A stretch of DNA of 64,000 nt. It comes from Fidelibacterota bacterium (GTDB taxonomy: Bacteria > Fidelibacterota > Marinisomatia > Marinisomatales > JABMOV01). Position 1 is the stretch's first letter, and each line of letters begins with the position of its first letter. The notes under the pieces were generated by a model, which did no database searches, was not told the origin of the DNA, and worked only from the letters and a program-made list of their open reading frames with translations. The stretch covers positions 18,317 through 82,316 of the forward strand of contig JBHHUC010000003.1 of NCBI GenBank assembly GCA_046861395.1, given 5' to 3'. Positions 1 to 64,000 of the stretch are shown here, one piece after another. The translations under genes were made by a program, and so were the position numbers.

Positions 1-1
1 T

Positions 2-646
2 GGCTATCGTTTTAAAAATGTCAATTACCTGACTCAGGCGTTTACCCACCGTTCCATCGACCCCGAACCACGAAAAAATTACGAACGCCTGGAATTCCTG
101 GGTGATGCTGTCATTGATATCATTATCAGCCGTGCTTTAATGCGCGAATATCCGGTCGGGGATGAAGGTCTGTTAACGCAGAAACGGGCGGCTCTGGTCC
201 AGAAATCCTTCCTGGCCAACATGGGGAACCTGATCAATATTCTGGATTATCTAATTATCGATCCTACCGTTAATATGAGCGTAGAAAAAATTGCCGACCG
301 CCAAAGTGCCAACTGCATGGAAGCTCTGGTGGGTGCCATGTACTTGGACGGCGGCATCCGTCCCTGTCGAAAATTTGTGCTCGATACTATATGGCGTCAT
401 CGCTCCGAAGCCTGGAAATCTACAAATTACAAGGGCCGGTTAATTGAATTCTGCCATTCCCAGTCTATTGCCAATCCCCGCTTTATTGTATCCAATGTCA
501 GCGGACCGGAACATCAGAAAATGTTTGAAGTATTAGTGAAAATCGGATCCGACTCCTACCAGCCCGGAATCGGAAGCAATAAAAAAGCGGCCGAACAAGC
601 CGCCGCCCAAAACGCCCTCGATTCCCTGCAGAGACAGTATTCCTGA
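2..646 (+). CDS. rnc: Ribonuclease III, 5'-truncated by the window edge
   Basis: Frame is open from base 2 (GYRFKN..QAFTHRS..NYERLEFLGDAV, the RNase III signature), then EALVGAMYLDGG and a C-terminal dsRBD (GPEH..F..G.G..KK.AEQ.AA). Confidence 0.97.
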   Translation, partial: GYRFKNVNYLTQAFTHRSIDPEPRKNYERLEFLGDAVIDIIISRALMREYPVGDEGLLTQKRAALVQKSFLANMGNLINILDYLIIDPTVNMSVEKIADRQSANCMEALVGAMYLDGGIRPCRKFVLDTIWRHRSEAWKSTNYKGRLIEFCHSQSIANPRFIVSNVSGPEHQKMFEVLVKIGSDSYQPGIGSNKKAAEQAAAQNALDSLQRQYS

Positions 647-650
647 CTGA

Positions 651-1223
651 TCAGGAAAGGTTCAATGCTCTGATTTTATCCCGCAAAATGGCCGCCTTCT
701 CATAATTTTCATTCGCAATGGCTTGGGCCATTTCCGCCTGGAGCGTTTCCAATGAAATTTTCTTAGAATCTTCTTCCGAACCGGGGATCGTGCTCTGACG
801 TTTCCTTTCAATAAAGCCGGCCTCTTCCATCACATGACGCTGTATGAAAATCGGCGATTTCATTCTCAGTGCCACAGCGATACAATCACTTGGACGAGCG
901 TCGATATTGGCCTGTAATTTCGTTTCCTGGTTTTCCAGAATCAAACGGCTATAAAACACACCTTCAATCAGATCCGATACCTGCACTGCAACCAGATTAT
1001 ACTGTAAATCGGATATTATTTTTGTCATGAGATCATGTGTTGTGGGACGTTCCGTGGAAGCACCCTCCAGTGCCATGGCAATCGATTGAGCCTCAAACGG
1101 TCCCACCATCACCGGCATGATTCGGTCTGAGTCCACAGCCTTGAGAATCACAGCATAGGAACCAGAATCAGGGTGAAATCTTAATCGATCTACTTTAACG
1201 GGAATAAGGATATCCATCATCAA
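651..1223 (-). CDS. Bifunctional nuclease family protein (DUF151) with C-terminal UvrB/UvrC motif
   Basis: G.FEA.SIA, RP.THDL, IDARPSD.IAVALR motifs; C-terminal AI..ENYEKAA.LRD. Confidence 0.9.
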   Translation of the reverse strand: MMMDILIPVKVDRLRFHPDSGSYAVILKAVDSDRIMPVMVGPFEAQSIAMALEGASTERPTTHDLMTKIISDLQYNLVAVQVSDLIEGVFYSRLILENQETKLQANIDARPSDCIAVALRMKSPIFIQRHVMEEAGFIERKRQSTIPGSEEDSKKISLETLQAEMAQAIANENYEKAAILRDKIRALNLS

Positions 1224-2266
1224 TTTTCTTGCGCTAGTCTCTCTTTTAACATGGAAATTTTATGAACGGGCGTGGGATCGGTTCCATGTAAAACGGCACA
1301 CCAGTAACTCAGCCAATCGGAAAGATGAATTAATTCCAGGAACCGGGTGAAATATGTGGTGGCCGTTCCGGAAAGATGGTATTGATTCTCCGGTAATCCG
1401 GTCAATACTTCCTCCGTAATCATTTGTCGCAGCGTTACATGCTCATGATCGGCTTCATCCTGCAGCCAGATGAGAGAAATCTTCTTTAGAATTGCAGTAT
1501 TATTTTCCCACCCGACAATTTCATTATGGTTTAATTCGGGAAGTTCGTTATAAAAGGCCAACATTTTACTGTTTTCAGCCAGCTGCCCTTTTAACCGATT
1601 GGCTACGACGGCCAGTGAATTGGTTTGAGCATAGATGACCGGGAGTGTCTGATACATATTTCGAGCCATGGTAAAAATGGAATTTTCCTCACTGGCCAGC
1701 GAAAATTCTCCGCGCACCCGACTCAGGAAATCAATCGTTTCCTGCAAGTTGGATAGGAAGGGTTTATCGAACAGTTCAAAAGTGTCCAGTAAAAATAAGG
1801 TGGGTATGAATGAATACGCCAGTGCAGCCCGGGGTTGCAATCCGGCAGGAATCGTGACTTTATCCAAACCATGTTCCGTTAATACCCCCCCCAGTTTGCC
1901 ACCGGTAGTTACACCGCAGATTTGGGCATTTTTTTCAAGGGCATCAGTAAAAGCGCTCAGCGTTTCTTCCGTATTTCCCGAATATGAGGAACAGATGACC
2001 AGTGTATTTTCATTCACCCAGGACGGTAATTCATAATGCCGCGAAACGACAATGGGGCATTTCAGATGTCGCTCCATGAGACCCCGTATCACATCACCCC
2101 CAATGGCGGAACCTCCCATTCCAGCAATGACCACATTATTAACGGGTGAATAATCCCGCTTAAGCACAATGGACTGCCCAATGTCTAGCGCTTCCTTCAT
2201 GTGATCGGGAAAGTGATAGATGGCGGCAAACATGTTTCCTGGATCATTCTTATCAACGGTCATCAT
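1220..2266 (-). CDS. Bifunctional phosphoglucose/phosphomannose isomerase (SIS family)
   Basis: GMGGSAIGG, SYSGNTEETL, GLQPRAA, ENSK, PELNHNEIVGW, DPTPV..I..LK motifs. Confidence 0.93.
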   Translation of the reverse strand: MMTVDKNDPGNMFAAIYHFPDHMKEALDIGQSIVLKRDYSPVNNVVIAGMGGSAIGGDVIRGLMERHLKCPIVVSRHYELPSWVNENTLVICSSYSGNTEETLSAFTDALEKNAQICGVTTGGKLGGVLTEHGLDKVTIPAGLQPRAALAYSFIPTLFLLDTFELFDKPFLSNLQETIDFLSRVRGEFSLASEENSIFTMARNMYQTLPVIYAQTNSLAVVANRLKGQLAENSKMLAFYNELPELNHNEIVGWENNTAILKKISLIWLQDEADHEHVTLRQMITEEVLTGLPENQYHLSGTATTYFTRFLELIHLSDWLSYWCAVLHGTDPTPVHKISMLKERLAQEN

Positions 2267-3234
2267 TATTTCTTTCTCTTTAAAACCATTTCGGTAAAAT
2301 CATATAAATTTCGGCTTCCGGCTGCGATTCGGTCCAGTTCCTGATAAGCTTTATCAATGTAATCCCTGGCCAGATTCTCTGCTGTGGTCAGAATATCCCG
2401 TTCCTTGATAAAGGAATTCATTTTTCTTACCCGATCCACAACCGGCAGAGATTTCCAATCCAACCATAGTCGATCCCATTCCGAAGGGAATAAATCGCGC
2501 GCCATAATGGTAAGAACGGTTTGCTTTCCTGCTTCCACATCACTCCCCAGACTCTTGCCCATAATTCCTGCATCTGACACGATTTCCAGGATGTCATCCT
2601 GAATCTGAAACGCAATACCAAGATTCAACCCGAAGGAACGCAGGCAGGCCAGGACAGATGGTTCCTGATTCCCCAGGATCCCGCCCAGTTCGGCACACAG
2701 CCCGATCAACCAACCGGTCTTTTTCTCAATCATGAGAATATAATCATTCAGAGTTATACCTGATTTATTCTCAAATTCCTTGTCATAGGCCTGACCTTCA
2801 CAAACAATGAGGGTGGCTTTATTGAAAGCACGTACTGCCGCCAGAGGATTGGTTTTTACACGGCTCATGATCAATTGGGCTAATGCATAGATCCCATCAC
2901 CGGCCAGAATGGCAGTAGATTCGTCCCAGTGGATGTGAACCGTTTCCTGACCATGTCGCAATGTATCGGCATCCATGATATCATCGTGAACCAGAGTAAA
3001 GTTATGCAGCAGTTCCACTGCCAGGCCGGCATGTAAGGTATCGGTCTCGTCCGCTGCGAATTCCGCTCCTGTCAACATCACGAGAATTGGTCGCAACCGC
3101 TTTCCCTCTCCTTTAGTGACGTATCGCACCGGATCGTATAAATATTTGGGTTGCTCCGGAATATCCAGGTCAAACAAAACCTGATTCACATCGCTACGAA
3201 GTTGATCTACATGCTGATGAAAGGTTGACTTAAT
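2266..3234 (-). CDS. Polyprenyl (geranylgeranyl) diphosphate synthase; start uncertain
   Basis: GKRLRP, LVHDDIMD..LRHG (first Asp-rich motif), FQIQDDIL (second). The ORF-track start at 3339 overlaps the PMM gene by 110 nt; candidate real starts are ATT at 3234 or GTG at 3189. Confidence 0.9.
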   Translation of the reverse strand: MKSTFHQHVDQLRSDVNQVLFDLDIPEQPKYLYDPVRYVTKGEGKRLRPILVMLTGAEFAADETDTLHAGLAVELLHNFTLVHDDIMDADTLRHGQETVHIHWDESTAILAGDGIYALAQLIMSRVKTNPLAAVRAFNKATLIVCEGQAYDKEFENKSGITLNDYILMIEKKTGWLIGLCAELGGILGNQEPSVLACLRSFGLNLGIAFQIQDDILEIVSDAGIMGKSLGSDVEAGKQTVLTIMARDLFPSEWDRLWLDWKSLPVVDRVRKMNSFIKERDILTTAENLARDYIDKAYQELDRIAAGSRNLYDFTEMVLKRKK

Positions 3235-4600
3235 GACCGGCCTCCAGGGTAAATTCGCCAAATTCTGCCAATTTTCCCAGAACCAGCGACTTGTATTCTT
3301 CCATTTTTTCCGGTGATGTTGCTTCGAAACGACATACAATGACAGGCTGGGTATTGGAAGATCGCACCAGCCCCCATCCTTCCGGGAAATTAATTCTCAC
3401 CCCGTCTACGGTACTGCAATCATAATTGGCGGTGAAATAGGCAACTGCTTTTTCGGTCATCTGGAATTTCACTTCATCATCTTTGGTTGCCATCCGCATT
3501 TCTGGAGTTGAATAGTAGGTGGGAATTTCCGCTTTCAACTGAGACAGGGATTTGCTTGAGTGTGATAACAATTCTACCAGTCGGGCGGCAACGTAGGTCG
3601 CATCGTCATACCCGAAATAATCATCGGCAAAAAAGATATGTCCGCTCATTTCGCCACCCAGTTTGCATTGGACTTCTGCCATTTTCTGTTTAATCAGAGA
3701 ATGTCCCGTTTTCCACATAATCGGTTTACCATGCAAACGATTAATGACATCTTCCAATGCTTTGGAACATTTTACATCGAACAGAACTTCATCTCCCGGT
3801 TCGATGACATGAGGCAGAAAGATAGCCATCAATTGATCGGCCCATACAATATCTCCAGTTTCATCCACCACGCCTATACGGTCCGCATCTCCGTCAAAGG
3901 CTATGCCCACTTCATAATCACCGCCTTGCATTAATTGAATAAGATCCTTCAGGTTTTCCTTCACCGTCGGGTCCGGGTGATGATTGGGGAAACGGCCATC
4001 GACATTACAATATATTTCGGTTAAATCCGCGCCTAAGGCGGTAAAGATTTCCGGAGCATTTATTGCCCCGGCGGCATTGCCGCAATCCATCACAACCTTG
4101 ACAGGACGTTCCAAGTGAATTTTCCTTTTCATCATCGTCAGATAATCAGGTTTAAGATCATAGCTTGCTTCCGATCCTTCACCTGTCTCAAAATCATTTT
4201 CTTCAATGATTTTACGGATGGACTGGATCATGTCACCGAACACAGCCTTTTTATCCAACGAAAGTTTGAATCCATTAAATTCCGGCGGATTGTGGCTTCC
4301 CGTAATCTGAACGGCTCCCCCCACATCCAATTTAAACATGCTGTAATAATTTACGGGCGTTGGCAGAATACCGATATTTATTACATCCAAACCGGTACTC
4401 ACGGCACCAGCTTTGAAATCGTTTAGAAGCCGTTCGGTTGACAACCTAACATCACCACTCAGTGCGATTTCTTTCGCTCCGTGACGCAAAGCATAGGTTC
4501 CGAACCCTTTCCCTAATAACGTTACCACTTCCGAGGGAAAATCTTCATCGACTTTTCCCCGAATATCATATTCACGAAAAATAAACGGATTTATGTTCAC
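3230..4600 (-). CDS. Phosphomannomutase/phosphoglucomutase (AlgC-like)
   Basis: FREYDIRG, ITGSHNPPEFNG, FDGDADR, GEMSGH motifs; likely GTG start at 4600 with AGAGG upstream. Confidence 0.95.
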   Translation of the reverse strand: MNINPFIFREYDIRGKVDEDFPSEVVTLLGKGFGTYALRHGAKEIALSGDVRLSTERLLNDFKAGAVSTGLDVINIGILPTPVNYYSMFKLDVGGAVQITGSHNPPEFNGFKLSLDKKAVFGDMIQSIRKIIEENDFETGEGSEASYDLKPDYLTMMKRKIHLERPVKVVMDCGNAAGAINAPEIFTALGADLTEIYCNVDGRFPNHHPDPTVKENLKDLIQLMQGGDYEVGIAFDGDADRIGVVDETGDIVWADQLMAIFLPHVIEPGDEVLFDVKCSKALEDVINRLHGKPIMWKTGHSLIKQKMAEVQCKLGGEMSGHIFFADDYFGYDDATYVAARLVELLSHSSKSLSQLKAEIPTYYSTPEMRMATKDDEVKFQMTEKAVAYFTANYDCSTVDGVRINFPEGWGLVRSSNTQPVIVCRFEATSPEKMEEYKSLVLGKLAEFGEFTLEAGH

Positions 4601-4732
4601 ATTTACCTCTATTCTATTGATAAAACTGCTGGTAAAATTACTCAGGACTATGGGGAATCGCATGTGTTAATGGCTGGTATTTTCACGTAAATATAGTTGT
4701 GTTTAACGGAGTGATACGGAATAATTTTTATT

Positions 4733-5839
4733 ATGCAAAATCATTCCAGAATATTCTTTAGTCTGGTGCTAATTCCCTCTGTGGTAATGCTGGGTCAGCT
4801 AAGGTTAACCGTAAGCGAAACAATGCCTCTTCCAGGCGAAGGTCATCATATCTGGAGGGACAGCACCGTCATCTCATGGTCTTCTCGCCAAGTATTTTTA
4901 GAGAATACCTCATTTTATTCTACGGAAAATTCAATCCGTTCGGTTGTTCCCCTGCCGATAGGACAAGTTGGTATCGTGGAGGAAACATCACAGGATTACC
5001 TTTTACGTATTGTTGATCAACATGGAACGCCAGTTTTTACAACGACACTGGACGTTGCCGAAGATTATGGATTTCCCCGGATTGCCACCCTTCCCGATGG
5101 CACCCCGCTGCTGCTGAATGCGGTGGAACAGAAAATCGGGATTGGCGGGACATCCCCTTCCCTGCAGTGGTTCCCCCTGAGAACCGAGGACCGGGATCAT
5201 GAAAAACAATTACTGACCACTTCTTTTGAAAATGATCAATTTTTTCTGGGCATGCCTCAGGCCGCACCGGGTAACCGCCTTTCCGTTCTCTATACTTTAA
5301 AGCATCATTCTCGTCCCGTAGCAATGGATAGTATATCGCTCTCTTTGCCGTATTTTTTCTTCCCTTTTCTCGATCAACTGGCCATAATCGGTTCTGATTT
5401 TTCTAATGATTACAGCCCGGAGAATCGACTTATCCTGTATAATCCGAAAGCCAGAATGATTTCAGCCGAAGTTCCCCTGCCAACCATACCAGGGGATTTC
5501 CGGGTTAAAGATCAGAAATTATATTTAATCTACAATGATCGGTTGGAAATTCTGAACCACCGGGGTCAAATCCTGACCACGTATACCTTTCCTGCACTAG
5601 TCCCAGTGGATGTTGCAATAAACGATGAATCCATTTTTATCATTGGCGGTCGTCACCCGGATTATATCGCCGGCCAGGTGGTTTACGATACGGCCCATCT
5701 CCTGCGCATCAGCAATCAGATTGATGAATATTTCATTCAAACAGACGGTCGAATAAGCGGCGGCAGAATCAACCGGCCCGGAAAGACCATTATCTTGTTA
5801 GCCAACCAACGCCTGTTACAGATTCTCATTCCTGATTGA
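4733..5839 (+). CDS. Hypothetical exported protein, beta-rich (possibly propeller-like), no C-terminal secretion domain
   Basis: 368-aa ORF with a hydrophobic N-terminus; stop overlaps the next start (TGATG). Confidence 0.65.
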   Translation: MQNHSRIFFSLVLIPSVVMLGQLRLTVSETMPLPGEGHHIWRDSTVISWSSRQVFLENTSFYSTENSIRSVVPLPIGQVGIVEETSQDYLLRIVDQHGTPVFTTTLDVAEDYGFPRIATLPDGTPLLLNAVEQKIGIGGTSPSLQWFPLRTEDRDHEKQLLTTSFENDQFFLGMPQAAPGNRLSVLYTLKHHSRPVAMDSISLSLPYFFFPFLDQLAIIGSDFSNDYSPENRLILYNPKARMISAEVPLPTIPGDFRVKDQKLYLIYNDRLEILNHRGQILTTYTFPALVPVDVAINDESIFIIGGRHPDYIAGQVVYDTAHLLRISNQIDEYFIQTDGRISGGRINRPGKTIILLANQRLLQILIPD

Positions 5840-7941
5840 TGAAAAAGCATTTATTCCCCTTAATCATCCTTGGTGCTGTCTTAACAGGGCAGGACTATCC
5901 CTGGCCTTGCACCCCGGTAGATCAGCAGCATTGGATAAACGGTACGTTTTGCGAATGTCGCGAAGGAAGTTCCGGCGACCGGGATCATTTTCATGACGGT
6001 GTGGATATTGACCTCTATCAGGGAAATCCAGTTTATTCCGTTATCAATGGGACTGTAACCAGCATCGGTTCGCAATCGACCTACGGTATTAACGCCTGGA
6101 TTCGAGTAGGACGCTATGCCTATGTCCATGTGAATCACAATCCTGCATTGAGTGTCGGTTCGTCAGTTGTGGCCGGTGAGACGGTCATCGGCTGGACCAA
6201 CACTTGGAACCATATTCATTTTAAGGACGGCTATCCCGGAAATGAAATCAATGCCCTGCGGTTGAATGGCGGTCTCACACCACATGAGGATACTTATGCT
6301 CCGACTGTGGCCAATATCGGTTTCTACATTGATGGTACCGACATCCCCTTTCAGGATAACCGGGTCTACGGCGCAATTGATATTGTCAGCCGGGCCTACG
6401 ACCGAACCGATTCAGGCCCCTTAGGAAATAATAATGGTATTTATAAGATTGGTTATGATATTCTGGATTCCACCGGAAATCTTGTCCATGGACCGGTAAT
6501 TCCATACGAATTTGCCACCATTCCCGCCTCTGACGGATATATCACAAATGTCTATGCCCTGGGATCAAATACCAGTAATTATCGATACATTGTGACCAAT
6601 AATGTCAGTTCCAATCAATCGTTGAATGTAACCAATTGGCCTTTGGGCCACTACACGGCCCGCGTTTTTACCTGGGATCAGTATTTACACGGTGACACGC
6701 TGATTCAACCCTTCCAAATCGTTACACCGGATGACACACCGCCAGCCGCCCCGGAGCTCCTGGCCCTCATCAAAGAAAGCAATGGTTTCCGATTGATCTG
6801 GCAACCTAATACCGAAGCTGATTTACTGGGCTATCGGTTATATTTTAGTTATGATAATCAGCAATGGTTCAACAATATAAACGAAACTCAGTTGGATGGT
6901 ACTTCCAGTGAATTCATCACAACATCCTTCAGTAATGAATTAATCTATCTTCGGCTGACAGCCGTTGATAACGGACCTTTTCACAATGAGAGTGATTTTT
7001 CCTCCACTTTTGTCTTTCGAAAATCCGCCCCGGATAAAACCATCTTATTCATCGATGCCAGCCATCGGCAAAACGATCAATCCATTCCCAGCCTGGCACA
7101 AGCCATGGATCCATACTCAAATTTTGGTTTTGAAACTGTCACCGGTGAATTTCTGGCTTCCGACAGTCTAGACTTATCGACCAGACCGGTGTCGTGGCTC
7201 TCACTGGGAACGTCCCGAAATACGATTGAAAGTCATCTGATCACCTGGTTCGGCGCACAAAATATACCCGGAAATATTCCTGTTCTGTCGGGATCATATT
7301 CTACTCTGGCTCTGGCTGGAAATCCTGAGGGCGCCGCTTTGCTCACCGGGTTCGGTCTAGACAGCATCCGGGTAATCACCCCTTCACCAACTATTTCCGT
7401 AACAGCCGGCGGATTTCTGTCCTCACTGGGGACCTTTTCCTTTACCAGCGGGAATGATTCCTTAATCGTCGGTTTCCACAACCCAACGGTAAGTCCTTTA
7501 CTCGTTCTGGATACGGGAGAATCCCTGGGCTGGCTGTATGAGGAGTTGGGTCCCGGCGTGTTATTGGGATTTTCTCCTCAGGATCTCCCCAATTTCCCGC
7601 AATTCGCCGAAATAATGCTAAATTACCTTTTCCCCGGCTGGGTGAGCAATGACCCCGTCCCAAGCTTACCCCAGTATTTTTCTGTTTCTGCCTATCCCAA
7701 TCCGTTTAATTATTCCCTGTCGCTTACCGTCCGGGGAGAGGCGGGAGTTTATCATCTTACCGGCTGGGACATCCGCGGCACTCGCATTCTGGGAAAAACG
7801 GTTGTTCTCCCTGAATCCGGATCTAGAACCATTCAACTTCGTTCGGAATTTTCCCGCCTATCTTCAGGCCTTTATTTCCTCCAGGTCGTTTCGGAAAAGT
7901 TTACCTCATCACAGATAACGAAAGTGTTATTGGTCAAATGA
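5839..7941 (+). CDS. Secreted M23 (LytM-like) metallopeptidase with FN3-like domain and T9SS type-A-like C-terminal domain
   Basis: Signal peptide; HDGVD (HxxxD) and HIH (HxH) zinc motifs; DDTPPAAP..W..NTEADL.GYRLY FN3 pattern; YPNPFN..SSGLYFL..KVLLVK C-terminus. Confidence 0.8.
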   Translation: MKKHLFPLIILGAVLTGQDYPWPCTPVDQQHWINGTFCECREGSSGDRDHFHDGVDIDLYQGNPVYSVINGTVTSIGSQSTYGINAWIRVGRYAYVHVNHNPALSVGSSVVAGETVIGWTNTWNHIHFKDGYPGNEINALRLNGGLTPHEDTYAPTVANIGFYIDGTDIPFQDNRVYGAIDIVSRAYDRTDSGPLGNNNGIYKIGYDILDSTGNLVHGPVIPYEFATIPASDGYITNVYALGSNTSNYRYIVTNNVSSNQSLNVTNWPLGHYTARVFTWDQYLHGDTLIQPFQIVTPDDTPPAAPELLALIKESNGFRLIWQPNTEADLLGYRLYFSYDNQQWFNNINETQLDGTSSEFITTSFSNELIYLRLTAVDNGPFHNESDFSSTFVFRKSAPDKTILFIDASHRQNDQSIPSLAQAMDPYSNFGFETVTGEFLASDSLDLSTRPVSWLSLGTSRNTIESHLITWFGAQNIPGNIPVLSGSYSTLALAGNPEGAALLTGFGLDSIRVITPSPTISVTAGGFLSSLGTFSFTSGNDSLIVGFHNPTVSPLLVLDTGESLGWLYEELGPGVLLGFSPQDLPNFPQFAEIMLNYLFPGWVSNDPVPSLPQYFSVSAYPNPFNYSLSLTVRGEAGVYHLTGWDIRGTRILGKTVVLPESGSRTIQLRSEFSRLSSGLYFLQVVSEKFTSSQITKVLLVK

Positions 7942-9374
7942 AAAAAATATTCCTCGTCACAATTCTTCTCATCCTCACCGGTTGTACCGTTCATCCCGTC
8001 TTTGATCCGGCCACCGGCCTGTTACCTCTGGTCCACCGGATCAATTCTGCCATCAAGGCCTCCGGACTGGAAACCAATATCGGAATTTCGGTACGGTCGG
8101 CCAGAACCGGCAAAACACTCTATGCCTATAATGATCGTCATCTTTTCAATCCGGCCAGTAATAACAAGATATACACGGCCACGGCCGCTCTCCAGTTTCT
8201 GACGCCGGCCCATCGCTACCGTACCGGCCTCTACCTGCCACCGCAGCGGATGGCTTCCGATTCTCTCTCACGACTGACTCTGGTGGCGGCAGCCGATCCG
8301 GATTTCTATCCCCGGCACCTGGATTCCCTGGCAACAGTCCTGGCACAACATTTCAATGTTGTGGATACGATCATGATTGATAATACGATTCTGGATACGG
8401 TTTATTATGGGAACGGCTGGATGTGGGACGAAGGCTCCGGCTGGTATTCGGCCCAGATCGATGGAATGATTTTCAATGACAATTGTGTTGATTTTCACGT
8501 TTCCAACGGGGAACCCGGGAGCCCGCCGGATATCACAATCATTCCCCCGACGCAATACATTCAGATAGACAACAAGGCAGTTACGACCCACGACACGATA
8601 GATCTCGAGCCCTTTTCCATCCGGCGACACTGGTGGGAAGATAACAATAAGTTTGATGTCTGGGGGCACTTTTTCCGCACCGACAGCAATACGGCGGTGT
8701 ATTACCGAAATATCCATGATCCGGCCCGATTCACGGGAACAGTCCTGAAAGAGATGTTAGAGGAAAAAGGCACTCTTGTCCGGGGACCGATCCTCGAACA
8801 TTCTCTTTTCCCCGGTGATACGCTGTTTGCATATCATGAATCCGATTCCTTTCTGGTTTCCCTGGCAAACTTCCTGAAAGAAAGTGACAATCTGTCCGGT
8901 GAATCTTATCTGAAACTAATTGGCCATTATCAATCCGGGAATCCCGGATCATGGCCCGATGGATTGCTGGCAACCAAATCCTTTTTGGCCGATTCCGTTG
9001 GTCTGGACACCAGTGCCTTTTCCTATGTGGACGGTTCGGGCATATCCCGCTATAATTATTCTGCCCCACGGCATTTCACACAATTGTTGTACTGGATCTA
9101 TCAGCGACCAGGATTCAAACAATCCTTTTTGGCATCCCTGCCTGTAGGCGGATGGGATGGCACCCTGGAAAACCGTATGCAGACGGGACAGGAATCCCAA
9201 TATGTCCATGCCAAGACGGGAACGTTATCCGGTGCAAGCTGTTTGTCGGGGTACATTCTGAAACCGGGGAAAGAGCCGCTTGTTTTTTCCATCATGATGA
9301 ATGGTTATGTGGACGAAGCCGGGCCCTACCGCGATCTGCAGGATGAAATCGTCAACATATTGTTACAACGGTGA
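7938..9374 (+). CDS. dacB: D-Ala-D-Ala carboxypeptidase/endopeptidase, peptidase S13 (PBP4-like), probable lipoprotein
   Basis: PASNNK (SxxK), SDN, DGSGISRYN, AKTGTL motifs; LTGC lipobox. Confidence 0.93.
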   Translation: MKKIFLVTILLILTGCTVHPVFDPATGLLPLVHRINSAIKASGLETNIGISVRSARTGKTLYAYNDRHLFNPASNNKIYTATAALQFLTPAHRYRTGLYLPPQRMASDSLSRLTLVAAADPDFYPRHLDSLATVLAQHFNVVDTIMIDNTILDTVYYGNGWMWDEGSGWYSAQIDGMIFNDNCVDFHVSNGEPGSPPDITIIPPTQYIQIDNKAVTTHDTIDLEPFSIRRHWWEDNNKFDVWGHFFRTDSNTAVYYRNIHDPARFTGTVLKEMLEEKGTLVRGPILEHSLFPGDTLFAYHESDSFLVSLANFLKESDNLSGESYLKLIGHYQSGNPGSWPDGLLATKSFLADSVGLDTSAFSYVDGSGISRYNYSAPRHFTQLLYWIYQRPGFKQSFLASLPVGGWDGTLENRMQTGQESQYVHAKTGTLSGASCLSGYILKPGKEPLVFSIMMNGYVDEAGPYRDLQDEIVNILLQR

Positions 9375-9378
9375 GGAC

Positions 9379-10317
9379 ATGGAAATCATGAAACCCAAAG
9401 CGATTCACAAAGGCGATACCATCGGCGTAGTCTGTCCGTCAAAATGGGCTCCCGAAGATCAGGTGTACGCTGTAAAGCAATTATTTGAAGAACAGGGATA
9501 TCGTGTTGTGTTGGGAAAAACCCCCTTTTTACGGGAAAACCAATACGCCGGAACGCCCGAGGAACGGGCTCGTGATATTGAAGCAATGTTTGCCAATCCC
9601 GAAATTGACGCCATTGTCTGTGCCCGGGGCGGTTACGGGGCCAATCGTGTCATTCCCTTACTCAATTATGATTTGATCCGGGACAATCCGAAAATCTTCA
9701 TGGGATACAGTGATATTACTGCCCTGATTCATTCCATCCGGCAACGGTCGGGATTCATCACATTTCACGGTCCTATGTTTGTCACCTATAAAAACGGATT
9801 CATCTCTTATAACTGGAATATCTGGGAAGCCGTGATCAGCGGAAAAGCTCCTCTGCGGATGGAAAATCCCCATGAATTGAAACCCCATATTCTGAAGCCG
9901 GGATCGGCGGAAGGTATGCTCTCCGGAGGAAACCTGACTCTGATCAACAATCGCCTGGGAACGCCGGAACAGATCGATTTCCGTGATACGATTCTATTCC
10001 TGGAAGATATTGACGAATATTTATATGCCTTTGACCGTTATCTGGTCCATTTACGCCAATCAGGCACGGTTGAATCCATCCGGGCTTTGATCGTGGGTGA
10101 ACTGGTAGATATGAAGGATGATTCCATTCCCTTCGGGAAATCAACGGACGAAATCATTATGGATGTTTTCGGAGACTTGAACATTCCCATCGTTTCCAAC
10201 GTCGCCTGCGGTCACGGTGCTTATCAAATGACATTACCGGTTATACTGCCGGCAGAACTGAGTGTCACTTCAGATTCATTTGTCCTGACACTTCCCCAAG
10301 CTGCGGTTCGTCCTTAG
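9379..10317 (+). CDS. ldcA: LD-carboxypeptidase (muramoyltetrapeptide carboxypeptidase, S66)
   Basis: RGGYGA, GYSDIT (catalytic Ser), GGNL, LEDIDE, CGHG triad motifs; GAGG precedes the ATG at 9379. Confidence 0.92.
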   Translation: MEIMKPKAIHKGDTIGVVCPSKWAPEDQVYAVKQLFEEQGYRVVLGKTPFLRENQYAGTPEERARDIEAMFANPEIDAIVCARGGYGANRVIPLLNYDLIRDNPKIFMGYSDITALIHSIRQRSGFITFHGPMFVTYKNGFISYNWNIWEAVISGKAPLRMENPHELKPHILKPGSAEGMLSGGNLTLINNRLGTPEQIDFRDTILFLEDIDEYLYAFDRYLVHLRQSGTVESIRALIVGELVDMKDDSIPFGKSTDEIIMDVFGDLNIPIVSNVACGHGAYQMTLPVILPAELSVTSDSFVLTLPQAAVRP

Positions 10318-11351
10318 ATTGCCGCCAGGAGTCTTTGGATTTGAACGTGGTCCTCAACCAGTTCATTCAGCAGCTTCAGTTTATCATCATCTCCGGGACG
10401 GGTGACAGAAACCAGGTGTTCCACCCTTTTCGCCGCATTATAGGTATCATTCGGGACCAGGATCAGCGGAATATTGTTGGCCGATGCTTTGGCAATGATA
10501 TTTGCCGGTGGAAGCAAATCATTGGTGAGAATGACACCGGCGCTTCCCGTTTCAATCGCCGCCAAAATCATGTCACTGCGATCACCGCTGGTAATAATCA
10601 GTTTTCCTGGTTTGCGGAATGATTGCATTCGCATGACCGAATCACCTGACATGGCACCCACAAACACTTTCGCCACCCTGTTCTGCATCCCATTTGTCCC
10701 GGCTATGACACGGGCGTGTAATAATTCCAGGATGGTGCTTATCGTGGGTCGATTCAGATGATCGTTTCGGGGAATCATGCCCCATACCGGTAGGGAGAAA
10801 TTGTTTAATTCCTGCTGAAATTTCTCTCTGAACTGGTCTTTATGGTGAATTTTATTTACAACCAGCCCCAGCAGTTGGGTATCAAGACGGGAATTCAGCA
10901 GATCAAGATAATCCATATCATCGATAATCTGGTCGGCTGTTCCACTGGTGACAAGTATAATTCCGGCTTCGAGAGTATGGCTGAGTGAAATGGCATCCAG
11001 TCCCAGGGATCGTCCGGTGGCCAGAAATCCGCCTGTTTCGATTATGACCATATCGCGATCCTCAAACCGGGTCATTTGTTCTTGAATCTTCCGGATGACC
11101 GTTTTCGGCGTATAATCAAGCCGCAATTTGGAATGGTCGAAACCGATGGACAAGGCGCCAGGTTCAGTCTGCAATCCCATCAGCGACACCATCAATTCGG
11201 CATCATAATCCCACATTTGCTTATCATGGTAGAATAATCGATCACCAAAGGGTTTTAGATACCCTACGCGGCCCAAATGCGCACCCAGGCCTGCAATAAA
11301 ACTGGTTTTCCCCGAATTGGGATAAAGGGAAGCAATAATCAATTTCTTCAT
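10314..11351 (-). CDS. Phosphotransacetylase N-terminal-like protein (AAA_26/BioD-like plus DRTGG domain), no Pta catalytic domain
   Basis: SGKT P-loop, GYLKP.G, VGAM, ITSGDRSD motifs; only 345 aa. Confidence 0.85.
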   Translation of the reverse strand: MKKLIIASLYPNSGKTSFIAGLGAHLGRVGYLKPFGDRLFYHDKQMWDYDAELMVSLMGLQTEPGALSIGFDHSKLRLDYTPKTVIRKIQEQMTRFEDRDMVIIETGGFLATGRSLGLDAISLSHTLEAGIILVTSGTADQIIDDMDYLDLLNSRLDTQLLGLVVNKIHHKDQFREKFQQELNNFSLPVWGMIPRNDHLNRPTISTILELLHARVIAGTNGMQNRVAKVFVGAMSGDSVMRMQSFRKPGKLIITSGDRSDMILAAIETGSAGVILTNDLLPPANIIAKASANNIPLILVPNDTYNAAKRVEHLVSVTRPGDDDKLKLLNELVEDHVQIQRLLAAI

Positions 11352-13474
11352 TTGACACCTTCCTCGTTTAGGACAATACGAACATCCACCGCTTTGACAC
11401 CCTGACCTTCATCATAGACGACCAGGGGATTAATTTCAATATCACTGATGCGCGGATCGGCGTTAAATATCGTAATAATCCGCTTCATCGCCGACACAAT
11501 GGCCGGAATATCCTTGCGCTTCTGTCCCCGCACTCCCAGGAGCAGAGCATAAGCCCGGACATGCTTGATCATGGCGTAGAGGGTTTCATCGGATACCGGC
11601 AGGGCCCGGAAGACAACATCTTTCATGACTTCGACGTATATCCCGCCCAGGCCGAACATAATGATAGGACCGAACGTCGGGTCTTTCCGTACGCCGATTA
11701 TGACTTCGGTCCCAGGAGCAATCTGTTCATCCAGTTCAATGCCCTGGATAACGGCATTTGGGCGGTGAGATTTACATTTTCGCATGATTATCTGCCAGCC
11801 ATTGGCAACATCTTCGGAATGATTGATATTTAACAGAACACCGCCCACATCACTTTTATGCAGAATATCCTCTGAAACCACTTTCATCACGATGGGATAT
11901 CCCATGGTTTCGGCCACCCGAATGGCTTCCGGCAAAGATGATAGCACAGCACTCTGAGGTCGTGGTATTCCCACTTCATCCAGAACGGCCTGTCCTTCAT
12001 TGGCCAGGAGAAACGTCCGGTCTTCACGCCGTGCGTGGGAAATAATAGATTCGATAACGTGATTTGATTTCTTCTTGACAAACGATTGTACCGGTCGATT
12101 GACCGTATGAAAAAAGTGATAGATGGCCCCCAGGCTCGATACGGCCTGATAAACTTCACCGAAAACTGGAATATTCCGCTGCGTCAGAAGATCAATGCTT
12201 TGCTCAGTCTTCTCCCCGCCAAACATGGCAAAAATAATGGGCATGTTTTGTTTCATATACTCCGAATAAATGGAAGCAATCATCCGGCTTAACCGTTCCG
12301 CTGACATCATGGCCGTTTCACAATACAGCGCAATGACGGAATGGATTTTATCGTCCTCCAGGGCGCGTAACAGTGCTTTGCGGTAGTCTTCTTCCGTCGC
12401 CTCCCCTGTCAGATCCACCGGATTCTTCGTCGATCCGAATCCATGTACGACATCCTGGAATATTTCTCTGAGCCGGCTGAAATCCTCGTAGAGATGCACA
12501 TGATATTTTTCACAGGCATCCGTTGCCAAGACACCGACACCGCCACCATTCGTAATAATAACGGTCCCCGGTCCCTGCGGCAGCGGAGTCTGGGAAAAAA
12601 CCCGGCTCCAGTCCAGTGCTTCCTGTACATTTTCGGCTCTCAGAACACCAACCTGATCCATGATGGCGCTGAATATTTCATCCGAGCCAGCCAAAGACCC
12701 GGTATGGGATGCCGCCGCAATGGCACCACGGCGGGAACGGCCTGATTTAATCACAATGACTGGTTTTATCCGGGTCGCTTTGCGTAGTTGAGTGATGAGG
12801 CGATGGCCATCGTGTATTCCCTCGATATACATGAGAATGACACGCGTTAAATCATCTGTCACTAAATATTCCAGCAGATCACTTTCATCCAGGTCCGATT
12901 TATTGCCGACACTGATAATGGCACTCAATCCAATATTCTGGATGGCCGTTTTCCCAATCATGGCTACACCCAGGGCGCCGCTCTGGGTAATAATGGCTAC
13001 CGAACCCGGTTTAATATCCCGCGGACCGAAGGAGGCATTCAGGTTGACGCCATGAGAATAATGTCCGAAAATATTGGGCCCCAGAATTCGCATCCCGTAT
13101 TCATGGGCCAGAGATACCAGCTCTCGTTCCCGGTCCAGCTCTCCCACCTCGGAAAACCCCGAACTGATAACAGTCAAATACTGCACACCCCTTTCCCCGC
13201 AATGACTGGCGGCTTCAGCTACGCGCATAGCCGGTACAATAATGACGGCAACATCCGGTGTTTCCGGTAAATCATGAATCGACGAATAGATGGGTAACCC
13301 AAGAATTTCTCCTCCCTTGGGATTGACCGGATAGATTTTTCCCTCGTAGCCCCCGGCAATAATATTATCGATGACCTTATACCCGATTTTCCCGGCTGAT
13401 GTTGACGCACCGATAATGGCAATGGATTGAGGATTGAATAAGGTCCGAATGGGCGGTGGTTCGCAGGCAGGCAT
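11348..13474 (-). CDS. ADP-forming acetate/acyl-CoA ligase (fused alpha-beta)
   Basis: IAIIGAS..GK.G, LGPN.FG, QSGALG, SHTGSLAG phospho-His, TNGGG.G, NPVDL, HKSDVGGV, DPTFGP..MFG.GG, EINPL motifs. Confidence 0.92.
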   Translation of the reverse strand: MPACEPPPIRTLFNPQSIAIIGASTSAGKIGYKVIDNIIAGGYEGKIYPVNPKGGEILGLPIYSSIHDLPETPDVAVIIVPAMRVAEAASHCGERGVQYLTVISSGFSEVGELDRERELVSLAHEYGMRILGPNIFGHYSHGVNLNASFGPRDIKPGSVAIITQSGALGVAMIGKTAIQNIGLSAIISVGNKSDLDESDLLEYLVTDDLTRVILMYIEGIHDGHRLITQLRKATRIKPVIVIKSGRSRRGAIAAASHTGSLAGSDEIFSAIMDQVGVLRAENVQEALDWSRVFSQTPLPQGPGTVIITNGGGVGVLATDACEKYHVHLYEDFSRLREIFQDVVHGFGSTKNPVDLTGEATEEDYRKALLRALEDDKIHSVIALYCETAMMSAERLSRMIASIYSEYMKQNMPIIFAMFGGEKTEQSIDLLTQRNIPVFGEVYQAVSSLGAIYHFFHTVNRPVQSFVKKKSNHVIESIISHARREDRTFLLANEGQAVLDEVGIPRPQSAVLSSLPEAIRVAETMGYPIVMKVVSEDILHKSDVGGVLLNINHSEDVANGWQIIMRKCKSHRPNAVIQGIELDEQIAPGTEVIIGVRKDPTFGPIIMFGLGGIYVEVMKDVVFRALPVSDETLYAMIKHVRAYALLLGVRGQKRKDIPAIVSAMKRIITIFNADPRISDIEINPLVVYDEGQGVKAVDVRIVLNEEGVK

Positions 13475-13600
13475 TGATTTTTCTTATGACTAATGATGAG
13501 AACTAAAGGTAAAAGTTACTGAGTTTAGGGTAATGTTTCTATGTTTCCATTTTGATTTCTACCGGCATTACATTTACTTTACTTTCTTTATCTGGGAGGT

Positions 13601-14203
13601 ATGATGCTGAATTACATCTGGCTGGGAATGGTTATCATTGCCGTGGTGGTTGGGTCATTTACAGGGAATATTGATGCAGTCACCCAGGCGGCAATTGATA
13701 TGTCAAAAACAGCCGTTACCATTGCCATTGGTTTAATCGGAATTATGGCTTTATGGCTGGGAGTCATGAAAATCGCCGAGGAATCCGGGTTGATAAGATT
13801 GATCGCACTGGGACTCAAACCAATTACGGTACGGTTATTTCCGGATGTACCGCCGGATCATCCTGCCATGGGATCGATTATCTTGAATATGGCAGCCAAT
13901 ATCCTGGGGCTTGGTAATGCAGCCACACCGCTGGGCCTCAAGGCGATGGAAGAATTGCAGGAATTAAACGACGATAAGGAAACAGCATCGAATGCCATGA
14001 TCACTTTCCTGGCGATTAATACCTCCAGTGTTCAGTTGATACTACCAGCCACGGTCATTGGACTGATGGGGACCGTAGCCAATCAAATATTTATTACCAC
14101 CATTGTGGCTACCAGTATTTCTACAATCGTAGCGATTACAGCGGTCAAGTTCCTGGAAAAACGCAAACGATTCTCGTACCGGAAGGAAGAAGGGTCGATA
14201 TGA
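13601..14203 (+). CDS. spmA: SpmA-like nucleoside-recognition (Gate) membrane protein
   Basis: MLNYIW, LWLG.MKIAE.SGL, LFPDVP.DHPA, ANILGLGNAATPLGLKAMEELQ motifs. Confidence 0.9.
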   Translation: MMLNYIWLGMVIIAVVVGSFTGNIDAVTQAAIDMSKTAVTIAIGLIGIMALWLGVMKIAEESGLIRLIALGLKPITVRLFPDVPPDHPAMGSIILNMAANILGLGNAATPLGLKAMEELQELNDDKETASNAMITFLAINTSSVQLILPATVIGLMGTVANQIFITTIVATSISTIVAITAVKFLEKRKRFSYRKEEGSI

Positions 14204-14745
14204 TAGATACCATCGTAGCGATTTTGAACGAAGGCTCCAAGTATATTATTCCCTTGTTGATCACCGGAATTCCCGCTTATGGATTATGGGTGAAGAAGGT
14301 AAAAGTCTATGAAGTCTTTGTCGAAGGGGCCAAAGACGGATTCACCATTGCCGTACGTATCATTCCCTATCTCGTGGCCATCCTGGTGGCCATCGGAATG
14401 TTTCGTGCTTCCGGTGCCCTTGATCTCATGCTGAAAGGTCTGGCTCCTTTCCTTAATCTCATTGGATTCCCACCGGAAAACCTTCCGCTGGCCCTCATGC
14501 GTCCCTTGTCAGGAAGTGGATCTCTGGGATTGTTGACTGACCTGGTAAACGAATACGGAGCCGACTCCCTGTTTGCCAAAATAGGAGCCACCATGTTCGG
14601 CTCGACCGAAACAACCTTCTACGTTCTGGCTGTTTATTTCGGTTCGGTAGGTATTAAGAAAACAAGACACGCATTACCGGCGGGATTACTGGCCGACCTG
14701 GCCGGTGTCCTGGCTGCTGTCTATATATGTAAACTTCTGTTTTAA
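14200..14745 (+). CDS. spmB: SpmB-like nucleoside-recognition (Gate) membrane protein
   Basis: VYE.FVEGAK.GF, RPLSGSGS, GSTETTFYV.AVYFGSVGI motifs. Confidence 0.9.
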   Translation: MIDTIVAILNEGSKYIIPLLITGIPAYGLWVKKVKVYEVFVEGAKDGFTIAVRIIPYLVAILVAIGMFRASGALDLMLKGLAPFLNLIGFPPENLPLALMRPLSGSGSLGLLTDLVNEYGADSLFAKIGATMFGSTETTFYVLAVYFGSVGIKKTRHALPAGLLADLAGVLAAVYICKLLF

Positions 14746-14748
14746 CCG

Positions 14749-17076
14749 CTATCCGGGAGTAATCTGGCCTTCCATGGATTTCTCCAGCCGTTGCGCCGTA
14801 TCCAGAAATTCTGCCACGGTCAATTGCCGGATGAAAATAACGCCATGGGCGGCCCGTAATCGCGGATGTTCATTCCGGTACCAGAAATCGCGCCCCAAAA
14901 TCAATTCCATCAACTGATGTTGCTCCACCCATATCTTTTGGGTAAGATCGCAAAACGGACCGTCCAGTTCATAGCTGGGATAGGAGGCATCTTTTTGACT
15001 CAGATAACAACTCATAAAGGTATCACGCATCACGGACATGGAATTCAGCGAAACGGGAACAATGATATCGGCCTCTGAGGGATCAAAGCGATACCAGACA
15101 TTACGATAACCCCAGATTTTCACCTGAGAAAGATCTTTCTCCTTTTGCCAGGAACGAAGTGCTTCGGCAATCGTCTGCAATACTTTGTAATGCGTATCGG
15201 GTCCGCTGCCTTCCGGATCCATGGCCAGGGTTATGACCGTAGGATTGACTTCGCGTAACAGATCCAGTACAGGTGAAACATCACGCTGTTTCTGCGGATT
15301 TTCCGTAAAGATATCGCCGGTATAGAACCCCAGTCGCAAATGATGAACATCCTTAACCTGAACGCCATAATGGGCCCACACCAGTTCTTCCTCAAATTCG
15401 CGGATCATACCCTTAAGACGCTGGACATCCGGCGTATTTTTCTCACCGTCATAACAACGATCGAGATAATTAATTACTTCCGTGATCTGATTTTCCGTTT
15501 CCTCAATGGTTCGGGTTCCGTAAATGTCCACAACAGCCCGGACCAGCCGGTGGCACAAGCCCCGCAACTGACCCTCGAAGTTCTTCGATGCAATCCGGTC
15601 CAGATAGTGATACACATCCTTGTCCTGCTTTTTCCCATATCCCGTCGTAAAAAAGTTGGGATAGCGCATCATTTGAATTTGTCCGGTACGGATAAATGAT
15701 ACTGTTTTCTCCAGTATTTTTTTTACATAATGATTTGTTACCGACGTAAATCCCGATGTCATATTCACAAAGATGTTTTGATTGTCCGGCGAACGCACCA
15801 GGTGAATAACATGGGGTAAATACCCCAACATGATATCATCATGATGGGGGCCGGTATGCAGGAATGTTTCATTGGAATAAGGTTTGATACCCAGGGCAAT
15901 CTTTTCCCGGAAAGAGGTCAGGATGGAATCAATGACCGTGGGTGAAATATCCGGTATTTTCTGTCCCACCGGGTGCGAACGTAATTGTTCGGGATTCAAT
16001 TTTGTCCCAAAGGAATGTAAATCCTGACAAACCTGGATGAATACTTTTTCAATCATTTTACGAGACCAGGGCGCGGTGTTGACTTCCAGGGATCTGGAGT
16101 CCGTCAGAGCTGTGGCAGCGCCGCCGGTCAGGTAGAAACGTCCGTTTTCCAATCGCTGCAGAACACTGCCGGGGTATTTATTCTGCAGTGGATGTTCCAA
16201 AGCGTTTTTAACAATGGGGGCCTTGGCCTCTCCGGCAGCAATTATAATCGCGGTTGCATCTGGATTGGCGGTAATGGTTTGCAGTCCGATGGTAATGACG
16301 AGGCGATTCCGTGATATTTCAATTCCCCCCAAATCTGTTGCAGCAGCGGCCTGGGTCTCAAAATTGGTTTCGGTCAGACGGGTTGTGGAATGAACATCCG
16401 ACCCTTTCACATTGAAGGCAATATGACCGTCGGGACCGATACCGCCTAGGAAAAAGCCAATGCCGCCCAGGTCCTGAATCCGGGATTCATATTCACTACA
16501 CCATTGATCCACGAGGAAAATGGTTTCCTGCTGAATTTCTTCCAAGGAATTCCTGGGAGTTCGCACTCTCAGGCTTAAATCAACATGATGATCCGGAAAA
16601 ATGTCCAGCAAGGAATAGCCGGCCGGTGTAGGCAATTCATCACAGTCGATCAGGAGGGCCTTTGTTGCATCAAGTCCGAAACCGCGTATATAAAAACGCT
16701 GATCATAGTTATAGAAACTATTGTGCTGCTCCGGATTGATGGGATAGAATTCATCAATTTGAACAAATCGTAGACTGGATAATTCAGGTTTATTGCCGGA
16801 ATGAAAGCCGGATGATTCCCGTAACTCCGCCAAGCGGGGATTATCCCATTCTGACAGTAAATACTGCACCCATTTAATGAAATATTCCGGTGTTTTCCCG
16901 GTAGGCAAACTAATCACACCTTCCGGATTTTCCGTGACCCACTCCAGGAAACGCAGCGCTGTCAGGAAGCCAAGTTGGGGAAAATTGTTGACTACAATGT
17001 AGGGTATCCGGGTCATGGGTGCCGGACGCCCTGACATCTGAAAAAATGTTTTTTCCACTGATGATGTAAAATGCAT
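14749..17076 (-). CDS. nagB: Glucosamine-6-phosphate deaminase, long form fused to a PIG-L/LmbE-like deacetylase domain
   Basis: LPTGKTP, IDEFYP, LGGIGPDGHIAFN, ITIG motifs; C-terminal PHHDD (HxDD) and GPDTH motifs. Confidence 0.87.
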   Translation of the reverse strand: MHFTSSVEKTFFQMSGRPAPMTRIPYIVVNNFPQLGFLTALRFLEWVTENPEGVISLPTGKTPEYFIKWVQYLLSEWDNPRLAELRESSGFHSGNKPELSSLRFVQIDEFYPINPEQHNSFYNYDQRFYIRGFGLDATKALLIDCDELPTPAGYSLLDIFPDHHVDLSLRVRTPRNSLEEIQQETIFLVDQWCSEYESRIQDLGGIGFFLGGIGPDGHIAFNVKGSDVHSTTRLTETNFETQAAAATDLGGIEISRNRLVITIGLQTITANPDATAIIIAAGEAKAPIVKNALEHPLQNKYPGSVLQRLENGRFYLTGGAATALTDSRSLEVNTAPWSRKMIEKVFIQVCQDLHSFGTKLNPEQLRSHPVGQKIPDISPTVIDSILTSFREKIALGIKPYSNETFLHTGPHHDDIMLGYLPHVIHLVRSPDNQNIFVNMTSGFTSVTNHYVKKILEKTVSFIRTGQIQMMRYPNFFTTGYGKKQDKDVYHYLDRIASKNFEGQLRGLCHRLVRAVVDIYGTRTIEETENQITEVINYLDRCYDGEKNTPDVQRLKGMIREFEEELVWAHYGVQVKDVHHLRLGFYTGDIFTENPQKQRDVSPVLDLLREVNPTVITLAMDPEGSGPDTHYKVLQTIAEALRSWQKEKDLSQVKIWGYRNVWYRFDPSEADIIVPVSLNSMSVMRDTFMSCYLSQKDASYPSYELDGPFCDLTQKIWVEQHQLMELILGRDFWYRNEHPRLRAAHGVIFIRQLTVAEFLDTAQRLEKSMEGQITPG

Positions 17077-17112
17077 AGTTTAAATTAAATCAAATATTCA
17101 ATGCTATTCCGC

Positions 17113-18255
17113 CTATAAACACAATTTACCAAGAATGACCTGGGCACCTGCTCCTGTCACGGTAGGCAGATTCGCCGGGATGCCTTTCACAAAGGCCGCG
17201 GCCAGAAGAGCAAAGACAAAAGCTTCCTTGCCATCAATATCAATATTGAAATCCGACGAGAACGATATACCGCTTTCTCCCACTCGTTGCTTCAGCCCGG
17301 CAATGACGGCCGAATGATGAGCGCCTCCTCCGCTGATAATCAGACGATATTCCGCATCCTTTATGAACCGGCGGCAACCAATGATAATTGTTTCCGCCGT
17401 AAAGGCCGCCAGCGTGGACAGACAATCGGGGACGGACAACGACATCAATTCCGGCCAATGGGATTCAATCCAGGATTCGCCATACCGGTCACGTCCAGTG
17501 GATTTAGGCGGGTCCTTCTGAATAAATTCATCTTCCTGGATCCATTGCTCGACCAATTCCATCTTCGGAGTCCCCAGGCCGGCCGTTCTTCCCTTTTCAT
17601 CCACACCACTTCGTCCCAAACGTTGCCACGCCTCATCCAATAACGCCATTCCGGGTCCCGTATCGCATCCTGTCGTTTCCCTCTGATCTTTCCAGAGTAC
17701 GGTAATATTGCTGATTCCCCCAATATTCACACAGATTCTGTTTTCGGTTGGCGTAAAGAATACGCGTTGATCGATCCAGGGAACCAGCGGTGCGCCGCAA
17801 CCGCCGGCTGCAATATCATTGGAACGGAAATCATGAATCACCGGAACCTCAAATGTCCGTGCCAGATAGGAGACTTCACCAATTTGCAACGATGCAATGC
17901 CATGCTCATGATAAATGGTCTGACCGTGGGATCCGATTAAATCAAGTTCTGTTCTTTCCGCCGGACTCAGTTGTTCGCGAACCGTTGCGGCGACCCAGCG
18001 ACCCAACCGATGGTGTAATTCGCCTACCGAATCATTCGGGCCGCGGACGGCAGCAACGATGGCATTTTTTAGAGATGAGGGATACGGAACGGTTTTCGAC
18101 CAGTGAATGGAATAATGCAAGGTGGCCGGAGTCAGAGAAAGGATGCAATAGCATAAATCAAGGCCATCCATGGATGTCCCTGACATCAATCCCAGGGTCG
18201 TAATTTTGTCCTGACAATTTAACCTGGCCAGGATGGTGTCCGGTGATTCAACCAT
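17113..18255 (-). CDS. anmK: Anhydro-N-acetylmuramic acid kinase
   Basis: GLMSGTSMDGLD, GSHGQT..H, DFR..D.AAGG.GAPLVP, NIGGISN, DTGPG, PPKSTGR, KEA..FA motifs. Confidence 0.96.
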   Translation of the reverse strand: MVESPDTILARLNCQDKITTLGLMSGTSMDGLDLCYCILSLTPATLHYSIHWSKTVPYPSSLKNAIVAAVRGPNDSVGELHHRLGRWVAATVREQLSPAERTELDLIGSHGQTIYHEHGIASLQIGEVSYLARTFEVPVIHDFRSNDIAAGGCGAPLVPWIDQRVFFTPTENRICVNIGGISNITVLWKDQRETTGCDTGPGMALLDEAWQRLGRSGVDEKGRTAGLGTPKMELVEQWIQEDEFIQKDPPKSTGRDRYGESWIESHWPELMSLSVPDCLSTLAAFTAETIIIGCRRFIKDAEYRLIISGGGAHHSAVIAGLKQRVGESGISFSSDFNIDIDGKEAFVFALLAAAFVKGIPANLPTVTGAGAQVILGKLCL

Positions 18256-18291
18256 TCTGGTCCACCGGGAAAAGAGTAATAGTTCCGTTGA

Positions 18292-19335
18292 TTAAAGTTT
18301 GAATCCCAGAGATACGCGCTGGACGCCTTTCAGACGCTGAAAGTCGGTGTAGGAATAATCGATTTTTATCACGGTAGCCGATCCCCAGATCCGATAATTA
18401 ATGCCAAGACCATAGGACAATCCTTCTTCGGCAGTATCGCGGAACAGATTGGCATAACCTGTGCGGAGGAAGAACATATTGTTTAATGCCAATTCTACAC
18501 CGGCATTAACGGCTTCGGTATTATCATTGGGATGGATCGCGTCCAGGGCGAAACTCAAGCGGGTAACATCGGTATTAATCAATTCGCTGGACACGCCAAC
18601 ACGAAACATCAGCGGTAAGGGAAAGCGGTCCGTTTTATACCGTGCATCAACGTACTCTACTGTTCCCAGGTTGTCGGGATCGGGGTCGATGCTGATATCC
18701 AAGTCCCGCCCATCCAGTCTCATGCCGCCGCCATAGTTGGAAATACTGGCTCCCAGCCGGGTATCTCCAAACGGTGTGATAAAGAGTATTCCCAGATCAC
18801 CGGCCACAGTGGTGGCTTTCGAATGCCAGATATTTTCATGAATCATTTTTACCGTACCACCAAGCGAAAAATGATCAGTCAGCTTCCTGGCATATGTCAG
18901 ATTCAATGCCAACCCGCCGGCTTCCCAGTATTCGCCGGTACCTTCCGGATTTTCGACGGTTCGAACGATATCTCGGGGAACACTCAGACTGTTAACGGAG
19001 AGACCCAACACACCGAAACGTCCCGTATTAATGGTGGCGGCAGCAAAGTTCACATCCGTATTGACCAACCAGGCATTGTTGACTACGACCAGATGAAGTC
19101 CTTGCAGGCCGGCGATTCCAGCCGGATTCCAAAAGATTGAGCCAATATCACCGGACATGGCTACGAAGGCATTTCCCATTGATGATCCTCTTGCATCGGC
19201 TCCGATTTTCAGAAATGAAGCTGCCGTAGTCCCGGTCTTGGTAATGGTTTCCGTAATGGACTGAGCTTGAAGGCCGATCCAACATAATCCGATTAATAAT
19301 ATTGTTATTTTTATATTTTGTGTGAATTTCATCAT
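18292..19335 (-). CDS. PorV/PorQ-family outer-membrane beta-barrel (copy 1)
   Basis: Signal peptide; FLKIG.DAR..SMG.A..A....WNPAG N-terminal PorV/FadL-like motif; amphipathic strands ending DYSY..LGFKL. Confidence 0.85.
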   Translation of the reverse strand: MMKFTQNIKITILLIGLCWIGLQAQSITETITKTGTTAASFLKIGADARGSSMGNAFVAMSGDIGSIFWNPAGIAGLQGLHLVVVNNAWLVNTDVNFAAATINTGRFGVLGLSVNSLSVPRDIVRTVENPEGTGEYWEAGGLALNLTYARKLTDHFSLGGTVKMIHENIWHSKATTVAGDLGILFITPFGDTRLGASISNYGGGMRLDGRDLDISIDPDPDNLGTVEYVDARYKTDRFPLPLMFRVGVSSELINTDVTRLSFALDAIHPNDNTEAVNAGVELALNNMFFLRTGYANLFRDTAEEGLSYGLGINYRIWGSATVIKIDYSYTDFQRLKGVQRVSLGFKL

Positions 19336-22300
19336 TTTATCACCCCAAACCGTCCGATTTTTTCCCCCAATTCCCCGGCATCCACGTGATACAGGTAGAC
19401 ACCGTAGGCGATGGGGAAGTTATCTTTTGTCGTCAAATCCCAATATTCCTTGCCGTCATCTATGGCGGAATGATGTTCCAATGTTTCCACCAATTCTCCG
19501 CTCAGGGTATAAATTCTGATAGTACAATCCTCAGGCAAGTGATTGAAGTACAACCGGCGCTGCCCCCGGTCAATCCGGTTTTGCAAATCAGGTTTTTCAA
19601 TAACATTCGTCACGACATAGGGATTGGGAACGACGGAAATGTTATCCAGCTCCCTTCTTGCCTTACTGTTGTCCACAAAGGAGGCGGCCGTGGTAAATGT
19701 AAATTTATCTTCGGACGTAAACGGACGGGTGGTGGCAATGTAATACACATCACCAGCACCTGGCAGTATCGTATCACCAGAAGCAGGATAATTCATTGTG
19801 AATTCCCAGCTGGAGGTGGATGTTTCATCACCCTGAAGTATAATGACCCGTTCTCCGGGATTCCATAAACTGTCGGCCGACCCCAATTCCAAGACAATCA
19901 TTTTCCGTTTTTCAGGAACCATCCCCTCTGATACTTCCCATATTTCGAAATTGGTTTTAATATATCCCTGACTGGGTCGTGAACTACTGTCAACCAGGGT
20001 GTCAAAAAACCGTACTTCATAGTCTGCGGGATATTTTTTATTCTCCACATTATTAAAGGGTTTAACCGTGACCACCAGGTTGGCATCGCTGGTTGACGTC
20101 CATCCCATCCGGGATGTATCCAGGGCTAGGATTTCGTCATGTACGAAGATTTTCATTCCGTCAATCAATGGATTGGACTCTTCATTGTTCAACAAGGTGC
20201 TGGCATAAACGCCATAATATTGATATGTAGCATAATAGGTCCCCAAATGAGTCAATGTTGAATCACCCAGGATTTTCCCCGCTTCGGCATTCAGGGTATA
20301 GGCAGTATCTATATTGCCGTCAGCATCACGCAGGACAAAAGTGCTATCAACAATATGAGTATTGGGCAGCTGCACATACTGCCCATGACGAATGGTGACT
20401 TCCGTTTCAATCGGTTTCATATCACGGATGTAATATGCAGTTGGATTTTCAGTGAATGAGATTTCGAATTCATTATCATCCTCTATTTTTCGTGGATCGA
20501 CGATTTCCATGACAATGTCACCGGTTCCTACGCCGCCGGTATGCAGTATGGCATCATTTACGATGGATCCGGTTACGAATCCGGCAGCCGGTGAGCGTGA
20601 TGTCACTTTAACTGTATTCACATCAAACAGGGTCTCATTCCGTTCCGGATCCACAGTAATCCTTTTCGAGCATTCCACCGGAGCTATTTTCAGAGAATCA
20701 TCGCCATGGTCATACGAAACAACGGCATAATAATATTCCTGTCCGTTAATGACATTATTCGAATCCACGAATGTATGACGTATTCCGGTGTTATTCCCCA
20801 AATTGTAAAATACACCACGGCCGGTGTACGGTACGGTACTCAGTCCGGAATATTCATTGTCCAAATCGAACCTGGCCGGGGCACCGGTGGCCATCGTCAG
20901 CGGTTCAAACAAGAACCGGGAACCGTTGGCATCCGTAATGGTCTGTTGATCCAGAAACTGGGGATCTGTACTGCGATAAATCACGTATCCTTCGAAATCA
21001 TATTTCTCCGTCAGAGGATCCAGCGATGATTCCGCCACATCATCCCAATATAGCATGACTTTTTCATCTCCTGGAACGGCCACGACATTCGGTTTTTCCG
21101 GTGGTTTGGCAAATTCATAATTCCGTTCGTAAATCTCCTGCGCCGTCAGGGCATTCAGGGTCAAATCTTCGAAAGATTGTCCCACCAGCAAAGCAATGGA
21201 AAAGCGACGGGCTTCACCAGCCGGAAAATCAAATGGTCCGGAACTGTAAAGGAAAATATAATCCCCCGGAGTGTTGGAATTGGAAGTATCAAATTCCCCT
21301 GGGGTGAGAAAGTTGGTATAAAAATAATCATCATTGCGGGCGGCATTCTGAGCCAGGAAAGGCGGAGCCTTAAATCCGGTGAGTCCCACCATATCCGCTT
21401 CATCCAAATCGGTCCATTCAAAATTCGGTTCACCAGGAATTCTGATATCGAACGGATCGCCGGCCGTGGGCATACCGTCCCCTTCACCGGCATCTCCTGT
21501 ATTGGGCAGGCCGTCCAGCCCCACATCATCTTTATCTATATCCCAATCGCTATCGTTGTCAATTCCATCACTGCGACTTTCATCTATCATACCGTCATTG
21601 TCATTGTCAATGCCGTCATGTGGGTCACCGGGGCTTTCCAGAAATTTATACCCGAAATATCCGGGAGTTTTCCCGGCCACATCGCTCAGCCCGTCGGCAT
21701 CCCAAGCATAGACCATGTTGATATCACGGTCAAAAAATGATAGATCGTCGGCCCAGTCCGAAGGTCCTCCGATATGCGGGTCGCCCCACATCCCGAAGAT
21801 AACATTCTTGAGTTCTTTTTCACTTTTATTGGTCACCTTATAGATCAGAAATATAATGTCCTCTGCCAGAGGATTGGACCACTGGTAATAGCGACATTCA
21901 ATTTCCACGCCCAGACCCAGGCGGGATGAATCGGACGGAAAGGGATAATATTCAAATTCCCGGTTATTCCGGTCGTCAATGACGAAAAAGGCTTCCAGAT
22001 CGGCGTTTGATGACCCTTGGCGCAATGCTCCGGGCCATTGGTATTCCTGTAAATTCGGATTATACCACCCGGCCGGCCAGCTGTCCGGTTTTCCATCCCC
22101 GTCCCGGTCCACATCACCGGACGTGGGTAAATGATCGCTATTGGGATCCGCATAGGGAACACCGAGATCACTATGGGCCAACGGGTCCCAACCCCAGAAT
22201 TCGGTATTGTCGGGAGAAACTTCCGGATAAGATACAAGACCTTCACTGATTACCCTGGCAACCCAGACGGTATCGCCCTCAGCCGTGACAACAGGATTCC

Positions 22301-22739
22301 CATTTTCATCCAGTTTAATAAAGGCATCCTGATGGCTATGGGGTGCGACTTCGACCTCGGCAGCCACGATTGGTCCGAATTCATAGCCATAGCCCAGGCC
22401 TTCCCATACAATATCGGTGATTCGATTGCCGGGACTTGAAATGGAACCATAATTCCAGATTTCCGATGTAATCTTATTTCCGTTGATAATGGCCCATTGA
22501 CGACGAAGGGTTTGACTATCCTCCAGCGTTCTGCCCAATTTCAATGACAACTGTTCCAGCCAGGACATATATCGGTCATAATCCCGATCCGACCATTCTT
22601 TATTCACTCCCTGAGCATAATATTCCGGACTACCTTTGTGAATTCGTTTATTCTTCGCGCTGAGCGGCCCGGACATTATAGTCGCAATAAACCCGATCAG
22701 GACTAGAACGCAGATAATATTTACACTTTTTTTCATCAT
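19332..22739 (-). CDS. Large exported protein with acidic Ca-binding-like repeats, an FN3-like domain and a VVPNPY-type C-terminal domain
   Basis: Signal peptide; DGIDNDNDGMIDE repeats; PP..P...A.PGD..V.LYWD..FEGY.IYRS; C-terminal VVPNPY..F.HLP..CTIRIYT..GELV..GVY..FGVIK. Confidence 0.8.
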   Translation of the reverse strand: MMKKSVNIICVLVLIGFIATIMSGPLSAKNKRIHKGSPEYYAQGVNKEWSDRDYDRYMSWLEQLSLKLGRTLEDSQTLRRQWAIINGNKITSEIWNYGSISSPGNRITDIVWEGLGYGYEFGPIVAAEVEVAPHSHQDAFIKLDENGNPVVTAEGDTVWVARVISEGLVSYPEVSPDNTEFWGWDPLAHSDLGVPYADPNSDHLPTSGDVDRDGDGKPDSWPAGWYNPNLQEYQWPGALRQGSSNADLEAFFVIDDRNNREFEYYPFPSDSSRLGLGVEIECRYYQWSNPLAEDIIFLIYKVTNKSEKELKNVIFGMWGDPHIGGPSDWADDLSFFDRDINMVYAWDADGLSDVAGKTPGYFGYKFLESPGDPHDGIDNDNDGMIDESRSDGIDNDSDWDIDKDDVGLDGLPNTGDAGEGDGMPTAGDPFDIRIPGEPNFEWTDLDEADMVGLTGFKAPPFLAQNAARNDDYFYTNFLTPGEFDTSNSNTPGDYIFLYSSGPFDFPAGEARRFSIALLVGQSFEDLTLNALTAQEIYERNYEFAKPPEKPNVVAVPGDEKVMLYWDDVAESSLDPLTEKYDFEGYVIYRSTDPQFLDQQTITDANGSRFLFEPLTMATGAPARFDLDNEYSGLSTVPYTGRGVFYNLGNNTGIRHTFVDSNNVINGQEYYYAVVSYDHGDDSLKIAPVECSKRITVDPERNETLFDVNTVKVTSRSPAAGFVTGSIVNDAILHTGGVGTGDIVMEIVDPRKIEDDNEFEISFTENPTAYYIRDMKPIETEVTIRHGQYVQLPNTHIVDSTFVLRDADGNIDTAYTLNAEAGKILGDSTLTHLGTYYATYQYYGVYASTLLNNEESNPLIDGMKIFVHDEILALDTSRMGWTSTSDANLVVTVKPFNNVENKKYPADYEVRFFDTLVDSSSRPSQGYIKTNFEIWEVSEGMVPEKRKMIVLELGSADSLWNPGERVIILQGDETSTSSWEFTMNYPASGDTILPGAGDVYYIATTRPFTSEDKFTFTTAASFVDNSKARRELDNISVVPNPYVVTNVIEKPDLQNRIDRGQRRLYFNHLPEDCTIRIYTLSGELVETLEHHSAIDDGKEYWDLTTKDNFPIAYGVYLYHVDAGELGEKIGRFGVIK

Positions 22740-22757
22740 AAAATCTTTATCTCCAAT

Positions 22758-25538
22758 TTAAAAATTCATTGCAATGCCCAAGGTAACCAGGCGGGGAGAG
22801 CGATAGAAATTCGGTCTGGTCTGGTATTCTTTCCAGGTATGAATACCCGGCTCCCCATAATGGTTCTTGAAAGCATCGGTTTCCTGTTGGGACTGATTGA
22901 CAAAGGTATATCCGGCTCGACCCGTATCGTTAAACACGTAACGCTCATTGCGCCGGTCGAACAGATTATATATTTTGGCGAAGATGCTGTAGTGTATGCC
23001 AATTATCTTCAGTGATTTATTCATAAGCAGGTCAACGGATTGCTGCCAAGGTTTGCGGCCGCTATTTGGATCAGGGTTGATGTTCTGCAGTTCCGTATAT
23101 TTCGGATAATCCGGTGTATAGGGCCATCCGCTGGATAGTTTGGTAATTATGCTGACGCTCCAGTTATTCGGTTCACTGAACGTCGTAGTAGCATTAATAA
23201 TGTGGGACTGGTCCCAACTAAGCGGTACAATGTTTTTTTCTTCTTCTATCCCGGAAATCGCATTCAGGAAAAAGGACCCACTTTCCACTGCATTACCGTC
23301 CGTGACCTGATACGTGTAATCGAGAAAAGCTGAGAGTTTCGTCACGGGGTCCCGGGCTTTTGTGAGGCTGAAAGTAAATCCTTTTACTGTGCCATAATCC
23401 TTGTTCAGATAAATACTGTATGATTGGGGACCTGACGGGCCTTTGTATTTAATTGTCTGCGATGCCAATAAATCGCGAATATCCTTGTAAAAAATATTTG
23501 TTTCAATGGCCAGGGTCGGAGTGAGTTGCTGCTGCAAACCGAATTCATAGGTAACAGTTTTTTCCGGGTTCAGATCAGCATAGCCGAGCAGCGGTGATCC
23601 TGATACACCAATGATGGGTTCCCGGAAAAGATAGCGAAGCGTGGGCATTTGATAGAAATGGCCATAGGAAAAATGGAAGATACCCTGATCGGTAATGGGT
23701 AATGCCACCCCAATCCGCGGTGACCACATTTGTTTCGGTTTCGCTATTTTCCTTTCTCCGCTGGGATTCAAAAGATCCGCAATGTATTCCGCATTCGGAT
23801 CGAATGAATCATAGCGCAATCCAATGTTCATGATGAAGTTCTGATATTCCAGCTTATCCTGCACGTACCCGGAAATAAACTTGGCTGTCTTGTTATAATG
23901 GCTGTGGCTGGAGGTCGAATTTTCCGGAAGAATGGTCGGGATACGATACTTTACACCATCGAACAGGATTGTGAAAATGCGTTCATCCAATTCGTCGATC
24001 CGATAGCTCAAACCAGACTTCAATTCATGTCGGGGATTAATCTGACTGGTAATATCGAACTTTCCCCCCTTTGACAGGGAACTGCGGTAACTATGGGTAC
24101 GCTCCGTCCCACCGAAATTGAAAGTAGCTGAACTGGGTTGTCCAAATATCCTCAGTGATTCATAATAACCGTGGTTGTACAATTCATATTGTTCCCTACC
24201 CAAAGAATCAAGCGTCGCCACGATGTAGAATCCGGTACGATCCGGATCAACGCTGGAATATGCCTTATCAAGATCAATAGGGTCCGAGTAATAATGTTTG
24301 TAATCCGTGTTACCGGAAAATACATTTAATTCGTAAAAGGTTTTGGCACTGAGAGCGTGATTGAATTTCAGAGAATAATTATTGTTGTTTGATTCCTGAT
24401 CACCTACGCCGTCAGGATTGTATTTATAGCTGTGGATATAACTCTTGTAATTACTTCTCCCATGTAAATATTGTCCGGATATTTTAATCATGGGAGAAAT
24501 TTTATAGGTAAGCTTAAAGAGGATATCCGACCCTTGCGATGTATTCATGGGAACGATGCTGGAATCCCCGCCCATCTGATATTCATATTCACCGGAAATG
24601 GGGAAATAGGCCCAATCACCGGGCGTATGCTCCCGGACTCCATAATAATACCCCTGATTGTCCCGGTATTTTCCGGTCAGATTGAAGGTGATGCGGCGAC
24701 CTAAATTTATCACGGGAACAGGTCCATTCAACGTACCTTCAATAACATATCGGGCAGTGGGATTGACATCATCAATATTTAGATAAATATCCGTATCATT
24801 GGATATATAATCACCAGAATAGGCCGTCAGATTGCCATGATATTGTTTCCCACCTTCTTTGATCTGCAGGTTGACAACACCGCTCATGGCATTTCCGTAT
24901 TCGGCATTGAACGCCCCGCTGATAACTTTCATTTCTTCGAGAGCCTGGTTGGATACATTAATCGCCAGACTATTGGTAAAAAATGGATTGGAGACGGAAA
25001 CACCATCAATATAATACGCAACTTCATTATCGCGTCCACCACGGATATGCAAGGCACCATTGGCCCCCACATTCACGCCGGCCTGTGTTGTGAGTACCCC
25101 CAAGAAATTTTCCACGGGCATGGCCTTGATTTCTTCCGCCGTGGTTGTTTTTTGTGAAGCAGTCAAATCTTTCTGAATCATGGGGCGCTCCGCCACAACC
25201 GTTACTTCCTGGCCCTCCAGGACTTCAGGGGTCAGAGCAAAGTTTTGAATGGTTGTCTGATCCAGACTCACACGAATATCGGTTACTTTTATTGTGGTAT
25301 AACCGATATAGGTAGCTTTAACGTTATACGTCCCGGATGGTATGTTCAGAATGGTATAATTCCCATTTGCATCGGAGGCCGTTCCTACGGATAAATCTTC
25401 CACCAGGATATTTACACCGATTAGCGGATCATTCGTTTCAGCATCGATAACCCGGCCTGAAATCTTTCCTCCACCGGCATAACTCACGGTCATTCCCATA
25501 ACCAGCATTAAGAAGGGTAACCATTGTGTTTTTCTCAT
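22758..25538 (-). CDS. TonB-dependent receptor 1 (carboxypeptidase-regulatory-like N-domain, plug, barrel)
   Basis: GKISGRV.D..T..PL.GVNI; HIRGGR..E..YYIDG; GAFNAEYG..SGVVN; SYGHFYQ.P; L.PEKT..YE.G; C-terminal Phe. Confidence 0.93.
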   Translation of the reverse strand: MRKTQWLPFLMLVMGMTVSYAGGGKISGRVIDAETNDPLIGVNILVEDLSVGTASDANGNYTILNIPSGTYNVKATYIGYTTIKVTDIRVSLDQTTIQNFALTPEVLEGQEVTVVAERPMIQKDLTASQKTTTAEEIKAMPVENFLGVLTTQAGVNVGANGALHIRGGRDNEVAYYIDGVSVSNPFFTNSLAINVSNQALEEMKVISGAFNAEYGNAMSGVVNLQIKEGGKQYHGNLTAYSGDYISNDTDIYLNIDDVNPTARYVIEGTLNGPVPVINLGRRITFNLTGKYRDNQGYYYGVREHTPGDWAYFPISGEYEYQMGGDSSIVPMNTSQGSDILFKLTYKISPMIKISGQYLHGRSNYKSYIHSYKYNPDGVGDQESNNNNYSLKFNHALSAKTFYELNVFSGNTDYKHYYSDPIDLDKAYSSVDPDRTGFYIVATLDSLGREQYELYNHGYYESLRIFGQPSSATFNFGGTERTHSYRSSLSKGGKFDITSQINPRHELKSGLSYRIDELDERIFTILFDGVKYRIPTILPENSTSSHSHYNKTAKFISGYVQDKLEYQNFIMNIGLRYDSFDPNAEYIADLLNPSGERKIAKPKQMWSPRIGVALPITDQGIFHFSYGHFYQMPTLRYLFREPIIGVSGSPLLGYADLNPEKTVTYEFGLQQQLTPTLAIETNIFYKDIRDLLASQTIKYKGPSGPQSYSIYLNKDYGTVKGFTFSLTKARDPVTKLSAFLDYTYQVTDGNAVESGSFFLNAISGIEEEKNIVPLSWDQSHIINATTTFSEPNNWSVSIITKLSSGWPYTPDYPKYTELQNINPDPNSGRKPWQQSVDLLMNKSLKIIGIHYSIFAKIYNLFDRRNERYVFNDTGRAGYTFVNQSQQETDAFKNHYGEPGIHTWKEYQTRPNFYRSPRLVTLGIAMNF

Positions 25539-25627
25539 AACTTAGCTCTTTGTTGACTTTTTAATTGTCGCCATATATCAGTTTTGGTTGTACGAATCCC
25601 AACGTAAAGATGACGGGAGTAAGAGGA

Positions 25628-25658
25628 AGAAGCGCCACCCGGGGCGGGCGGCGCTTCT
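25628..25658 (-). terminator. GC-rich stem-loop between the FG-GAP gene and TBDR1 (partial terminator or mRNA-stabilising hairpin)
   Basis: Minus-strand RNA AGAAGCGCCGCCCG-CCC-CGGGUGGCGCUUCU gives a 14-bp stem with one G-U pair, followed by only a weak pyrimidine tail. Confidence 0.65.
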
Positions 25659-25669
25659 AATTAATGTTC

Positions 25670-28600
25670 CTATTTCAACAGCAACATTTTCTGGGTCTTT
25701 TTGAAATGACCCCATTCCAGTGAATATATATAAGCCCCACTGGCAACGGGTGTATCATTCATGTTCAACCCATTCCACTGCACTAGGTGTCGACCGGCGG
25801 ACTGAAATTCGTTATCCACCAGTGTTTTCACCAACTGTCCCATCATATTATATATCTTGACCGAAACCTGTTTGTCGATCGGAATGATATATTCGATAGT
25901 GGTGGTAGGATTGAAAGGATTGGGATAGTTCTGCTTCAGCTGGTAATCATCCGGCGTAATAAAGGCGTACTGATCCACGCCCACCACGTCAGTTTCGTTT
26001 TCCAACAGTATGAATGCCCAAGCCTTGGAGTTTTCAACCTCCGTCACCGTTGTGTCCCATCCACTGCCGTTCCAGGTAATATTCGTCGTTGTAATCGTTG
26101 GAGACTGTCCCTGGAAACTCACTAGTAATTCATTGTGTCCATCACCATCAAAATCGATGGGAGAGTCATTGAATTCCGCCTGCACCTTGGAAGCAAAAGC
26201 ACCAGAGTGCGTTTGTGATGTGGTCAGGATTCCCGCCGAATCAACGACAGTAATGGATGTGAACACATCCGGTTCACCGGCATACAACACCGAGGATGTG
26301 TAGCTGAACGGGTCCCTGGGATCCGTTCCAGTGAAGGCCGTGTTTACGACCGTCTTCGGATAGGATGATCCTGTAAAGACCTGATTGACACCATCGCCAT
26401 CCACATCGAATACGGAGGCATAAAAGGCACCGACACTTTCGGCGATTTTCACAACATGGGTCCCGTCTATTGCCAACACATCGTCACCAGGATTGTAATC
26501 GACGACATACAGTTCGCTGGTATAATAATCCGGGAAGAAGGCTTCATCGTTGTCATCACCGTCGATGTCACCAGCACCACCACCGAACAGGGAAACATGA
26601 TCGTCGGGATAGGTGGCCTGATAATAATTGGTACCGGTGGCAGGATCTGCTGCCACGTAGGTGTCAGGACCAGTGGAGGTGACATTATAGAAGTTGAAAT
26701 AATTCCAAGTATGATTTACCAACTCATAATTACCATCACCATCCAGGTCTGCCGGTAAGGAATGATATGGTGATCCACCGCCGTAGTCATTTTTATTCAG
26801 GAAGAATTCGCTGACCCAGGTTTCGAAACCATTACCACCGGCATTGTGCTCAATGTCACCATTAACCGATGTAATCAACGTACCCCGGGTGCTTCCCCGA
26901 CGGATCATGCTGATCAATTCCTCTTTGCCGTCACCATCGATATCAAAGATAGTGGTTCTTTCATGATCACCACGGAAAGAGGCTCCATCTCCGGCGCAGC
27001 AGGTATCGATTTCCACCATATTCACGCTGGAATAGGTATCGCCATAGTTGTCGCTACCGGCAACACCGTCCCATTCAAAAACCCACCAGCCTTCAAGGTT
27101 GGTTGTGGCACGGGGAAATACAATTTCCTGTTTCCCGTCACCATCCAGATCGCCTACACCGACTGTGCGCGGGGTTGAAGAATAATGGGCATTGGTATCT
27201 GCCGGTGACATCCATACCTGTTCAAAGACCTGGTTCACATCATCGTATTCAAATACATATACACGGTGTTCGCTATAGGCCGTGGCAATCACCTCCTGAG
27301 CACCGTCCTGGTCCATGTCCATACCACCGATAACCGTACGCGGAGTTCCACTAACGTCATCAAAGAAGCTGGAATCAGCCGAAGTATGGTTGAAGGTCGC
27401 TCGTAAGGTCCAGCCATCCGCCAGGGATTGCGCGGTGGATGGGTCATATTCCAAAACAATAATTGCAGGCTGATCAACTTCAGTGGCTTTGATATTCGTT
27501 AATACCACTTCCCGCAATCCGTCACCATCCAGGTCAACGGGAGAAATTCGAGGCGGATAATACCGGTCGGCATTACCTCCGACACTTTCAAAGATGGTCG
27601 TCCATTCATAATTGGTCGAATCGGACGGATCACCAAAACCCAAATATTCCACCCGGGCTACCATTTCTTCCGTTCCGCGGGAGCAGACAAAATCTGTTTT
27701 CCCGTCATTGTCAATATCGCCCATGCTGGCACCACGGCTGCGTCCGCCGAAAGCACCGACCTGAACAAAATCAGCTCCGGTCAAATCGGCCACACTGCTG
27801 TCCACATTATCCAGATAATACAGAATACCATCTGTCATGGGAAACCAGCCCTCGAGGGCGCCATCACCATCGGCATCGGCAAAATACATGTCGTGACTGT
27901 TGAAAGATCCGGGATCATTGGCCGCCGGGAAAATTTGGTTCAAATCAACCTGTAAGGAGTATGTATCAGGTCCGGAAGCTTCAAAAATCGCCATGCTGAA
28001 CATATCCCAGGTATTGACCCAGATTTCTTTGAACCCATCGTCATCGAAATCCACGACTTCCACGTCATAGATACCACCGCCACCCAGATCTGTATCATTC
28101 AAAAATTCTTCATTGAATGAAGCGAATTCATCAAAGGTGCTGGTAGCCAAGGAATGTACCGTCATACGACGGGCACCACGGTCGATTGATACCAATTCAA
28201 TATCGCCGTCTCCATCAACATCGTCCAATACAAATCCCGCCGGACGGAAGTTGTCCGTAGCGGCGTAACCATATTGGAAGATTATAGTCGGGGTCGATGG
28301 GAATGCCCCGGATGCATCCTGTTCAAATATATGCGTACCCCAAGTTGCATCATTGCTTCCGACAGCCGGTGGAATGCCAAAATAGATTTCATACAATCCA
28401 TCCTGGTCGATATCACCATAGGCTAATCCGGGTAATGAATTACCGGGGTCGGGAGATGTATAGTGCCACACATGTTCATACGAATCGTTCCCATTGTTTT
28501 CGTACAGGTAAACTTCTACCTGTCCTGGGTCCGGTCCGCCGGGCGCTAAGGTTTCATCCATTGTGAACAAGATTTCACGATGACCGTCACGGTCAAAGTC

Positions 28601-28783
28601 CATTCCAACCTGTACACTCCGTGCTCCATATCCATCCCGGGTAACAAAATTTGGATCGGTTGTCGGATCCAAACTCCAGGCCAGATTAAATCCGGCACTG
28701 GTGTTATATTGCGCAAAGGCACCGGAAATAAATAAAAGGAACAGGAATACATTCAACATTGGTATCCTTTTTTTCATTTTCAC
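25670..28783 (-). CDS. Secreted FG-GAP repeat (double beta-propeller) protein with FlgD-Ig/T9SS type-A-like C-terminal domain
   Basis: Signal peptide; many D.D.DG..E repeats; QNYPNPFNPTT..ASG.Y.Y..KMLLLK C-terminus. Confidence 0.87.
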   Translation of the reverse strand: MKMKKRIPMLNVFLFLLFISGAFAQYNTSAGFNLAWSLDPTTDPNFVTRDGYGARSVQVGMDFDRDGHREILFTMDETLAPGGPDPGQVEVYLYENNGNDSYEHVWHYTSPDPGNSLPGLAYGDIDQDGLYEIYFGIPPAVGSNDATWGTHIFEQDASGAFPSTPTIIFQYGYAATDNFRPAGFVLDDVDGDGDIELVSIDRGARRMTVHSLATSTFDEFASFNEEFLNDTDLGGGGIYDVEVVDFDDDGFKEIWVNTWDMFSMAIFEASGPDTYSLQVDLNQIFPAANDPGSFNSHDMYFADADGDGALEGWFPMTDGILYYLDNVDSSVADLTGADFVQVGAFGGRSRGASMGDIDNDGKTDFVCSRGTEEMVARVEYLGFGDPSDSTNYEWTTIFESVGGNADRYYPPRISPVDLDGDGLREVVLTNIKATEVDQPAIIVLEYDPSTAQSLADGWTLRATFNHTSADSSFFDDVSGTPRTVIGGMDMDQDGAQEVIATAYSEHRVYVFEYDDVNQVFEQVWMSPADTNAHYSSTPRTVGVGDLDGDGKQEIVFPRATTNLEGWWVFEWDGVAGSDNYGDTYSSVNMVEIDTCCAGDGASFRGDHERTTIFDIDGDGKEELISMIRRGSTRGTLITSVNGDIEHNAGGNGFETWVSEFFLNKNDYGGGSPYHSLPADLDGDGNYELVNHTWNYFNFYNVTSTGPDTYVAADPATGTNYYQATYPDDHVSLFGGGAGDIDGDDNDEAFFPDYYTSELYVVDYNPGDDVLAIDGTHVVKIAESVGAFYASVFDVDGDGVNQVFTGSSYPKTVVNTAFTGTDPRDPFSYTSSVLYAGEPDVFTSITVVDSAGILTTSQTHSGAFASKVQAEFNDSPIDFDGDGHNELLVSFQGQSPTITTTNITWNGSGWDTTVTEVENSKAWAFILLENETDVVGVDQYAFITPDDYQLKQNYPNPFNPTTTIEYIIPIDKQVSVKIYNMMGQLVKTLVDNEFQSAGRHLVQWNGLNMNDTPVASGAYIYSLEWGHFKKTQKMLLLK

Positions 28784-28959
28784 TCCGTTGTTAAGTTATA
28801 AACTCTGAGAGTTCGAATTATGTGAATACTGTATTTTAAGACTTATTTCCCCCAATATCATTAAAAAAAATACAATCTGAAATCCAGCCGCCCTGCTCTT
28901 CCGTTTTTTTCCACCCATTCCCATAGTAAGTTTTTTCAAATCATTTAGGGGTAAGTTTC

Positions 28960-30642
28960 ATGATACGCACTTTTTTTCTGGGCCTACTGATACCGGTCCT
29001 GACTCTTGCGCAGACCGATAATTCCGAGTTCCGAGCCACCTGGGTCATCACCTGGGAACATATGGGAACAACTGCCGAAGTCGGCCAGGCCAAGATTCGT
29101 GAAATCCTGGACAATCACGTGGCAGCCAATATGAATGCCGTCCTGTTCCAGGCCCGGCAATCAGGTACCGCCTATTATAATTCATCTTACGAACCCTGGG
29201 GCTATTACGCCGGGTATCAGGACCCCGGCTATGATCCCCTGGTGTACGCTGTCTCCGAAGCACATAAACGCGGACTTGAGCTTCATGCCTGGTTCAATGT
29301 TTTCCAGGCTTCGAGTATGCACACCGGAGCACCGGCCTATGAACACCCGGAATGGGTATGCCGGGATCAAAGTGGAATTCCCATGAATGAGGCCCGTGCC
29401 TTGAGCCCGGGACTTGATGCCGTCCGTGAATACACACTCAATGTCGCCATGGAATTGGTCAACAATTATGATATTGACGGTTTACACCTGGACTATATCC
29501 GATGGAATGAATATTCCAACGGCCGGAGGCAGGATTTAACCCCTCAGGAGGAAGAAAGTCTGCTGGACGGAATAATCAGTGAAACACAGCTTCAGGCCCT
29601 GGAAAACAGCCGTACCGGACGTTACCTGTATGATGTTGACCATCCCTACAGTGCCGGTGTACCGGCCGGGTTTTCTTCCTGGGAAGAATGGTGGCGGTGG
29701 AGTGTTACCGAATTTGTCCAGCAATTGCATGATTCCATCCAAGCCATAAAACCCTACGTGCGATTAAGTGCTGCCGCGCTGGGCAAGTATAACTGGTCTG
29801 GGTGGCAGGGCTACGGGTCGGTGTATCAGGATGCGGCCTTGTGGTTCAATCAGGGCTATGTCGATCAATTAACACCCATGCATTACCATTGGACCAACGC
29901 ATCCGGGTTCCTGGGGATGCTGGTCAATGATTGCCCCAACTGCTGGTCGGATTATCTCACCGATGGAATCATGGCCAATCGTATTTACAGTGTCGGGCCG
30001 GGTTCGTACATCCTCGACGAAAACGGTGTCTGGTCCAACCATGAATCCATCATCAATGCCGTCCGAACCGTTGACTGGGTGGACGGTTTTCAGTTTTTCA
30101 GTTACGGTACATGGGATTATCACGATTATTGGTCCGATGCCAGAGAAACATTTTTCAGCCGGAAAACAAAAATGCCTGTCAATGTATCTGGAACAGGAAC
30201 GGCGCCGGCGGCGCCAAATCTGATGCTTACGGCCCTGGACAGCCTGCATTATGACATTCAGGTTGTACCGGCTGGCGGTACGGTGTCATGGACCATCATA
30301 TATCGTTCCCAAGATGACGTGGTGGATCTTTCATCCGATGAAATTATCCATGTGGACTTTGGCGATTCCCTGGTTCATTTCACAGATGAATTCGACGGAA
30401 CTCAGGATTATAATGGCACCTATTTTTATTACGCAACTCAGGCCAATCGTTTCTGGGCCGAATCTGAGCCATCGATTGCTGCAGAATCCGACTCCATACC
30501 ATCCTTTGCGCCGGTCATAATCAGTTCCTATCCGGTCCCTCAGGATTCGGTTCCGGTTGCCATCGAAAACCATGGATCCCGCGACCGCCAGTGGTGCGAT
30601 TACAATCACACCGGATCCCGGTCACAGTCTGGTGTGGCGTAA
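28960..30642 (+). CDS. GHL10 (DUF187, DigH/YddW-like) glycoside hydrolase, N-terminal part of a frameshifted gene
   Basis: Signal peptide; EFRATW, FQ.R..G.AYY.S..EPW, DPL...EAHKRGLELHAWFN, YDIDGLHLDYIR, YQD...W...G.VD.L.PM.Y motifs. The last ~24 codons appear to be out-of-frame read-through. Confidence 0.88.
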   Translation: MIRTFFLGLLIPVLTLAQTDNSEFRATWVITWEHMGTTAEVGQAKIREILDNHVAANMNAVLFQARQSGTAYYNSSYEPWGYYAGYQDPGYDPLVYAVSEAHKRGLELHAWFNVFQASSMHTGAPAYEHPEWVCRDQSGIPMNEARALSPGLDAVREYTLNVAMELVNNYDIDGLHLDYIRWNEYSNGRRQDLTPQEEESLLDGIISETQLQALENSRTGRYLYDVDHPYSAGVPAGFSSWEEWWRWSVTEFVQQLHDSIQAIKPYVRLSAAALGKYNWSGWQGYGSVYQDAALWFNQGYVDQLTPMHYHWTNASGFLGMLVNDCPNCWSDYLTDGIMANRIYSVGPGSYILDENGVWSNHESIINAVRTVDWVDGFQFFSYGTWDYHDYWSDARETFFSRKTKMPVNVSGTGTAPAAPNLMLTALDSLHYDIQVVPAGGTVSWTIIYRSQDDVVDLSSDEIIHVDFGDSLVHFTDEFDGTQDYNGTYFYYATQANRFWAESEPSIAAESDSIPSFAPVIISSYPVPQDSVPVAIENHGSRDRQWCDYNHTGSRSQSGVA

Positions 30643-32020
30643 CAATGACAAAACACTGGACATTAACTTTTTCTATAATCTGGACTACGCAACAACATAT
30701 GCTATTTCCATTACTTCGGCCCTGAAGGACATAAACCAGGTTGGACTGGACAGTGATCAGGATGGGATCCCGGATGACAATTATGTGCTGACTTTTTATA
30801 CCTATGACGAAGATCTCTTCGGGCCTCAGATCAACGGTGGTACGGTAACGGATATTTCCCCCTCCCAATCCCTGGATATCGGTCAGCTTATTACGGTCGT
30901 TTTTGATGAAGAAGTGCAATCCTCTTCACTGAACAGTAATACCGTTCAGTTAATCAAGAACAACTCCCCTGTTCCTTACGGCTATCATCATTCCGTCCTG
31001 AATGATCATTCCATATATACACTCCGACCGGCCACCGGAAATCTTGACCCGAATTCCGTGTATGAATTATCGTTTCTGGACGGCATTAATGACCTGTATG
31101 GCAATACCATGACTCCGGTGACATTTTCCTTTTCGTCGGAACCCATGAGTTACAGTAATGTCATCATGATTGAGGAATTTGATAATGTCAATAACTGGTG
31201 GGACCCCACCGGCAGTGGTTCTACCGTTGGTATTTTATCCGGTACCTCCTTCGGGACCAGCAATCAAATCTATATTCCGGGTACCTATCCGACGCGATCC
31301 GGAAAATTATCCTATGTATGGGACACCGGTGCCAGTGAATGGCTGATTCGGGAATATCTGTCCGGCGGTCCGCCCCGGGATGTACAGTTTGACACCAGTT
31401 ATACGCTGGAATGTTTTATCTATGGCGACGGAAGTCATAATTATTTCCGCTTTGCCTTGGATGATCATTTACCAACCACCGCTGCCGCTTATCATGAAGT
31501 CAGTCCCTGGTATGAAATTGACTGGGAAGGATGGAAACTGGTTTCCTGGGACCTGGGAAGTGATCCAACCGGATCATGGTTGGGAAATGGTATTCTGGAG
31601 GGGACTTTACGAACAGACAGCTTCCAAATGACTTACAATCCCGATTATCAAATCAGTTCCGGTACCATCTATTTTGACGATTACAGGTTGGTTCAGAAAT
31701 ATTATAATCTGGCTACGGTCGATGATCGGCCCGCAGTGCCGGCCCAGGTGAAATTATATCCCAATTATCCCAATCCCTTCAACCCAGTGACTCATATTGC
31801 GTTTGATGTTCCCGTGGCCGGATTAACAACCCTGTCCGTTTATGATCTTCAGGGACGCCTGATTCGGGAATTAGTCCGGGAATATTTAACACCGGGACAT
31901 CATCGGGTCACCTGGAATGGAACGGACCGCACCGGAGAATCCGTATCGTCCGGGATGTATTTTTGCCGGCTGCAAACGGAATACGGTCAACAGACAATTA
32001 CCCTGGTTTATATGAAATAG
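30557..32020 (+). CDS. C-terminal part of the GHL10 gene: Ig-like (Big_5) domains, CBM-like domain, T9SS type-A-like C-terminal domain
   Basis: Starts mid-Ig domain (SKTMD..ITITP) with no signal peptide; collinear with the C-terminal half of the amidase at 32025-34526; NYPNPFNP C-terminus. Confidence 0.8.
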   Translation: MPSKTMDPATASGAITITPDPGHSLVWRNNDKTLDINFFYNLDYATTYAISITSALKDINQVGLDSDQDGIPDDNYVLTFYTYDEDLFGPQINGGTVTDISPSQSLDIGQLITVVFDEEVQSSSLNSNTVQLIKNNSPVPYGYHHSVLNDHSIYTLRPATGNLDPNSVYELSFLDGINDLYGNTMTPVTFSFSSEPMSYSNVIMIEEFDNVNNWWDPTGSGSTVGILSGTSFGTSNQIYIPGTYPTRSGKLSYVWDTGASEWLIREYLSGGPPRDVQFDTSYTLECFIYGDGSHNYFRFALDDHLPTTAAAYHEVSPWYEIDWEGWKLVSWDLGSDPTGSWLGNGILEGTLRTDSFQMTYNPDYQISSGTIYFDDYRLVQKYYNLATVDDRPAVPAQVKLYPNYPNPFNPVTHIAFDVPVAGLTTLSVYDLQGRLIRELVREYLTPGHHRVTWNGTDRTGESVSSGMYFCRLQTEYGQQTITLVYMK

Positions 32021-32024
32021 AATA

Positions 32025-34526
32025 TTATTGCAGCAATACCATCCGTTTGGACAGGCTGTTGCCATTGAAATTCAGGGTGTAGATATAAATACCCGAAGCC
32101 AACCGGGAGCCGGAGTCATCACGTCCGTCAAAGGTGATTTCATGATAACCGCCATTCAGGCGGGACTGTACCAGCGTGCGCACTACCTGACCCGTAAGAG
32201 AATAAATCTGCAGGTATACGGAAGACGCATACGGCAGAGTGAACCGGATTGTGGTTGTCGGATTGAAAGGATTTGGGTAGTTCTGGTGGAGTGAGAAATC
32301 ATATGGAATGGCAATGTCCGGATCATTGTTCAGAGTATACGTATCAATGACCTGCAGATCGTCGATATATAGTTGACCTGAGGGGGGATTTCCCACCTGG
32401 TATGATAACTGAAAACTGTCAAAATGCAGGGTGCCATCTAACGTACCGTCCCCTAACCATTCACCGGTACCGTCGGTTGCCATATTCCATGCAACACGTC
32501 GCCAACCAATCCAATCGATGGTGAACCAAGGACTTACCTCATGGTTTTCGGCAGCCAGCACAGGATAGTTATCATCCACGCAAAACCGGAATAATGTTCC
32601 ATTCCCATCGCCAAATATATAGGTCTGCAAAGTGCGATTACTGGAGAATGTTTTGGCATAAGGCTCTCCCCCACTGAGATATTCCCGTATCAGCCAGTCT
32701 GTGGCGTCAACGTTCCAGCCATAATTCAGTCGCATGGACCGTTGACTTCCCGACAAATAATTGATGATTATGGTATCTGATCCCAATCCCGTCTGTTCGG
32801 GAATCGTTCCCGTGGTACTCCCGCTTTGTGCCGGATCCCACCAATTGGATAATACTGCCGATTCAAAATCATCTATATTGTTAACTATCCAGTCCGTATC
32901 CCCCGTCTGAAAACTATAACTGCGCCAGTTGGCCTCTGTATTCCCGAACGCATCGTATAATCCGGGAGCAATGCGTAAAACGTATACCTCCTGCGGTAGC
33001 AAGTCTTCCAGGGGAAACAGATTCACAACACTCCGGGTGCCAATCGTATAATATTGCAGATTAGTAGGAACATTGGTAGAGGAATTGAAATTTTCCAGAT
33101 GAATAACCTGATCCAGAGTATCAGGATTGCCCAGTATTTCATCAAATTCAACGGCCGGAATCAAAGAGAGTTCGATATGATTCCCATAAGCTGGTGGAAA
33201 AACGGATACAATTTGTGGTGGTGCAATATCACTGGCACTGCTGCGATAATGCAGAATAAAGTCTCCCCCGGGCTGTCCATCACCATCACCATCCAATTGA
33301 TGTCCATATACATCGGTTGCCACATCCTGGATAGTGAGGATCATATCCTGTTCAAACAGGCTTGAATCGGGAAAAATATTCAGTGTTTTATGATTATTCA
33401 TCCATCCGATATAAAAGGGAATTTCCGGTGTAAAGGAAATCAGTGTATCGAAACCGGGATGGAACATGGAACGGGAAAAATCGACCCGTATGGGATCCCA
33501 GGCCGGATAGCCCTGAAAACCTTCTTCCGGTGTTGTGGTAATCACCTGAGGGGGAGCCGAGGATAGCAACTCAATATCATGGAAGGTGAAAAACTCCGGT
33601 TGAATGGTAACCAACAAGGTATCATTGTAATAATTATCGGCGCTGACAATCAGGCTCAATGTCGTGTCGGGCAGGTTTTCAATGAAGTAGAACCCGTTTC
33701 TTAATTCGTCCGGATTGTTTGAATATTGATGGAACAGGGATGCGTATGAATCAGTAGTATAAACCTGACTGTCAATCTCAACCGTTGCATTATTGATTGG
33801 TTCACCACTTTCCAGATCACGAATTATACCGGTACAGATCCCAACCGGAGGCCGGGTTATGTTATGATAATCAAGAATTGACCAGTAAAACGTATAGGCC
33901 AGTAACCGTTTATATTCTTCATTCATATCCAATTGATTCTGAGTCGGATTGGTATGATGCCCCTCTTCGCTCAGTTCGGAAGGCATATTGGTATTACGAT
34001 TGACATAAAGGTAGGGGCCGCCTGAGGATTGACAATAGGAACTATAGGAATAAAAACTGCAATCACCCCACGACCCGATGGTAGGAATCCTCATTCCTTG
34101 GGTCAGAAGGTCGATCATGATCGCGCTCATGTCTTCACCACCCACAGGAGGGTCAGGTTGACCATTGTATAATTGACCCCACAGCAATAAAGTATTATTA
34201 TGGTCCGGAGCCCCGGCATTGCTATGTATTGAATGATACCAGGCCGCACCCAGCGAATTGGCGTAGTTGGTTCGCTGGTATAAGGAAACATTCTGCTGGT
34301 CATTGGTTCGGGATAAATACACCGTATCAATATCAGTCTGCGACATGAGAATGTTTTTCAAATGCAGGGCTACCCGTAAAACTTCCTCCGCCTCCGAATA
34401 TCCGTTTACACCCATGTTTTGCGTCTGACTATGTCCCGGATCAACGAAAATGTTCCACCCGGCCAGGCCCGTGACCTGCGGGAATGATACACCCATGAAT
34501 AAAACGAGTAATCCATATATTTTCAT
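32025..34526 (-). CDS. Secreted N-acetylmuramoyl-L-alanine amidase (Amidase_3) with Ig-like, CBM-like and T9SS type-A-like C-terminal domains
   Basis: DPGH..E, SL.QR..AN, SIHSNA, LSEEG zinc-amidase motifs; QNYPNPFNPTT..ASG.Y..KRMVLLQ C-terminus. Confidence 0.9.
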   Translation of the reverse strand: MKIYGLLVLFMGVSFPQVTGLAGWNIFVDPGHSQTQNMGVNGYSEAEEVLRVALHLKNILMSQTDIDTVYLSRTNDQQNVSLYQRTNYANSLGAAWYHSIHSNAGAPDHNNTLLLWGQLYNGQPDPPVGGEDMSAIMIDLLTQGMRIPTIGSWGDCSFYSYSSYCQSSGGPYLYVNRNTNMPSELSEEGHHTNPTQNQLDMNEEYKRLLAYTFYWSILDYHNITRPPVGICTGIIRDLESGEPINNATVEIDSQVYTTDSYASLFHQYSNNPDELRNGFYFIENLPDTTLSLIVSADNYYNDTLLVTIQPEFFTFHDIELLSSAPPQVITTTPEEGFQGYPAWDPIRVDFSRSMFHPGFDTLISFTPEIPFYIGWMNNHKTLNIFPDSSLFEQDMILTIQDVATDVYGHQLDGDGDGQPGGDFILHYRSSASDIAPPQIVSVFPPAYGNHIELSLIPAVEFDEILGNPDTLDQVIHLENFNSSTNVPTNLQYYTIGTRSVVNLFPLEDLLPQEVYVLRIAPGLYDAFGNTEANWRSYSFQTGDTDWIVNNIDDFESAVLSNWWDPAQSGSTTGTIPEQTGLGSDTIIINYLSGSQRSMRLNYGWNVDATDWLIREYLSGGEPYAKTFSSNRTLQTYIFGDGNGTLFRFCVDDNYPVLAAENHEVSPWFTIDWIGWRRVAWNMATDGTGEWLGDGTLDGTLHFDSFQLSYQVGNPPSGQLYIDDLQVIDTYTLNNDPDIAIPYDFSLHQNYPNPFNPTTTIRFTLPYASSVYLQIYSLTGQVVRTLVQSRLNGGYHEITFDGRDDSGSRLASGIYIYTLNFNGNSLSKRMVLLQ

Positions 34527-35458
34527 CGGTTTACTCGAATTTCGTATAACTTGGTGTCATCATTGTCAAAGATGATGGATGTCCCATCCGGTTGCCAGGT
34601 CGGCCGCATTGCTAATTCCTGAAATCCATCGGTTATATTTTGTAAACCGGTTCCATCCACTCGAACAATGTATATGTCCGATGACAGGATTTGATAACCA
34701 TCGTCCGTTGTTTTCATAAAGGCCAGTTGTTTGCCGTCTGGTGACCAGACCGGATTATTTCCGGCGCCAATATCAATGATCTTCTGTGTCCGGATATTGA
34801 GAATAAACAGATTCCCACCGTATTCTTCGAATGCCAAATGCACACGATCCGGACCGACGGCAATTGTCAAAATGGGATATGGTCGATCCGTGACGGTTGT
34901 CCGACTCCCCAGTGAGGGGTCAATCTTTTCAATGCGTGTTCCCATAGCCCGGTAATACGGTTGGGAAATGATTGCCGGGTTTTCCCTGACCGTAATGGGT
35001 TCACCATCATATCCCTGCAATAGAATGGCATTGGGGGCAATCCACTGCGGCTTCCCAGGAAGATTCTCCCTGTCGGAAATGAGATAGTGGTTTTGATTCG
35101 TTTTAATATGATAGACTACCAGGGAATTATACCGGCGATTCTGAAAAAATATTGCCGGTTTATAAACAATATCATCACCGGTTGGTGACCAGGCATAGCC
35201 AAATCCGGCCGCCTTGGCCGATGTAATTTCCTCAACCTTTTTTGTTCCCATCCTCCAGATATAAAGCCCGGAATAACCGGGTGTCGTAAAGGCAATAACT
35301 GGCCGTGTCGGAGAAGGCCTGGCGGCGATAATTCCATTTTTATACTGAAATAGTAATTCCGGTTGTTGACTTAACCCCGGTTGGATGAAGCCACCAAGAA
35401 TAAGCATCGCCAAAATGCAGACTGGTTGTTTCAATGTTGTAATATACCGTTTGAACAT
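34523..35458 (-). CDS. TolB-like PD40/WD40 beta-propeller exported protein
   Basis: AWSPTGD.IVY, PVWSPDGKQLAF, PTWQPDG repeats; N-terminal signal; ATGA overlap with the amidase gene. Confidence 0.82.
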   Translation of the reverse strand: MFKRYITTLKQPVCILAMLILGGFIQPGLSQQPELLFQYKNGIIAARPSPTRPVIAFTTPGYSGLYIWRMGTKKVEEITSAKAAGFGYAWSPTGDDIVYKPAIFFQNRRYNSLVVYHIKTNQNHYLISDRENLPGKPQWIAPNAILLQGYDGEPITVRENPAIISQPYYRAMGTRIEKIDPSLGSRTTVTDRPYPILTIAVGPDRVHLAFEEYGGNLFILNIRTQKIIDIGAGNNPVWSPDGKQLAFMKTTDDGYQILSSDIYIVRVDGTGLQNITDGFQELAMRPTWQPDGTSIIFDNDDTKLYEIRVNR

Positions 35459-35504
35459 TAGATGGAAGTTAGCGGCGGAAGGGTGCCGTTGAATACAAAA
35501 GGGT

Positions 35505-35538
35505 AAAAAAAAGAGCCCGCAAAATAACGGGCTCTTTT
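35505..35538 (-). terminator. Rho-independent terminator downstream of 35558-37906
   Basis: Inverted repeat AAAAGAGCCCG (35509-35519) / CGGGCTCTTTT (35528-35538) with an 8-U tract on the minus strand. Confidence 0.85.
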
Positions 35539-35557
35539 AGATCCAACTGAGTTGGGA

Positions 35558-37906
35558 TTATTTTACCAGAAGCATTCGCTTGGTAACCATACTCTGACCA
35601 TTGGTTAAGGTATAGATATACATACCACTGGCCAATCCATTGGCATTGAATTGAACCACATGGTGTCCAACCGGCATAACACCGTTAACCAATGTTGCAA
35701 CTTCACGACCCATTACATTATAGACAACCAGTTTAACCTTATCGGACGTGTAAAGTTCGAATTCAATATTCGTGGTCGGATTGAATGGGTTGGGATAGTT
35801 CTGGTACAGGTTGAAGGCTGACGGAACAACGGCAATATTATCATCCGTTGAGAGGGCAGCGGTAAATTTCAACACCCGGCTACCATCGAAATCACAGACA
35901 TAAGCCGTATTACCATCCGCTGAGAATGTAATCCCGCGAGGCGCACGAATCGTATCACCCTGGGCAACCGCCGAAGAATTAAACGATACTCCGTATGGCT
36001 GACCTGTTCCAATGGAACCCACCAATTGATGGTTGGCACCCGGATCAATTTCATAATATCCGGTGAAATCACCTTCCGCTACATCCCAGTACGTTCCTAC
36101 CCATATGGTACTGTCCGGACCCCAGTCCAGAATCTGTCCCCACATGACTTCCTTGTACAGAATGTCTTCCACTAACCAAGTCCCTTCCGGATCCGTACCA
36201 ACATAATGGAATACTCCATTATTGTGCGTGCCGCCGTAAATCCGACCATGGTAAATCTCGGTGCCGGCATTGTTCACGATTAAGGTCCGGCTGATCGCAT
36301 TGTTCTCACCATCAAATAGTGTATTGACCAGTCCACTCCAATCAACGGCTGCACCTGTATAATCATTCGGTAAATCCAGTGATGCATCAAATACCCAAAT
36401 CGGGTTACCGCTGGGAACGACCATCGTAATGAACATATAGCCATCCGGAGTGGTCGCCGCTTCTGTTAATGAACCCGGAAAATCATATAAGGCTCCAATG
36501 CCTTCTCCCGTCTGATAGTTGATCTGCCAGACATCGTTGTAGGCCGAATACAGAACATTTCCATTGTGATCCAAGGAAATACCCCGGCATCCGTTCCACA
36601 TTGTATCTACACGACCATCCGACCAACTAATGGTTCGAATCGGTGAAAATGAGGCCTGTGTACCATCCGGTTCATATACGTAAATCGGCTTGATCGGGAT
36701 TGTGTCATTCGGTAAACCTAAGGTGTCCGAATAGGCATAGTAACCTACCCAAATACGCCCGTTGGCATCTACCACAGCCGCGTGCGGCTGTTTACCAACC
36801 ACAAAATCACTGTCATAGGTCCAACCTGCGAACGAAGGATCATCCTGATAAGGCGGAACCGTGGTGGTGGTGGCATCATAGGTAAATTTCAACACCCGGC
36901 TACCATCGAAATCACAGACATAAGCCGTATTACCATCCGCTGAGAATGTAATCCCGCGAGGCGCACGAATCGTATCACCCTGGGCAACCGCCGAAGAATT
37001 AAACGATACTCCGTATGGCTGACCTGTTCCAATGGAACCCACCAATTGATGGTTGGCACCCGGATCAATTTCATAATATCCGGTGAAATCACCTTCCGCT
37101 ACATCCCAGTACGTTCCTACCCATATGGTACTGTCCGGACCCCAGTCCAGAATCTGTCCCCACATGACTTCCTTGTACAGAATGTCTTCCACTAACCAAG
37201 TCCCTTCCGGATCCGTACCAACATAATGGAATACTCCATTATTGTGCGTGCCGCCGTAAATCCGACCATGGTAAATCTCGGTGCCGGCATTGTTCACGAT
37301 TAAGGTCCGGCTGATCGCATTGTTCTCACCATCAAATAGTGTATTGACCAGTCCACTCCAATCAACGGCTGCACCTGTATAATCATTCGGTAAATCCAGT
37401 GATGCATCAAATACCCAAATCGGGTTACCGCTGGGAACGACCATCGTAATGAACATATAGCCATCCGGAGTGGTCGCCGCTTCTGTTAATGAACCCGGAA
37501 AATCATATAAGGCTCCAATGCCTTCTCCCGTCTGATAGTTGATCTGCCAGACATCGTTGTAGGCCGAATACAGAACATTTCCATTGTGATCCAAGGAAAT
37601 ACCCCGGCATCCGTTCCACATTGTATCTACACGACCATCCGACCAACTAATGGTTCGAATCGGTGAAAATGAGGCCTGTGTACCATCCGGTTCATATACG
37701 TAAATCGGCTTGATCGGGATTGTGTCATTCGGTAAACCTAAGGTGTCCGAATAGGCATAGTAACCTACCCAAATACGCCCGTTGGCATCTACCACAGCCG
37801 CGTGCGGCTGTTTACCAACCACAAAATCACTGTCATAGGTCCAGTCAGCAAACAATGCAGTTGATAGAATCAGGGCTAAAAACGATATTGTTAGCATTCT
37901 CTTCAT
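35558..37906 (-). CDS. Secreted protein with two identical ~321-aa beta-propeller-like domains and a T9SS type-A-like C-terminal domain
   Basis: Signal peptide; NHL/YVTN-like blades (PH...VD.NGRIWVG; PRGITFS.DG..AYV.DF); QNYPNPFNPTT..KRMLLVK C-terminus. Confidence 0.85.
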   Translation of the reverse strand: MKRMLTISFLALILSTALFADWTYDSDFVVGKQPHAAVVDANGRIWVGYYAYSDTLGLPNDTIPIKPIYVYEPDGTQASFSPIRTISWSDGRVDTMWNGCRGISLDHNGNVLYSAYNDVWQINYQTGEGIGALYDFPGSLTEAATTPDGYMFITMVVPSGNPIWVFDASLDLPNDYTGAAVDWSGLVNTLFDGENNAISRTLIVNNAGTEIYHGRIYGGTHNNGVFHYVGTDPEGTWLVEDILYKEVMWGQILDWGPDSTIWVGTYWDVAEGDFTGYYEIDPGANHQLVGSIGTGQPYGVSFNSSAVAQGDTIRAPRGITFSADGNTAYVCDFDGSRVLKFTYDATTTTVPPYQDDPSFAGWTYDSDFVVGKQPHAAVVDANGRIWVGYYAYSDTLGLPNDTIPIKPIYVYEPDGTQASFSPIRTISWSDGRVDTMWNGCRGISLDHNGNVLYSAYNDVWQINYQTGEGIGALYDFPGSLTEAATTPDGYMFITMVVPSGNPIWVFDASLDLPNDYTGAAVDWSGLVNTLFDGENNAISRTLIVNNAGTEIYHGRIYGGTHNNGVFHYVGTDPEGTWLVEDILYKEVMWGQILDWGPDSTIWVGTYWDVAEGDFTGYYEIDPGANHQLVGSIGTGQPYGVSFNSSAVAQGDTIRAPRGITFSADGNTAYVCDFDGSRVLKFTAALSTDDNIAVVPSAFNLYQNYPNPFNPTTNIEFELYTSDKVKLVVYNVMGREVATLVNGVMPVGHHVVQFNANGLASGMYIYTLTNGQSMVTKRMLLVK
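35861..37843. repeat. Perfect direct repeat, 963 bp x2 (35861-36823 and 36881-37843; period 1020 bp; 57-bp unique spacer)
   Basis: Line-by-line comparison at an offset of 1020 nt showed no mismatch. Confidence 0.97.
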
Positions 37907-38001
37907 TGCAACTCCCTGCGTTAGTTTGGTTTTAAGATGAATAGCATTATGAAATATTTATCGTTGCAAGGTAACACTAAATCGAAATATTTTCAATTGA
38001 T

Positions 38002-38019
38002 TTATGCTCCTTATGCTCC
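38002..38019. repeat. 9-bp tandem duplication TTATGCTCC x2 abutting the stop codon of 38020-40152
   Basis: Directly visible in the sequence. Confidence 0.8.
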
Positions 38020-40152
38020 CTATCGAATAATTATGAATTTTCTGTATGTCGAATCCCCTTTGCGGTACAGCAATTCATCAGTCACGGGGTCAATAATATC
38101 CTCCAGTACCTCAAAATATGCAATATATAACCCGGATGTGATGACCTGACGGTATTTTGTGACTGAATTCCACTCCTGATCGCCACTGCCATCCCGATGG
38201 TTAATTTCATGAATAAGATCGCCCCGTTCAGTATAAATCTTAATGCGACATTTCCCCGGAATATCGTAAAACATGATCTTATCCGGTTGTCCCGGGAATT
38301 GCCGGGCTGTGTTGGCAATATGGTAGGGATTGGGAACAACACGAATTTGATCCAGGCCGCTTCCCTGCTGGCGCTTTAAAAAGGCCGCCCGGTTGGTTTT
38401 CGTATAGAACCGGCTGCTACGTAGCGGACCAGTCGGGTTAGCAATTCCTGTCGTATTCCTACTGCCATCGGAAACAGAACAAACATAATAATAATAGGAA
38501 AACCCCCGAATGGCCGTAACATCTTCAAATTCATAGATTCCCGCCGGACCGGAATAAATCATATCAAAAGTCGTATCCGGTTTGCCGACTGCCCGGTAAA
38601 CTTCATAGCCGGCGAAATTTGATTCAGTTTCTGATAGACTGGCCAGCCAGCTCAGAAAAATCCGGTCCCCACCTGAATTCACATTAAATACCGGTGGCGG
38701 CAAAGGAGGCTGAGGAGTGGCGAAACCGCTGTCATAATTCCGTTTTGCCCGACTGAACGTCAGCAGCAGGGAATCTTTTCCGGTATAAACCCAGGAATTC
38801 TTATACACATCCTTATCGGTGGTCGTTGTACCATCCGGCAGGTCAAACGGACCGGCATCATTGCTGTTTTCATAGGCAATTTTATAGCGTTCACCAATCA
38901 ATTCGCACATTTCCCGGGACAGACCGTTGATCCCCTCCGCTTCAACAATGGTAACCGATTCTCCGTGCGCCAGGTTGAACGGTCCATAGGTAATCATGAC
39001 ATTGGTTCCGCCTTCGTCATTGTGGACGGTTGACGGGTCAACCAGATTGGTTGTTGAATAGGCCCCTTCCAGCTCATCCATGCGCGTATTACCGCCCTTA
39101 TCCGCTCCCCCATAGGGATTCCCGGCCAGCATGGAAGCCAACCGTTGCATATTCTGTTCATCCGAAGGTTGCAGATTCCCCACGCTGGGATAGGTATCTC
39201 CGGCATGCCAGCCCAGAAATACCGGCTGGTCCGGATTATCGGTGGAATCATGGGGAGACATATCCACATGAAGGACCACCGATCCGACATGATGAGGTGA
39301 TGTCAACCGGCCTTTCCCTGTAAGCTTGGGGGCACCGATATTGTCAAAAGAATTATTGGCATTTTGTCCCAGCCAACTGAACCCGCAGCGTAACCAGTCA
39401 ACAATGCCATCCGCTTCCGTCAGCGGATCCGTGGCATGCAAAGCATAATCTTCTCCTCGCTTGGTGACCCACATATGTTTTCCCCAGGAAGCTGATCCTC
39501 CGACATACCATGATGCTTCCCGGCTCCCGCTGTACCGTGTTCCCCAGCCAATACGTACATTCCGTAAACTATCCGTCAATTCAATCTCATCATCACTGTC
39601 GGTATTCCCCGTGTTGGTAAAGGTAAAAACCTTTATGAAATAATTATCATGATATTCCTGGGAGAAAGCATAAATCGTCCGGTTCATGGTCAATCCCATG
39701 GCTGTATTCACGATATTGACAATTTTCCTGTCTGCCGGCAGGTCGGTATCATATTCATCGATATCACCAAGATAGGGGGCAGAAAGATTGACACCATCGA
39801 CATAAACCGCCGGCGGTTCGAATTTTGCGATCTGTTTCATTTCCATGGGAAAAATGCCGGTACCAACATAGCTCAGTGCGAAATACAAACCGTAGGCATT
39901 CCAGAACTGGTTTTTATCGTCGGTAAACGATTCACAGGTCAACCAGGAACGCTTGATGACGGCATTATCCTGAAAGGGATAATCCGCCGGCCAGCGCAAA
40001 CCTTCATAATAGGAAGTATTCCAGGCCCGTTCCGAACCCCAGGCTGAAAAGTGGGATTGCAGAGACCCGATGCGAATATAGCGTTTTTCCGTTTCGTTTA
40101 CCTGGGCCAGACTGAATCCCAGGAAGAGGATGAGAAAAATTTGTTTTTTCAT
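38020..40152 (-). CDS. Exported FN3-containing protein with VVPNPY-type C-terminal domain (TBDR2 partner; paralog of 46067-48112)
   Basis: Signal peptide; PP.PP..F.V.SGGDRI.L.W..GY..YRA; RSS.FYT.TN..AFLKRQ.G..LD.IRVVPNPY..KFIIIR. Confidence 0.82.
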   Translation of the reverse strand: MKKQIFLILFLGFSLAQVNETEKRYIRIGSLQSHFSAWGSERAWNTSYYEGLRWPADYPFQDNAVIKRSWLTCESFTDDKNQFWNAYGLYFALSYVGTGIFPMEMKQIAKFEPPAVYVDGVNLSAPYLGDIDEYDTDLPADRKIVNIVNTAMGLTMNRTIYAFSQEYHDNYFIKVFTFTNTGNTDSDDEIELTDSLRNVRIGWGTRYSGSREASWYVGGSASWGKHMWVTKRGEDYALHATDPLTEADGIVDWLRCGFSWLGQNANNSFDNIGAPKLTGKGRLTSPHHVGSVVLHVDMSPHDSTDNPDQPVFLGWHAGDTYPSVGNLQPSDEQNMQRLASMLAGNPYGGADKGGNTRMDELEGAYSTTNLVDPSTVHNDEGGTNVMITYGPFNLAHGESVTIVEAEGINGLSREMCELIGERYKIAYENSNDAGPFDLPDGTTTTDKDVYKNSWVYTGKDSLLLTFSRAKRNYDSGFATPQPPLPPPVFNVNSGGDRIFLSWLASLSETESNFAGYEVYRAVGKPDTTFDMIYSGPAGIYEFEDVTAIRGFSYYYYVCSVSDGSRNTTGIANPTGPLRSSRFYTKTNRAAFLKRQQGSGLDQIRVVPNPYHIANTARQFPGQPDKIMFYDIPGKCRIKIYTERGDLIHEINHRDGSGDQEWNSVTKYRQVITSGLYIAYFEVLEDIIDPVTDELLYRKGDSTYRKFIIIR

Positions 40153-40155
40153 AAA

Positions 40156-43100
40156 TTATAATTTCACCGTAAGACCAATTACGATATCCCGCAGATTCAG
40201 AAAGGAAACGGGTTGGAGATTTGGCATATCAATATAGGCTTTGGTTTCAAGGATCTTTTTTTCCTCGGCCGTCAAATTATCCGGATCCACCGGATCAAAG
40301 GGCTGGTAGGGTGTATCATAACTGCGGTACTCTCCCAGCCGATCATAGCCTTTCTCCTTGCCCTCTTCCCAGTCAAAATGCAATGACTCAACATAGTTGA
40401 TATAATCATAACTGTCGGCAAACCCGGCCGAATTCAAATACTTTTTATTCAACACATTTGTCACATCAATAAAGAAATTCACCCGCGCTGGTTTAAAGGA
40501 AAATGATTTTGCCAGGCGTAAATCCACGAACCATTTATTTTTCCATTGCACATTATCAACAATACCCGGTTTCCCGCTGGGATTGTAAGTGGAATAGGCG
40601 CCGGTTTCATAACTGTAAATCGTGCTGAAGACCCACCCTTCCAGAGGATAAACACCTGCAAAGTCTGGTCCAAATTTTTCGGGAGATGTGACGTTCAAAA
40701 CAGCATTGATATATGGTTGCGGATGGGGACGCGATAATTGTGGATTTACCACTTCATATTCACGCTGGAGATTAGGATCTTCGTAATAGCTGGTTAAGCC
40801 GAAATATCCAGATGTTTTTACCAGATAGGTGTAATTAATGAATCCCGTGAACCAGTCACCCCGGACTTTTTCCAGGATAAATTCAATGCCGCGAATATCT
40901 TCATAATTATTATTAACCGCTTTCCGGTATTTGACCGAACCATTCAGGCTTTGATAATAAATCCAGCCGATTTGGTTGGTCACATCTTTATAATACGCCG
41001 TTACATTCAGTAAGTATATTTCCCTTAAAATGCGACTGAAGCCCAGTTCATAGGCAATGGTCTTCTCATAGGCCAGGTTGGGATTCCCCAAGTTAGTGAC
41101 CAGCCCGTTGGATTCTCTTTGAATGCCAAAACGATATTGGGAATTCGGTTCGGAATAGAAATGCCCGTAATTAAAGAATAATTTCGATACCTCGGAAATA
41201 GGAAAGGAAATGCCCAGCCGTGGATTCAGTGAATTCTGAATATCCGGCTGGCGAGTTTTGGTAGAATCTTCAATCTCATTCCCCAATCCTTGACTGAGTT
41301 GCTCATCAAAGGGATTCAAAACATACTCAACCGTATTTGAACTGGAACGCTCTGCTCTCAGGCCAAGATTGGCAACAAACCCTTCAAATTCAATTTTATC
41401 CTGGAAATACAATGATAAACGATAGGGATCGACGGAATATACCAGATCGCGGTTCCAAGTGGACATTGAAGGATTCCTTGCAAAGGAAAAAACATCAAAC
41501 CGATTCTGAATAAATTCAATGCCCGTCTTGATCAGGTTATTGGGGTTGATTTGATTGGTATAATCCAATTTCGCTATGGTAGCCGAAACCGTCGACTTGT
41601 CACGGCCGATATTCATCCACCCGCCAATATTCATACCGTCAATTCCAGAAACGCCGTAACCCCAATACCCGTAGGGTGCCTCATCGACAAAATAATCCGT
41701 AAATAATTCGATGGTTCGAGACGTGTCCCGTAAGGGTGTCTGATATGTTTTATATCGTGAATTGGAATATTGAAAAATGCTTTCGATATAACTGCTCTGA
41801 TCGATGATATAATTCAGTTTAATGCCCAGACCCGACCGATAAATTTCCGTGGGGGAATAATAACCCGGCATGAATAATACGGCTGCCGCGTTGGCATTCA
41901 GCAGATTGGCGACTGATTGATCGGATTTCAGCACATAGCCGGTGGGTGTAGTCGTCCAGTTATAGGGGGAAACGGAACCCGTTTCCTCATAATGTAATTC
42001 TGTTAGGATTTTTAATTTGTCTGAAGTGTCAATATTGAATTTCAGTCGTGTGTTGGCATTGGAATACCGGTCCTTGGACAACGGAAATATGAACATGGAT
42101 TCTTCCGAATAATGGGATAAATAGAACCGGATCAGTCCCAATCCCGGCATTTCTCCCAGAGGACCACCAAGAGCCATATCAATGACTCGATCCGGCTCAT
42201 GAATATCCCCGTTGCGACGATGCTGCCAGAGAAATACTTGCTGAGCCTGCTGTGGCGTAAGGTCGTTTGTCGGATCGGCATCTTTCAATGTATTTTGCGA
42301 AATGGCATTCCAGCCCTCAAAGGCAGGGTACTGTTTTTGGGTATAATCATCCCATCCGCCGGACGAAGTTCCCGTCCAGCACACCGTCGAATCCAGGTAG
42401 GGACGTAAAAAATAGGAATCAGGATCATAAAGCGACGGTCCGAAATGCTTGGGACCCGGCGGACGGTAATACAGGGCAGCCGCCCCATGGTACCGATCAC
42501 GGCTCCCTTCTTTATTCACAATATTGATGATTCCGGAACGCACGTTCCCGTACTCAGCATTAAAACCGCCGGATTGAACCTGTATATCGGTCAAGCCAAG
42601 CAGCGATGTCGTGGTCACAGGCGTGAAACTTCTGGCGTCGTTCTGAAGAAATCCATCAATATATACGCCGGCCTGGTTCGCAGCGCTGCCCCGAATAGAC
42701 AATCCCCGCAACCCGGCCTGTAAACCAAGAACCTGGTCCACATCGGAAACAGGCATTTTCTCAATTGATTCTGAAGTAATGGAAATGGTACTGGCGGACA
42801 CATCCGGTTCCACATAGCGACGTTCGGCAGTAACCGTCACTTCACTTAATTCCACTGCTTCCAGTTGCATACTCAGATTGATCTGGGTCGTCTGATCGAT
42901 TTCGACACGCACATCATTGACAATTAACGTGGCATAGCCAATAATTTGCGCATAGAGAGAATAATTTCCGGGAGGAATATTTAGTAATGTATAGAACCCG
43001 TCAGTCTGAGATACCGCGCCGGCACCGATATTTGGCAAATACACATTTACACCCGGTAAGGGATCATTTGTTTCGGATGATGTGACAATTCCGGAGATTT

Positions 43101-43173
43101 TACCGGTTACACCGGCCAGGGAAATGGTAATAAATAATAATGAGATTATTACATATTTCCCATGGTTCCACAT
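40156..43173 (-). CDS. TonB-dependent receptor 2 (paralog of TBDR3)
   Basis: AGVTGKISG, IRG, GGFNAEYGNVRSG.IN, QDKIEF.G, FNYGH, YELGF, KAYIDMPN..FLN.RD motifs. Confidence 0.92.
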   Translation of the reverse strand: MWNHGKYVIISLLFITISLAGVTGKISGIVTSSETNDPLPGVNVYLPNIGAGAVSQTDGFYTLLNIPPGNYSLYAQIIGYATLIVNDVRVEIDQTTQINLSMQLEAVELSEVTVTAERRYVEPDVSASTISITSESIEKMPVSDVDQVLGLQAGLRGLSIRGSAANQAGVYIDGFLQNDARSFTPVTTTSLLGLTDIQVQSGGFNAEYGNVRSGIINIVNKEGSRDRYHGAAALYYRPPGPKHFGPSLYDPDSYFLRPYLDSTVCWTGTSSGGWDDYTQKQYPAFEGWNAISQNTLKDADPTNDLTPQQAQQVFLWQHRRNGDIHEPDRVIDMALGGPLGEMPGLGLIRFYLSHYSEESMFIFPLSKDRYSNANTRLKFNIDTSDKLKILTELHYEETGSVSPYNWTTTPTGYVLKSDQSVANLLNANAAAVLFMPGYYSPTEIYRSGLGIKLNYIIDQSSYIESIFQYSNSRYKTYQTPLRDTSRTIELFTDYFVDEAPYGYWGYGVSGIDGMNIGGWMNIGRDKSTVSATIAKLDYTNQINPNNLIKTGIEFIQNRFDVFSFARNPSMSTWNRDLVYSVDPYRLSLYFQDKIEFEGFVANLGLRAERSSSNTVEYVLNPFDEQLSQGLGNEIEDSTKTRQPDIQNSLNPRLGISFPISEVSKLFFNYGHFYSEPNSQYRFGIQRESNGLVTNLGNPNLAYEKTIAYELGFSRILREIYLLNVTAYYKDVTNQIGWIYYQSLNGSVKYRKAVNNNYEDIRGIEFILEKVRGDWFTGFINYTYLVKTSGYFGLTSYYEDPNLQREYEVVNPQLSRPHPQPYINAVLNVTSPEKFGPDFAGVYPLEGWVFSTIYSYETGAYSTYNPSGKPGIVDNVQWKNKWFVDLRLAKSFSFKPARVNFFIDVTNVLNKKYLNSAGFADSYDYINYVESLHFDWEEGKEKGYDRLGEYRSYDTPYQPFDPVDPDNLTAEEKKILETKAYIDMPNLQPVSFLNLRDIVIGLTVKL

Positions 43174-43182
43174 TATAAAAGC

Positions 43183-44499
43183 CTAGTTCGTCCGACCGTA
43201 GTATGGTGCTCCCTGTTTGGTCATATCCACTCGGAATAGCCCTTTGTAATTCACGGGATTATAATCCCAGGAAGCACCATCGGGAACAGTGGCTGTATTT
43301 CGGCTGTTCACATAGAGGTAGTTATTGTTTCCCCAGGTAAGTTTGGTGGCCGGGGCTGGCAAGACTTCGGCATAGATCGGTTCCGGTGTGGCATCGGCAT
43401 ACGGAGGCGAAACCTTATACAGGGCCGGCCCCAGACTGGCCAGCGAAGATGGATCAATGTAATCCACGCCGACAATCAATGTACCGTCAAGTGCAAATGT
43501 TAAATCAAATGGTTTTGTAGCATCTGCTCCCAGAGCGGCTTCCCAATCCAACAACAATTCTACGGGACCCAACGAATCAGAGCTGACGATTGCTGTGCGA
43601 TAGATACCATAGAGCACAGCCGTGGTGTCCGACCCGATGTATTCTCCGATGACGTAAACATAATCTTCAAAAACACGAATGGCGTTTAAATGCACGTCGT
43701 CGGGAAATGTGACGGCACTGGTAAAGGATGATTCACCGGCTCCCAAATTGATCCGGTATAAGACATTCCGTCGGCCGCCGGCATACATATTTCCATATGA
43801 ATCGAAATCCAGATCATAGGCCCGTGTATTACTGGGGAGCCGTACGATATTGTTGGCGTCATTCCCTTCGTCAACCTCATAAATATTCTTATGTGACATG
43901 GCCAGAATCAGCGAACTGTTCGCCGCATAATAGCGCATTCCAATCGCTTTCTGTTTTGCCGAATGAGCCGCAAAGGTTACTGAATCCGCCTCTCCGTTGG
44001 GAAACACCCGCAGGATTTCCCTGTTTTCCGATTCGGAAACAAAAAGATTTTCGCTGTTATCGATGGCAATGGCCCAGAGGTTCGTACCCAACGGATCAAA
44101 CCCGCCCCAGGAAACAACGGCCGGAAATAGCTTATAGTTATCCCACTCCGCAAATTCATAGGCCCCGATGACGGAAATCTGAATTTTAACGCTGTCGGCC
44201 ACAAGGTTCGGCGCTTTGACGACTAATTCGGTGGCAGATAGGGACTGAATTTCGCCGGGATTCCCGTTGAAATAGATTTGGCAGCGATTGATATCGGAAC
44301 CAAAATTTTCTCCCGTTATCGTCAGGATTCCAATCCCGGCAAAGGCCGAATCCGCCGGAGCAATTGACGTGATAACCGGGTCGGGTAAAACGTCCGGATT
44401 ATCATTATATATTTTTTCCGGATAATTGGGACTCTCACAACTGAAGAGTCCAATGGTTATCAGTCCTAAAATCAACGTAAATCGTTTCATGATCAGCAT
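43183..44499 (-). CDS. IPT/TIG-domain lipoprotein with C-terminal beta-propeller
   Basis: LFSC lipobox; P.ITSI.P..A..G..LTITGENFG IPT motif; propeller-like repeats. Confidence 0.85.
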   Translation of the reverse strand: MLIMKRFTLILGLITIGLFSCESPNYPEKIYNDNPDVLPDPVITSIAPADSAFAGIGILTITGENFGSDINRCQIYFNGNPGEIQSLSATELVVKAPNLVADSVKIQISVIGAYEFAEWDNYKLFPAVVSWGGFDPLGTNLWAIAIDNSENLFVSESENREILRVFPNGEADSVTFAAHSAKQKAIGMRYYAANSSLILAMSHKNIYEVDEGNDANNIVRLPSNTRAYDLDFDSYGNMYAGGRRNVLYRINLGAGESSFTSAVTFPDDVHLNAIRVFEDYVYVIGEYIGSDTTAVLYGIYRTAIVSSDSLGPVELLLDWEAALGADATKPFDLTFALDGTLIVGVDYIDPSSLASLGPALYKVSPPYADATPEPIYAEVLPAPATKLTWGNNNYLYVNSRNTATVPDGASWDYNPVNYKGLFRVDMTKQGAPYYGRTN

Positions 44500-44510
44500 C
44501 CTTTTATCAC

Positions 44511-45530
44511 TTATAATGTGATCTGATAAGATAATTGATGGATATTATTAAAGACGCCGAAAGGCGTAAAGGCATAGTCGATGGAAATTCCCCGCTCCTT
44601 GCGGTTCAGTTGGATTCCAACGCCATAGGTCAATGAGCGTTCATCATAATTCCCGTAATACCCGGCCCGCAGGAATAAGACCGAAAGGGGATTGTATTCC
44701 ATGCCAATATTCAAACGTTCGGCATAGGACCGGGGATGTAGTGCGTCAATCGACAGCATAAAGCGAGCATCAGGATTGAGTGGGGTTTTTAACAGAGATA
44801 AGAATGAAAACTGGGCCAGATCAACGGAGCCGCCCAAGGCAAATGTCAGGGGCAACTGAAATCCTTCATTCTGATATTTGATTTCCTGCGAGAAATTCCT
44901 GACGGTCATACCGAAGGAAAAATCTTTCCAGCCCGTTTCATAGATGGTCCCGAAATCATAGGCCATAGTGGAAACCCAGTTCTTAATGGTTGTATTGGTG
45001 GAATCCGTTTCTGGGATGACACTACGTCCTAGATACTGGTAGGTTGATTTCACGTGACCACCGACAGAAAATTTATCGGATAACGCCTTGGCATACCCTA
45101 TGCCGACAGCCAAGGCCGTTGGTTGCATGATTTCGGTATCAATATAGCCGGCATCATTTTCCCAGACCATTGTTCCCTGAATCTTGCCATAGTCCACGGA
45201 TTGCGCACTGAAGGCAAATACACCGTATTTCCCTTGTGCCGGGACAATACTGACACTGGCCGTTATATAATTTATATCGGCAATGAATGAATTTTGGCTG
45301 AAGTTCGCTGACAGAAAATTCTTTGTTCGTGCCATCCCGGCCGGATTAAAGAATACCGAATTGGAATACCCCTTCATCGTGGTCATTGCCTCCGCCATGG
45401 CGGTAGCACGGGCATCAGAGGCGACACTCAAGAACTGAAACCCAGTTTGAGCCAGCTTTATGTCCCCGGATATGGCCAGCGTAGATAATAAACTCATTGC
45501 AGCGATTGTTTTTATGAATGATGCCTTCAT
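44511..45530 (-). CDS. PorV/PorQ-family outer-membrane beta-barrel (copy 2)
   Basis: KLAQTG.QFL....DARA.AM.EA......FNPAG motif; DYAFTPFG.F near the C-terminus. Confidence 0.85.
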   Translation of the reverse strand: MKASFIKTIAAMSLLSTLAISGDIKLAQTGFQFLSVASDARATAMAEAMTTMKGYSNSVFFNPAGMARTKNFLSANFSQNSFIADINYITASVSIVPAQGKYGVFAFSAQSVDYGKIQGTMVWENDAGYIDTEIMQPTALAVGIGYAKALSDKFSVGGHVKSTYQYLGRSVIPETDSTNTTIKNWVSTMAYDFGTIYETGWKDFSFGMTVRNFSQEIKYQNEGFQLPLTFALGGSVDLAQFSFLSLLKTPLNPDARFMLSIDALHPRSYAERLNIGMEYNPLSVLFLRAGYYGNYDERSLTYGVGIQLNRKERGISIDYAFTPFGVFNNIHQLSYQITL

Positions 45531-45533
45531 CGC

Positions 45534-46070
45534 TTATTCCTTATTTAACACGATCATTTTAAACCCGCGTCCTTCCTCCATTGCCAACCGAACCAAGAAT
45601 TGTCCGGCTGTCAATACATATTCCTTCCGCCCGACAATTTCATTGCAGGCAGCAATTGTTTCCAGGTCCAACGTAACCGGTTCATATTGCTGTTCTGTAC
45701 CGGATGCATCATACACCGTTACATTGACGTTCAGATTAGTATAGAGAATAACTGTTCCATTGCTTTCCTGGGATAGGACTACAAAGGTTGTATCATCCGT
45801 TTTACCGATCTTCCACAAAGAATCCGGATTAACCGTCACGACGGCCCCCAGAGATAACAGAGAATCAATTTTCCCGGATGCATCAGCTACTGAATCCGGA
45901 ATCCAATGAGATGAAACCTGATTAAATAATGTATCTGTCTCAAATATCTGACAGGCCTGTTCATCAATGGCGTTAATGGTAAATGTTTCATCGGAATAAT
46001 TATCACAGCCCAACCACAACAAACTCATTGCGGCAAATGAAATCAATTTATTCATGGTTTCTTCCCTCAT
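45534..46070 (-). CDS. Small hypothetical lipoprotein
   Basis: WLGC lipobox after MNKL (alternative start 46055); tightly packed in the operon. Confidence 0.72.
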   Translation of the reverse strand: MREETMNKLISFAAMSLLWLGCDNYSDETFTINAIDEQACQIFETDTLFNQVSSHWIPDSVADASGKIDSLLSLGAVVTVNPDSLWKIGKTDDTTFVVLSQESNGTVILYTNLNVNVTVYDASGTEQQYEPVTLDLETIAACNEIVGRKEYVLTAGQFLVRLAMEEGRGFKMIVLNKE

Positions 46071-48112
46071 CGGATAATGATGAATTTCTTTATGATGGAT
46101 TCTCCCGCTTTCACTGATATCCCCGTTTTCCAGTCGATATAATCATCCAATACCTCAAAATGAGCAATATACATGCCGCTGACAACGACCTGCCGGGAAC
46201 TGGTAATGGAATTCCAGACTTCATCACCACTGCCATCCAAGTGGTCGATGGAATAAATCAAATCACCACGTTCGGTAAAAATACGGATTTTGCAGGTCGG
46301 TGGAATATCCAGGAACATGATCCGGTCGGAACCGGCATCGGTGCCATATTGAAGCTCCCGCGCCCGGATATTATAGGGATTCGGCACAACCCTAATTCGA
46401 TCCAGTGTTCCGGGCTGCCTTTTCAGAAAGGCCGGTTGATTGGTCCGGGTATAAAATAAACTGCTCTCCATGGGAACTCCGGGATGGATATCATTCGTGG
46501 AACCGTCATCAACGGTCGTGATGTAGTAGAAATAATCGAATCCACGAATGGCGGAATGATCTTCATAGCGCGTTTCCCCCACCGGCAGCTCCGCTAGCAA
46601 CGTGTAGGTCGTATCAAAAACCTGAACGGCCCGGTAAATCCTGTATCCCGTAAGATTGGGCCAGGATTCCGCCGTATTGGACCATTCCAGGATGATCCTG
46701 TCTCCGCCCGATGTTACCGTAAACTGGTCCGGGGGCGGTGGTTCATGGGGAATGGACAAACCATTATCCCAGGTATTCTGTGCGCGGGTAAAAGCCTGGA
46801 ACAGGGAATCCTTCCCTGACATGACCAGCGTATTCTTTTGATCATTACTTACAACACCCGACAACCAATCGGCACCGATTTCAATGGCATGTTTCCGTGA
46901 CAGACCGGCAACTGCTTCCACGGTAACAACTGTCAGACTATCGCCCGGTGCCATGGTATAGGGACCGTACCCCCGGCCAATGGAATATCCGCCACCGGTT
47001 TGGCCGTATTGATCAGCAAACCCGGTTCCCACTTCTTCGGCATGGCTGGCTGCCGGATGACCACTGCTCATGAGGGCATATTCATCAGACATTTTTGCAG
47101 CATTGAAATGGTCGTTGCCGGAATTGTAGGGACCATCCGAATCGGGAAACGGTGTAGATGTGGGTTGCATGGGGTCATTGGAATGATCATCCGGTGATTT
47201 ATCAGCATGGATTGTCATTACTCCGGCAAATTGCGCCGCTCCCAGACGACCGTTACCGTTAAAGTACGGAGCACCGATATTGTCCCCCGGTCCACCAAAA
47301 CCGGAGTGTAAACCATGCCAGGCATAGGAGACCCGGAAAGGATTATCGGGATCACCGGCGGAATAGTTGCCATATTCGCCCAGAACTTCATTCATCGTAT
47401 TACGTCCCCAGGTGGCATTTTGCGGCATCCAGAAATATCCGTAAGAACATGCTTCCTTTGTCATGGCATAGCGTTCCTGCCAAAACATGTACACATCGTT
47501 CAATGTGACGGATTGCTTATTTCCATTTACATCGTAAATCCCCGTATTCTTAAACGTATAGGTTACAATATAGTAATTATCATGATTCGGTTGACTGTAA
47601 CCGTAGATCTTACGCGTCACCGTGATCCCCAGGCTGGTATTGGTCGAATTAATGATTAAACGGTCACTGGGAATTGTTTCATCCACTTCATCCACCAGAT
47701 CGGTAAAGTCCAGCTCCGAGGCTGGCAAACCATCCACCAGCACGACCGGACGGGGATAACGGGCAATCAGTCGAAAATCCGTCGGCATGAATTCCGCCAG
47801 TTCATTCATCACCCGGGGGCCGACATGGACGACTTTCGCCGGGTAAGTTTGTCCCGTAATGGGATCGGCATAATTCGTGGCACCGATCCAGAATGCCTTG
47901 GCTGCTTTTACATCCTGATAACGGAATTGAGCCGGCCACTGCAGGCCATCCTGCTGGTCGGGAATCAGATGGCGACGGCCGACTTCAATTTCACAGCCAC
48001 CGCTACTGAACCAATCATGAAGCTGACCAACCGATATCCATCGAACCTCGTCGCCCCATCCGGAGGATGAGACAAGCAATACAACGATGATCCATGATAA
48101 TGTTTTACGCAT
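46067..48112 (-). CDS. Exported FN3-containing protein with VVPNPY-type C-terminal domain (TBDR3 partner)
   Basis: Signal peptide; SGGDRI.LEW..GYRIYRA; AFLKRQPG.LDRIRVVPNPY..KKFIIIR. Confidence 0.82.
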   Translation of the reverse strand: MRKTLSWIIVVLLVSSSGWGDEVRWISVGQLHDWFSSGGCEIEVGRRHLIPDQQDGLQWPAQFRYQDVKAAKAFWIGATNYADPITGQTYPAKVVHVGPRVMNELAEFMPTDFRLIARYPRPVVLVDGLPASELDFTDLVDEVDETIPSDRLIINSTNTSLGITVTRKIYGYSQPNHDNYYIVTYTFKNTGIYDVNGNKQSVTLNDVYMFWQERYAMTKEACSYGYFWMPQNATWGRNTMNEVLGEYGNYSAGDPDNPFRVSYAWHGLHSGFGGPGDNIGAPYFNGNGRLGAAQFAGVMTIHADKSPDDHSNDPMQPTSTPFPDSDGPYNSGNDHFNAAKMSDEYALMSSGHPAASHAEEVGTGFADQYGQTGGGYSIGRGYGPYTMAPGDSLTVVTVEAVAGLSRKHAIEIGADWLSGVVSNDQKNTLVMSGKDSLFQAFTRAQNTWDNGLSIPHEPPPPDQFTVTSGGDRIILEWSNTAESWPNLTGYRIYRAVQVFDTTYTLLAELPVGETRYEDHSAIRGFDYFYYITTVDDGSTNDIHPGVPMESSLFYTRTNQPAFLKRQPGTLDRIRVVPNPYNIRARELQYGTDAGSDRIMFLDIPPTCKIRIFTERGDLIYSIDHLDGSGDEVWNSITSSRQVVVSGMYIAHFEVLDDYIDWKTGISVKAGESIIKKFIIIR

Positions 48113-48124
48113 ACAAAACCTTCT

Positions 48125-51100
48125 TTAGAAGTTGTAAGTGATATTGAGACCAAAGAATACGTCCCGGGGGTTCAGGAAAGTAAAATAGGTCTGATTGGGC
48201 ATATCGATATACGCCTTGTCATCCAGGACCCGTTTCAGGAATGATGTTTCCGTCTCCTGCCAGCCGGCTCCAGTATATTGATAATATATTTCATCCGCCT
48301 GGTTGAAATAAATGGCCCGTGTGTTTGGATTCTGCACATTCGTGAGAGAAACCACCGATTCAATGGGAACAAATTCAACACCATCCCGACGATAATCTCC
48401 CGGCTGATCGTTACCGGGAATATTTCCATACAGCAGCTTTTCCCCTACACTCTTGGGCAAGTGTAAAGATTGCATATAATCATCAAAATCATAACCATCG
48501 GCAAACGATTCACCAGAAAACCGCTTGAGATTCAATACATTGAATATATCGGCAAAGACTTTGACGGAAAATTGCTTGAAGGCAAAAATCTTTGACACTT
48601 TTAAGTCGAAATTATAATAATCTTTCCACTGTACATTAAACTGAATACCCCGTATCCGGTTGGGATTATACGTGAACCAGGATCCGCTGGTCCAACGCCC
48701 AATAATATTAAAGTGCCATCCGCCCAGAGGATAGACCGTACCCAATGCAGGACCAAATTTCTTGGGTGAAAATATATCCACATATCCCTTGGCCCGCGGT
48801 GTCGGCAATGGTTTGGACTGATAGCGGTTTGTCTTTTCATATTCCGTTTGTTCGGCCGGATTCTGGAATTGTTTACCAATATCAAAATAGCCGGAAGTGG
48901 AAACACGGTATTCATAATTCACCATTCCAGTATACCAGTTTCCAAAGCGTTTGGACATTTCGATTTCAAAACCGCGAATGTCTTCATACAGGTTATTGGT
49001 CATGATATAGGAATTAATCTTACCGTCCGAACTGATAATCTGTGTCCAATCCTGTTCATTGGTTACGTCCTTATAATAGGCCGAAATACGCAGTAAATAC
49101 ATGTTTGCGATGGCACGGTCAAAACCCAATTCATAGGAAATCGTATTGGCCGGATCAATACTGGGATCTCCCAGGTACCGAATGGCACCCACACTATTCC
49201 TTTGTATTCTGTACAATGCTTCGGCCGTTGCCGATTGGTTATAATGACCGTAATTAAAATAGAGTTTTGATACATCAGTAATGGGATGGGAAAAGGCCAG
49301 CCGCGGATTGAGCACTTTAACAGCCTTAGCATTTTTCGCGAATTTTGAGTCCCAGATTCCATCTTGGTCGTAATAAAAGAAATCCTTATCAAAGGTATCA
49401 AAGGAAAACCACTTTCCATTGGGATCGTAATATTCTCCGCTCAGCCCCAGAATGGCAACCAGACCCTTGAATTCTATTTTATCCTGGATGTATGCATTAA
49501 AGCGATAGGGGTTAGTACTGAATTCAGCCCAAGTATTTCCTTCCGGCAAGACTTTATTAATGGAACCGAACTGCATATTTATATCATAGGAAATATATTC
49601 AAACCCGGTCTTCAGCTGATGATTGGTGGAATATTGCGTAGTATAGTTTCCCGATAAAGAGAAGGAAGATACTACGGTAGAATCCCGGGCCGTTGAAATG
49701 GGGCCGCCAAGCGTGAGGCCACCATCCACGCTGGACATGAATTCATCCATGAAACCAAAGGGTTGTTCATCCACCTGATACCCAGGGAATATTTCAAAAA
49801 GTTTTTCTGTGTTTCTACGTCGTCCAGGACCTGTCAGATAACGATTCTCGGTGGTCTGCCACCGTAATTCATAAAACGTAGTCGGTGATAATACGTGGGA
49901 AAAAGACAGGGAGTACGTCCGGTTTTCCCGTGTTGTTTCAGAAAAATAATCATTGGTGAAAATACGCCAGGGGATGGTAAATCCGGTTCGGTCCACAATA
50001 CCGGCTACACCGGCCACAGAATAGAAATACGATGTGCCGCCCGCCCGGGAAGCATTGGTGGCTGTCATACCATTCCATAAAGTGGAAGCTGACAATTTCA
50101 TATTTTTTGCTAAATCAGAAGTTATCTTCAGCACATTGCCATAGGTATTTCTACCATCCGTTGCCAGGGGGAATAAATACATGTTCTGTTCTTCTATCCG
50201 CGAATAATAAAATCGTAGATTTCCCAACTTTTCGCTGATAAAGGGAACGGGGCCACCAAAACCCAGATCAATGGTATAATCAGGATCACGGATCACACCG
50301 TCTTTTCGATGCTGCCATTCGAACAAACGCTTTGCCGCCGTTGGTGTCAGATCATTGCTTGGATCATCATCGCTCAATGTTGCTGCCGCTATAGCAACCC
50401 ACCCGTCAAAAGGTGCATACTGTCGCCGGTCATATTCATCCCACGGACCGTTTTCCGTACCGTACCAGGCCGTGCTGTCCCATAAAAACGGCTTCAACCA
50501 GTAAGATTCGGACTGAAAAACAGGATCACCGAAATGTTTGGCCGCCGGGGGGCTGTACTTGGTAGTAATCGTGGCCGAATATTTCTGGGGATCGCCTTCT
50601 TTCGAAACCACATTGATGATTCCGCCACGTACATTATTGTATTCTGCATTAAATCCGCCGGTTTGGACCGAAACCTCCTGGATGGAACTGAGGGGTATGC
50701 CGGTAATAGGCGCATCATTGCGACTATCCCGTAAAGTGACACCATCAATCATCAGCATGGTCTGGTCTGATCCGCTGCCCCGAATACCCAGAGTGGATGT
50801 AATGCCGGCCTTCAATCCCACGATTTCCCCTAACGTAGTAACGGGCAATGATTCAATTTCATCATTGGTAACACTCAATTGGCTGGCGGCAACATCTGCT
50901 TTGACCACCTTGTGTTCGGCAATGACTTCAACACTTTCGCCCTCCAGGACTTCCACAGGGAGAACGACATCAACAATGGTCGTCAAATCTATTTCAACCC
51001 TTACTTGCCGAACCGTGGTTTTCTTGAATCCAATCATGGAAACAACCAAATCATATTCGCCGGGAGGAACATTCAGGATTGTATAATGGCCATCCACATC

Positions 51101-51286
51101 TGATGATGTTCCTAGATAGGTGCCGGAAATCAGAATATTGGCTCCCGCTAATAGAGCACCATCGGCCTCAGCCGTTACGGTACCAGTGATTTTCCCTGTT
51201 GTCCCGGCAAATAGAATATTTACAAAAAGAAGTGATAAAAGCAGGGGAAGAATGTGTTGTTGTAGTTTTCTCATCACCAAATCCAT
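48125..51286 (-). CDS. TonB-dependent receptor 3
   Basis: AGTTGKITG, IRG, GGFNAEY.NVRGG.IN, QDKIEF, FNYGH, YELGF motifs; C-terminal Phe. Confidence 0.93.
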   Translation of the reverse strand: MDLVMRKLQQHILPLLLSLLFVNILFAGTTGKITGTVTAEADGALLAGANILISGTYLGTSSDVDGHYTILNVPPGEYDLVVSMIGFKKTTVRQVRVEIDLTTIVDVVLPVEVLEGESVEVIAEHKVVKADVAASQLSVTNDEIESLPVTTLGEIVGLKAGITSTLGIRGSGSDQTMLMIDGVTLRDSRNDAPITGIPLSSIQEVSVQTGGFNAEYNNVRGGIINVVSKEGDPQKYSATITTKYSPPAAKHFGDPVFQSESYWLKPFLWDSTAWYGTENGPWDEYDRRQYAPFDGWVAIAAATLSDDDPSNDLTPTAAKRLFEWQHRKDGVIRDPDYTIDLGFGGPVPFISEKLGNLRFYYSRIEEQNMYLFPLATDGRNTYGNVLKITSDLAKNMKLSASTLWNGMTATNASRAGGTSYFYSVAGVAGIVDRTGFTIPWRIFTNDYFSETTRENRTYSLSFSHVLSPTTFYELRWQTTENRYLTGPGRRRNTEKLFEIFPGYQVDEQPFGFMDEFMSSVDGGLTLGGPISTARDSTVVSSFSLSGNYTTQYSTNHQLKTGFEYISYDINMQFGSINKVLPEGNTWAEFSTNPYRFNAYIQDKIEFKGLVAILGLSGEYYDPNGKWFSFDTFDKDFFYYDQDGIWDSKFAKNAKAVKVLNPRLAFSHPITDVSKLYFNYGHYNQSATAEALYRIQRNSVGAIRYLGDPSIDPANTISYELGFDRAIANMYLLRISAYYKDVTNEQDWTQIISSDGKINSYIMTNNLYEDIRGFEIEMSKRFGNWYTGMVNYEYRVSTSGYFDIGKQFQNPAEQTEYEKTNRYQSKPLPTPRAKGYVDIFSPKKFGPALGTVYPLGGWHFNIIGRWTSGSWFTYNPNRIRGIQFNVQWKDYYNFDLKVSKIFAFKQFSVKVFADIFNVLNLKRFSGESFADGYDFDDYMQSLHLPKSVGEKLLYGNIPGNDQPGDYRRDGVEFVPIESVVSLTNVQNPNTRAIYFNQADEIYYQYTGAGWQETETSFLKRVLDDKAYIDMPNQTYFTFLNPRDVFFGLNITYNF

Positions 51287-51393
51287 TCGGTAAGTTTTCT
51301 TAATTGTAAAATAGTTAATAATCTTTCAGCAAATTCCATCCTTTGAAACTAAATACTTTGAATCATTATCGCAAGCAATCTGCTCCCCCGTCA

Positions 51394-53169
51394 TTAATTA
51401 ATTACAGGATTGGCTTTCCCCAGGGCGTATTTGACTCCCAGACCGGTAACCAACCCCACAATCAGCAGAAGGAATCCGGTCTCTGCCGAATGAAACAGAA
51501 AATGCCCGATAGCAAACAAAACGGCATAGACGCTGATAGTGGCAGAGAGCCAGCATATAGCCAGCCATCGGATAGAATGATTCGATTCACGGTGTCCACC
51601 TATAGCGCCCCACCAACCTCCCGGAGACACTCGTTGATAAAAGGATTCCAGTGTTGCAGAGTCGGTTGGTTTCGTGAAACAGGTTACGGCGACCCACCAG
51701 AAGGTCGACCAGCAAACAATGATAAACAGCGTATCGGGAAATTGAACATCACCGGGAAGGAAAGGATATAAAATCAGGGGAGCTACCATGGCAGTAATTT
51801 CACTCCAGGCATTGACGCGCCACCAGAACCAGCGCAAAATCAGCACCAGACCAATTCCGGCACTGCATTCCAGAATAAAGGTCCATGCATCGCTGATCCG
51901 GTCCATTTTTGTGGTGAGTACCAGGGAAATAATCATCAATACCAACGTGGTGATACGGGAAATAAACACCAATTGCCGTTCATCTTTCCCACGATGGAAG
52001 AATCGTTTGTAGAAATCGTTGACAATATAGGATGTCCCCCAGTTTAACTGCGTGGAAATGGTGGACATGAAAGCGGCCAGGAAGGCAGCCATTAGCAAAC
52101 CCAGCAAACCTGTGGGCAGATAATCGCGCATGACCATGACATAGCCGGCACCTTTATCGGCATCTGCCAGCTGAGGATACAATACCATGGAAGCCAGCGC
52201 GACAATAATCCAAGGCCAGGGCCGCAAAGCATAGTGGGCGATCATGAACCAAAGTGTAGCACCTACGGAATGGTTTTCATTCTTGGCCGACATCATCCGT
52301 TGCGCTACGTATCCGCCGCCACCAGGCTCCGCTCCCGGATACCAGGACGCCCACCACTGTACACCGATGAAAGCAATAAAGGAAGAAACCGATAAGGTCA
52401 AAACACCAGATACGGTTGTCGACAAATTACCCACGACGGGCGTAAAACGAAATACATCCTCCGGCAGGGCGGCTTTCAATCCCTTCAGTCCGCCGATTTC
52501 AGGTATGCCCAGTACCACAATCGCCAGTGCGACGGTTCCCACCATAGCCAGGGTAAATTGAACCATATCGGTGATAGCCACACCCCATAACCCCGCCAGG
52601 GAGGAATATACGGCCACCAGGAAAAGAAGACTCCCTACCAGAAGCAGATGTGACGAAAAGGTAAATCCCGCTACAGATAATTCATGAATTCCGAAAAATG
52701 TAAAGTCAGGAAACATGACACGCAATACTTTCACCATGGCCAGATTAACCCAACCCATGATGACAATATTCATAAAGAGACCTAGATAAATGGCACGAAA
52801 CCCCCTGAGAAAAGCAGCCGGTTTCCCGTCATAGCGTATTTCAACGAACTCCACATCAGTCATAATATTGGCACGGCGCCATAATTTGGCAAAGAAAAAA
52901 GCGGTAAACATTCCACCGATTAACATATTCCACCACAACCAGTTACCTGCAATCCCATTTCTGGCCACCAATTCGGTAACTGCCAGCGGTGTATCAGCAG
53001 CAAAGGTTGTGGCAACCATTGTCGTCCCGGCTACATACCAGGGTAGACTCCGACCCGAAAGAAAATATTCGTTGAGGCTTTGTCCAGCCCGGCGGGAATA
53101 ATAAGCGATGATGCCGGCATTCAGGAGAAAATATAGTAGAATGATGATCCAATCAACAGTGTGTAACAT
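51394..53169 (-). CDS. Sodium:solute symporter (SSS family)
   Basis: EYFLSGRSLPW, ATTFAADTPL, PGAEPGGGGY.AQRM, AAFMST.STQLNWG motifs; multiple TM segments. Confidence 0.93.
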   Translation of the reverse strand: MLHTVDWIIILLYFLLNAGIIAYYSRRAGQSLNEYFLSGRSLPWYVAGTTMVATTFAADTPLAVTELVARNGIAGNWLWWNMLIGGMFTAFFFAKLWRRANIMTDVEFVEIRYDGKPAAFLRGFRAIYLGLFMNIVIMGWVNLAMVKVLRVMFPDFTFFGIHELSVAGFTFSSHLLLVGSLLFLVAVYSSLAGLWGVAITDMVQFTLAMVGTVALAIVVLGIPEIGGLKGLKAALPEDVFRFTPVVGNLSTTVSGVLTLSVSSFIAFIGVQWWASWYPGAEPGGGGYVAQRMMSAKNENHSVGATLWFMIAHYALRPWPWIIVALASMVLYPQLADADKGAGYVMVMRDYLPTGLLGLLMAAFLAAFMSTISTQLNWGTSYIVNDFYKRFFHRGKDERQLVFISRITTLVLMIISLVLTTKMDRISDAWTFILECSAGIGLVLILRWFWWRVNAWSEITAMVAPLILYPFLPGDVQFPDTLFIIVCWSTFWWVAVTCFTKPTDSATLESFYQRVSPGGWWGAIGGHRESNHSIRWLAICWLSATISVYAVLFAIGHFLFHSAETGFLLLIVGLVTGLGVKYALGKANPVIN

Positions 53170-53254
53170 GATCGCAGCCTAATTGGTTATAGTTTTCTCA
53201 AAACGGAAAGGAAAATTCACAGCCACCGCAATCCTGAACGCCGATTCAGGCATT

Positions 53255-54094
53255 TTATTTTTGTTCCACAAACCGATAGAACATGACGCCGTCAAATAAA
53301 GGTCCGCCATCACGAAAATAATAATCCATAAACGGAACGCGAACTGTGGCCCCGGCCTCCATTGAAGCGTGCAACACATCAGCCCTGTCACTCATCATGC
53401 CTTCGTGCGCGATCAGAATCCCATTTTTCCTGTAATCTTTTCGTACAAAAGCAATTCCGGCAATTTCCGGAAGCTTCTGCAATAATGCCGGCGTAATCTC
53501 CTCACTGGGGATGTAATAGCCGTGAAAGTTTTCCTGCCAGTCGATATCCAGAAATTCCTCGCCATTGGTTTTTAGATTTAAGACCAACCCGGTTTCAACC
53601 AGTTTCTTCTTATCCAACAGCGATGGCGTTATATCCACGGTATAGGGATTGTGGGTAATCCGGTCCGCCGTGAAATGCCAGCGCTTTTCATAGGAAGGAA
53701 CCTTATGCCCCGTTTCATCCGGTTTGTAATGAATGTCAATCATCCTCTGCCGGGCTTCTTCCCAATTTGCGCTGTGGGCACAGGCAATGGAGGTGAGAAC
53801 ATGGGCCGTACAGTCGGACACGTCCAGGCGGATGATTGGGTCGGGGTCCGGTTCTTTCTCTTCCCCCAGCTGGTATATCTTATATGGTGTTCCCAAACGC
53901 CACAGGGCCAAGGCTTTCAACCGATCCTGATAATCGGGGAACCGTGTCTGAAATTGGTATAAATATGTAGATATTTCTGATTCGGAAAGGGTGTACGGTT
54001 TAGGCAGGTCCTGAACCCAATCCCAGTCCTGGCCTGTCAGCATGGTGATGCTTAGTAAAATATTGATGATAATTGGTAGCAGTTTTATTCCCAT
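53255..54094 (-). CDS. DUF1460 (AmiA-like, NlpC/P60 fold) N-acetylmuramoyl-L-alanine amidase
   Basis: Signal peptide; LGTPY...LGE, DCT (catalytic Cys), HEG (His) and HAS motifs. Confidence 0.8.
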   Translation of the reverse strand: MGIKLLPIIINILLSITMLTGQDWDWVQDLPKPYTLSESEISTYLYQFQTRFPDYQDRLKALALWRLGTPYKIYQLGEEKEPDPDPIIRLDVSDCTAHVLTSIACAHSANWEEARQRMIDIHYKPDETGHKVPSYEKRWHFTADRITHNPYTVDITPSLLDKKKLVETGLVLNLKTNGEEFLDIDWQENFHGYYIPSEEITPALLQKLPEIAGIAFVRKDYRKNGILIAHEGMMSDRADVLHASMEAGATVRVPFMDYYFRDGGPLFDGVMFYRFVEQK

Positions 54095-56997
54095 TGTTTA
54101 ATCCATTCCAGTTCCGGGTTTGGTTGTGTAAATCCCAGCGATTCATAGACCGCGGAATGAATCCGCTGCCGCCATTGGTAATATTTTGGTGATTTCCATG
54201 ATCGGTTGGGGTGTACGGCATTGGTTAACAGGATGACAAACATTTCATTGTCAGGGTCAATCCATAACGATGTACCGGTAAATCCGGTATGACCAAAACT
54301 GTTTCCGCTCAAATAGACACCACCGGAGGCACGACCGGAGGGACTGTCCCATCCCAGACACCGGGAACTGCCGGAAATCACATTGGCCCGACGAATAAAT
54401 AAATCAATGGTTTCCGGGTGAAGAATTCTCGTATCCTGATATTCGCCACCGTTCAGCATCATCTGAGAGAAAATGCCTATATCATATGCCGTGGAAAACA
54501 GCCCGGCATGCCCGGTAGTGCCTCCCATGCTGTAGGAATTTTCATCATGAACATGACCCCGGATAAGTTGCCCGTCTAGAGGACTGAATTCCGTAGGCAT
54601 GATTCGATGCATTCGGGCCGGGTCCGGATTGAACATCGTATTGACCATTCCAAGAGGAATGAATATATGATCGGCACAATATTGGTCCAGGGATTGTCCC
54701 GATACGGCTTCCACTACTTTGCCCAAACTAATGATGCCCACGTCGGAATACACCATCGTGTCACCCGGTGTATAGATCAGGCCTGTGCGCAAAACGCTGT
54801 CAACCCGGGCCTGGACCGTTCCTTCCATGAGAAAATATTGGCGAAACGGGGGCAGTCCCGACGTATGGGTCAATAATTGCCGAATAGTGACTTTGGATTT
54901 ATCAAGGGCCCCCTTCCCCAGACTGCGAAAGGCTGGTAAATATTGTACCACCGGATCATCCAACTCGATTCGGCCCTGTTCATGGAGTTGCATGACGGCG
55001 GTGGTTGTGGCAATCACTTTTGTAATGGAAGCCAAGTCGAAAATGTCTCCACGATGAACCGTTTCGGTTCTTTGATACGTTTTATGCCCCGTGGCGGCAT
55101 GCAGAAATATTTTACCATCTTTGGCGGCCAAGAGGACTGCTCCCGGCCAGGCCGAATCGGCAATGGCCTCATTCAGCAGACGCAGAACATTATCAGTTTG
55201 GGCATTCACTTCATAAGGCAGTACCCGCTGTAATACCGGGGATTTCTCTGGTTCTTCACGGCGTATTTCATCTGAAACTTTCGGTAACGAGATACCGTCC
55301 CCCAGAGCGGCTACATCGGGAATTGTCACCGGCAGTTTTCCGGAGATTGGGGCTGCTCCGATCAATGCCCGGAAGGCAGCGCGCTGCATCAAACCGTCCG
55401 ATTTATAGGCGCAGATATAAGTTTCAATCCCTGGGGATTGCTTGATCAGATAGGGATTTCCGAAACTGATTAGGATCGTGCGTGTCTTCTTCTGCTCCAC
55501 CAGTTTCATGAAATCGGACTGGACCCGGTTTAAATAAATTTCATCTTTCCAGGCTCGGGGTATTACAAAGGCGTTAATAACGACTGTGGCAGAATCCGGT
55601 ATTTGTGTCAAAATAAACCGCGTATGGTTTGTGGAATCCGATTCATCGATCTGATATGTTTTCACATCCGAAAAATGATTGAATATCATTTGTGAAATTG
55701 TTGAAATGCTGTGAGCCTGGGGACGACCATATAAATCAATAACATAAACCGGACGATCATCTGTCAAGGGAAACGCATCCGGATTACGTTTGACAAGAGT
55801 GATGGCTTTTTCAGCAATATTTGCAGCTATTTTTGCAATCTCCGGGTCGCCAAGATTTTGAAAAATCGTATCATCCACCAGATTTTCCCGTCGGTGCAAT
55901 CCCAGTTTTTCCTTCAATCGCAACATGCGCAAACTGGCCTCATCAATGCGCTCCCGGGTAATCAAACCACGGTTGACGGCATCCTCAATTATATCGATAT
56001 TTTCACGATAATTCCCCGTTGTAATGATAACATCACTCCCGGCCTTGATGGTTTCCACCAGGGCGTAACGCTGGGAAAAATTCTGTGCCACGCCTCCCAT
56101 TCCCATGGCATCCGTAATCACGATGCCCCGGAATCCCATTTCCTTTCTCAGTATATCCTGAATCCAGAAGGGAGACAACGTGGCCGGAGTTCGGTCGTTG
56201 GGTTGAAAGTCAGGTGCCGATACATGGGCGATCATAACGGCGTCCACACCGACCTCAATGGCCGCGGCGAAGGGTTTCAATTCCAGGGACCACAAACGGG
56301 TGCTATCGCTGGGAATGATGGCCAACCGCGAATGAGAATCGGTGCCCGTATCACCATGCCCGGGAAAATGTTTGGCTGTGGCGGCCATGCCATAATCCTG
56401 TAACCCGCGGATATATTCGCGACCGAACGCAACCACCATTTCGGCATCTTCCCCGAACGAACGTGTATTAATTATGGGGTTTTGAGGATTATTGTTCACA
56501 TCCAGAACCGGCATCAGATTCCAGAATATTCCACCGGCCGTCGCTTCAATCGCCGTGATTCGTCCGACATCATAGGCCAGGTGAGGATCTCCGGTAGCAC
56601 CAATGGCCATAAGAGGCGGTACATCTGTTCCGGCATGATAACGGAACTGCATTCCATATTCAATATCGCCATCAAAAATCAGCGGGACTTTGGACATTGA
56701 ATTCATTTTATTCATTGTAGTACGTGCAATGCCTGGTTCTCCATAATAAATATGAATACCGCCAATTCCATCTGATTCCAGCAATGATGAAATTTCCTTC
56801 CATTTGGCGTCTTTTTCATTCAGAAAAGACATATTCATATGGTATATCAGCATTTGGGAAATTTTTTCCCGCAGACTCAGTCCAGCCAGCGTTTTTTCCG
56901 CCCAGGACGAGGAAGTTTGACTTCGGGGAATCTGGTTGCACGAAATCAGAACCGTGACCAAAAAAATTATTTGTAAGCAGCGGAGGTTAATTTTCAT
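54085..56997 (-). CDS. GH3 beta-N-acetylglucosaminidase fused to a beta-lactamase-fold (AmiE-like) serine hydrolase, lipoprotein
   Basis: KHFPGHGD...DSH (NagZ signature), ITDAMGM; C-terminal DLASITK (SxxK), LLTHTSG, YSD, GHTGFTGT; LISC lipobox; likely ATG at 56997. Confidence 0.92.
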   Translation of the reverse strand: MKINLRCLQIIFLVTVLISCNQIPRSQTSSSWAEKTLAGLSLREKISQMLIYHMNMSFLNEKDAKWKEISSLLESDGIGGIHIYYGEPGIARTTMNKMNSMSKVPLIFDGDIEYGMQFRYHAGTDVPPLMAIGATGDPHLAYDVGRITAIEATAGGIFWNLMPVLDVNNNPQNPIINTRSFGEDAEMVVAFGREYIRGLQDYGMAATAKHFPGHGDTGTDSHSRLAIIPSDSTRLWSLELKPFAAAIEVGVDAVMIAHVSAPDFQPNDRTPATLSPFWIQDILRKEMGFRGIVITDAMGMGGVAQNFSQRYALVETIKAGSDVIITTGNYRENIDIIEDAVNRGLITRERIDEASLRMLRLKEKLGLHRRENLVDDTIFQNLGDPEIAKIAANIAEKAITLVKRNPDAFPLTDDRPVYVIDLYGRPQAHSISTISQMIFNHFSDVKTYQIDESDSTNHTRFILTQIPDSATVVINAFVIPRAWKDEIYLNRVQSDFMKLVEQKKTRTILISFGNPYLIKQSPGIETYICAYKSDGLMQRAAFRALIGAAPISGKLPVTIPDVAALGDGISLPKVSDEIRREEPEKSPVLQRVLPYEVNAQTDNVLRLLNEAIADSAWPGAVLLAAKDGKIFLHAATGHKTYQRTETVHRGDIFDLASITKVIATTTAVMQLHEQGRIELDDPVVQYLPAFRSLGKGALDKSKVTIRQLLTHTSGLPPFRQYFLMEGTVQARVDSVLRTGLIYTPGDTMVYSDVGIISLGKVVEAVSGQSLDQYCADHIFIPLGMVNTMFNPDPARMHRIMPTEFSPLDGQLIRGHVHDENSYSMGGTTGHAGLFSTAYDIGIFSQMMLNGGEYQDTRILHPETIDLFIRRANVISGSSRCLGWDSPSGRASGGVYLSGNSFGHTGFTGTSLWIDPDNEMFVILLTNAVHPNRSWKSPKYYQWRQRIHSAVYESLGFTQPNPELEWIKQWE

Positions 56998-57043
56998 TGG
57001 CAGTTTCAAGCATAATAATATTGATTGTAATTTAAGGATAACC

Positions 57044-57475
57044 ATGAAAATCACCAGAAGAAATCCACTCCGGGCCGGTTATCTCTTCATTCTGCTGCTG
57101 GCAATCCAGTGCAGCGACCAGGCGCCGAAAAATGAAATCGTGGTACATCGGTTCCCCGATGGCAGTCCCAAGGAAGTCTGGATTTACCCGGAAGCGAAGA
57201 ATTCCAACCTAAGAACGGAAATATTGTATTTCGAAAACGGACGGAAACAGCGGCAACGGCAAATGAACAATGATTTACCCGATGGTCCCTGGATTGAATG
57301 GCATCGCAACGGCCAAAAAAAGTATGAAAAGAATTACCATGCCGGCAATCTGGACGGCGAACAATTAGGGTGGTTCATGTCCGGTGAACCATTGTATAAA
57401 TCAACCTTTGAAGACGGGCAGCAGATCAGCCGGATTACCTGGGATATTCACGGAAATATTGTTTCCCGGAATTAA
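57044..57475 (+). CDS. MORN_2-repeat (YwqK-like) putative lipoprotein
   Basis: Y.ENG.K, GPW.EWH.NGQK..E.NY..G...G repeats; AIQC possible lipobox; AAGGA precedes the ATG at 57044. Confidence 0.75.
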   Translation: MKITRRNPLRAGYLFILLLAIQCSDQAPKNEIVVHRFPDGSPKEVWIYPEAKNSNLRTEILYFENGRKQRQRQMNNDLPDGPWIEWHRNGQKKYEKNYHAGNLDGEQLGWFMSGEPLYKSTFEDGQQISRITWDIHGNIVSRN

Positions 57476-58302
57476 CGATTAGGCCAGTTCAATTCTTTTA
57501 TAAAAAACAGAATATGATATTCCAGTGCGTTGGTCCAATAATTCCAGGAATGTCCCCCCGGTCGTTCAATATAGGTATGGGGTAATTCGTCACGAATCAT
57601 TGCCTGGTGAACCTCACGATTCGCCGTGATAAAGGCATCATCCACACCGCAGTCGATAATGATTACGGGTGAGATATTCTTCAATGCAGCAATATTCCCT
57701 GAGACAGAATACGGTATTAAATCTTTGATTTCCGATAATCCCATGAGCAACCGAATATCGTCGGCAAAACGAGTTTGTGTCAGGTCTAGGACGCCACTCA
57801 TGGAACCGGCGCCGGCAAAGGTGGTCGGATATTGACCTGCAATGTATAGGGCTCCGTGTCCGCCCATGCTTAGCCCGGTTATGGCCCGGAAGGTCCGTTC
57901 CTTCCTGGTGGGGAAAGTTTCATCTATCCAATCCGCAAGTTCGCGCCCAACATAAGTGGTAAACCGGTTTTTTCCATTGACCGGACTATCCAAATACCAG
58001 CCTGCATATCCGCCCTCCGGACAGATGATGATTACCCGGTATTCATCCGCCAGACGTATCAGATCCGTTTCCCGGATCCAATCTTCATAGCTGCCGCTCC
58101 AACCATGTAAGAGATATATTGCTGGAAACATTTGTACGGACAATTCATCCCGATCTGGTAGTACGACAATATTGTTCAATGTCGTATCCATGGCGACACT
58201 GTACACCGCCACGGTCTGCACGGAACCGGCCAGAAGAATGTGAGAGAAAAACCATGCGGTAAGCACCCATCGAATCACCATGGCTGTGATCCTTTCTGTC
58301 AA
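57472..58302 (-). CDS. Exported alpha/beta esterase (CE1/XynC-like)
   Basis: YLLHG, GLSMGG (GxSxG), IDCG.DD.F, PGGHSW.YW motifs; start may be 58281. Confidence 0.88.
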   Translation of the reverse strand: MTERITAMVIRWVLTAWFFSHILLAGSVQTVAVYSVAMDTTLNNIVVLPDRDELSVQMFPAIYLLHGWSGSYEDWIRETDLIRLADEYRVIIICPEGGYAGWYLDSPVNGKNRFTTYVGRELADWIDETFPTRKERTFRAITGLSMGGHGALYIAGQYPTTFAGAGSMSGVLDLTQTRFADDIRLLMGLSEIKDLIPYSVSGNIAALKNISPVIIIDCGVDDAFITANREVHQAMIRDELPHTYIERPGGHSWNYWTNALEYHILFFIKELNWPNR

Positions 58303-58402
58303 TTTCTTTCAATTTAAAACAATTCGCTATCCAACTCCGCAAAATTTCTCATTAGTTTGCACCCCTCAACTCAATCCATTTTTCTTCAATATTAGGAATG
58401 AT

Positions 58403-59893
58403 ATGAAACATGTAACCGTAATACAATTGGGAGGTCAGTCATTGTCTCCTTCTGATATGAACTCCGGTGATAATCTCACCATCGACTTCATCTCGTTTTC
58501 CCGCGAATCGGGTGAAAAGTACAGCCTGGCTGAAAATACATTAGGACATTTATTGAATACCGTAACCCATGAATCGCAGCCGGAATACCTGATGATCATC
58601 GACGATCGTACTGCTAAGATCGATCTCAATGGCGATGCCCTTGACTTATTGCTATTGACATCGTTACGCCATCCTCGCTGGGGTATGATCTATTCCGATT
58701 ATGCCGTATCAGATGCTACCGTTACCAGTGATGTTCACCTTCTTCATCAACATCCTGGCCGAGTCCGGGATAATCAGGATTATGGAAATGTCTTCTTCTA
58801 TCACGTACCGGCTCTCATGTCCGTAGGCGGATTTGATGAATCGTTACAATACAATACACTGTATGATATTCGGTTAAAATTATCGGAAAAACATGAACTT
58901 GTCCATATCAGTAATCGTTATTCAGGCAATCTATATACTGTTCATAAAGTAGCGGCAAAGACTAATGTATTTGATTATTTACTAGCAAGTAAAGACGCCC
59001 AGTTAGAAGCAGAAAATGTTTTGACCAGCCATTTGAAGCGGATTGGCGCTTACCTAGCTCCACAGCAACAATACCGTACCCGTCCCGAAGCACAACCCAA
59101 ACCCGAGTTGGTTGCCAGTATTGTAATCCCGGTGAACAACCGCCCCGAATTCATTGCCACGGCAATTCAGAGTGTCCAAGCCCAGAGCATTCCTGCCGTA
59201 GAAGTGATTGTCGTCGTCAACGGCGGCCCCGATGACCCGACCATCCCCGTTGTTCGGGAATATCTGCCGGGCGGAAAACATTATCAGGCCGACCGACCGG
59301 AAGTTCAGTTGCTGGTCCTCCAAATTAACAATATCGGATTCTGTCTCAATTCCGGTATTTTATTGGCCCGGGGAGAATATTATGTCCAACTGGATTCCGA
59401 TGACCGCCTGAAACCTGATGCGGTGGAAAAAATTCAAGCCTTATTTGCTTCTGACCCTGAAATTGGGATGGTAATTGGATCCTACGAAGTATGGGAGAAA
59501 ACCACGGCCGGCGATCTCGTTCGGATGGATGAAATTCCTGTCGTCACACACGATGAGTGGACGGATGATAACGGTCGGAATAATCTATTGCGAATTAATG
59601 GCGCTGGTGCACCTCGTTCCTTACCCATATCGGTTATAAAGGAAATGGGATTTTTCGGCATGAACGACGATCCCTATGCCCGGAATTACGGGGAAGATTA
59701 TGATATGGTATTACGGGTCAGTGAACATTATCGCATCGGACGAATCTGGGACCCGATCTATGAAGTCATCCGCCATGAGGGCGGCACCGATCACAGCATT
59801 GATCAACAGACAGTAGACCGGAATGACAATGCCAAGGATTACATGCGTCTCATGGCCATCCGGCGGCGGCAGGAGCAGGTACATGGAAAATGA
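58403..59893 (+). CDS. GT2/GT-A family protein with a degenerate N-terminal GT-A domain
   Basis: SIVIPV.NR, QLDSDD, YGEDY motifs in the C-terminal domain; YSDY..G.VRD..DYG..YD.RL in the N-terminal domain; AGGA precedes the ATG at 58403. Confidence 0.87.
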   Translation: MKHVTVIQLGGQSLSPSDMNSGDNLTIDFISFSRESGEKYSLAENTLGHLLNTVTHESQPEYLMIIDDRTAKIDLNGDALDLLLLTSLRHPRWGMIYSDYAVSDATVTSDVHLLHQHPGRVRDNQDYGNVFFYHVPALMSVGGFDESLQYNTLYDIRLKLSEKHELVHISNRYSGNLYTVHKVAAKTNVFDYLLASKDAQLEAENVLTSHLKRIGAYLAPQQQYRTRPEAQPKPELVASIVIPVNNRPEFIATAIQSVQAQSIPAVEVIVVVNGGPDDPTIPVVREYLPGGKHYQADRPEVQLLVLQINNIGFCLNSGILLARGEYYVQLDSDDRLKPDAVEKIQALFASDPEIGMVIGSYEVWEKTTAGDLVRMDEIPVVTHDEWTDDNGRNNLLRINGAGAPRSLPISVIKEMGFFGMNDDPYARNYGEDYDMVLRVSEHYRIGRIWDPIYEVIRHEGGTDHSIDQQTVDRNDNAKDYMRLMAIRRRQEQVHGK

Positions 59894-61085
59894 TTTTGTT
59901 TTAATCGGCGTCGATGGTGGGGCAACCAAAACCACGGCCTGTCTCATTGAATACCAGGCAACGGAAGGAAAATTTCATCTAACAACCGTTGCGGATTCTC
60001 TACCTTACCACGAACAGGAAGGCTACCGGTCCGATTTTCAGCCGGTAGATCTGCAAACACAACTCGACGAGAAAGATCAAACCATTTCTCTCACATCTTC
60101 CGAACGGACCCAGGGAAATGTAATCATCGCCGCCAATGCCCGGGTTATACAATCCGTTTTACGGTCCAGGGCAGATAAACCTGTTCTGATTGGTATTGGA
60201 TTTCCGGGACTGAAAACGTCTGACGGTCGCGGCATCAGTGCCATGGCCAATGGTCCGCGTATGCCACAATTTCTCACTATCCTGGAGGATATACTCCGGG
60301 ACAAGGGGGTACGTTTCACAGCACCAATTGCCCGTCTTGGCAGCGATGCCGATTATTGCGGACTCGGTGAGGAATTTGGAGTCCGGGGACAATTCAGTGA
60401 TGTGGATCAGGTCTATTACCTTGGAGGAGGTACCGGCGCAGCGGACGCCCTGAAGCTCCAAGGCAAACTGGTGCCCTTTGATCATACAAAAACCTGGTTG
60501 GCCAAAACCTGGGAATTGATGAATACCAAAGGCGTGAGCATGGAACGATATGCCTCGGCGGGCGGAATTCAGTGGGTTTACAGCACCTACGCCAATATTC
60601 CTTTGGAAGATGTTCAGCACCGGAAAATCTATCCTTCCCAAATCCTGTCTGAGGCACACAACGGATCACCGGCGGCAATTGATACATTTCATGATGTGGC
60701 CACAAACCTGGCTATGCTGCTATTCGAACGAATGACAACCGTCTACTGCGGTTGGAAGGATTTGCTGGAATTCGTGAATCCCAATCGTGAGGCGTTGAAC
60801 GCGCAACATCCTTTTACCGGGACTTTGCTGGAACGGATTGTCATCGGCCAGCGACTCGGCGAATTATTGAAACAATCTAAGGATACAGGATTATTTTGGG
60901 ATGAATTGGAGAGAAATTTAACCGACTTGGTAACTCAATTCCCCGATCTGGATTCAACCTTTGTAAATTATTATTGTCCCCAGGGACGATTTAATATGAA
61001 TCTTATTTCCATATCACCCTTACGGGAAGCACCGGCGTTGGGCGCTGCCATAGATGCCTTCCAACATTGGAGAAGCACGCCATAA
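59883..61085 (+). CDS. ROK-like/ASKHA sugar kinase
   Basis: IGVDGGATKT, IGIGFPG, DAD..GLGE, YLGGGTG, ERYASAGG, A..LGAA motifs. Confidence 0.75.
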   Translation: MENDFVLIGVDGGATKTTACLIEYQATEGKFHLTTVADSLPYHEQEGYRSDFQPVDLQTQLDEKDQTISLTSSERTQGNVIIAANARVIQSVLRSRADKPVLIGIGFPGLKTSDGRGISAMANGPRMPQFLTILEDILRDKGVRFTAPIARLGSDADYCGLGEEFGVRGQFSDVDQVYYLGGGTGAADALKLQGKLVPFDHTKTWLAKTWELMNTKGVSMERYASAGGIQWVYSTYANIPLEDVQHRKIYPSQILSEAHNGSPAAIDTFHDVATNLAMLLFERMTTVYCGWKDLLEFVNPNREALNAQHPFTGTLLERIVIGQRLGELLKQSKDTGLFWDELERNLTDLVTQFPDLDSTFVNYYCPQGRFNMNLISISPLREAPALGAAIDAFQHWRSTP

Positions 61086-62389
61086 ACGCCATTTCAGCCA
61101 GCTCAATTCGGACTGAACCGACCATAAAGATTGGTATCATATTACCGCAGGATTGTCAAATTGCCTGCACAGTCAGCCTAAAAAACACGGCCAATTATTT
61201 CAGTGATCCTACCCTGCCCATCACGCCGGAAATGACAATCCTGATTCAGGGAAACGGTCTTTCCGTGGCCGGTCAATCCCTGGATGCCCTACGAATTTCT
61301 TCGAAATCGAATCAAATTGCCCATCATTCCGGAATGGCATTAGATCCCGTGATCGCCGGACGGGGTTTCCACTGGCAAAAATCCGTCACAATGACCTTTC
61401 CCGGTGATTTGAAATTCGTCAATCACAAAGGACATTTACTGGTGACAAATGAACTTCCGCTGGAACAATATTTAATGTGTGTGGCTACATCAGAAATGGG
61501 TGCTGCATGTCCCCCGGCCCTGATCGCCGCCCAGACTATCGTTGCCCGCTCCTTTATCCTGGCGAATGCGGAAAAAAAACATTCCCATCTCGGCTTTGAC
61601 TTTTGCAATGACGATTGTTGCCAGCGATATCACGGTACGGAAGGATTATCACAGCAATCCGTCCGGGGTTCGGAAAATACAAGGGGGCTGGTTCCTGTTT
61701 TTGACGGTCAGGTCTGCGACACTCGTTATTCCAAATCCTGCGGTGGGATGATTGAATCATTTCAGGCCGTTTGGGGCAATAACAATCCTCCCTATTTCAA
61801 GGTAAAACCTGATCTGCCGGAAAATTCATCCGGCCCGGATTTGACAGTGGAAAGCAATTTCCGCGATTGGGTGGATAATCCACCTCTGGCCTTCTGCTCT
61901 CCCGAATACATTCCGGAAAGTGAACTACCAGAGTATCTGGGTGGCGTCGACGAAGAAGGGCATTATTACCGGTGGCGGATATTTTATTCGCAAGAGGAAA
62001 TTACCCGCTTGATTGCCCAAAAGGCACAGCGAGAACTCCGGGCCATTAAAGCACTGATTCCGCTGGAGCGCGGTAGCTCAGGTCGTATCATCAAACTGGA
62101 AATCCAGGCTATTGATGACTGTGGTGATGAAACATCCATTTTTCTTAATTCCGAATATGATATTCGGTATCACCTGCATGACGGTTTTCTCTACAGTTCC
62201 GCCTTTTATGTTATTCCGATTGAAAACGGCGATTTTCCGTCTGAGTTCTTTATTCATGGTGGCGGCTGGGGCCATGGGGCCGGCCTCTGTCAGATCGGCG
62301 CTCTGGGAATGTCACTGGCTGACTATGATTTCCCTGACATTATCAAACATTATTATCCCGGTATTACCCTGAAACGACTTTACACTTGA
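61067..62389 (+). CDS. SpoIID/LytB-domain protein (lytic transglycosylase-like)
   Basis: LEQYL.CV..SEM, AQ.IVARS, C.DD.CQRY.G, YSK.CGG, RG.SGR, GGWGHG.GLCQ.GA, I..HYYPG motifs; TTG start. Confidence 0.92.
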   Translation: MEKHAINAISASSIRTEPTIKIGIILPQDCQIACTVSLKNTANYFSDPTLPITPEMTILIQGNGLSVAGQSLDALRISSKSNQIAHHSGMALDPVIAGRGFHWQKSVTMTFPGDLKFVNHKGHLLVTNELPLEQYLMCVATSEMGAACPPALIAAQTIVARSFILANAEKKHSHLGFDFCNDDCCQRYHGTEGLSQQSVRGSENTRGLVPVFDGQVCDTRYSKSCGGMIESFQAVWGNNNPPYFKVKPDLPENSSGPDLTVESNFRDWVDNPPLAFCSPEYIPESELPEYLGGVDEEGHYYRWRIFYSQEEITRLIAQKAQRELRAIKALIPLERGSSGRIIKLEIQAIDDCGDETSIFLNSEYDIRYHLHDGFLYSSAFYVIPIENGDFPSEFFIHGGGWGHGAGLCQIGALGMSLADYDFPDIIKHYYPGITLKRLYT

Positions 62390-62396
62390 GTAATTT

Positions 62397-64000
62397 ATGA
62401 CAAACAAAACACGCACACGTTCACCCTGGTGGTGGGTTCCTTCCCTGTATTACGCCCAAGGTATTCCCTATGCCGTAGTAATGCTGATTTCAGTCATTTT
62501 CTATAAACGAATGGGTATTTCCAACACGGATATCGCCCTCTACACCAGCTGGTTATATCTACCCTGGGTCATTAAGCCATTATGGAGTCCGGTAGTGGAT
62601 ATTCTGAAAACAAAGCGGTGGTGGATTGTCATTACCCAGTTGATCATCGGGGCCGGGCTGGGCGGCGTTGCCTTGTCCATTCCCATGCCGGGATTTTTCA
62701 AGGTTACGTTAGGCTTTTTCTGGTTACTGGCCTTCAGTTCCGCTACCCATGATATTGCTGCCGATGGTTTTTATATGCTGGGGTTGAATCAACATCAACA
62801 AGCCTGGTTTGTGGGTATTCGCAGCACCTTTTATCGTATTGCCATGATTACCGGGCAGGGTCTACTCATCATTTTTGCCGGTTATGTGGAAGATCATACG
62901 GGACTGGAAACCGCAACACTACAGGTCGAAGCCGCCCAGCAACCGGGAATTGTTGAATATCAACCGGATACCGATACGACTTCCATGCGCATCATTCTTG
63001 ATCCGCCGGTGGTGAGCCTGGCGCTTACGGAACGGCAAAAAAGTGAATTGGAAAGCGATCTGCAATTGGTGGAAAAATGGAATCGCGCCCATGGCCAGGA
63101 TGTTCCTGAAACCGGAGGAAATAACCACGGAAACGGCAAGCCGGATGAACCGGCCAGTGGCTGGAAAAGTCGCCTGGAGGATTTTCTACGACGGACGTTT
63201 GGCGAAACGGTGGAAGGCGGAAATACCGATCTCACTGGGAATTATACTCTGGTGAAAATGCGCTTATCCCATCCACCTGAAGAAGGTGAAACAGTTGTGA
63301 ATTTCGGCCGTGTATCAGGTGATAAAAGTCTTTCCCTGATTACCCCTCCGCGGTTTGTTTTCACGAAAGAAAATTGGAATAAACCGGTTCTCATGATTAT
63401 TCAAGTGGATCATCGCCAGAAAACGCCGGTCATGGCCCGATTTGAAGCCCGCAGCGGAAACATTACTCTGGCCTGGACTCTCACATTCATAATCATTGGT
63501 GCTCTGTTTATTCTTTTCTTTCTCTATCACCACCGGATGCTTCCTTTTCCCGCCAATGATATTCCTGTCGTCCACACCTCTTCGTTCTGGGGTAACTTTG
63601 TGGAAACATTTGGTTCCTATTTCACCAAGGATCGGATCGCGATAATGGTGGCTTTCATCCTGATCTATCGTTTCGGGGAGGCGCAATTGGTAAAACTGGC
63701 TACACCCTTCCTGCTGGATGCCCAGGAAGCTGGCGGCCTGGCCCTATCCACCGGACAAGTGGGCTTTGTCTATGGTACGGTTGGAATGATAATGTTGACC
63801 CTGGGAGGAATTCTGGGGGGAATCCTTGCGGCGCGCCACGGCTTACGCTACTGGTTCATCTGGATGGCTCTAGCTATGAAACTACCGGATGCCGTTTATG
63901 TCTTTCTATCCTATGCCCAGCCCGACAGCTTTTTCATTGTCAATGTCTGCGTGGCCGTAGAACAATTTGGTTACGGTTTCGGCTTTACCGCCTACATGTT
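62397..64000 (+). CDS. ampG: AmpG-like MFS muropeptide permease with a large loop insertion; 3'-truncated and absent from the ORF track
   Basis: My translation: MTNKTRTRSPWWWVPSLYYAQGIPY..LPWVIKPLWSP.VD..SATHDIAADGFY..YRFGEAQL..EQFGYGFGFTAYM, open to the window end. Confidence 0.88.
   Translation, partial: MTNKTRTRSPWWWVPSLYYAQGIPYAVVMLISVIFYKRMGISNTDIALYTSWLYLPWVIKPLWSPVVDILKTKRWWIVITQLIIGAGLGGVALSIPMPGFFKVTLGFFWLLAFSSATHDIAADGFYMLGLNQHQQAWFVGIRSTFYRIAMITGQGLLIIFAGYVEDHTGLETATLQVEAAQQPGIVEYQPDTDTTSMRIILDPPVVSLALTERQKSELESDLQLVEKWNRAHGQDVPETGGNNHGNGKPDEPASGWKSRLEDFLRRTFGETVEGGNTDLTGNYTLVKMRLSHPPEEGETVVNFGRVSGDKSLSLITPPRFVFTKENWNKPVLMIIQVDHRQKTPVMARFEARSGNITLAWTLTFIIIGALFILFFLYHHRMLPFPANDIPVVHTSSFWGNFVETFGSYFTKDRIAIMVAFILIYRFGEAQLVKLATPFLLDAQEAGGLALSTGQVGFVYGTVGMIMLTLGGILGGILAARHGLRYWFIWMALAMKLPDAVYVFLSYAQPDSFFIVNVCVAVEQFGYGFGFTAYM

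Follow-up and report, generated by a model that had tools for sequence, protein, structure and literature searches.

The window, i.e., the whole analyzed stretch of 64,000 nucleotides from a Fidelibacterota bacterium, carries three TonB receptor (TBDT) genes, each belonging to a module with a gene for a large exported protein, hereafter the partner. All coordinates of the original prediction were confirmed as minus-strand ORFs in the ORF list of the window. In module 1, the TBDT (22758..25538, 926 aa, PF13715/PF07715) consists of an N-terminal CarboxypepD-like extension, plug, and barrel and represents a non-SusC subfamily. Partner 1 (19332..22739, 1135 aa) comprises a signal peptide, a predicted beta-supersandwich into which an acidic repeat is inserted, FnIII-like domains and other beta domains, and a C-terminal domain (CTD) with a VVPNPY motif, formed by the last 108 aa. 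The stop of its gene is overlapped (overlap -4) by the start of a gene for the cognate PorV/PorQ-family barrel (18292..19335, 347 aa). Module 2 is composed of a TBDT with CarboxypepD-like domain and plug (40156..43173, 1005 aa), a close paralogue of the one at 48125, and partner 2 (38020..40152, 710 aa). Module 3 contains a TBDT of the same domain composition (48125..51286, 1053 aa) and partner 3 (46067..48112, 681 aa), modeled as supersandwich, linker helices, FnIII, and VVPNPY CTD; partners 2 and 3 share 33% identity outside and 57% within the CTD. A second PorV/PorQ-family barrel (44511..45530, 339 aa) is encoded in the same operon. As predicted, each TBDT gene is followed by a large exported protein, with gaps of 18 bp (22758 to 19332), 3 bp (40156 to 38020), and 12 bp (48125 to 46067), and all three partners, bearing signal peptides but matching no Pfam family in the Pfam scan, end in the shared VVPNPY domain of 108-115 aa. 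The claim that each receptor operon has its own PorV-like gene held in part: both barrels exceed the 90-bit cut-off of the PorV/PorQ family model NF033709 (194.7 bits for 18292, 174.7 bits for 44511), but 38020 lacks an adjoining barrel gene, leaving two barrels for three modules. In covariation scoring, 44511 was the top-scoring barrel for 46067; it is possibly also common to 38020.

Amino-sugar salvage genes, anmK (PF03702, 278 bits) and a nagB-like gene (NF002557), follow the barrel gene of module 1 downstream at a distance of 36 bp (14749..18255, minus strand). Upstream of TBDT 1 lies an FG-GAP repeat protein with an ordinary type A CTD (25670..28783, minus strand), a homologue of which occurs in 31 of the 50 loci of the 19332 partner clade. 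Type A CTD cargo and helpers occupy 28960..37906, namely a GHL10 hydrolase (its gene broken by an assembly error), Amidase_3, a TolB-like propeller, and an NHL/SGL propeller protein. Upstream of TBDT 3, Pfam recognized a sodium:solute symporter, an AmiA-like amidase, and a GH3/beta-lactamase-fold fusion (51394..57054, minus strand). The YPNPFN-type tails expected on five other window proteins (5836, 25670, 30557, 32025, and 35558) were recovered by search.

No SusD family member was found by Pfam among the 29 window proteins scanned, and PF07980, the one SusD-like Pfam family used for the genome-wide search, is absent from the 94% complete genome, in agreement with the predicted lack of a SusD homolog. 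Against the SusC/RagA model TIGR04056 (cut-off 368 bits), the TBDTs reached 79 (22758) and 56 bits, the third not being among the matches listed. Nine genome paralogues of the module TBDT score at least 193 bits, the next one 105 bits. ESM Atlas placed the partner in hypothetical-protein clusters and the receptor in generic TBDT clusters only, and no close relative of the TBDT with a solved structure was found. A lipobox-like pattern is present in 6 of 205 full-length partners.

An HMM of the three window tails retrieved 10 genome proteins at 52-203 bits, followed by the next at 23 bits. The VVPNPY tails form one clade (98/86), having the PorZ-like tail of the same genome as sister on a long branch. 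With the type A models TIGR04183 (curated cut-off 23 bits) and PF18962, the window tails scored 14.9 bits or were not among the matches listed; one of eight genome tails passed the type A cut-off, marginally at 23.4 bits, and 5 of 54 further VVPNPY tails matched the type A model at E<=1e-4. The type B model TIGR04131 (cut-off 35) gave at most 14 bits, and the genome has no type B tail. Models and alignments show that type A traits are kept, i.e., a C-terminal Ig-like beta-sandwich, the PNP motif, a Gly conserved in the loop between beta3 and beta4, and a basic residue close to the end. The closest solved CTDs, at weak similarity, are those of PorZ (E 0.003-0.004; 5M11) and PorU, both known to be uncleaved and barrel-anchored (PMC10947112, PMC11285876, PMC12365241). 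The VVPNPY tail represents its own clade among type IX secretion CTDs: the proposed separate class stands with respect to HMM gap, single clade, and scores below the TIGR04183 and TIGR04131 cut-offs apart from the marginal tail, but it is homologous to type A CTDs. Ordinary type A diversity is ruled out by the score gap and the single clade, and a type B/PorP identity was rejected with neither a TIGR04131 tail nor a TIGR03519 (PorP/SprF) barrel over cut-off.

Covariation analysis connects this tail to the barrel. Between CTD and barrel, z values of 16.9, 12.8, 11.8, and 11.3 were reached against re-paired nulls of 6.4-8.2. In a separate comparison of 30 window pairs, barrel x CTD was the only one to rise above noise. 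The barrel family profile matches PorV (6H3I) at E 4e-23, and the covarying pairs R1130/P120 and I1128/V91 map to the PorV F115 and N87 loops, which bind the conserved CTD lysine (PMC10994853). Further covarying tail-barrel pairs are Y1112-L207, S1035-R125, H1067-E131, and K1105-T301. In held-out cases, the cognate barrel was picked among same-genome paralogues 130 out of 167 times (54.7 by chance), supporting a separate CTD class with cognate barrels and the predicted cognate interface. In the genome under study, the cognate barrel was picked in only 3-4 of 6 cases, 19332 scoring another barrel slightly above 18292 and 38020 not being assigned to 44511, which counts against the reading preferred below. 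Mirror-tree analysis of 121 triads found all module parts co-inherited (r 0.80-0.88) and is not discriminating, the partial correlation being higher for CTD-TBDT (0.41) than for CTD-barrel (0.22), again to the disadvantage of that reading. Treating the whole module in a single covariation model lost power.

Extension of the analysis toward other genomes showed the TBDT-partner-barrel linkage in hundreds of loci from several phyla. Without de-duplication, VVPNPY partners directly follow a TBDT gene in 271 of 303 cases and directly precede a barrel gene in 293 of 344, vs. 0/50 and 2/55 for type A control proteins, this control ruling out artefact or chance adjacency of TBDT and partner. The predicted co-occurrence with receptor and PorV genes was thereby confirmed, and neither type A diversity without linkage nor lack of a cognate interface was encountered. 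Eight of the nine tail-HMM proteins with known upstream DNA in the own genome directly follow a TBDT of this subfamily; no such TBDT accompanies the roughly 59 ordinary type A cargo proteins. A genome can contain up to 26 copies of the tail-barrel pair, and some loci (L070, L290, L306) have several partners per TBDT. SusD_RagB was detected in 7 of 41 genomes of the phylum, and 30 of 57 module-bearing genomes of a second sample also hold 1-6 SusD genes, a point against the reading preferred below and the reason for rejecting strict mutual exclusion of module and SusD. No description of this architecture was found in the literature searched, consistent with the original assessment; the unit is apparently widespread and undescribed.

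In the AF2 models of partner 1 (pLDDT 89) and partner 3 (pLDDT 92.9), the partner is a beta-supersandwich of glycosidase type joined to FnIII. Foldseek matched partner 1 to the GH94 N-domain and PorZ, and the supersandwich of partner 3 gave VIA Z 18 to GH94/GH116/GH15 N-domains; in total, matches to GH N-domains ranged at Z 16-18 and rmsd 3.0-4.0 A over 238-280 residues with 8-12% identity. In comparison to the GH94/GH15/GH65/GH116 enzymes, whose N-terminal domain has this galactose mutarotase-like fold, the catalytic (alpha/alpha)6 barrel is absent from both models, FnIII domains and the CTD standing in its place. When the two partner families were compared profile to profile, only the tail aligned; their N-domain homology is proposed because of the fold matches and transitive BLAST. 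A common fold by itself says nothing on function.

Neighboring genes follow the partner subfamily, with peptidoglycan enzymes for module 1 and starch enzymes for another, the neighborhoods bringing together degradation and inner-membrane transport of a single substrate. Of the 50 loci of the 19332 clade, 34 carry amidase/NamZ/VanX/DacB-like genes, compared with 0 of 32 for the starch-linked clade. A cultured member of the phylum lives on muropeptides (PMC11652737). Module 1, and modules 2 and 3 too, probably import peptidoglycan fragments.

Based on tail class, gene linkage, covariation, fold, and neighborhood, we favor, at a probability of roughly 60%, an outer-membrane uptake module of three genes in which a T9SS-secreted partner is anchored by a private barrel and captures substrate for the co-transcribed TBDT. 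The partner would be exported by Sec and then through the SprA (type IX) translocon, to be received by the neighboring PorV/PorQ-family barrel rather than by the general PorV. This barrel would bind the VVPNPY tail in the way known for PorV and its CTDs and hold the partner uncleaved on the surface, as PorQ does with PorZ. There, the sugar-enzyme-like supersandwich may capture substrate for the TBDT, taking the role that in Bacteroidia falls to SusD and surface glycan-binding lipoproteins. Each paralogous module would have its own substrate, and peptidoglycan fragments taken up could feed AnmK/NagB. A bolder version, a stable three-protein importer whose private barrel docks beside the TBDT and holds the supersandwich as a lid, is put forward tentatively and at somewhat less than even odds; it would serve the non-Bacteroidia FCB lineages as their principal uptake machine independent of SusC/SusD, might predate SusC/SusD, would persist even in streamlined genomes of 1 Mb, and would be the entry route of scavenged peptidoglycan here.

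With regard to precedents, a dedicated cognate barrel as such was rightly expected, but PorZ-PorQ is a better model than the type B/PorP system invoked originally. Like PorZ-PorQ/PorU-PorV of the Porphyromonas gingivalis T9SS attachment complex, the module places a long type A-like CTD on a dedicated PorV-family barrel. In contrast to it, the passenger is supersandwich/FnIII instead of double propeller or sortase, the barrels fall well short of the equivalog cut-offs for PorQ (65.5 and 73.1 bits vs. 220) and PorV, and the pair is tied to TBDT genes and multiplied, the genome's PorU, PorZ-like, and PorQ-like genes being separate. The type B CTD and PorP/SprF system of Flavobacterium johnsoniae likewise has the barrel gene directly downstream of the cargo gene and specific pairs with some cross-talk, as in the module (PMC12618676), but tail and barrel belong to other families. 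In SusC/SusD (RagA/RagB), the core of polysaccharide utilization loci in Bacteroidota, the TBDT likewise has an N-terminal extension and a partner gene behind it, and copies for different substrates lie among genes for CAZymes, regulators, and inner-membrane transporters. The module differs in that its TBDT is not SusC, its partner is a larger, all-beta non-lipoprotein in place of a TPR lipoprotein, and both one more gene and the T9SS are required. A lid contact, known for SusC/SusD, is hypothetical for the module.

The lack of covariation above the null between the TBDT and its partner or barrel counts against the preferred reading. All 24 partner-TBDT windows lay within the null (about 200 effective sequences), and 19 held-out window tests gave 36-73 of 128 (chance 45, control 98), the best signal (partner 301-545 x TBDT 115-330, 73/128) not being accepted given this scatter. 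TBDT-barrel covariation reached top z values of 8.1 and 6.4 vs. null maxima of 5.3-8.4; a cluster at periplasmic turns (barrel 156/157/183, TBDT 613/617/621), picked out post hoc, is no more than a lead. Since the TBDT-partner signal never rose above noise, we only infer that the partner is a SusD substitute sitting on its transporter. The same result suits an alternative we consider unlikely but still serious, a surface enzyme (hydrolase, lyase, mutarotase-like) or adhesin with the same anchoring, co-regulated with the TBDT without contacting it. Supersandwich folds include stand-alone enzymes (mutarotase-like matches at Z 12-14), the partners show many invariant polar and aromatic residues, and one TBDT can be accompanied by several of them. 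On the other hand, the missing helical barrel and the near-invariant one-to-one gene order speak against an enzyme or adhesin, and one partner family is found across starch, beta-glucan, and peptidoglycan loci; therefore, a binding scaffold fits better than one chemistry.

Improbable in our view is the barrel as a transient dedicated shuttle, after which PorU cleaves the tail and the partner is released or LPS-linked like type A cargo. The genome indeed has a PorU sortase over its cut-off (618 bits) as well as a PorZ-like protein, and the tail fold is type A-like. But the nearest relatives are the uncleaved PorZ/PorU tails, private barrels serving one cargo each are otherwise known from retained cargo alone (PMC10947112, PMC12618676), and the strong pair-specific tail-barrel covariation fits a lasting contact.

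SprA was found in the own genome (765 bits) and in 41/41 genomes of the phylum; of the suggested searches for sprA and porKLMN elsewhere, only the former was successful. GldM and GldL were found in 0 of 41 genomes each and GldN in none of the own genome, the GldL and GldN searches being without positive control; as control, the GldM search gave matches for 25 of 101 genomes from a different phylum, and in the second sample GldM turned up in no more than 6 of the 57 genomes bearing the module. This absence of a recognizable GldL/GldM motor counts against the anchored-partner reading with respect to cargo exit from SprA. It could also indicate that the TBDT acts in secretion, TonB-ExbBD pulling the barrel-partner complex off SprA through the TBDT without GldLM. 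Release from SprA needs energy (PMC10994853), two TonB genes are present, and secretion in P. gingivalis is influenced by PorF, which is predicted to be TBDT-like (PMC12704123). We regard this as very improbable: the about 59 type A cargo proteins must exit SprA without such a TBDT, and catabolic and transport neighbors track the subfamily. A periplasmic partner, binding barrel or TBDT from inside with an ordinary Ig-like domain as tail, would agree with the untraceable motor, surface localization being a prediction, but is hardly credible, given that SprA is universal in the phylum sample and the covarying barrel residues lie in long loops equivalent to the extracellular CTD-binding loops of PorV.

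If substrate capture by a barrel-anchored partner applies, the module is a candidate answer to polymer uptake by those abundant FCB lineages in which SusD genes are scarce or absent (Fidelibacterota/SAR406, Calditrichota, Ignavibacteria, Rhodothermia, KSB1) and a marker for utilization loci overlooked by SusC/SusD-based tools. It would name candidate outer-membrane muropeptide importers for a phylum in which the cultured member relies on muropeptides, and it brings to light a SprA translocon without recognizable GldLM motor. How T9SS carriers distinguish cargo is an open question (PMC12618676); the CTD class, unannotated by current models, offers hundreds of natural tail-barrel pairs with named contact residues, making cargo discrimination testable by swaps.

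The second operon does carry two probable lipoproteins, neither being SusD. The small one (45534..46070, minus strand, 178 aa) has a lipobox-like Cys and no Pfam family, and related loci contain a gene of similar size at its position. The other one (43183..44499, minus strand, 438 aa) has an IPT/TIG domain (PF01833) and is conserved in this cassette, with homologues in 7 of 320 loci.

Profiling with an HMM built from the C-terminal tails of the three large exported partner proteins 19332, 38020, and 46067, each encoded directly after a TonB-dependent transporter (TBDT; 22758, 40156, and 48125, respectively; all found where the original prediction had placed them, as was every other gene it named), retrieved 10 proteins of the 2.37 Mb, 94% complete host genome at 52–203 bits, the next being an ordinary type A protein at 23 bits. 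The window tails scored 14.9 bits against TIGR04183 or were not listed, and TIGR04131 reached at most 14 bits on VVPNPY tails. The TIGR04183 cut-off was exceeded at 60 places in the genome, the VVPNPY class accounting marginally for one of them; among 54 tails from other genomes, TIGR04183 matched five at E ≤ 1e-4 and the PorZ model ten. A tree of 61 genome tails placed the eight complete VVPNPY tails in one clade (98/86; support is rough at 93 columns, and two contig-cut VVPNPY tails were left out), with the tail of a PorZ-like protein as sister on a long branch. The exact VVPNPY motif is present in 309 of 347 unique tails. The bit score gap and the single clade bear out the predicted separate class of type IX secretion system (T9SS) C-terminal domain (CTD), which belongs to neither the type A nor the type B class as modelled. 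We put the probability that the VVPNPY tail is a new tail class with cognate barrels at roughly 0.9.

Among solved sequences, PorZ (E 0.003–0.004) and PorU have the nearest CTDs, and passages in PMC10947112, PMC11285876, and PMC12365241 describe these CTDs as staying uncleaved, held on PorQ and PorV. By analogy, the partners would be secreted and retained by their tails. The module resembles PorZ-PorQ in anchoring, yet is not a member of that system.

Genomic linkage of the tail was pronounced. Nine TBDTs of the host genome form one subfamily (at least 193 bits against those of the window; the next TBDT reaches 105), and a member lies directly upstream of eight of the nine VVPNPY genes with known upstream DNA, a PorV-family gene directly downstream of five out of eight; the 59 type A genes of the genome, serving as control, gave 0/50 and 2/55 (labels from profiles of the genome's own genes). 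The host's relatives carry Marinimicrobia/Fidelibacterota labels, which makes this its probable phylum. The tail occurs in 41/41 phylum genomes (1–22 copies each), in 57 of 101 genomes of a Melioribacter-centred phylum sample, and in named Calditrichota, Rhodothermia, Ignavibacteria, and KSB1 contigs (up to 26 copies). Upstream TBDTs and downstream barrels were counted in 60 regions picked among 150 matches listed of 371 (65/72 and 50/74), the best 80 of 558 loci (66/72 and 76/83), 100 further regions (91/105 and 93/107), and the best 80 of 319 metagenome loci (49/54 and 74/80). Pooled, 271/303 tails directly follow a TBDT and 293/344 directly precede a barrel; these loci are the best-scoring ones, not de-duplicated, and kin among them are not independent. 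Exceptions comprise a barrel ahead of the partner, multiple partners per TBDT, and a 720–780 aa subfamily lacking the upstream TBDT. The module is real, widespread, and assembled from known parts. No description of the TBDT-partner-barrel triad was found in the full-text literature, a scope mostly outside subscription journals, so an earlier description is possible.

Cognate pairing was addressed by applying mean-field covariation to 316 pairs of tail and barrel (262 effective), yielding top inter-protein z values of 16.9, 12.8, 11.8, and 11.3 vs. maxima of 6.4–8.2 in four re-paired nulls. Across 30 pairs of alignment segments in 242 triads, barrel × CTD alone stood out (16.6, 14.9, 12.1), and with 256 triads this signal persisted in two alphabets, one of five nulls reaching 10.5. 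The covarying pairs form a coherent pattern: residues 1035 and 1067 of the tail are coupled mutually and to barrel loop 122–131, and R1130/P120 and I1128/V91 map onto the positions equivalent to F115-G116 and the N87 loop of PorV. A passage of PMC10994853 describes these two PorV sites as binding a conserved lysine of the CTD in the structure of the translocon; R1130 would correspond to this lysine by position. In a swap test using the 15 strongest column pairs, with each genome and its close homologues held out and each tail choosing from the barrels of its own genome, the adjacent barrel was chosen by 130 of 167 tails from 54 genomes (chance 54.7; random columns 58). Offered TBDT segments, 46, 67, and 62 of 145 were correct (chance 49), compared with 118/145 for barrels. 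The predicted cognate PorV paralogs are thereby supported, more weakly in the host genome (3 or 4 of 6 right), where 46067 picked 44511, 38020 did not, and 19332 scored its own barrel at 2.4 and another at 2.6. A mirror-tree test did not favor tail-barrel above tail-TBDT.

SprA, sought at the suggestion of the original prediction, was found in 41/41 phylum genomes, whereas the motor was not found: GldL and GldM were detected in 0/41. The host and 40 phylum genomes carry SprA, PorU, and ~60 type A cargo proteins, with GldL, GldM, GldN, and PorP/SprF not recognizable. The GldM search was positive in 25 of the 101 Melioribacter-centred genomes, six of them tail-bearing with 1–3 weak matches. The host genome encodes two TonB genes and at least 14 PorV-family matches. 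SusD_RagB was found in 7/41 phylum genomes (one each); in the second sample, 15 genomes have at least eight SusD matches and no tail, and 30/57 tail-bearing genomes have 1–6 SusD, a hand count confounded by lineage.

Mature 46067 was modelled from 127 sequences (pLDDT 92.9) as a beta-supersandwich at the N-terminus followed by linker helices, a single FnIII domain, and the tail. GH94, GH116, and GH15 enzymes provide the best matches through their N-domains (Z 18, rmsd 3.0–3.8 Å, identity 8–10%), and the model lacks their catalytic helical barrel. The 19332 model (pLDDT 89.2) matches the same fold as well as PorZ. Judged from its fold, the partner would bind substrate, and it may also be enzymatically active. 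Its homologues are named hypothetical or ‘fibronectin’ in databases, and 6/205 partners have lipobox-like starts. Residues ~370–450 of 19332 hold acidic, probably calcium-binding DxDxDG repeats inserted into the supersandwich, their Asp/Gly invariant in 92 homologues.

We lean toward a function in uptake in which the partner captures substrate at the surface; the module probably resembles SusC/SusD in uptake, yet does not belong to it. SusD is a lid on its transporter, and an equivalent physical lid function of the partner is somewhat doubtful. None of 24 TBDT × partner covariation windows exceeded the null, barrel × TBDT did not reach significance, and 19 held-out TBDT tests gave 36–73 of 128 (chance 45, control 98), these tests having low power for large variable loops and so weighing neither for nor against a lid.

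Within 320 loci (40/45 cluster representatives scanned), frequent neighbors were parvulin, sugar ABC transporters, LacI regulators, GH13, CBM20, GH16, GH94, GH130, GH18, amidases, and NamZ. The parvulin-type PPIase was commonest (73/320, e.g., L377:1444-2862), reminiscent of the PPIase bound to SprA. Neighbors track the partner subfamily: amidase, NamZ, VanX, or DacB-like genes occur in 34 of 50 loci near 19332 (other glycan markers in two), glycan (mostly starch) markers in 29 of 32 loci near another paralogue (those peptidoglycan genes in none). Given this neighborhood and the anmK and nagB genes of its operon, module 1 most likely takes up fragments of peptidoglycan. Amidase, GH3, GHL10, and SpoIID genes surround modules 2 and 3, which have just six close loci each. 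A passage in PMC11652737 describes the cultured member of the phylum as living on exogenous muropeptides.

Operon 1 runs FG-GAP protein, TBDT 22758, partner 19332, barrel 18292, anmK, and nagB-like gene, at successive gaps of 131, 18, −4, 36, and 36 bp. Operon 2 comprises a GH3/beta-lactamase fusion, AmiA-like gene, symporter, TBDT 48125, partner 46067, small lipoprotein, barrel 44511, IPT lipoprotein, TBDT 40156, and partner 38020, its module genes spaced −4 to 12 bp apart. As an assembly check only, 37814-48400 was evenly covered by contigs from three runs of one sample, possibly the source.

Further module relatives include the 720–780 aa proteins (L006:2073-4232 on host contig C84, L091, L101, L102), which lie in a conserved run of type A protein, lipoprotein, TBDT, and PorV-like barrel, near sprA in the host. 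In another subfamily, a short peptide with an aromatic end lengthens the tail (L009:7316-10561 on host contig C11, L397, L398, L399); being the sole module remaining in small genomes, including one of 1.1 Mb, it may have an essential role. Other cargo-barrel pairs are a propeller protein beside sprA with two PorV/PorQ-like genes after it (L005:11877-15243) and a PorU2-like protein preceding a PorQ-like gene (L394:3161-8742).

Two overlapping ORFs at 28960-32020 represent a single GHL10 + Ig + type A CTD gene, with an intact homologue of 1039 aa in L054; its frameshift is an assembly error, since 20 bases absent from the window sequence are present at 30562 in contigs from three runs. The 775 aa protein at 14749-17076 fuses NagB with a PIG-L-like deacetylase domain beside anmK and SpmA/B-like Gate proteins. 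The propeller protein at 35558-37906 contains a perfect internal duplication of 963 nt (321 aa), likely recent and genuine, because read depth doubles on the repeat and the ~440 aa relatives are single-copy.
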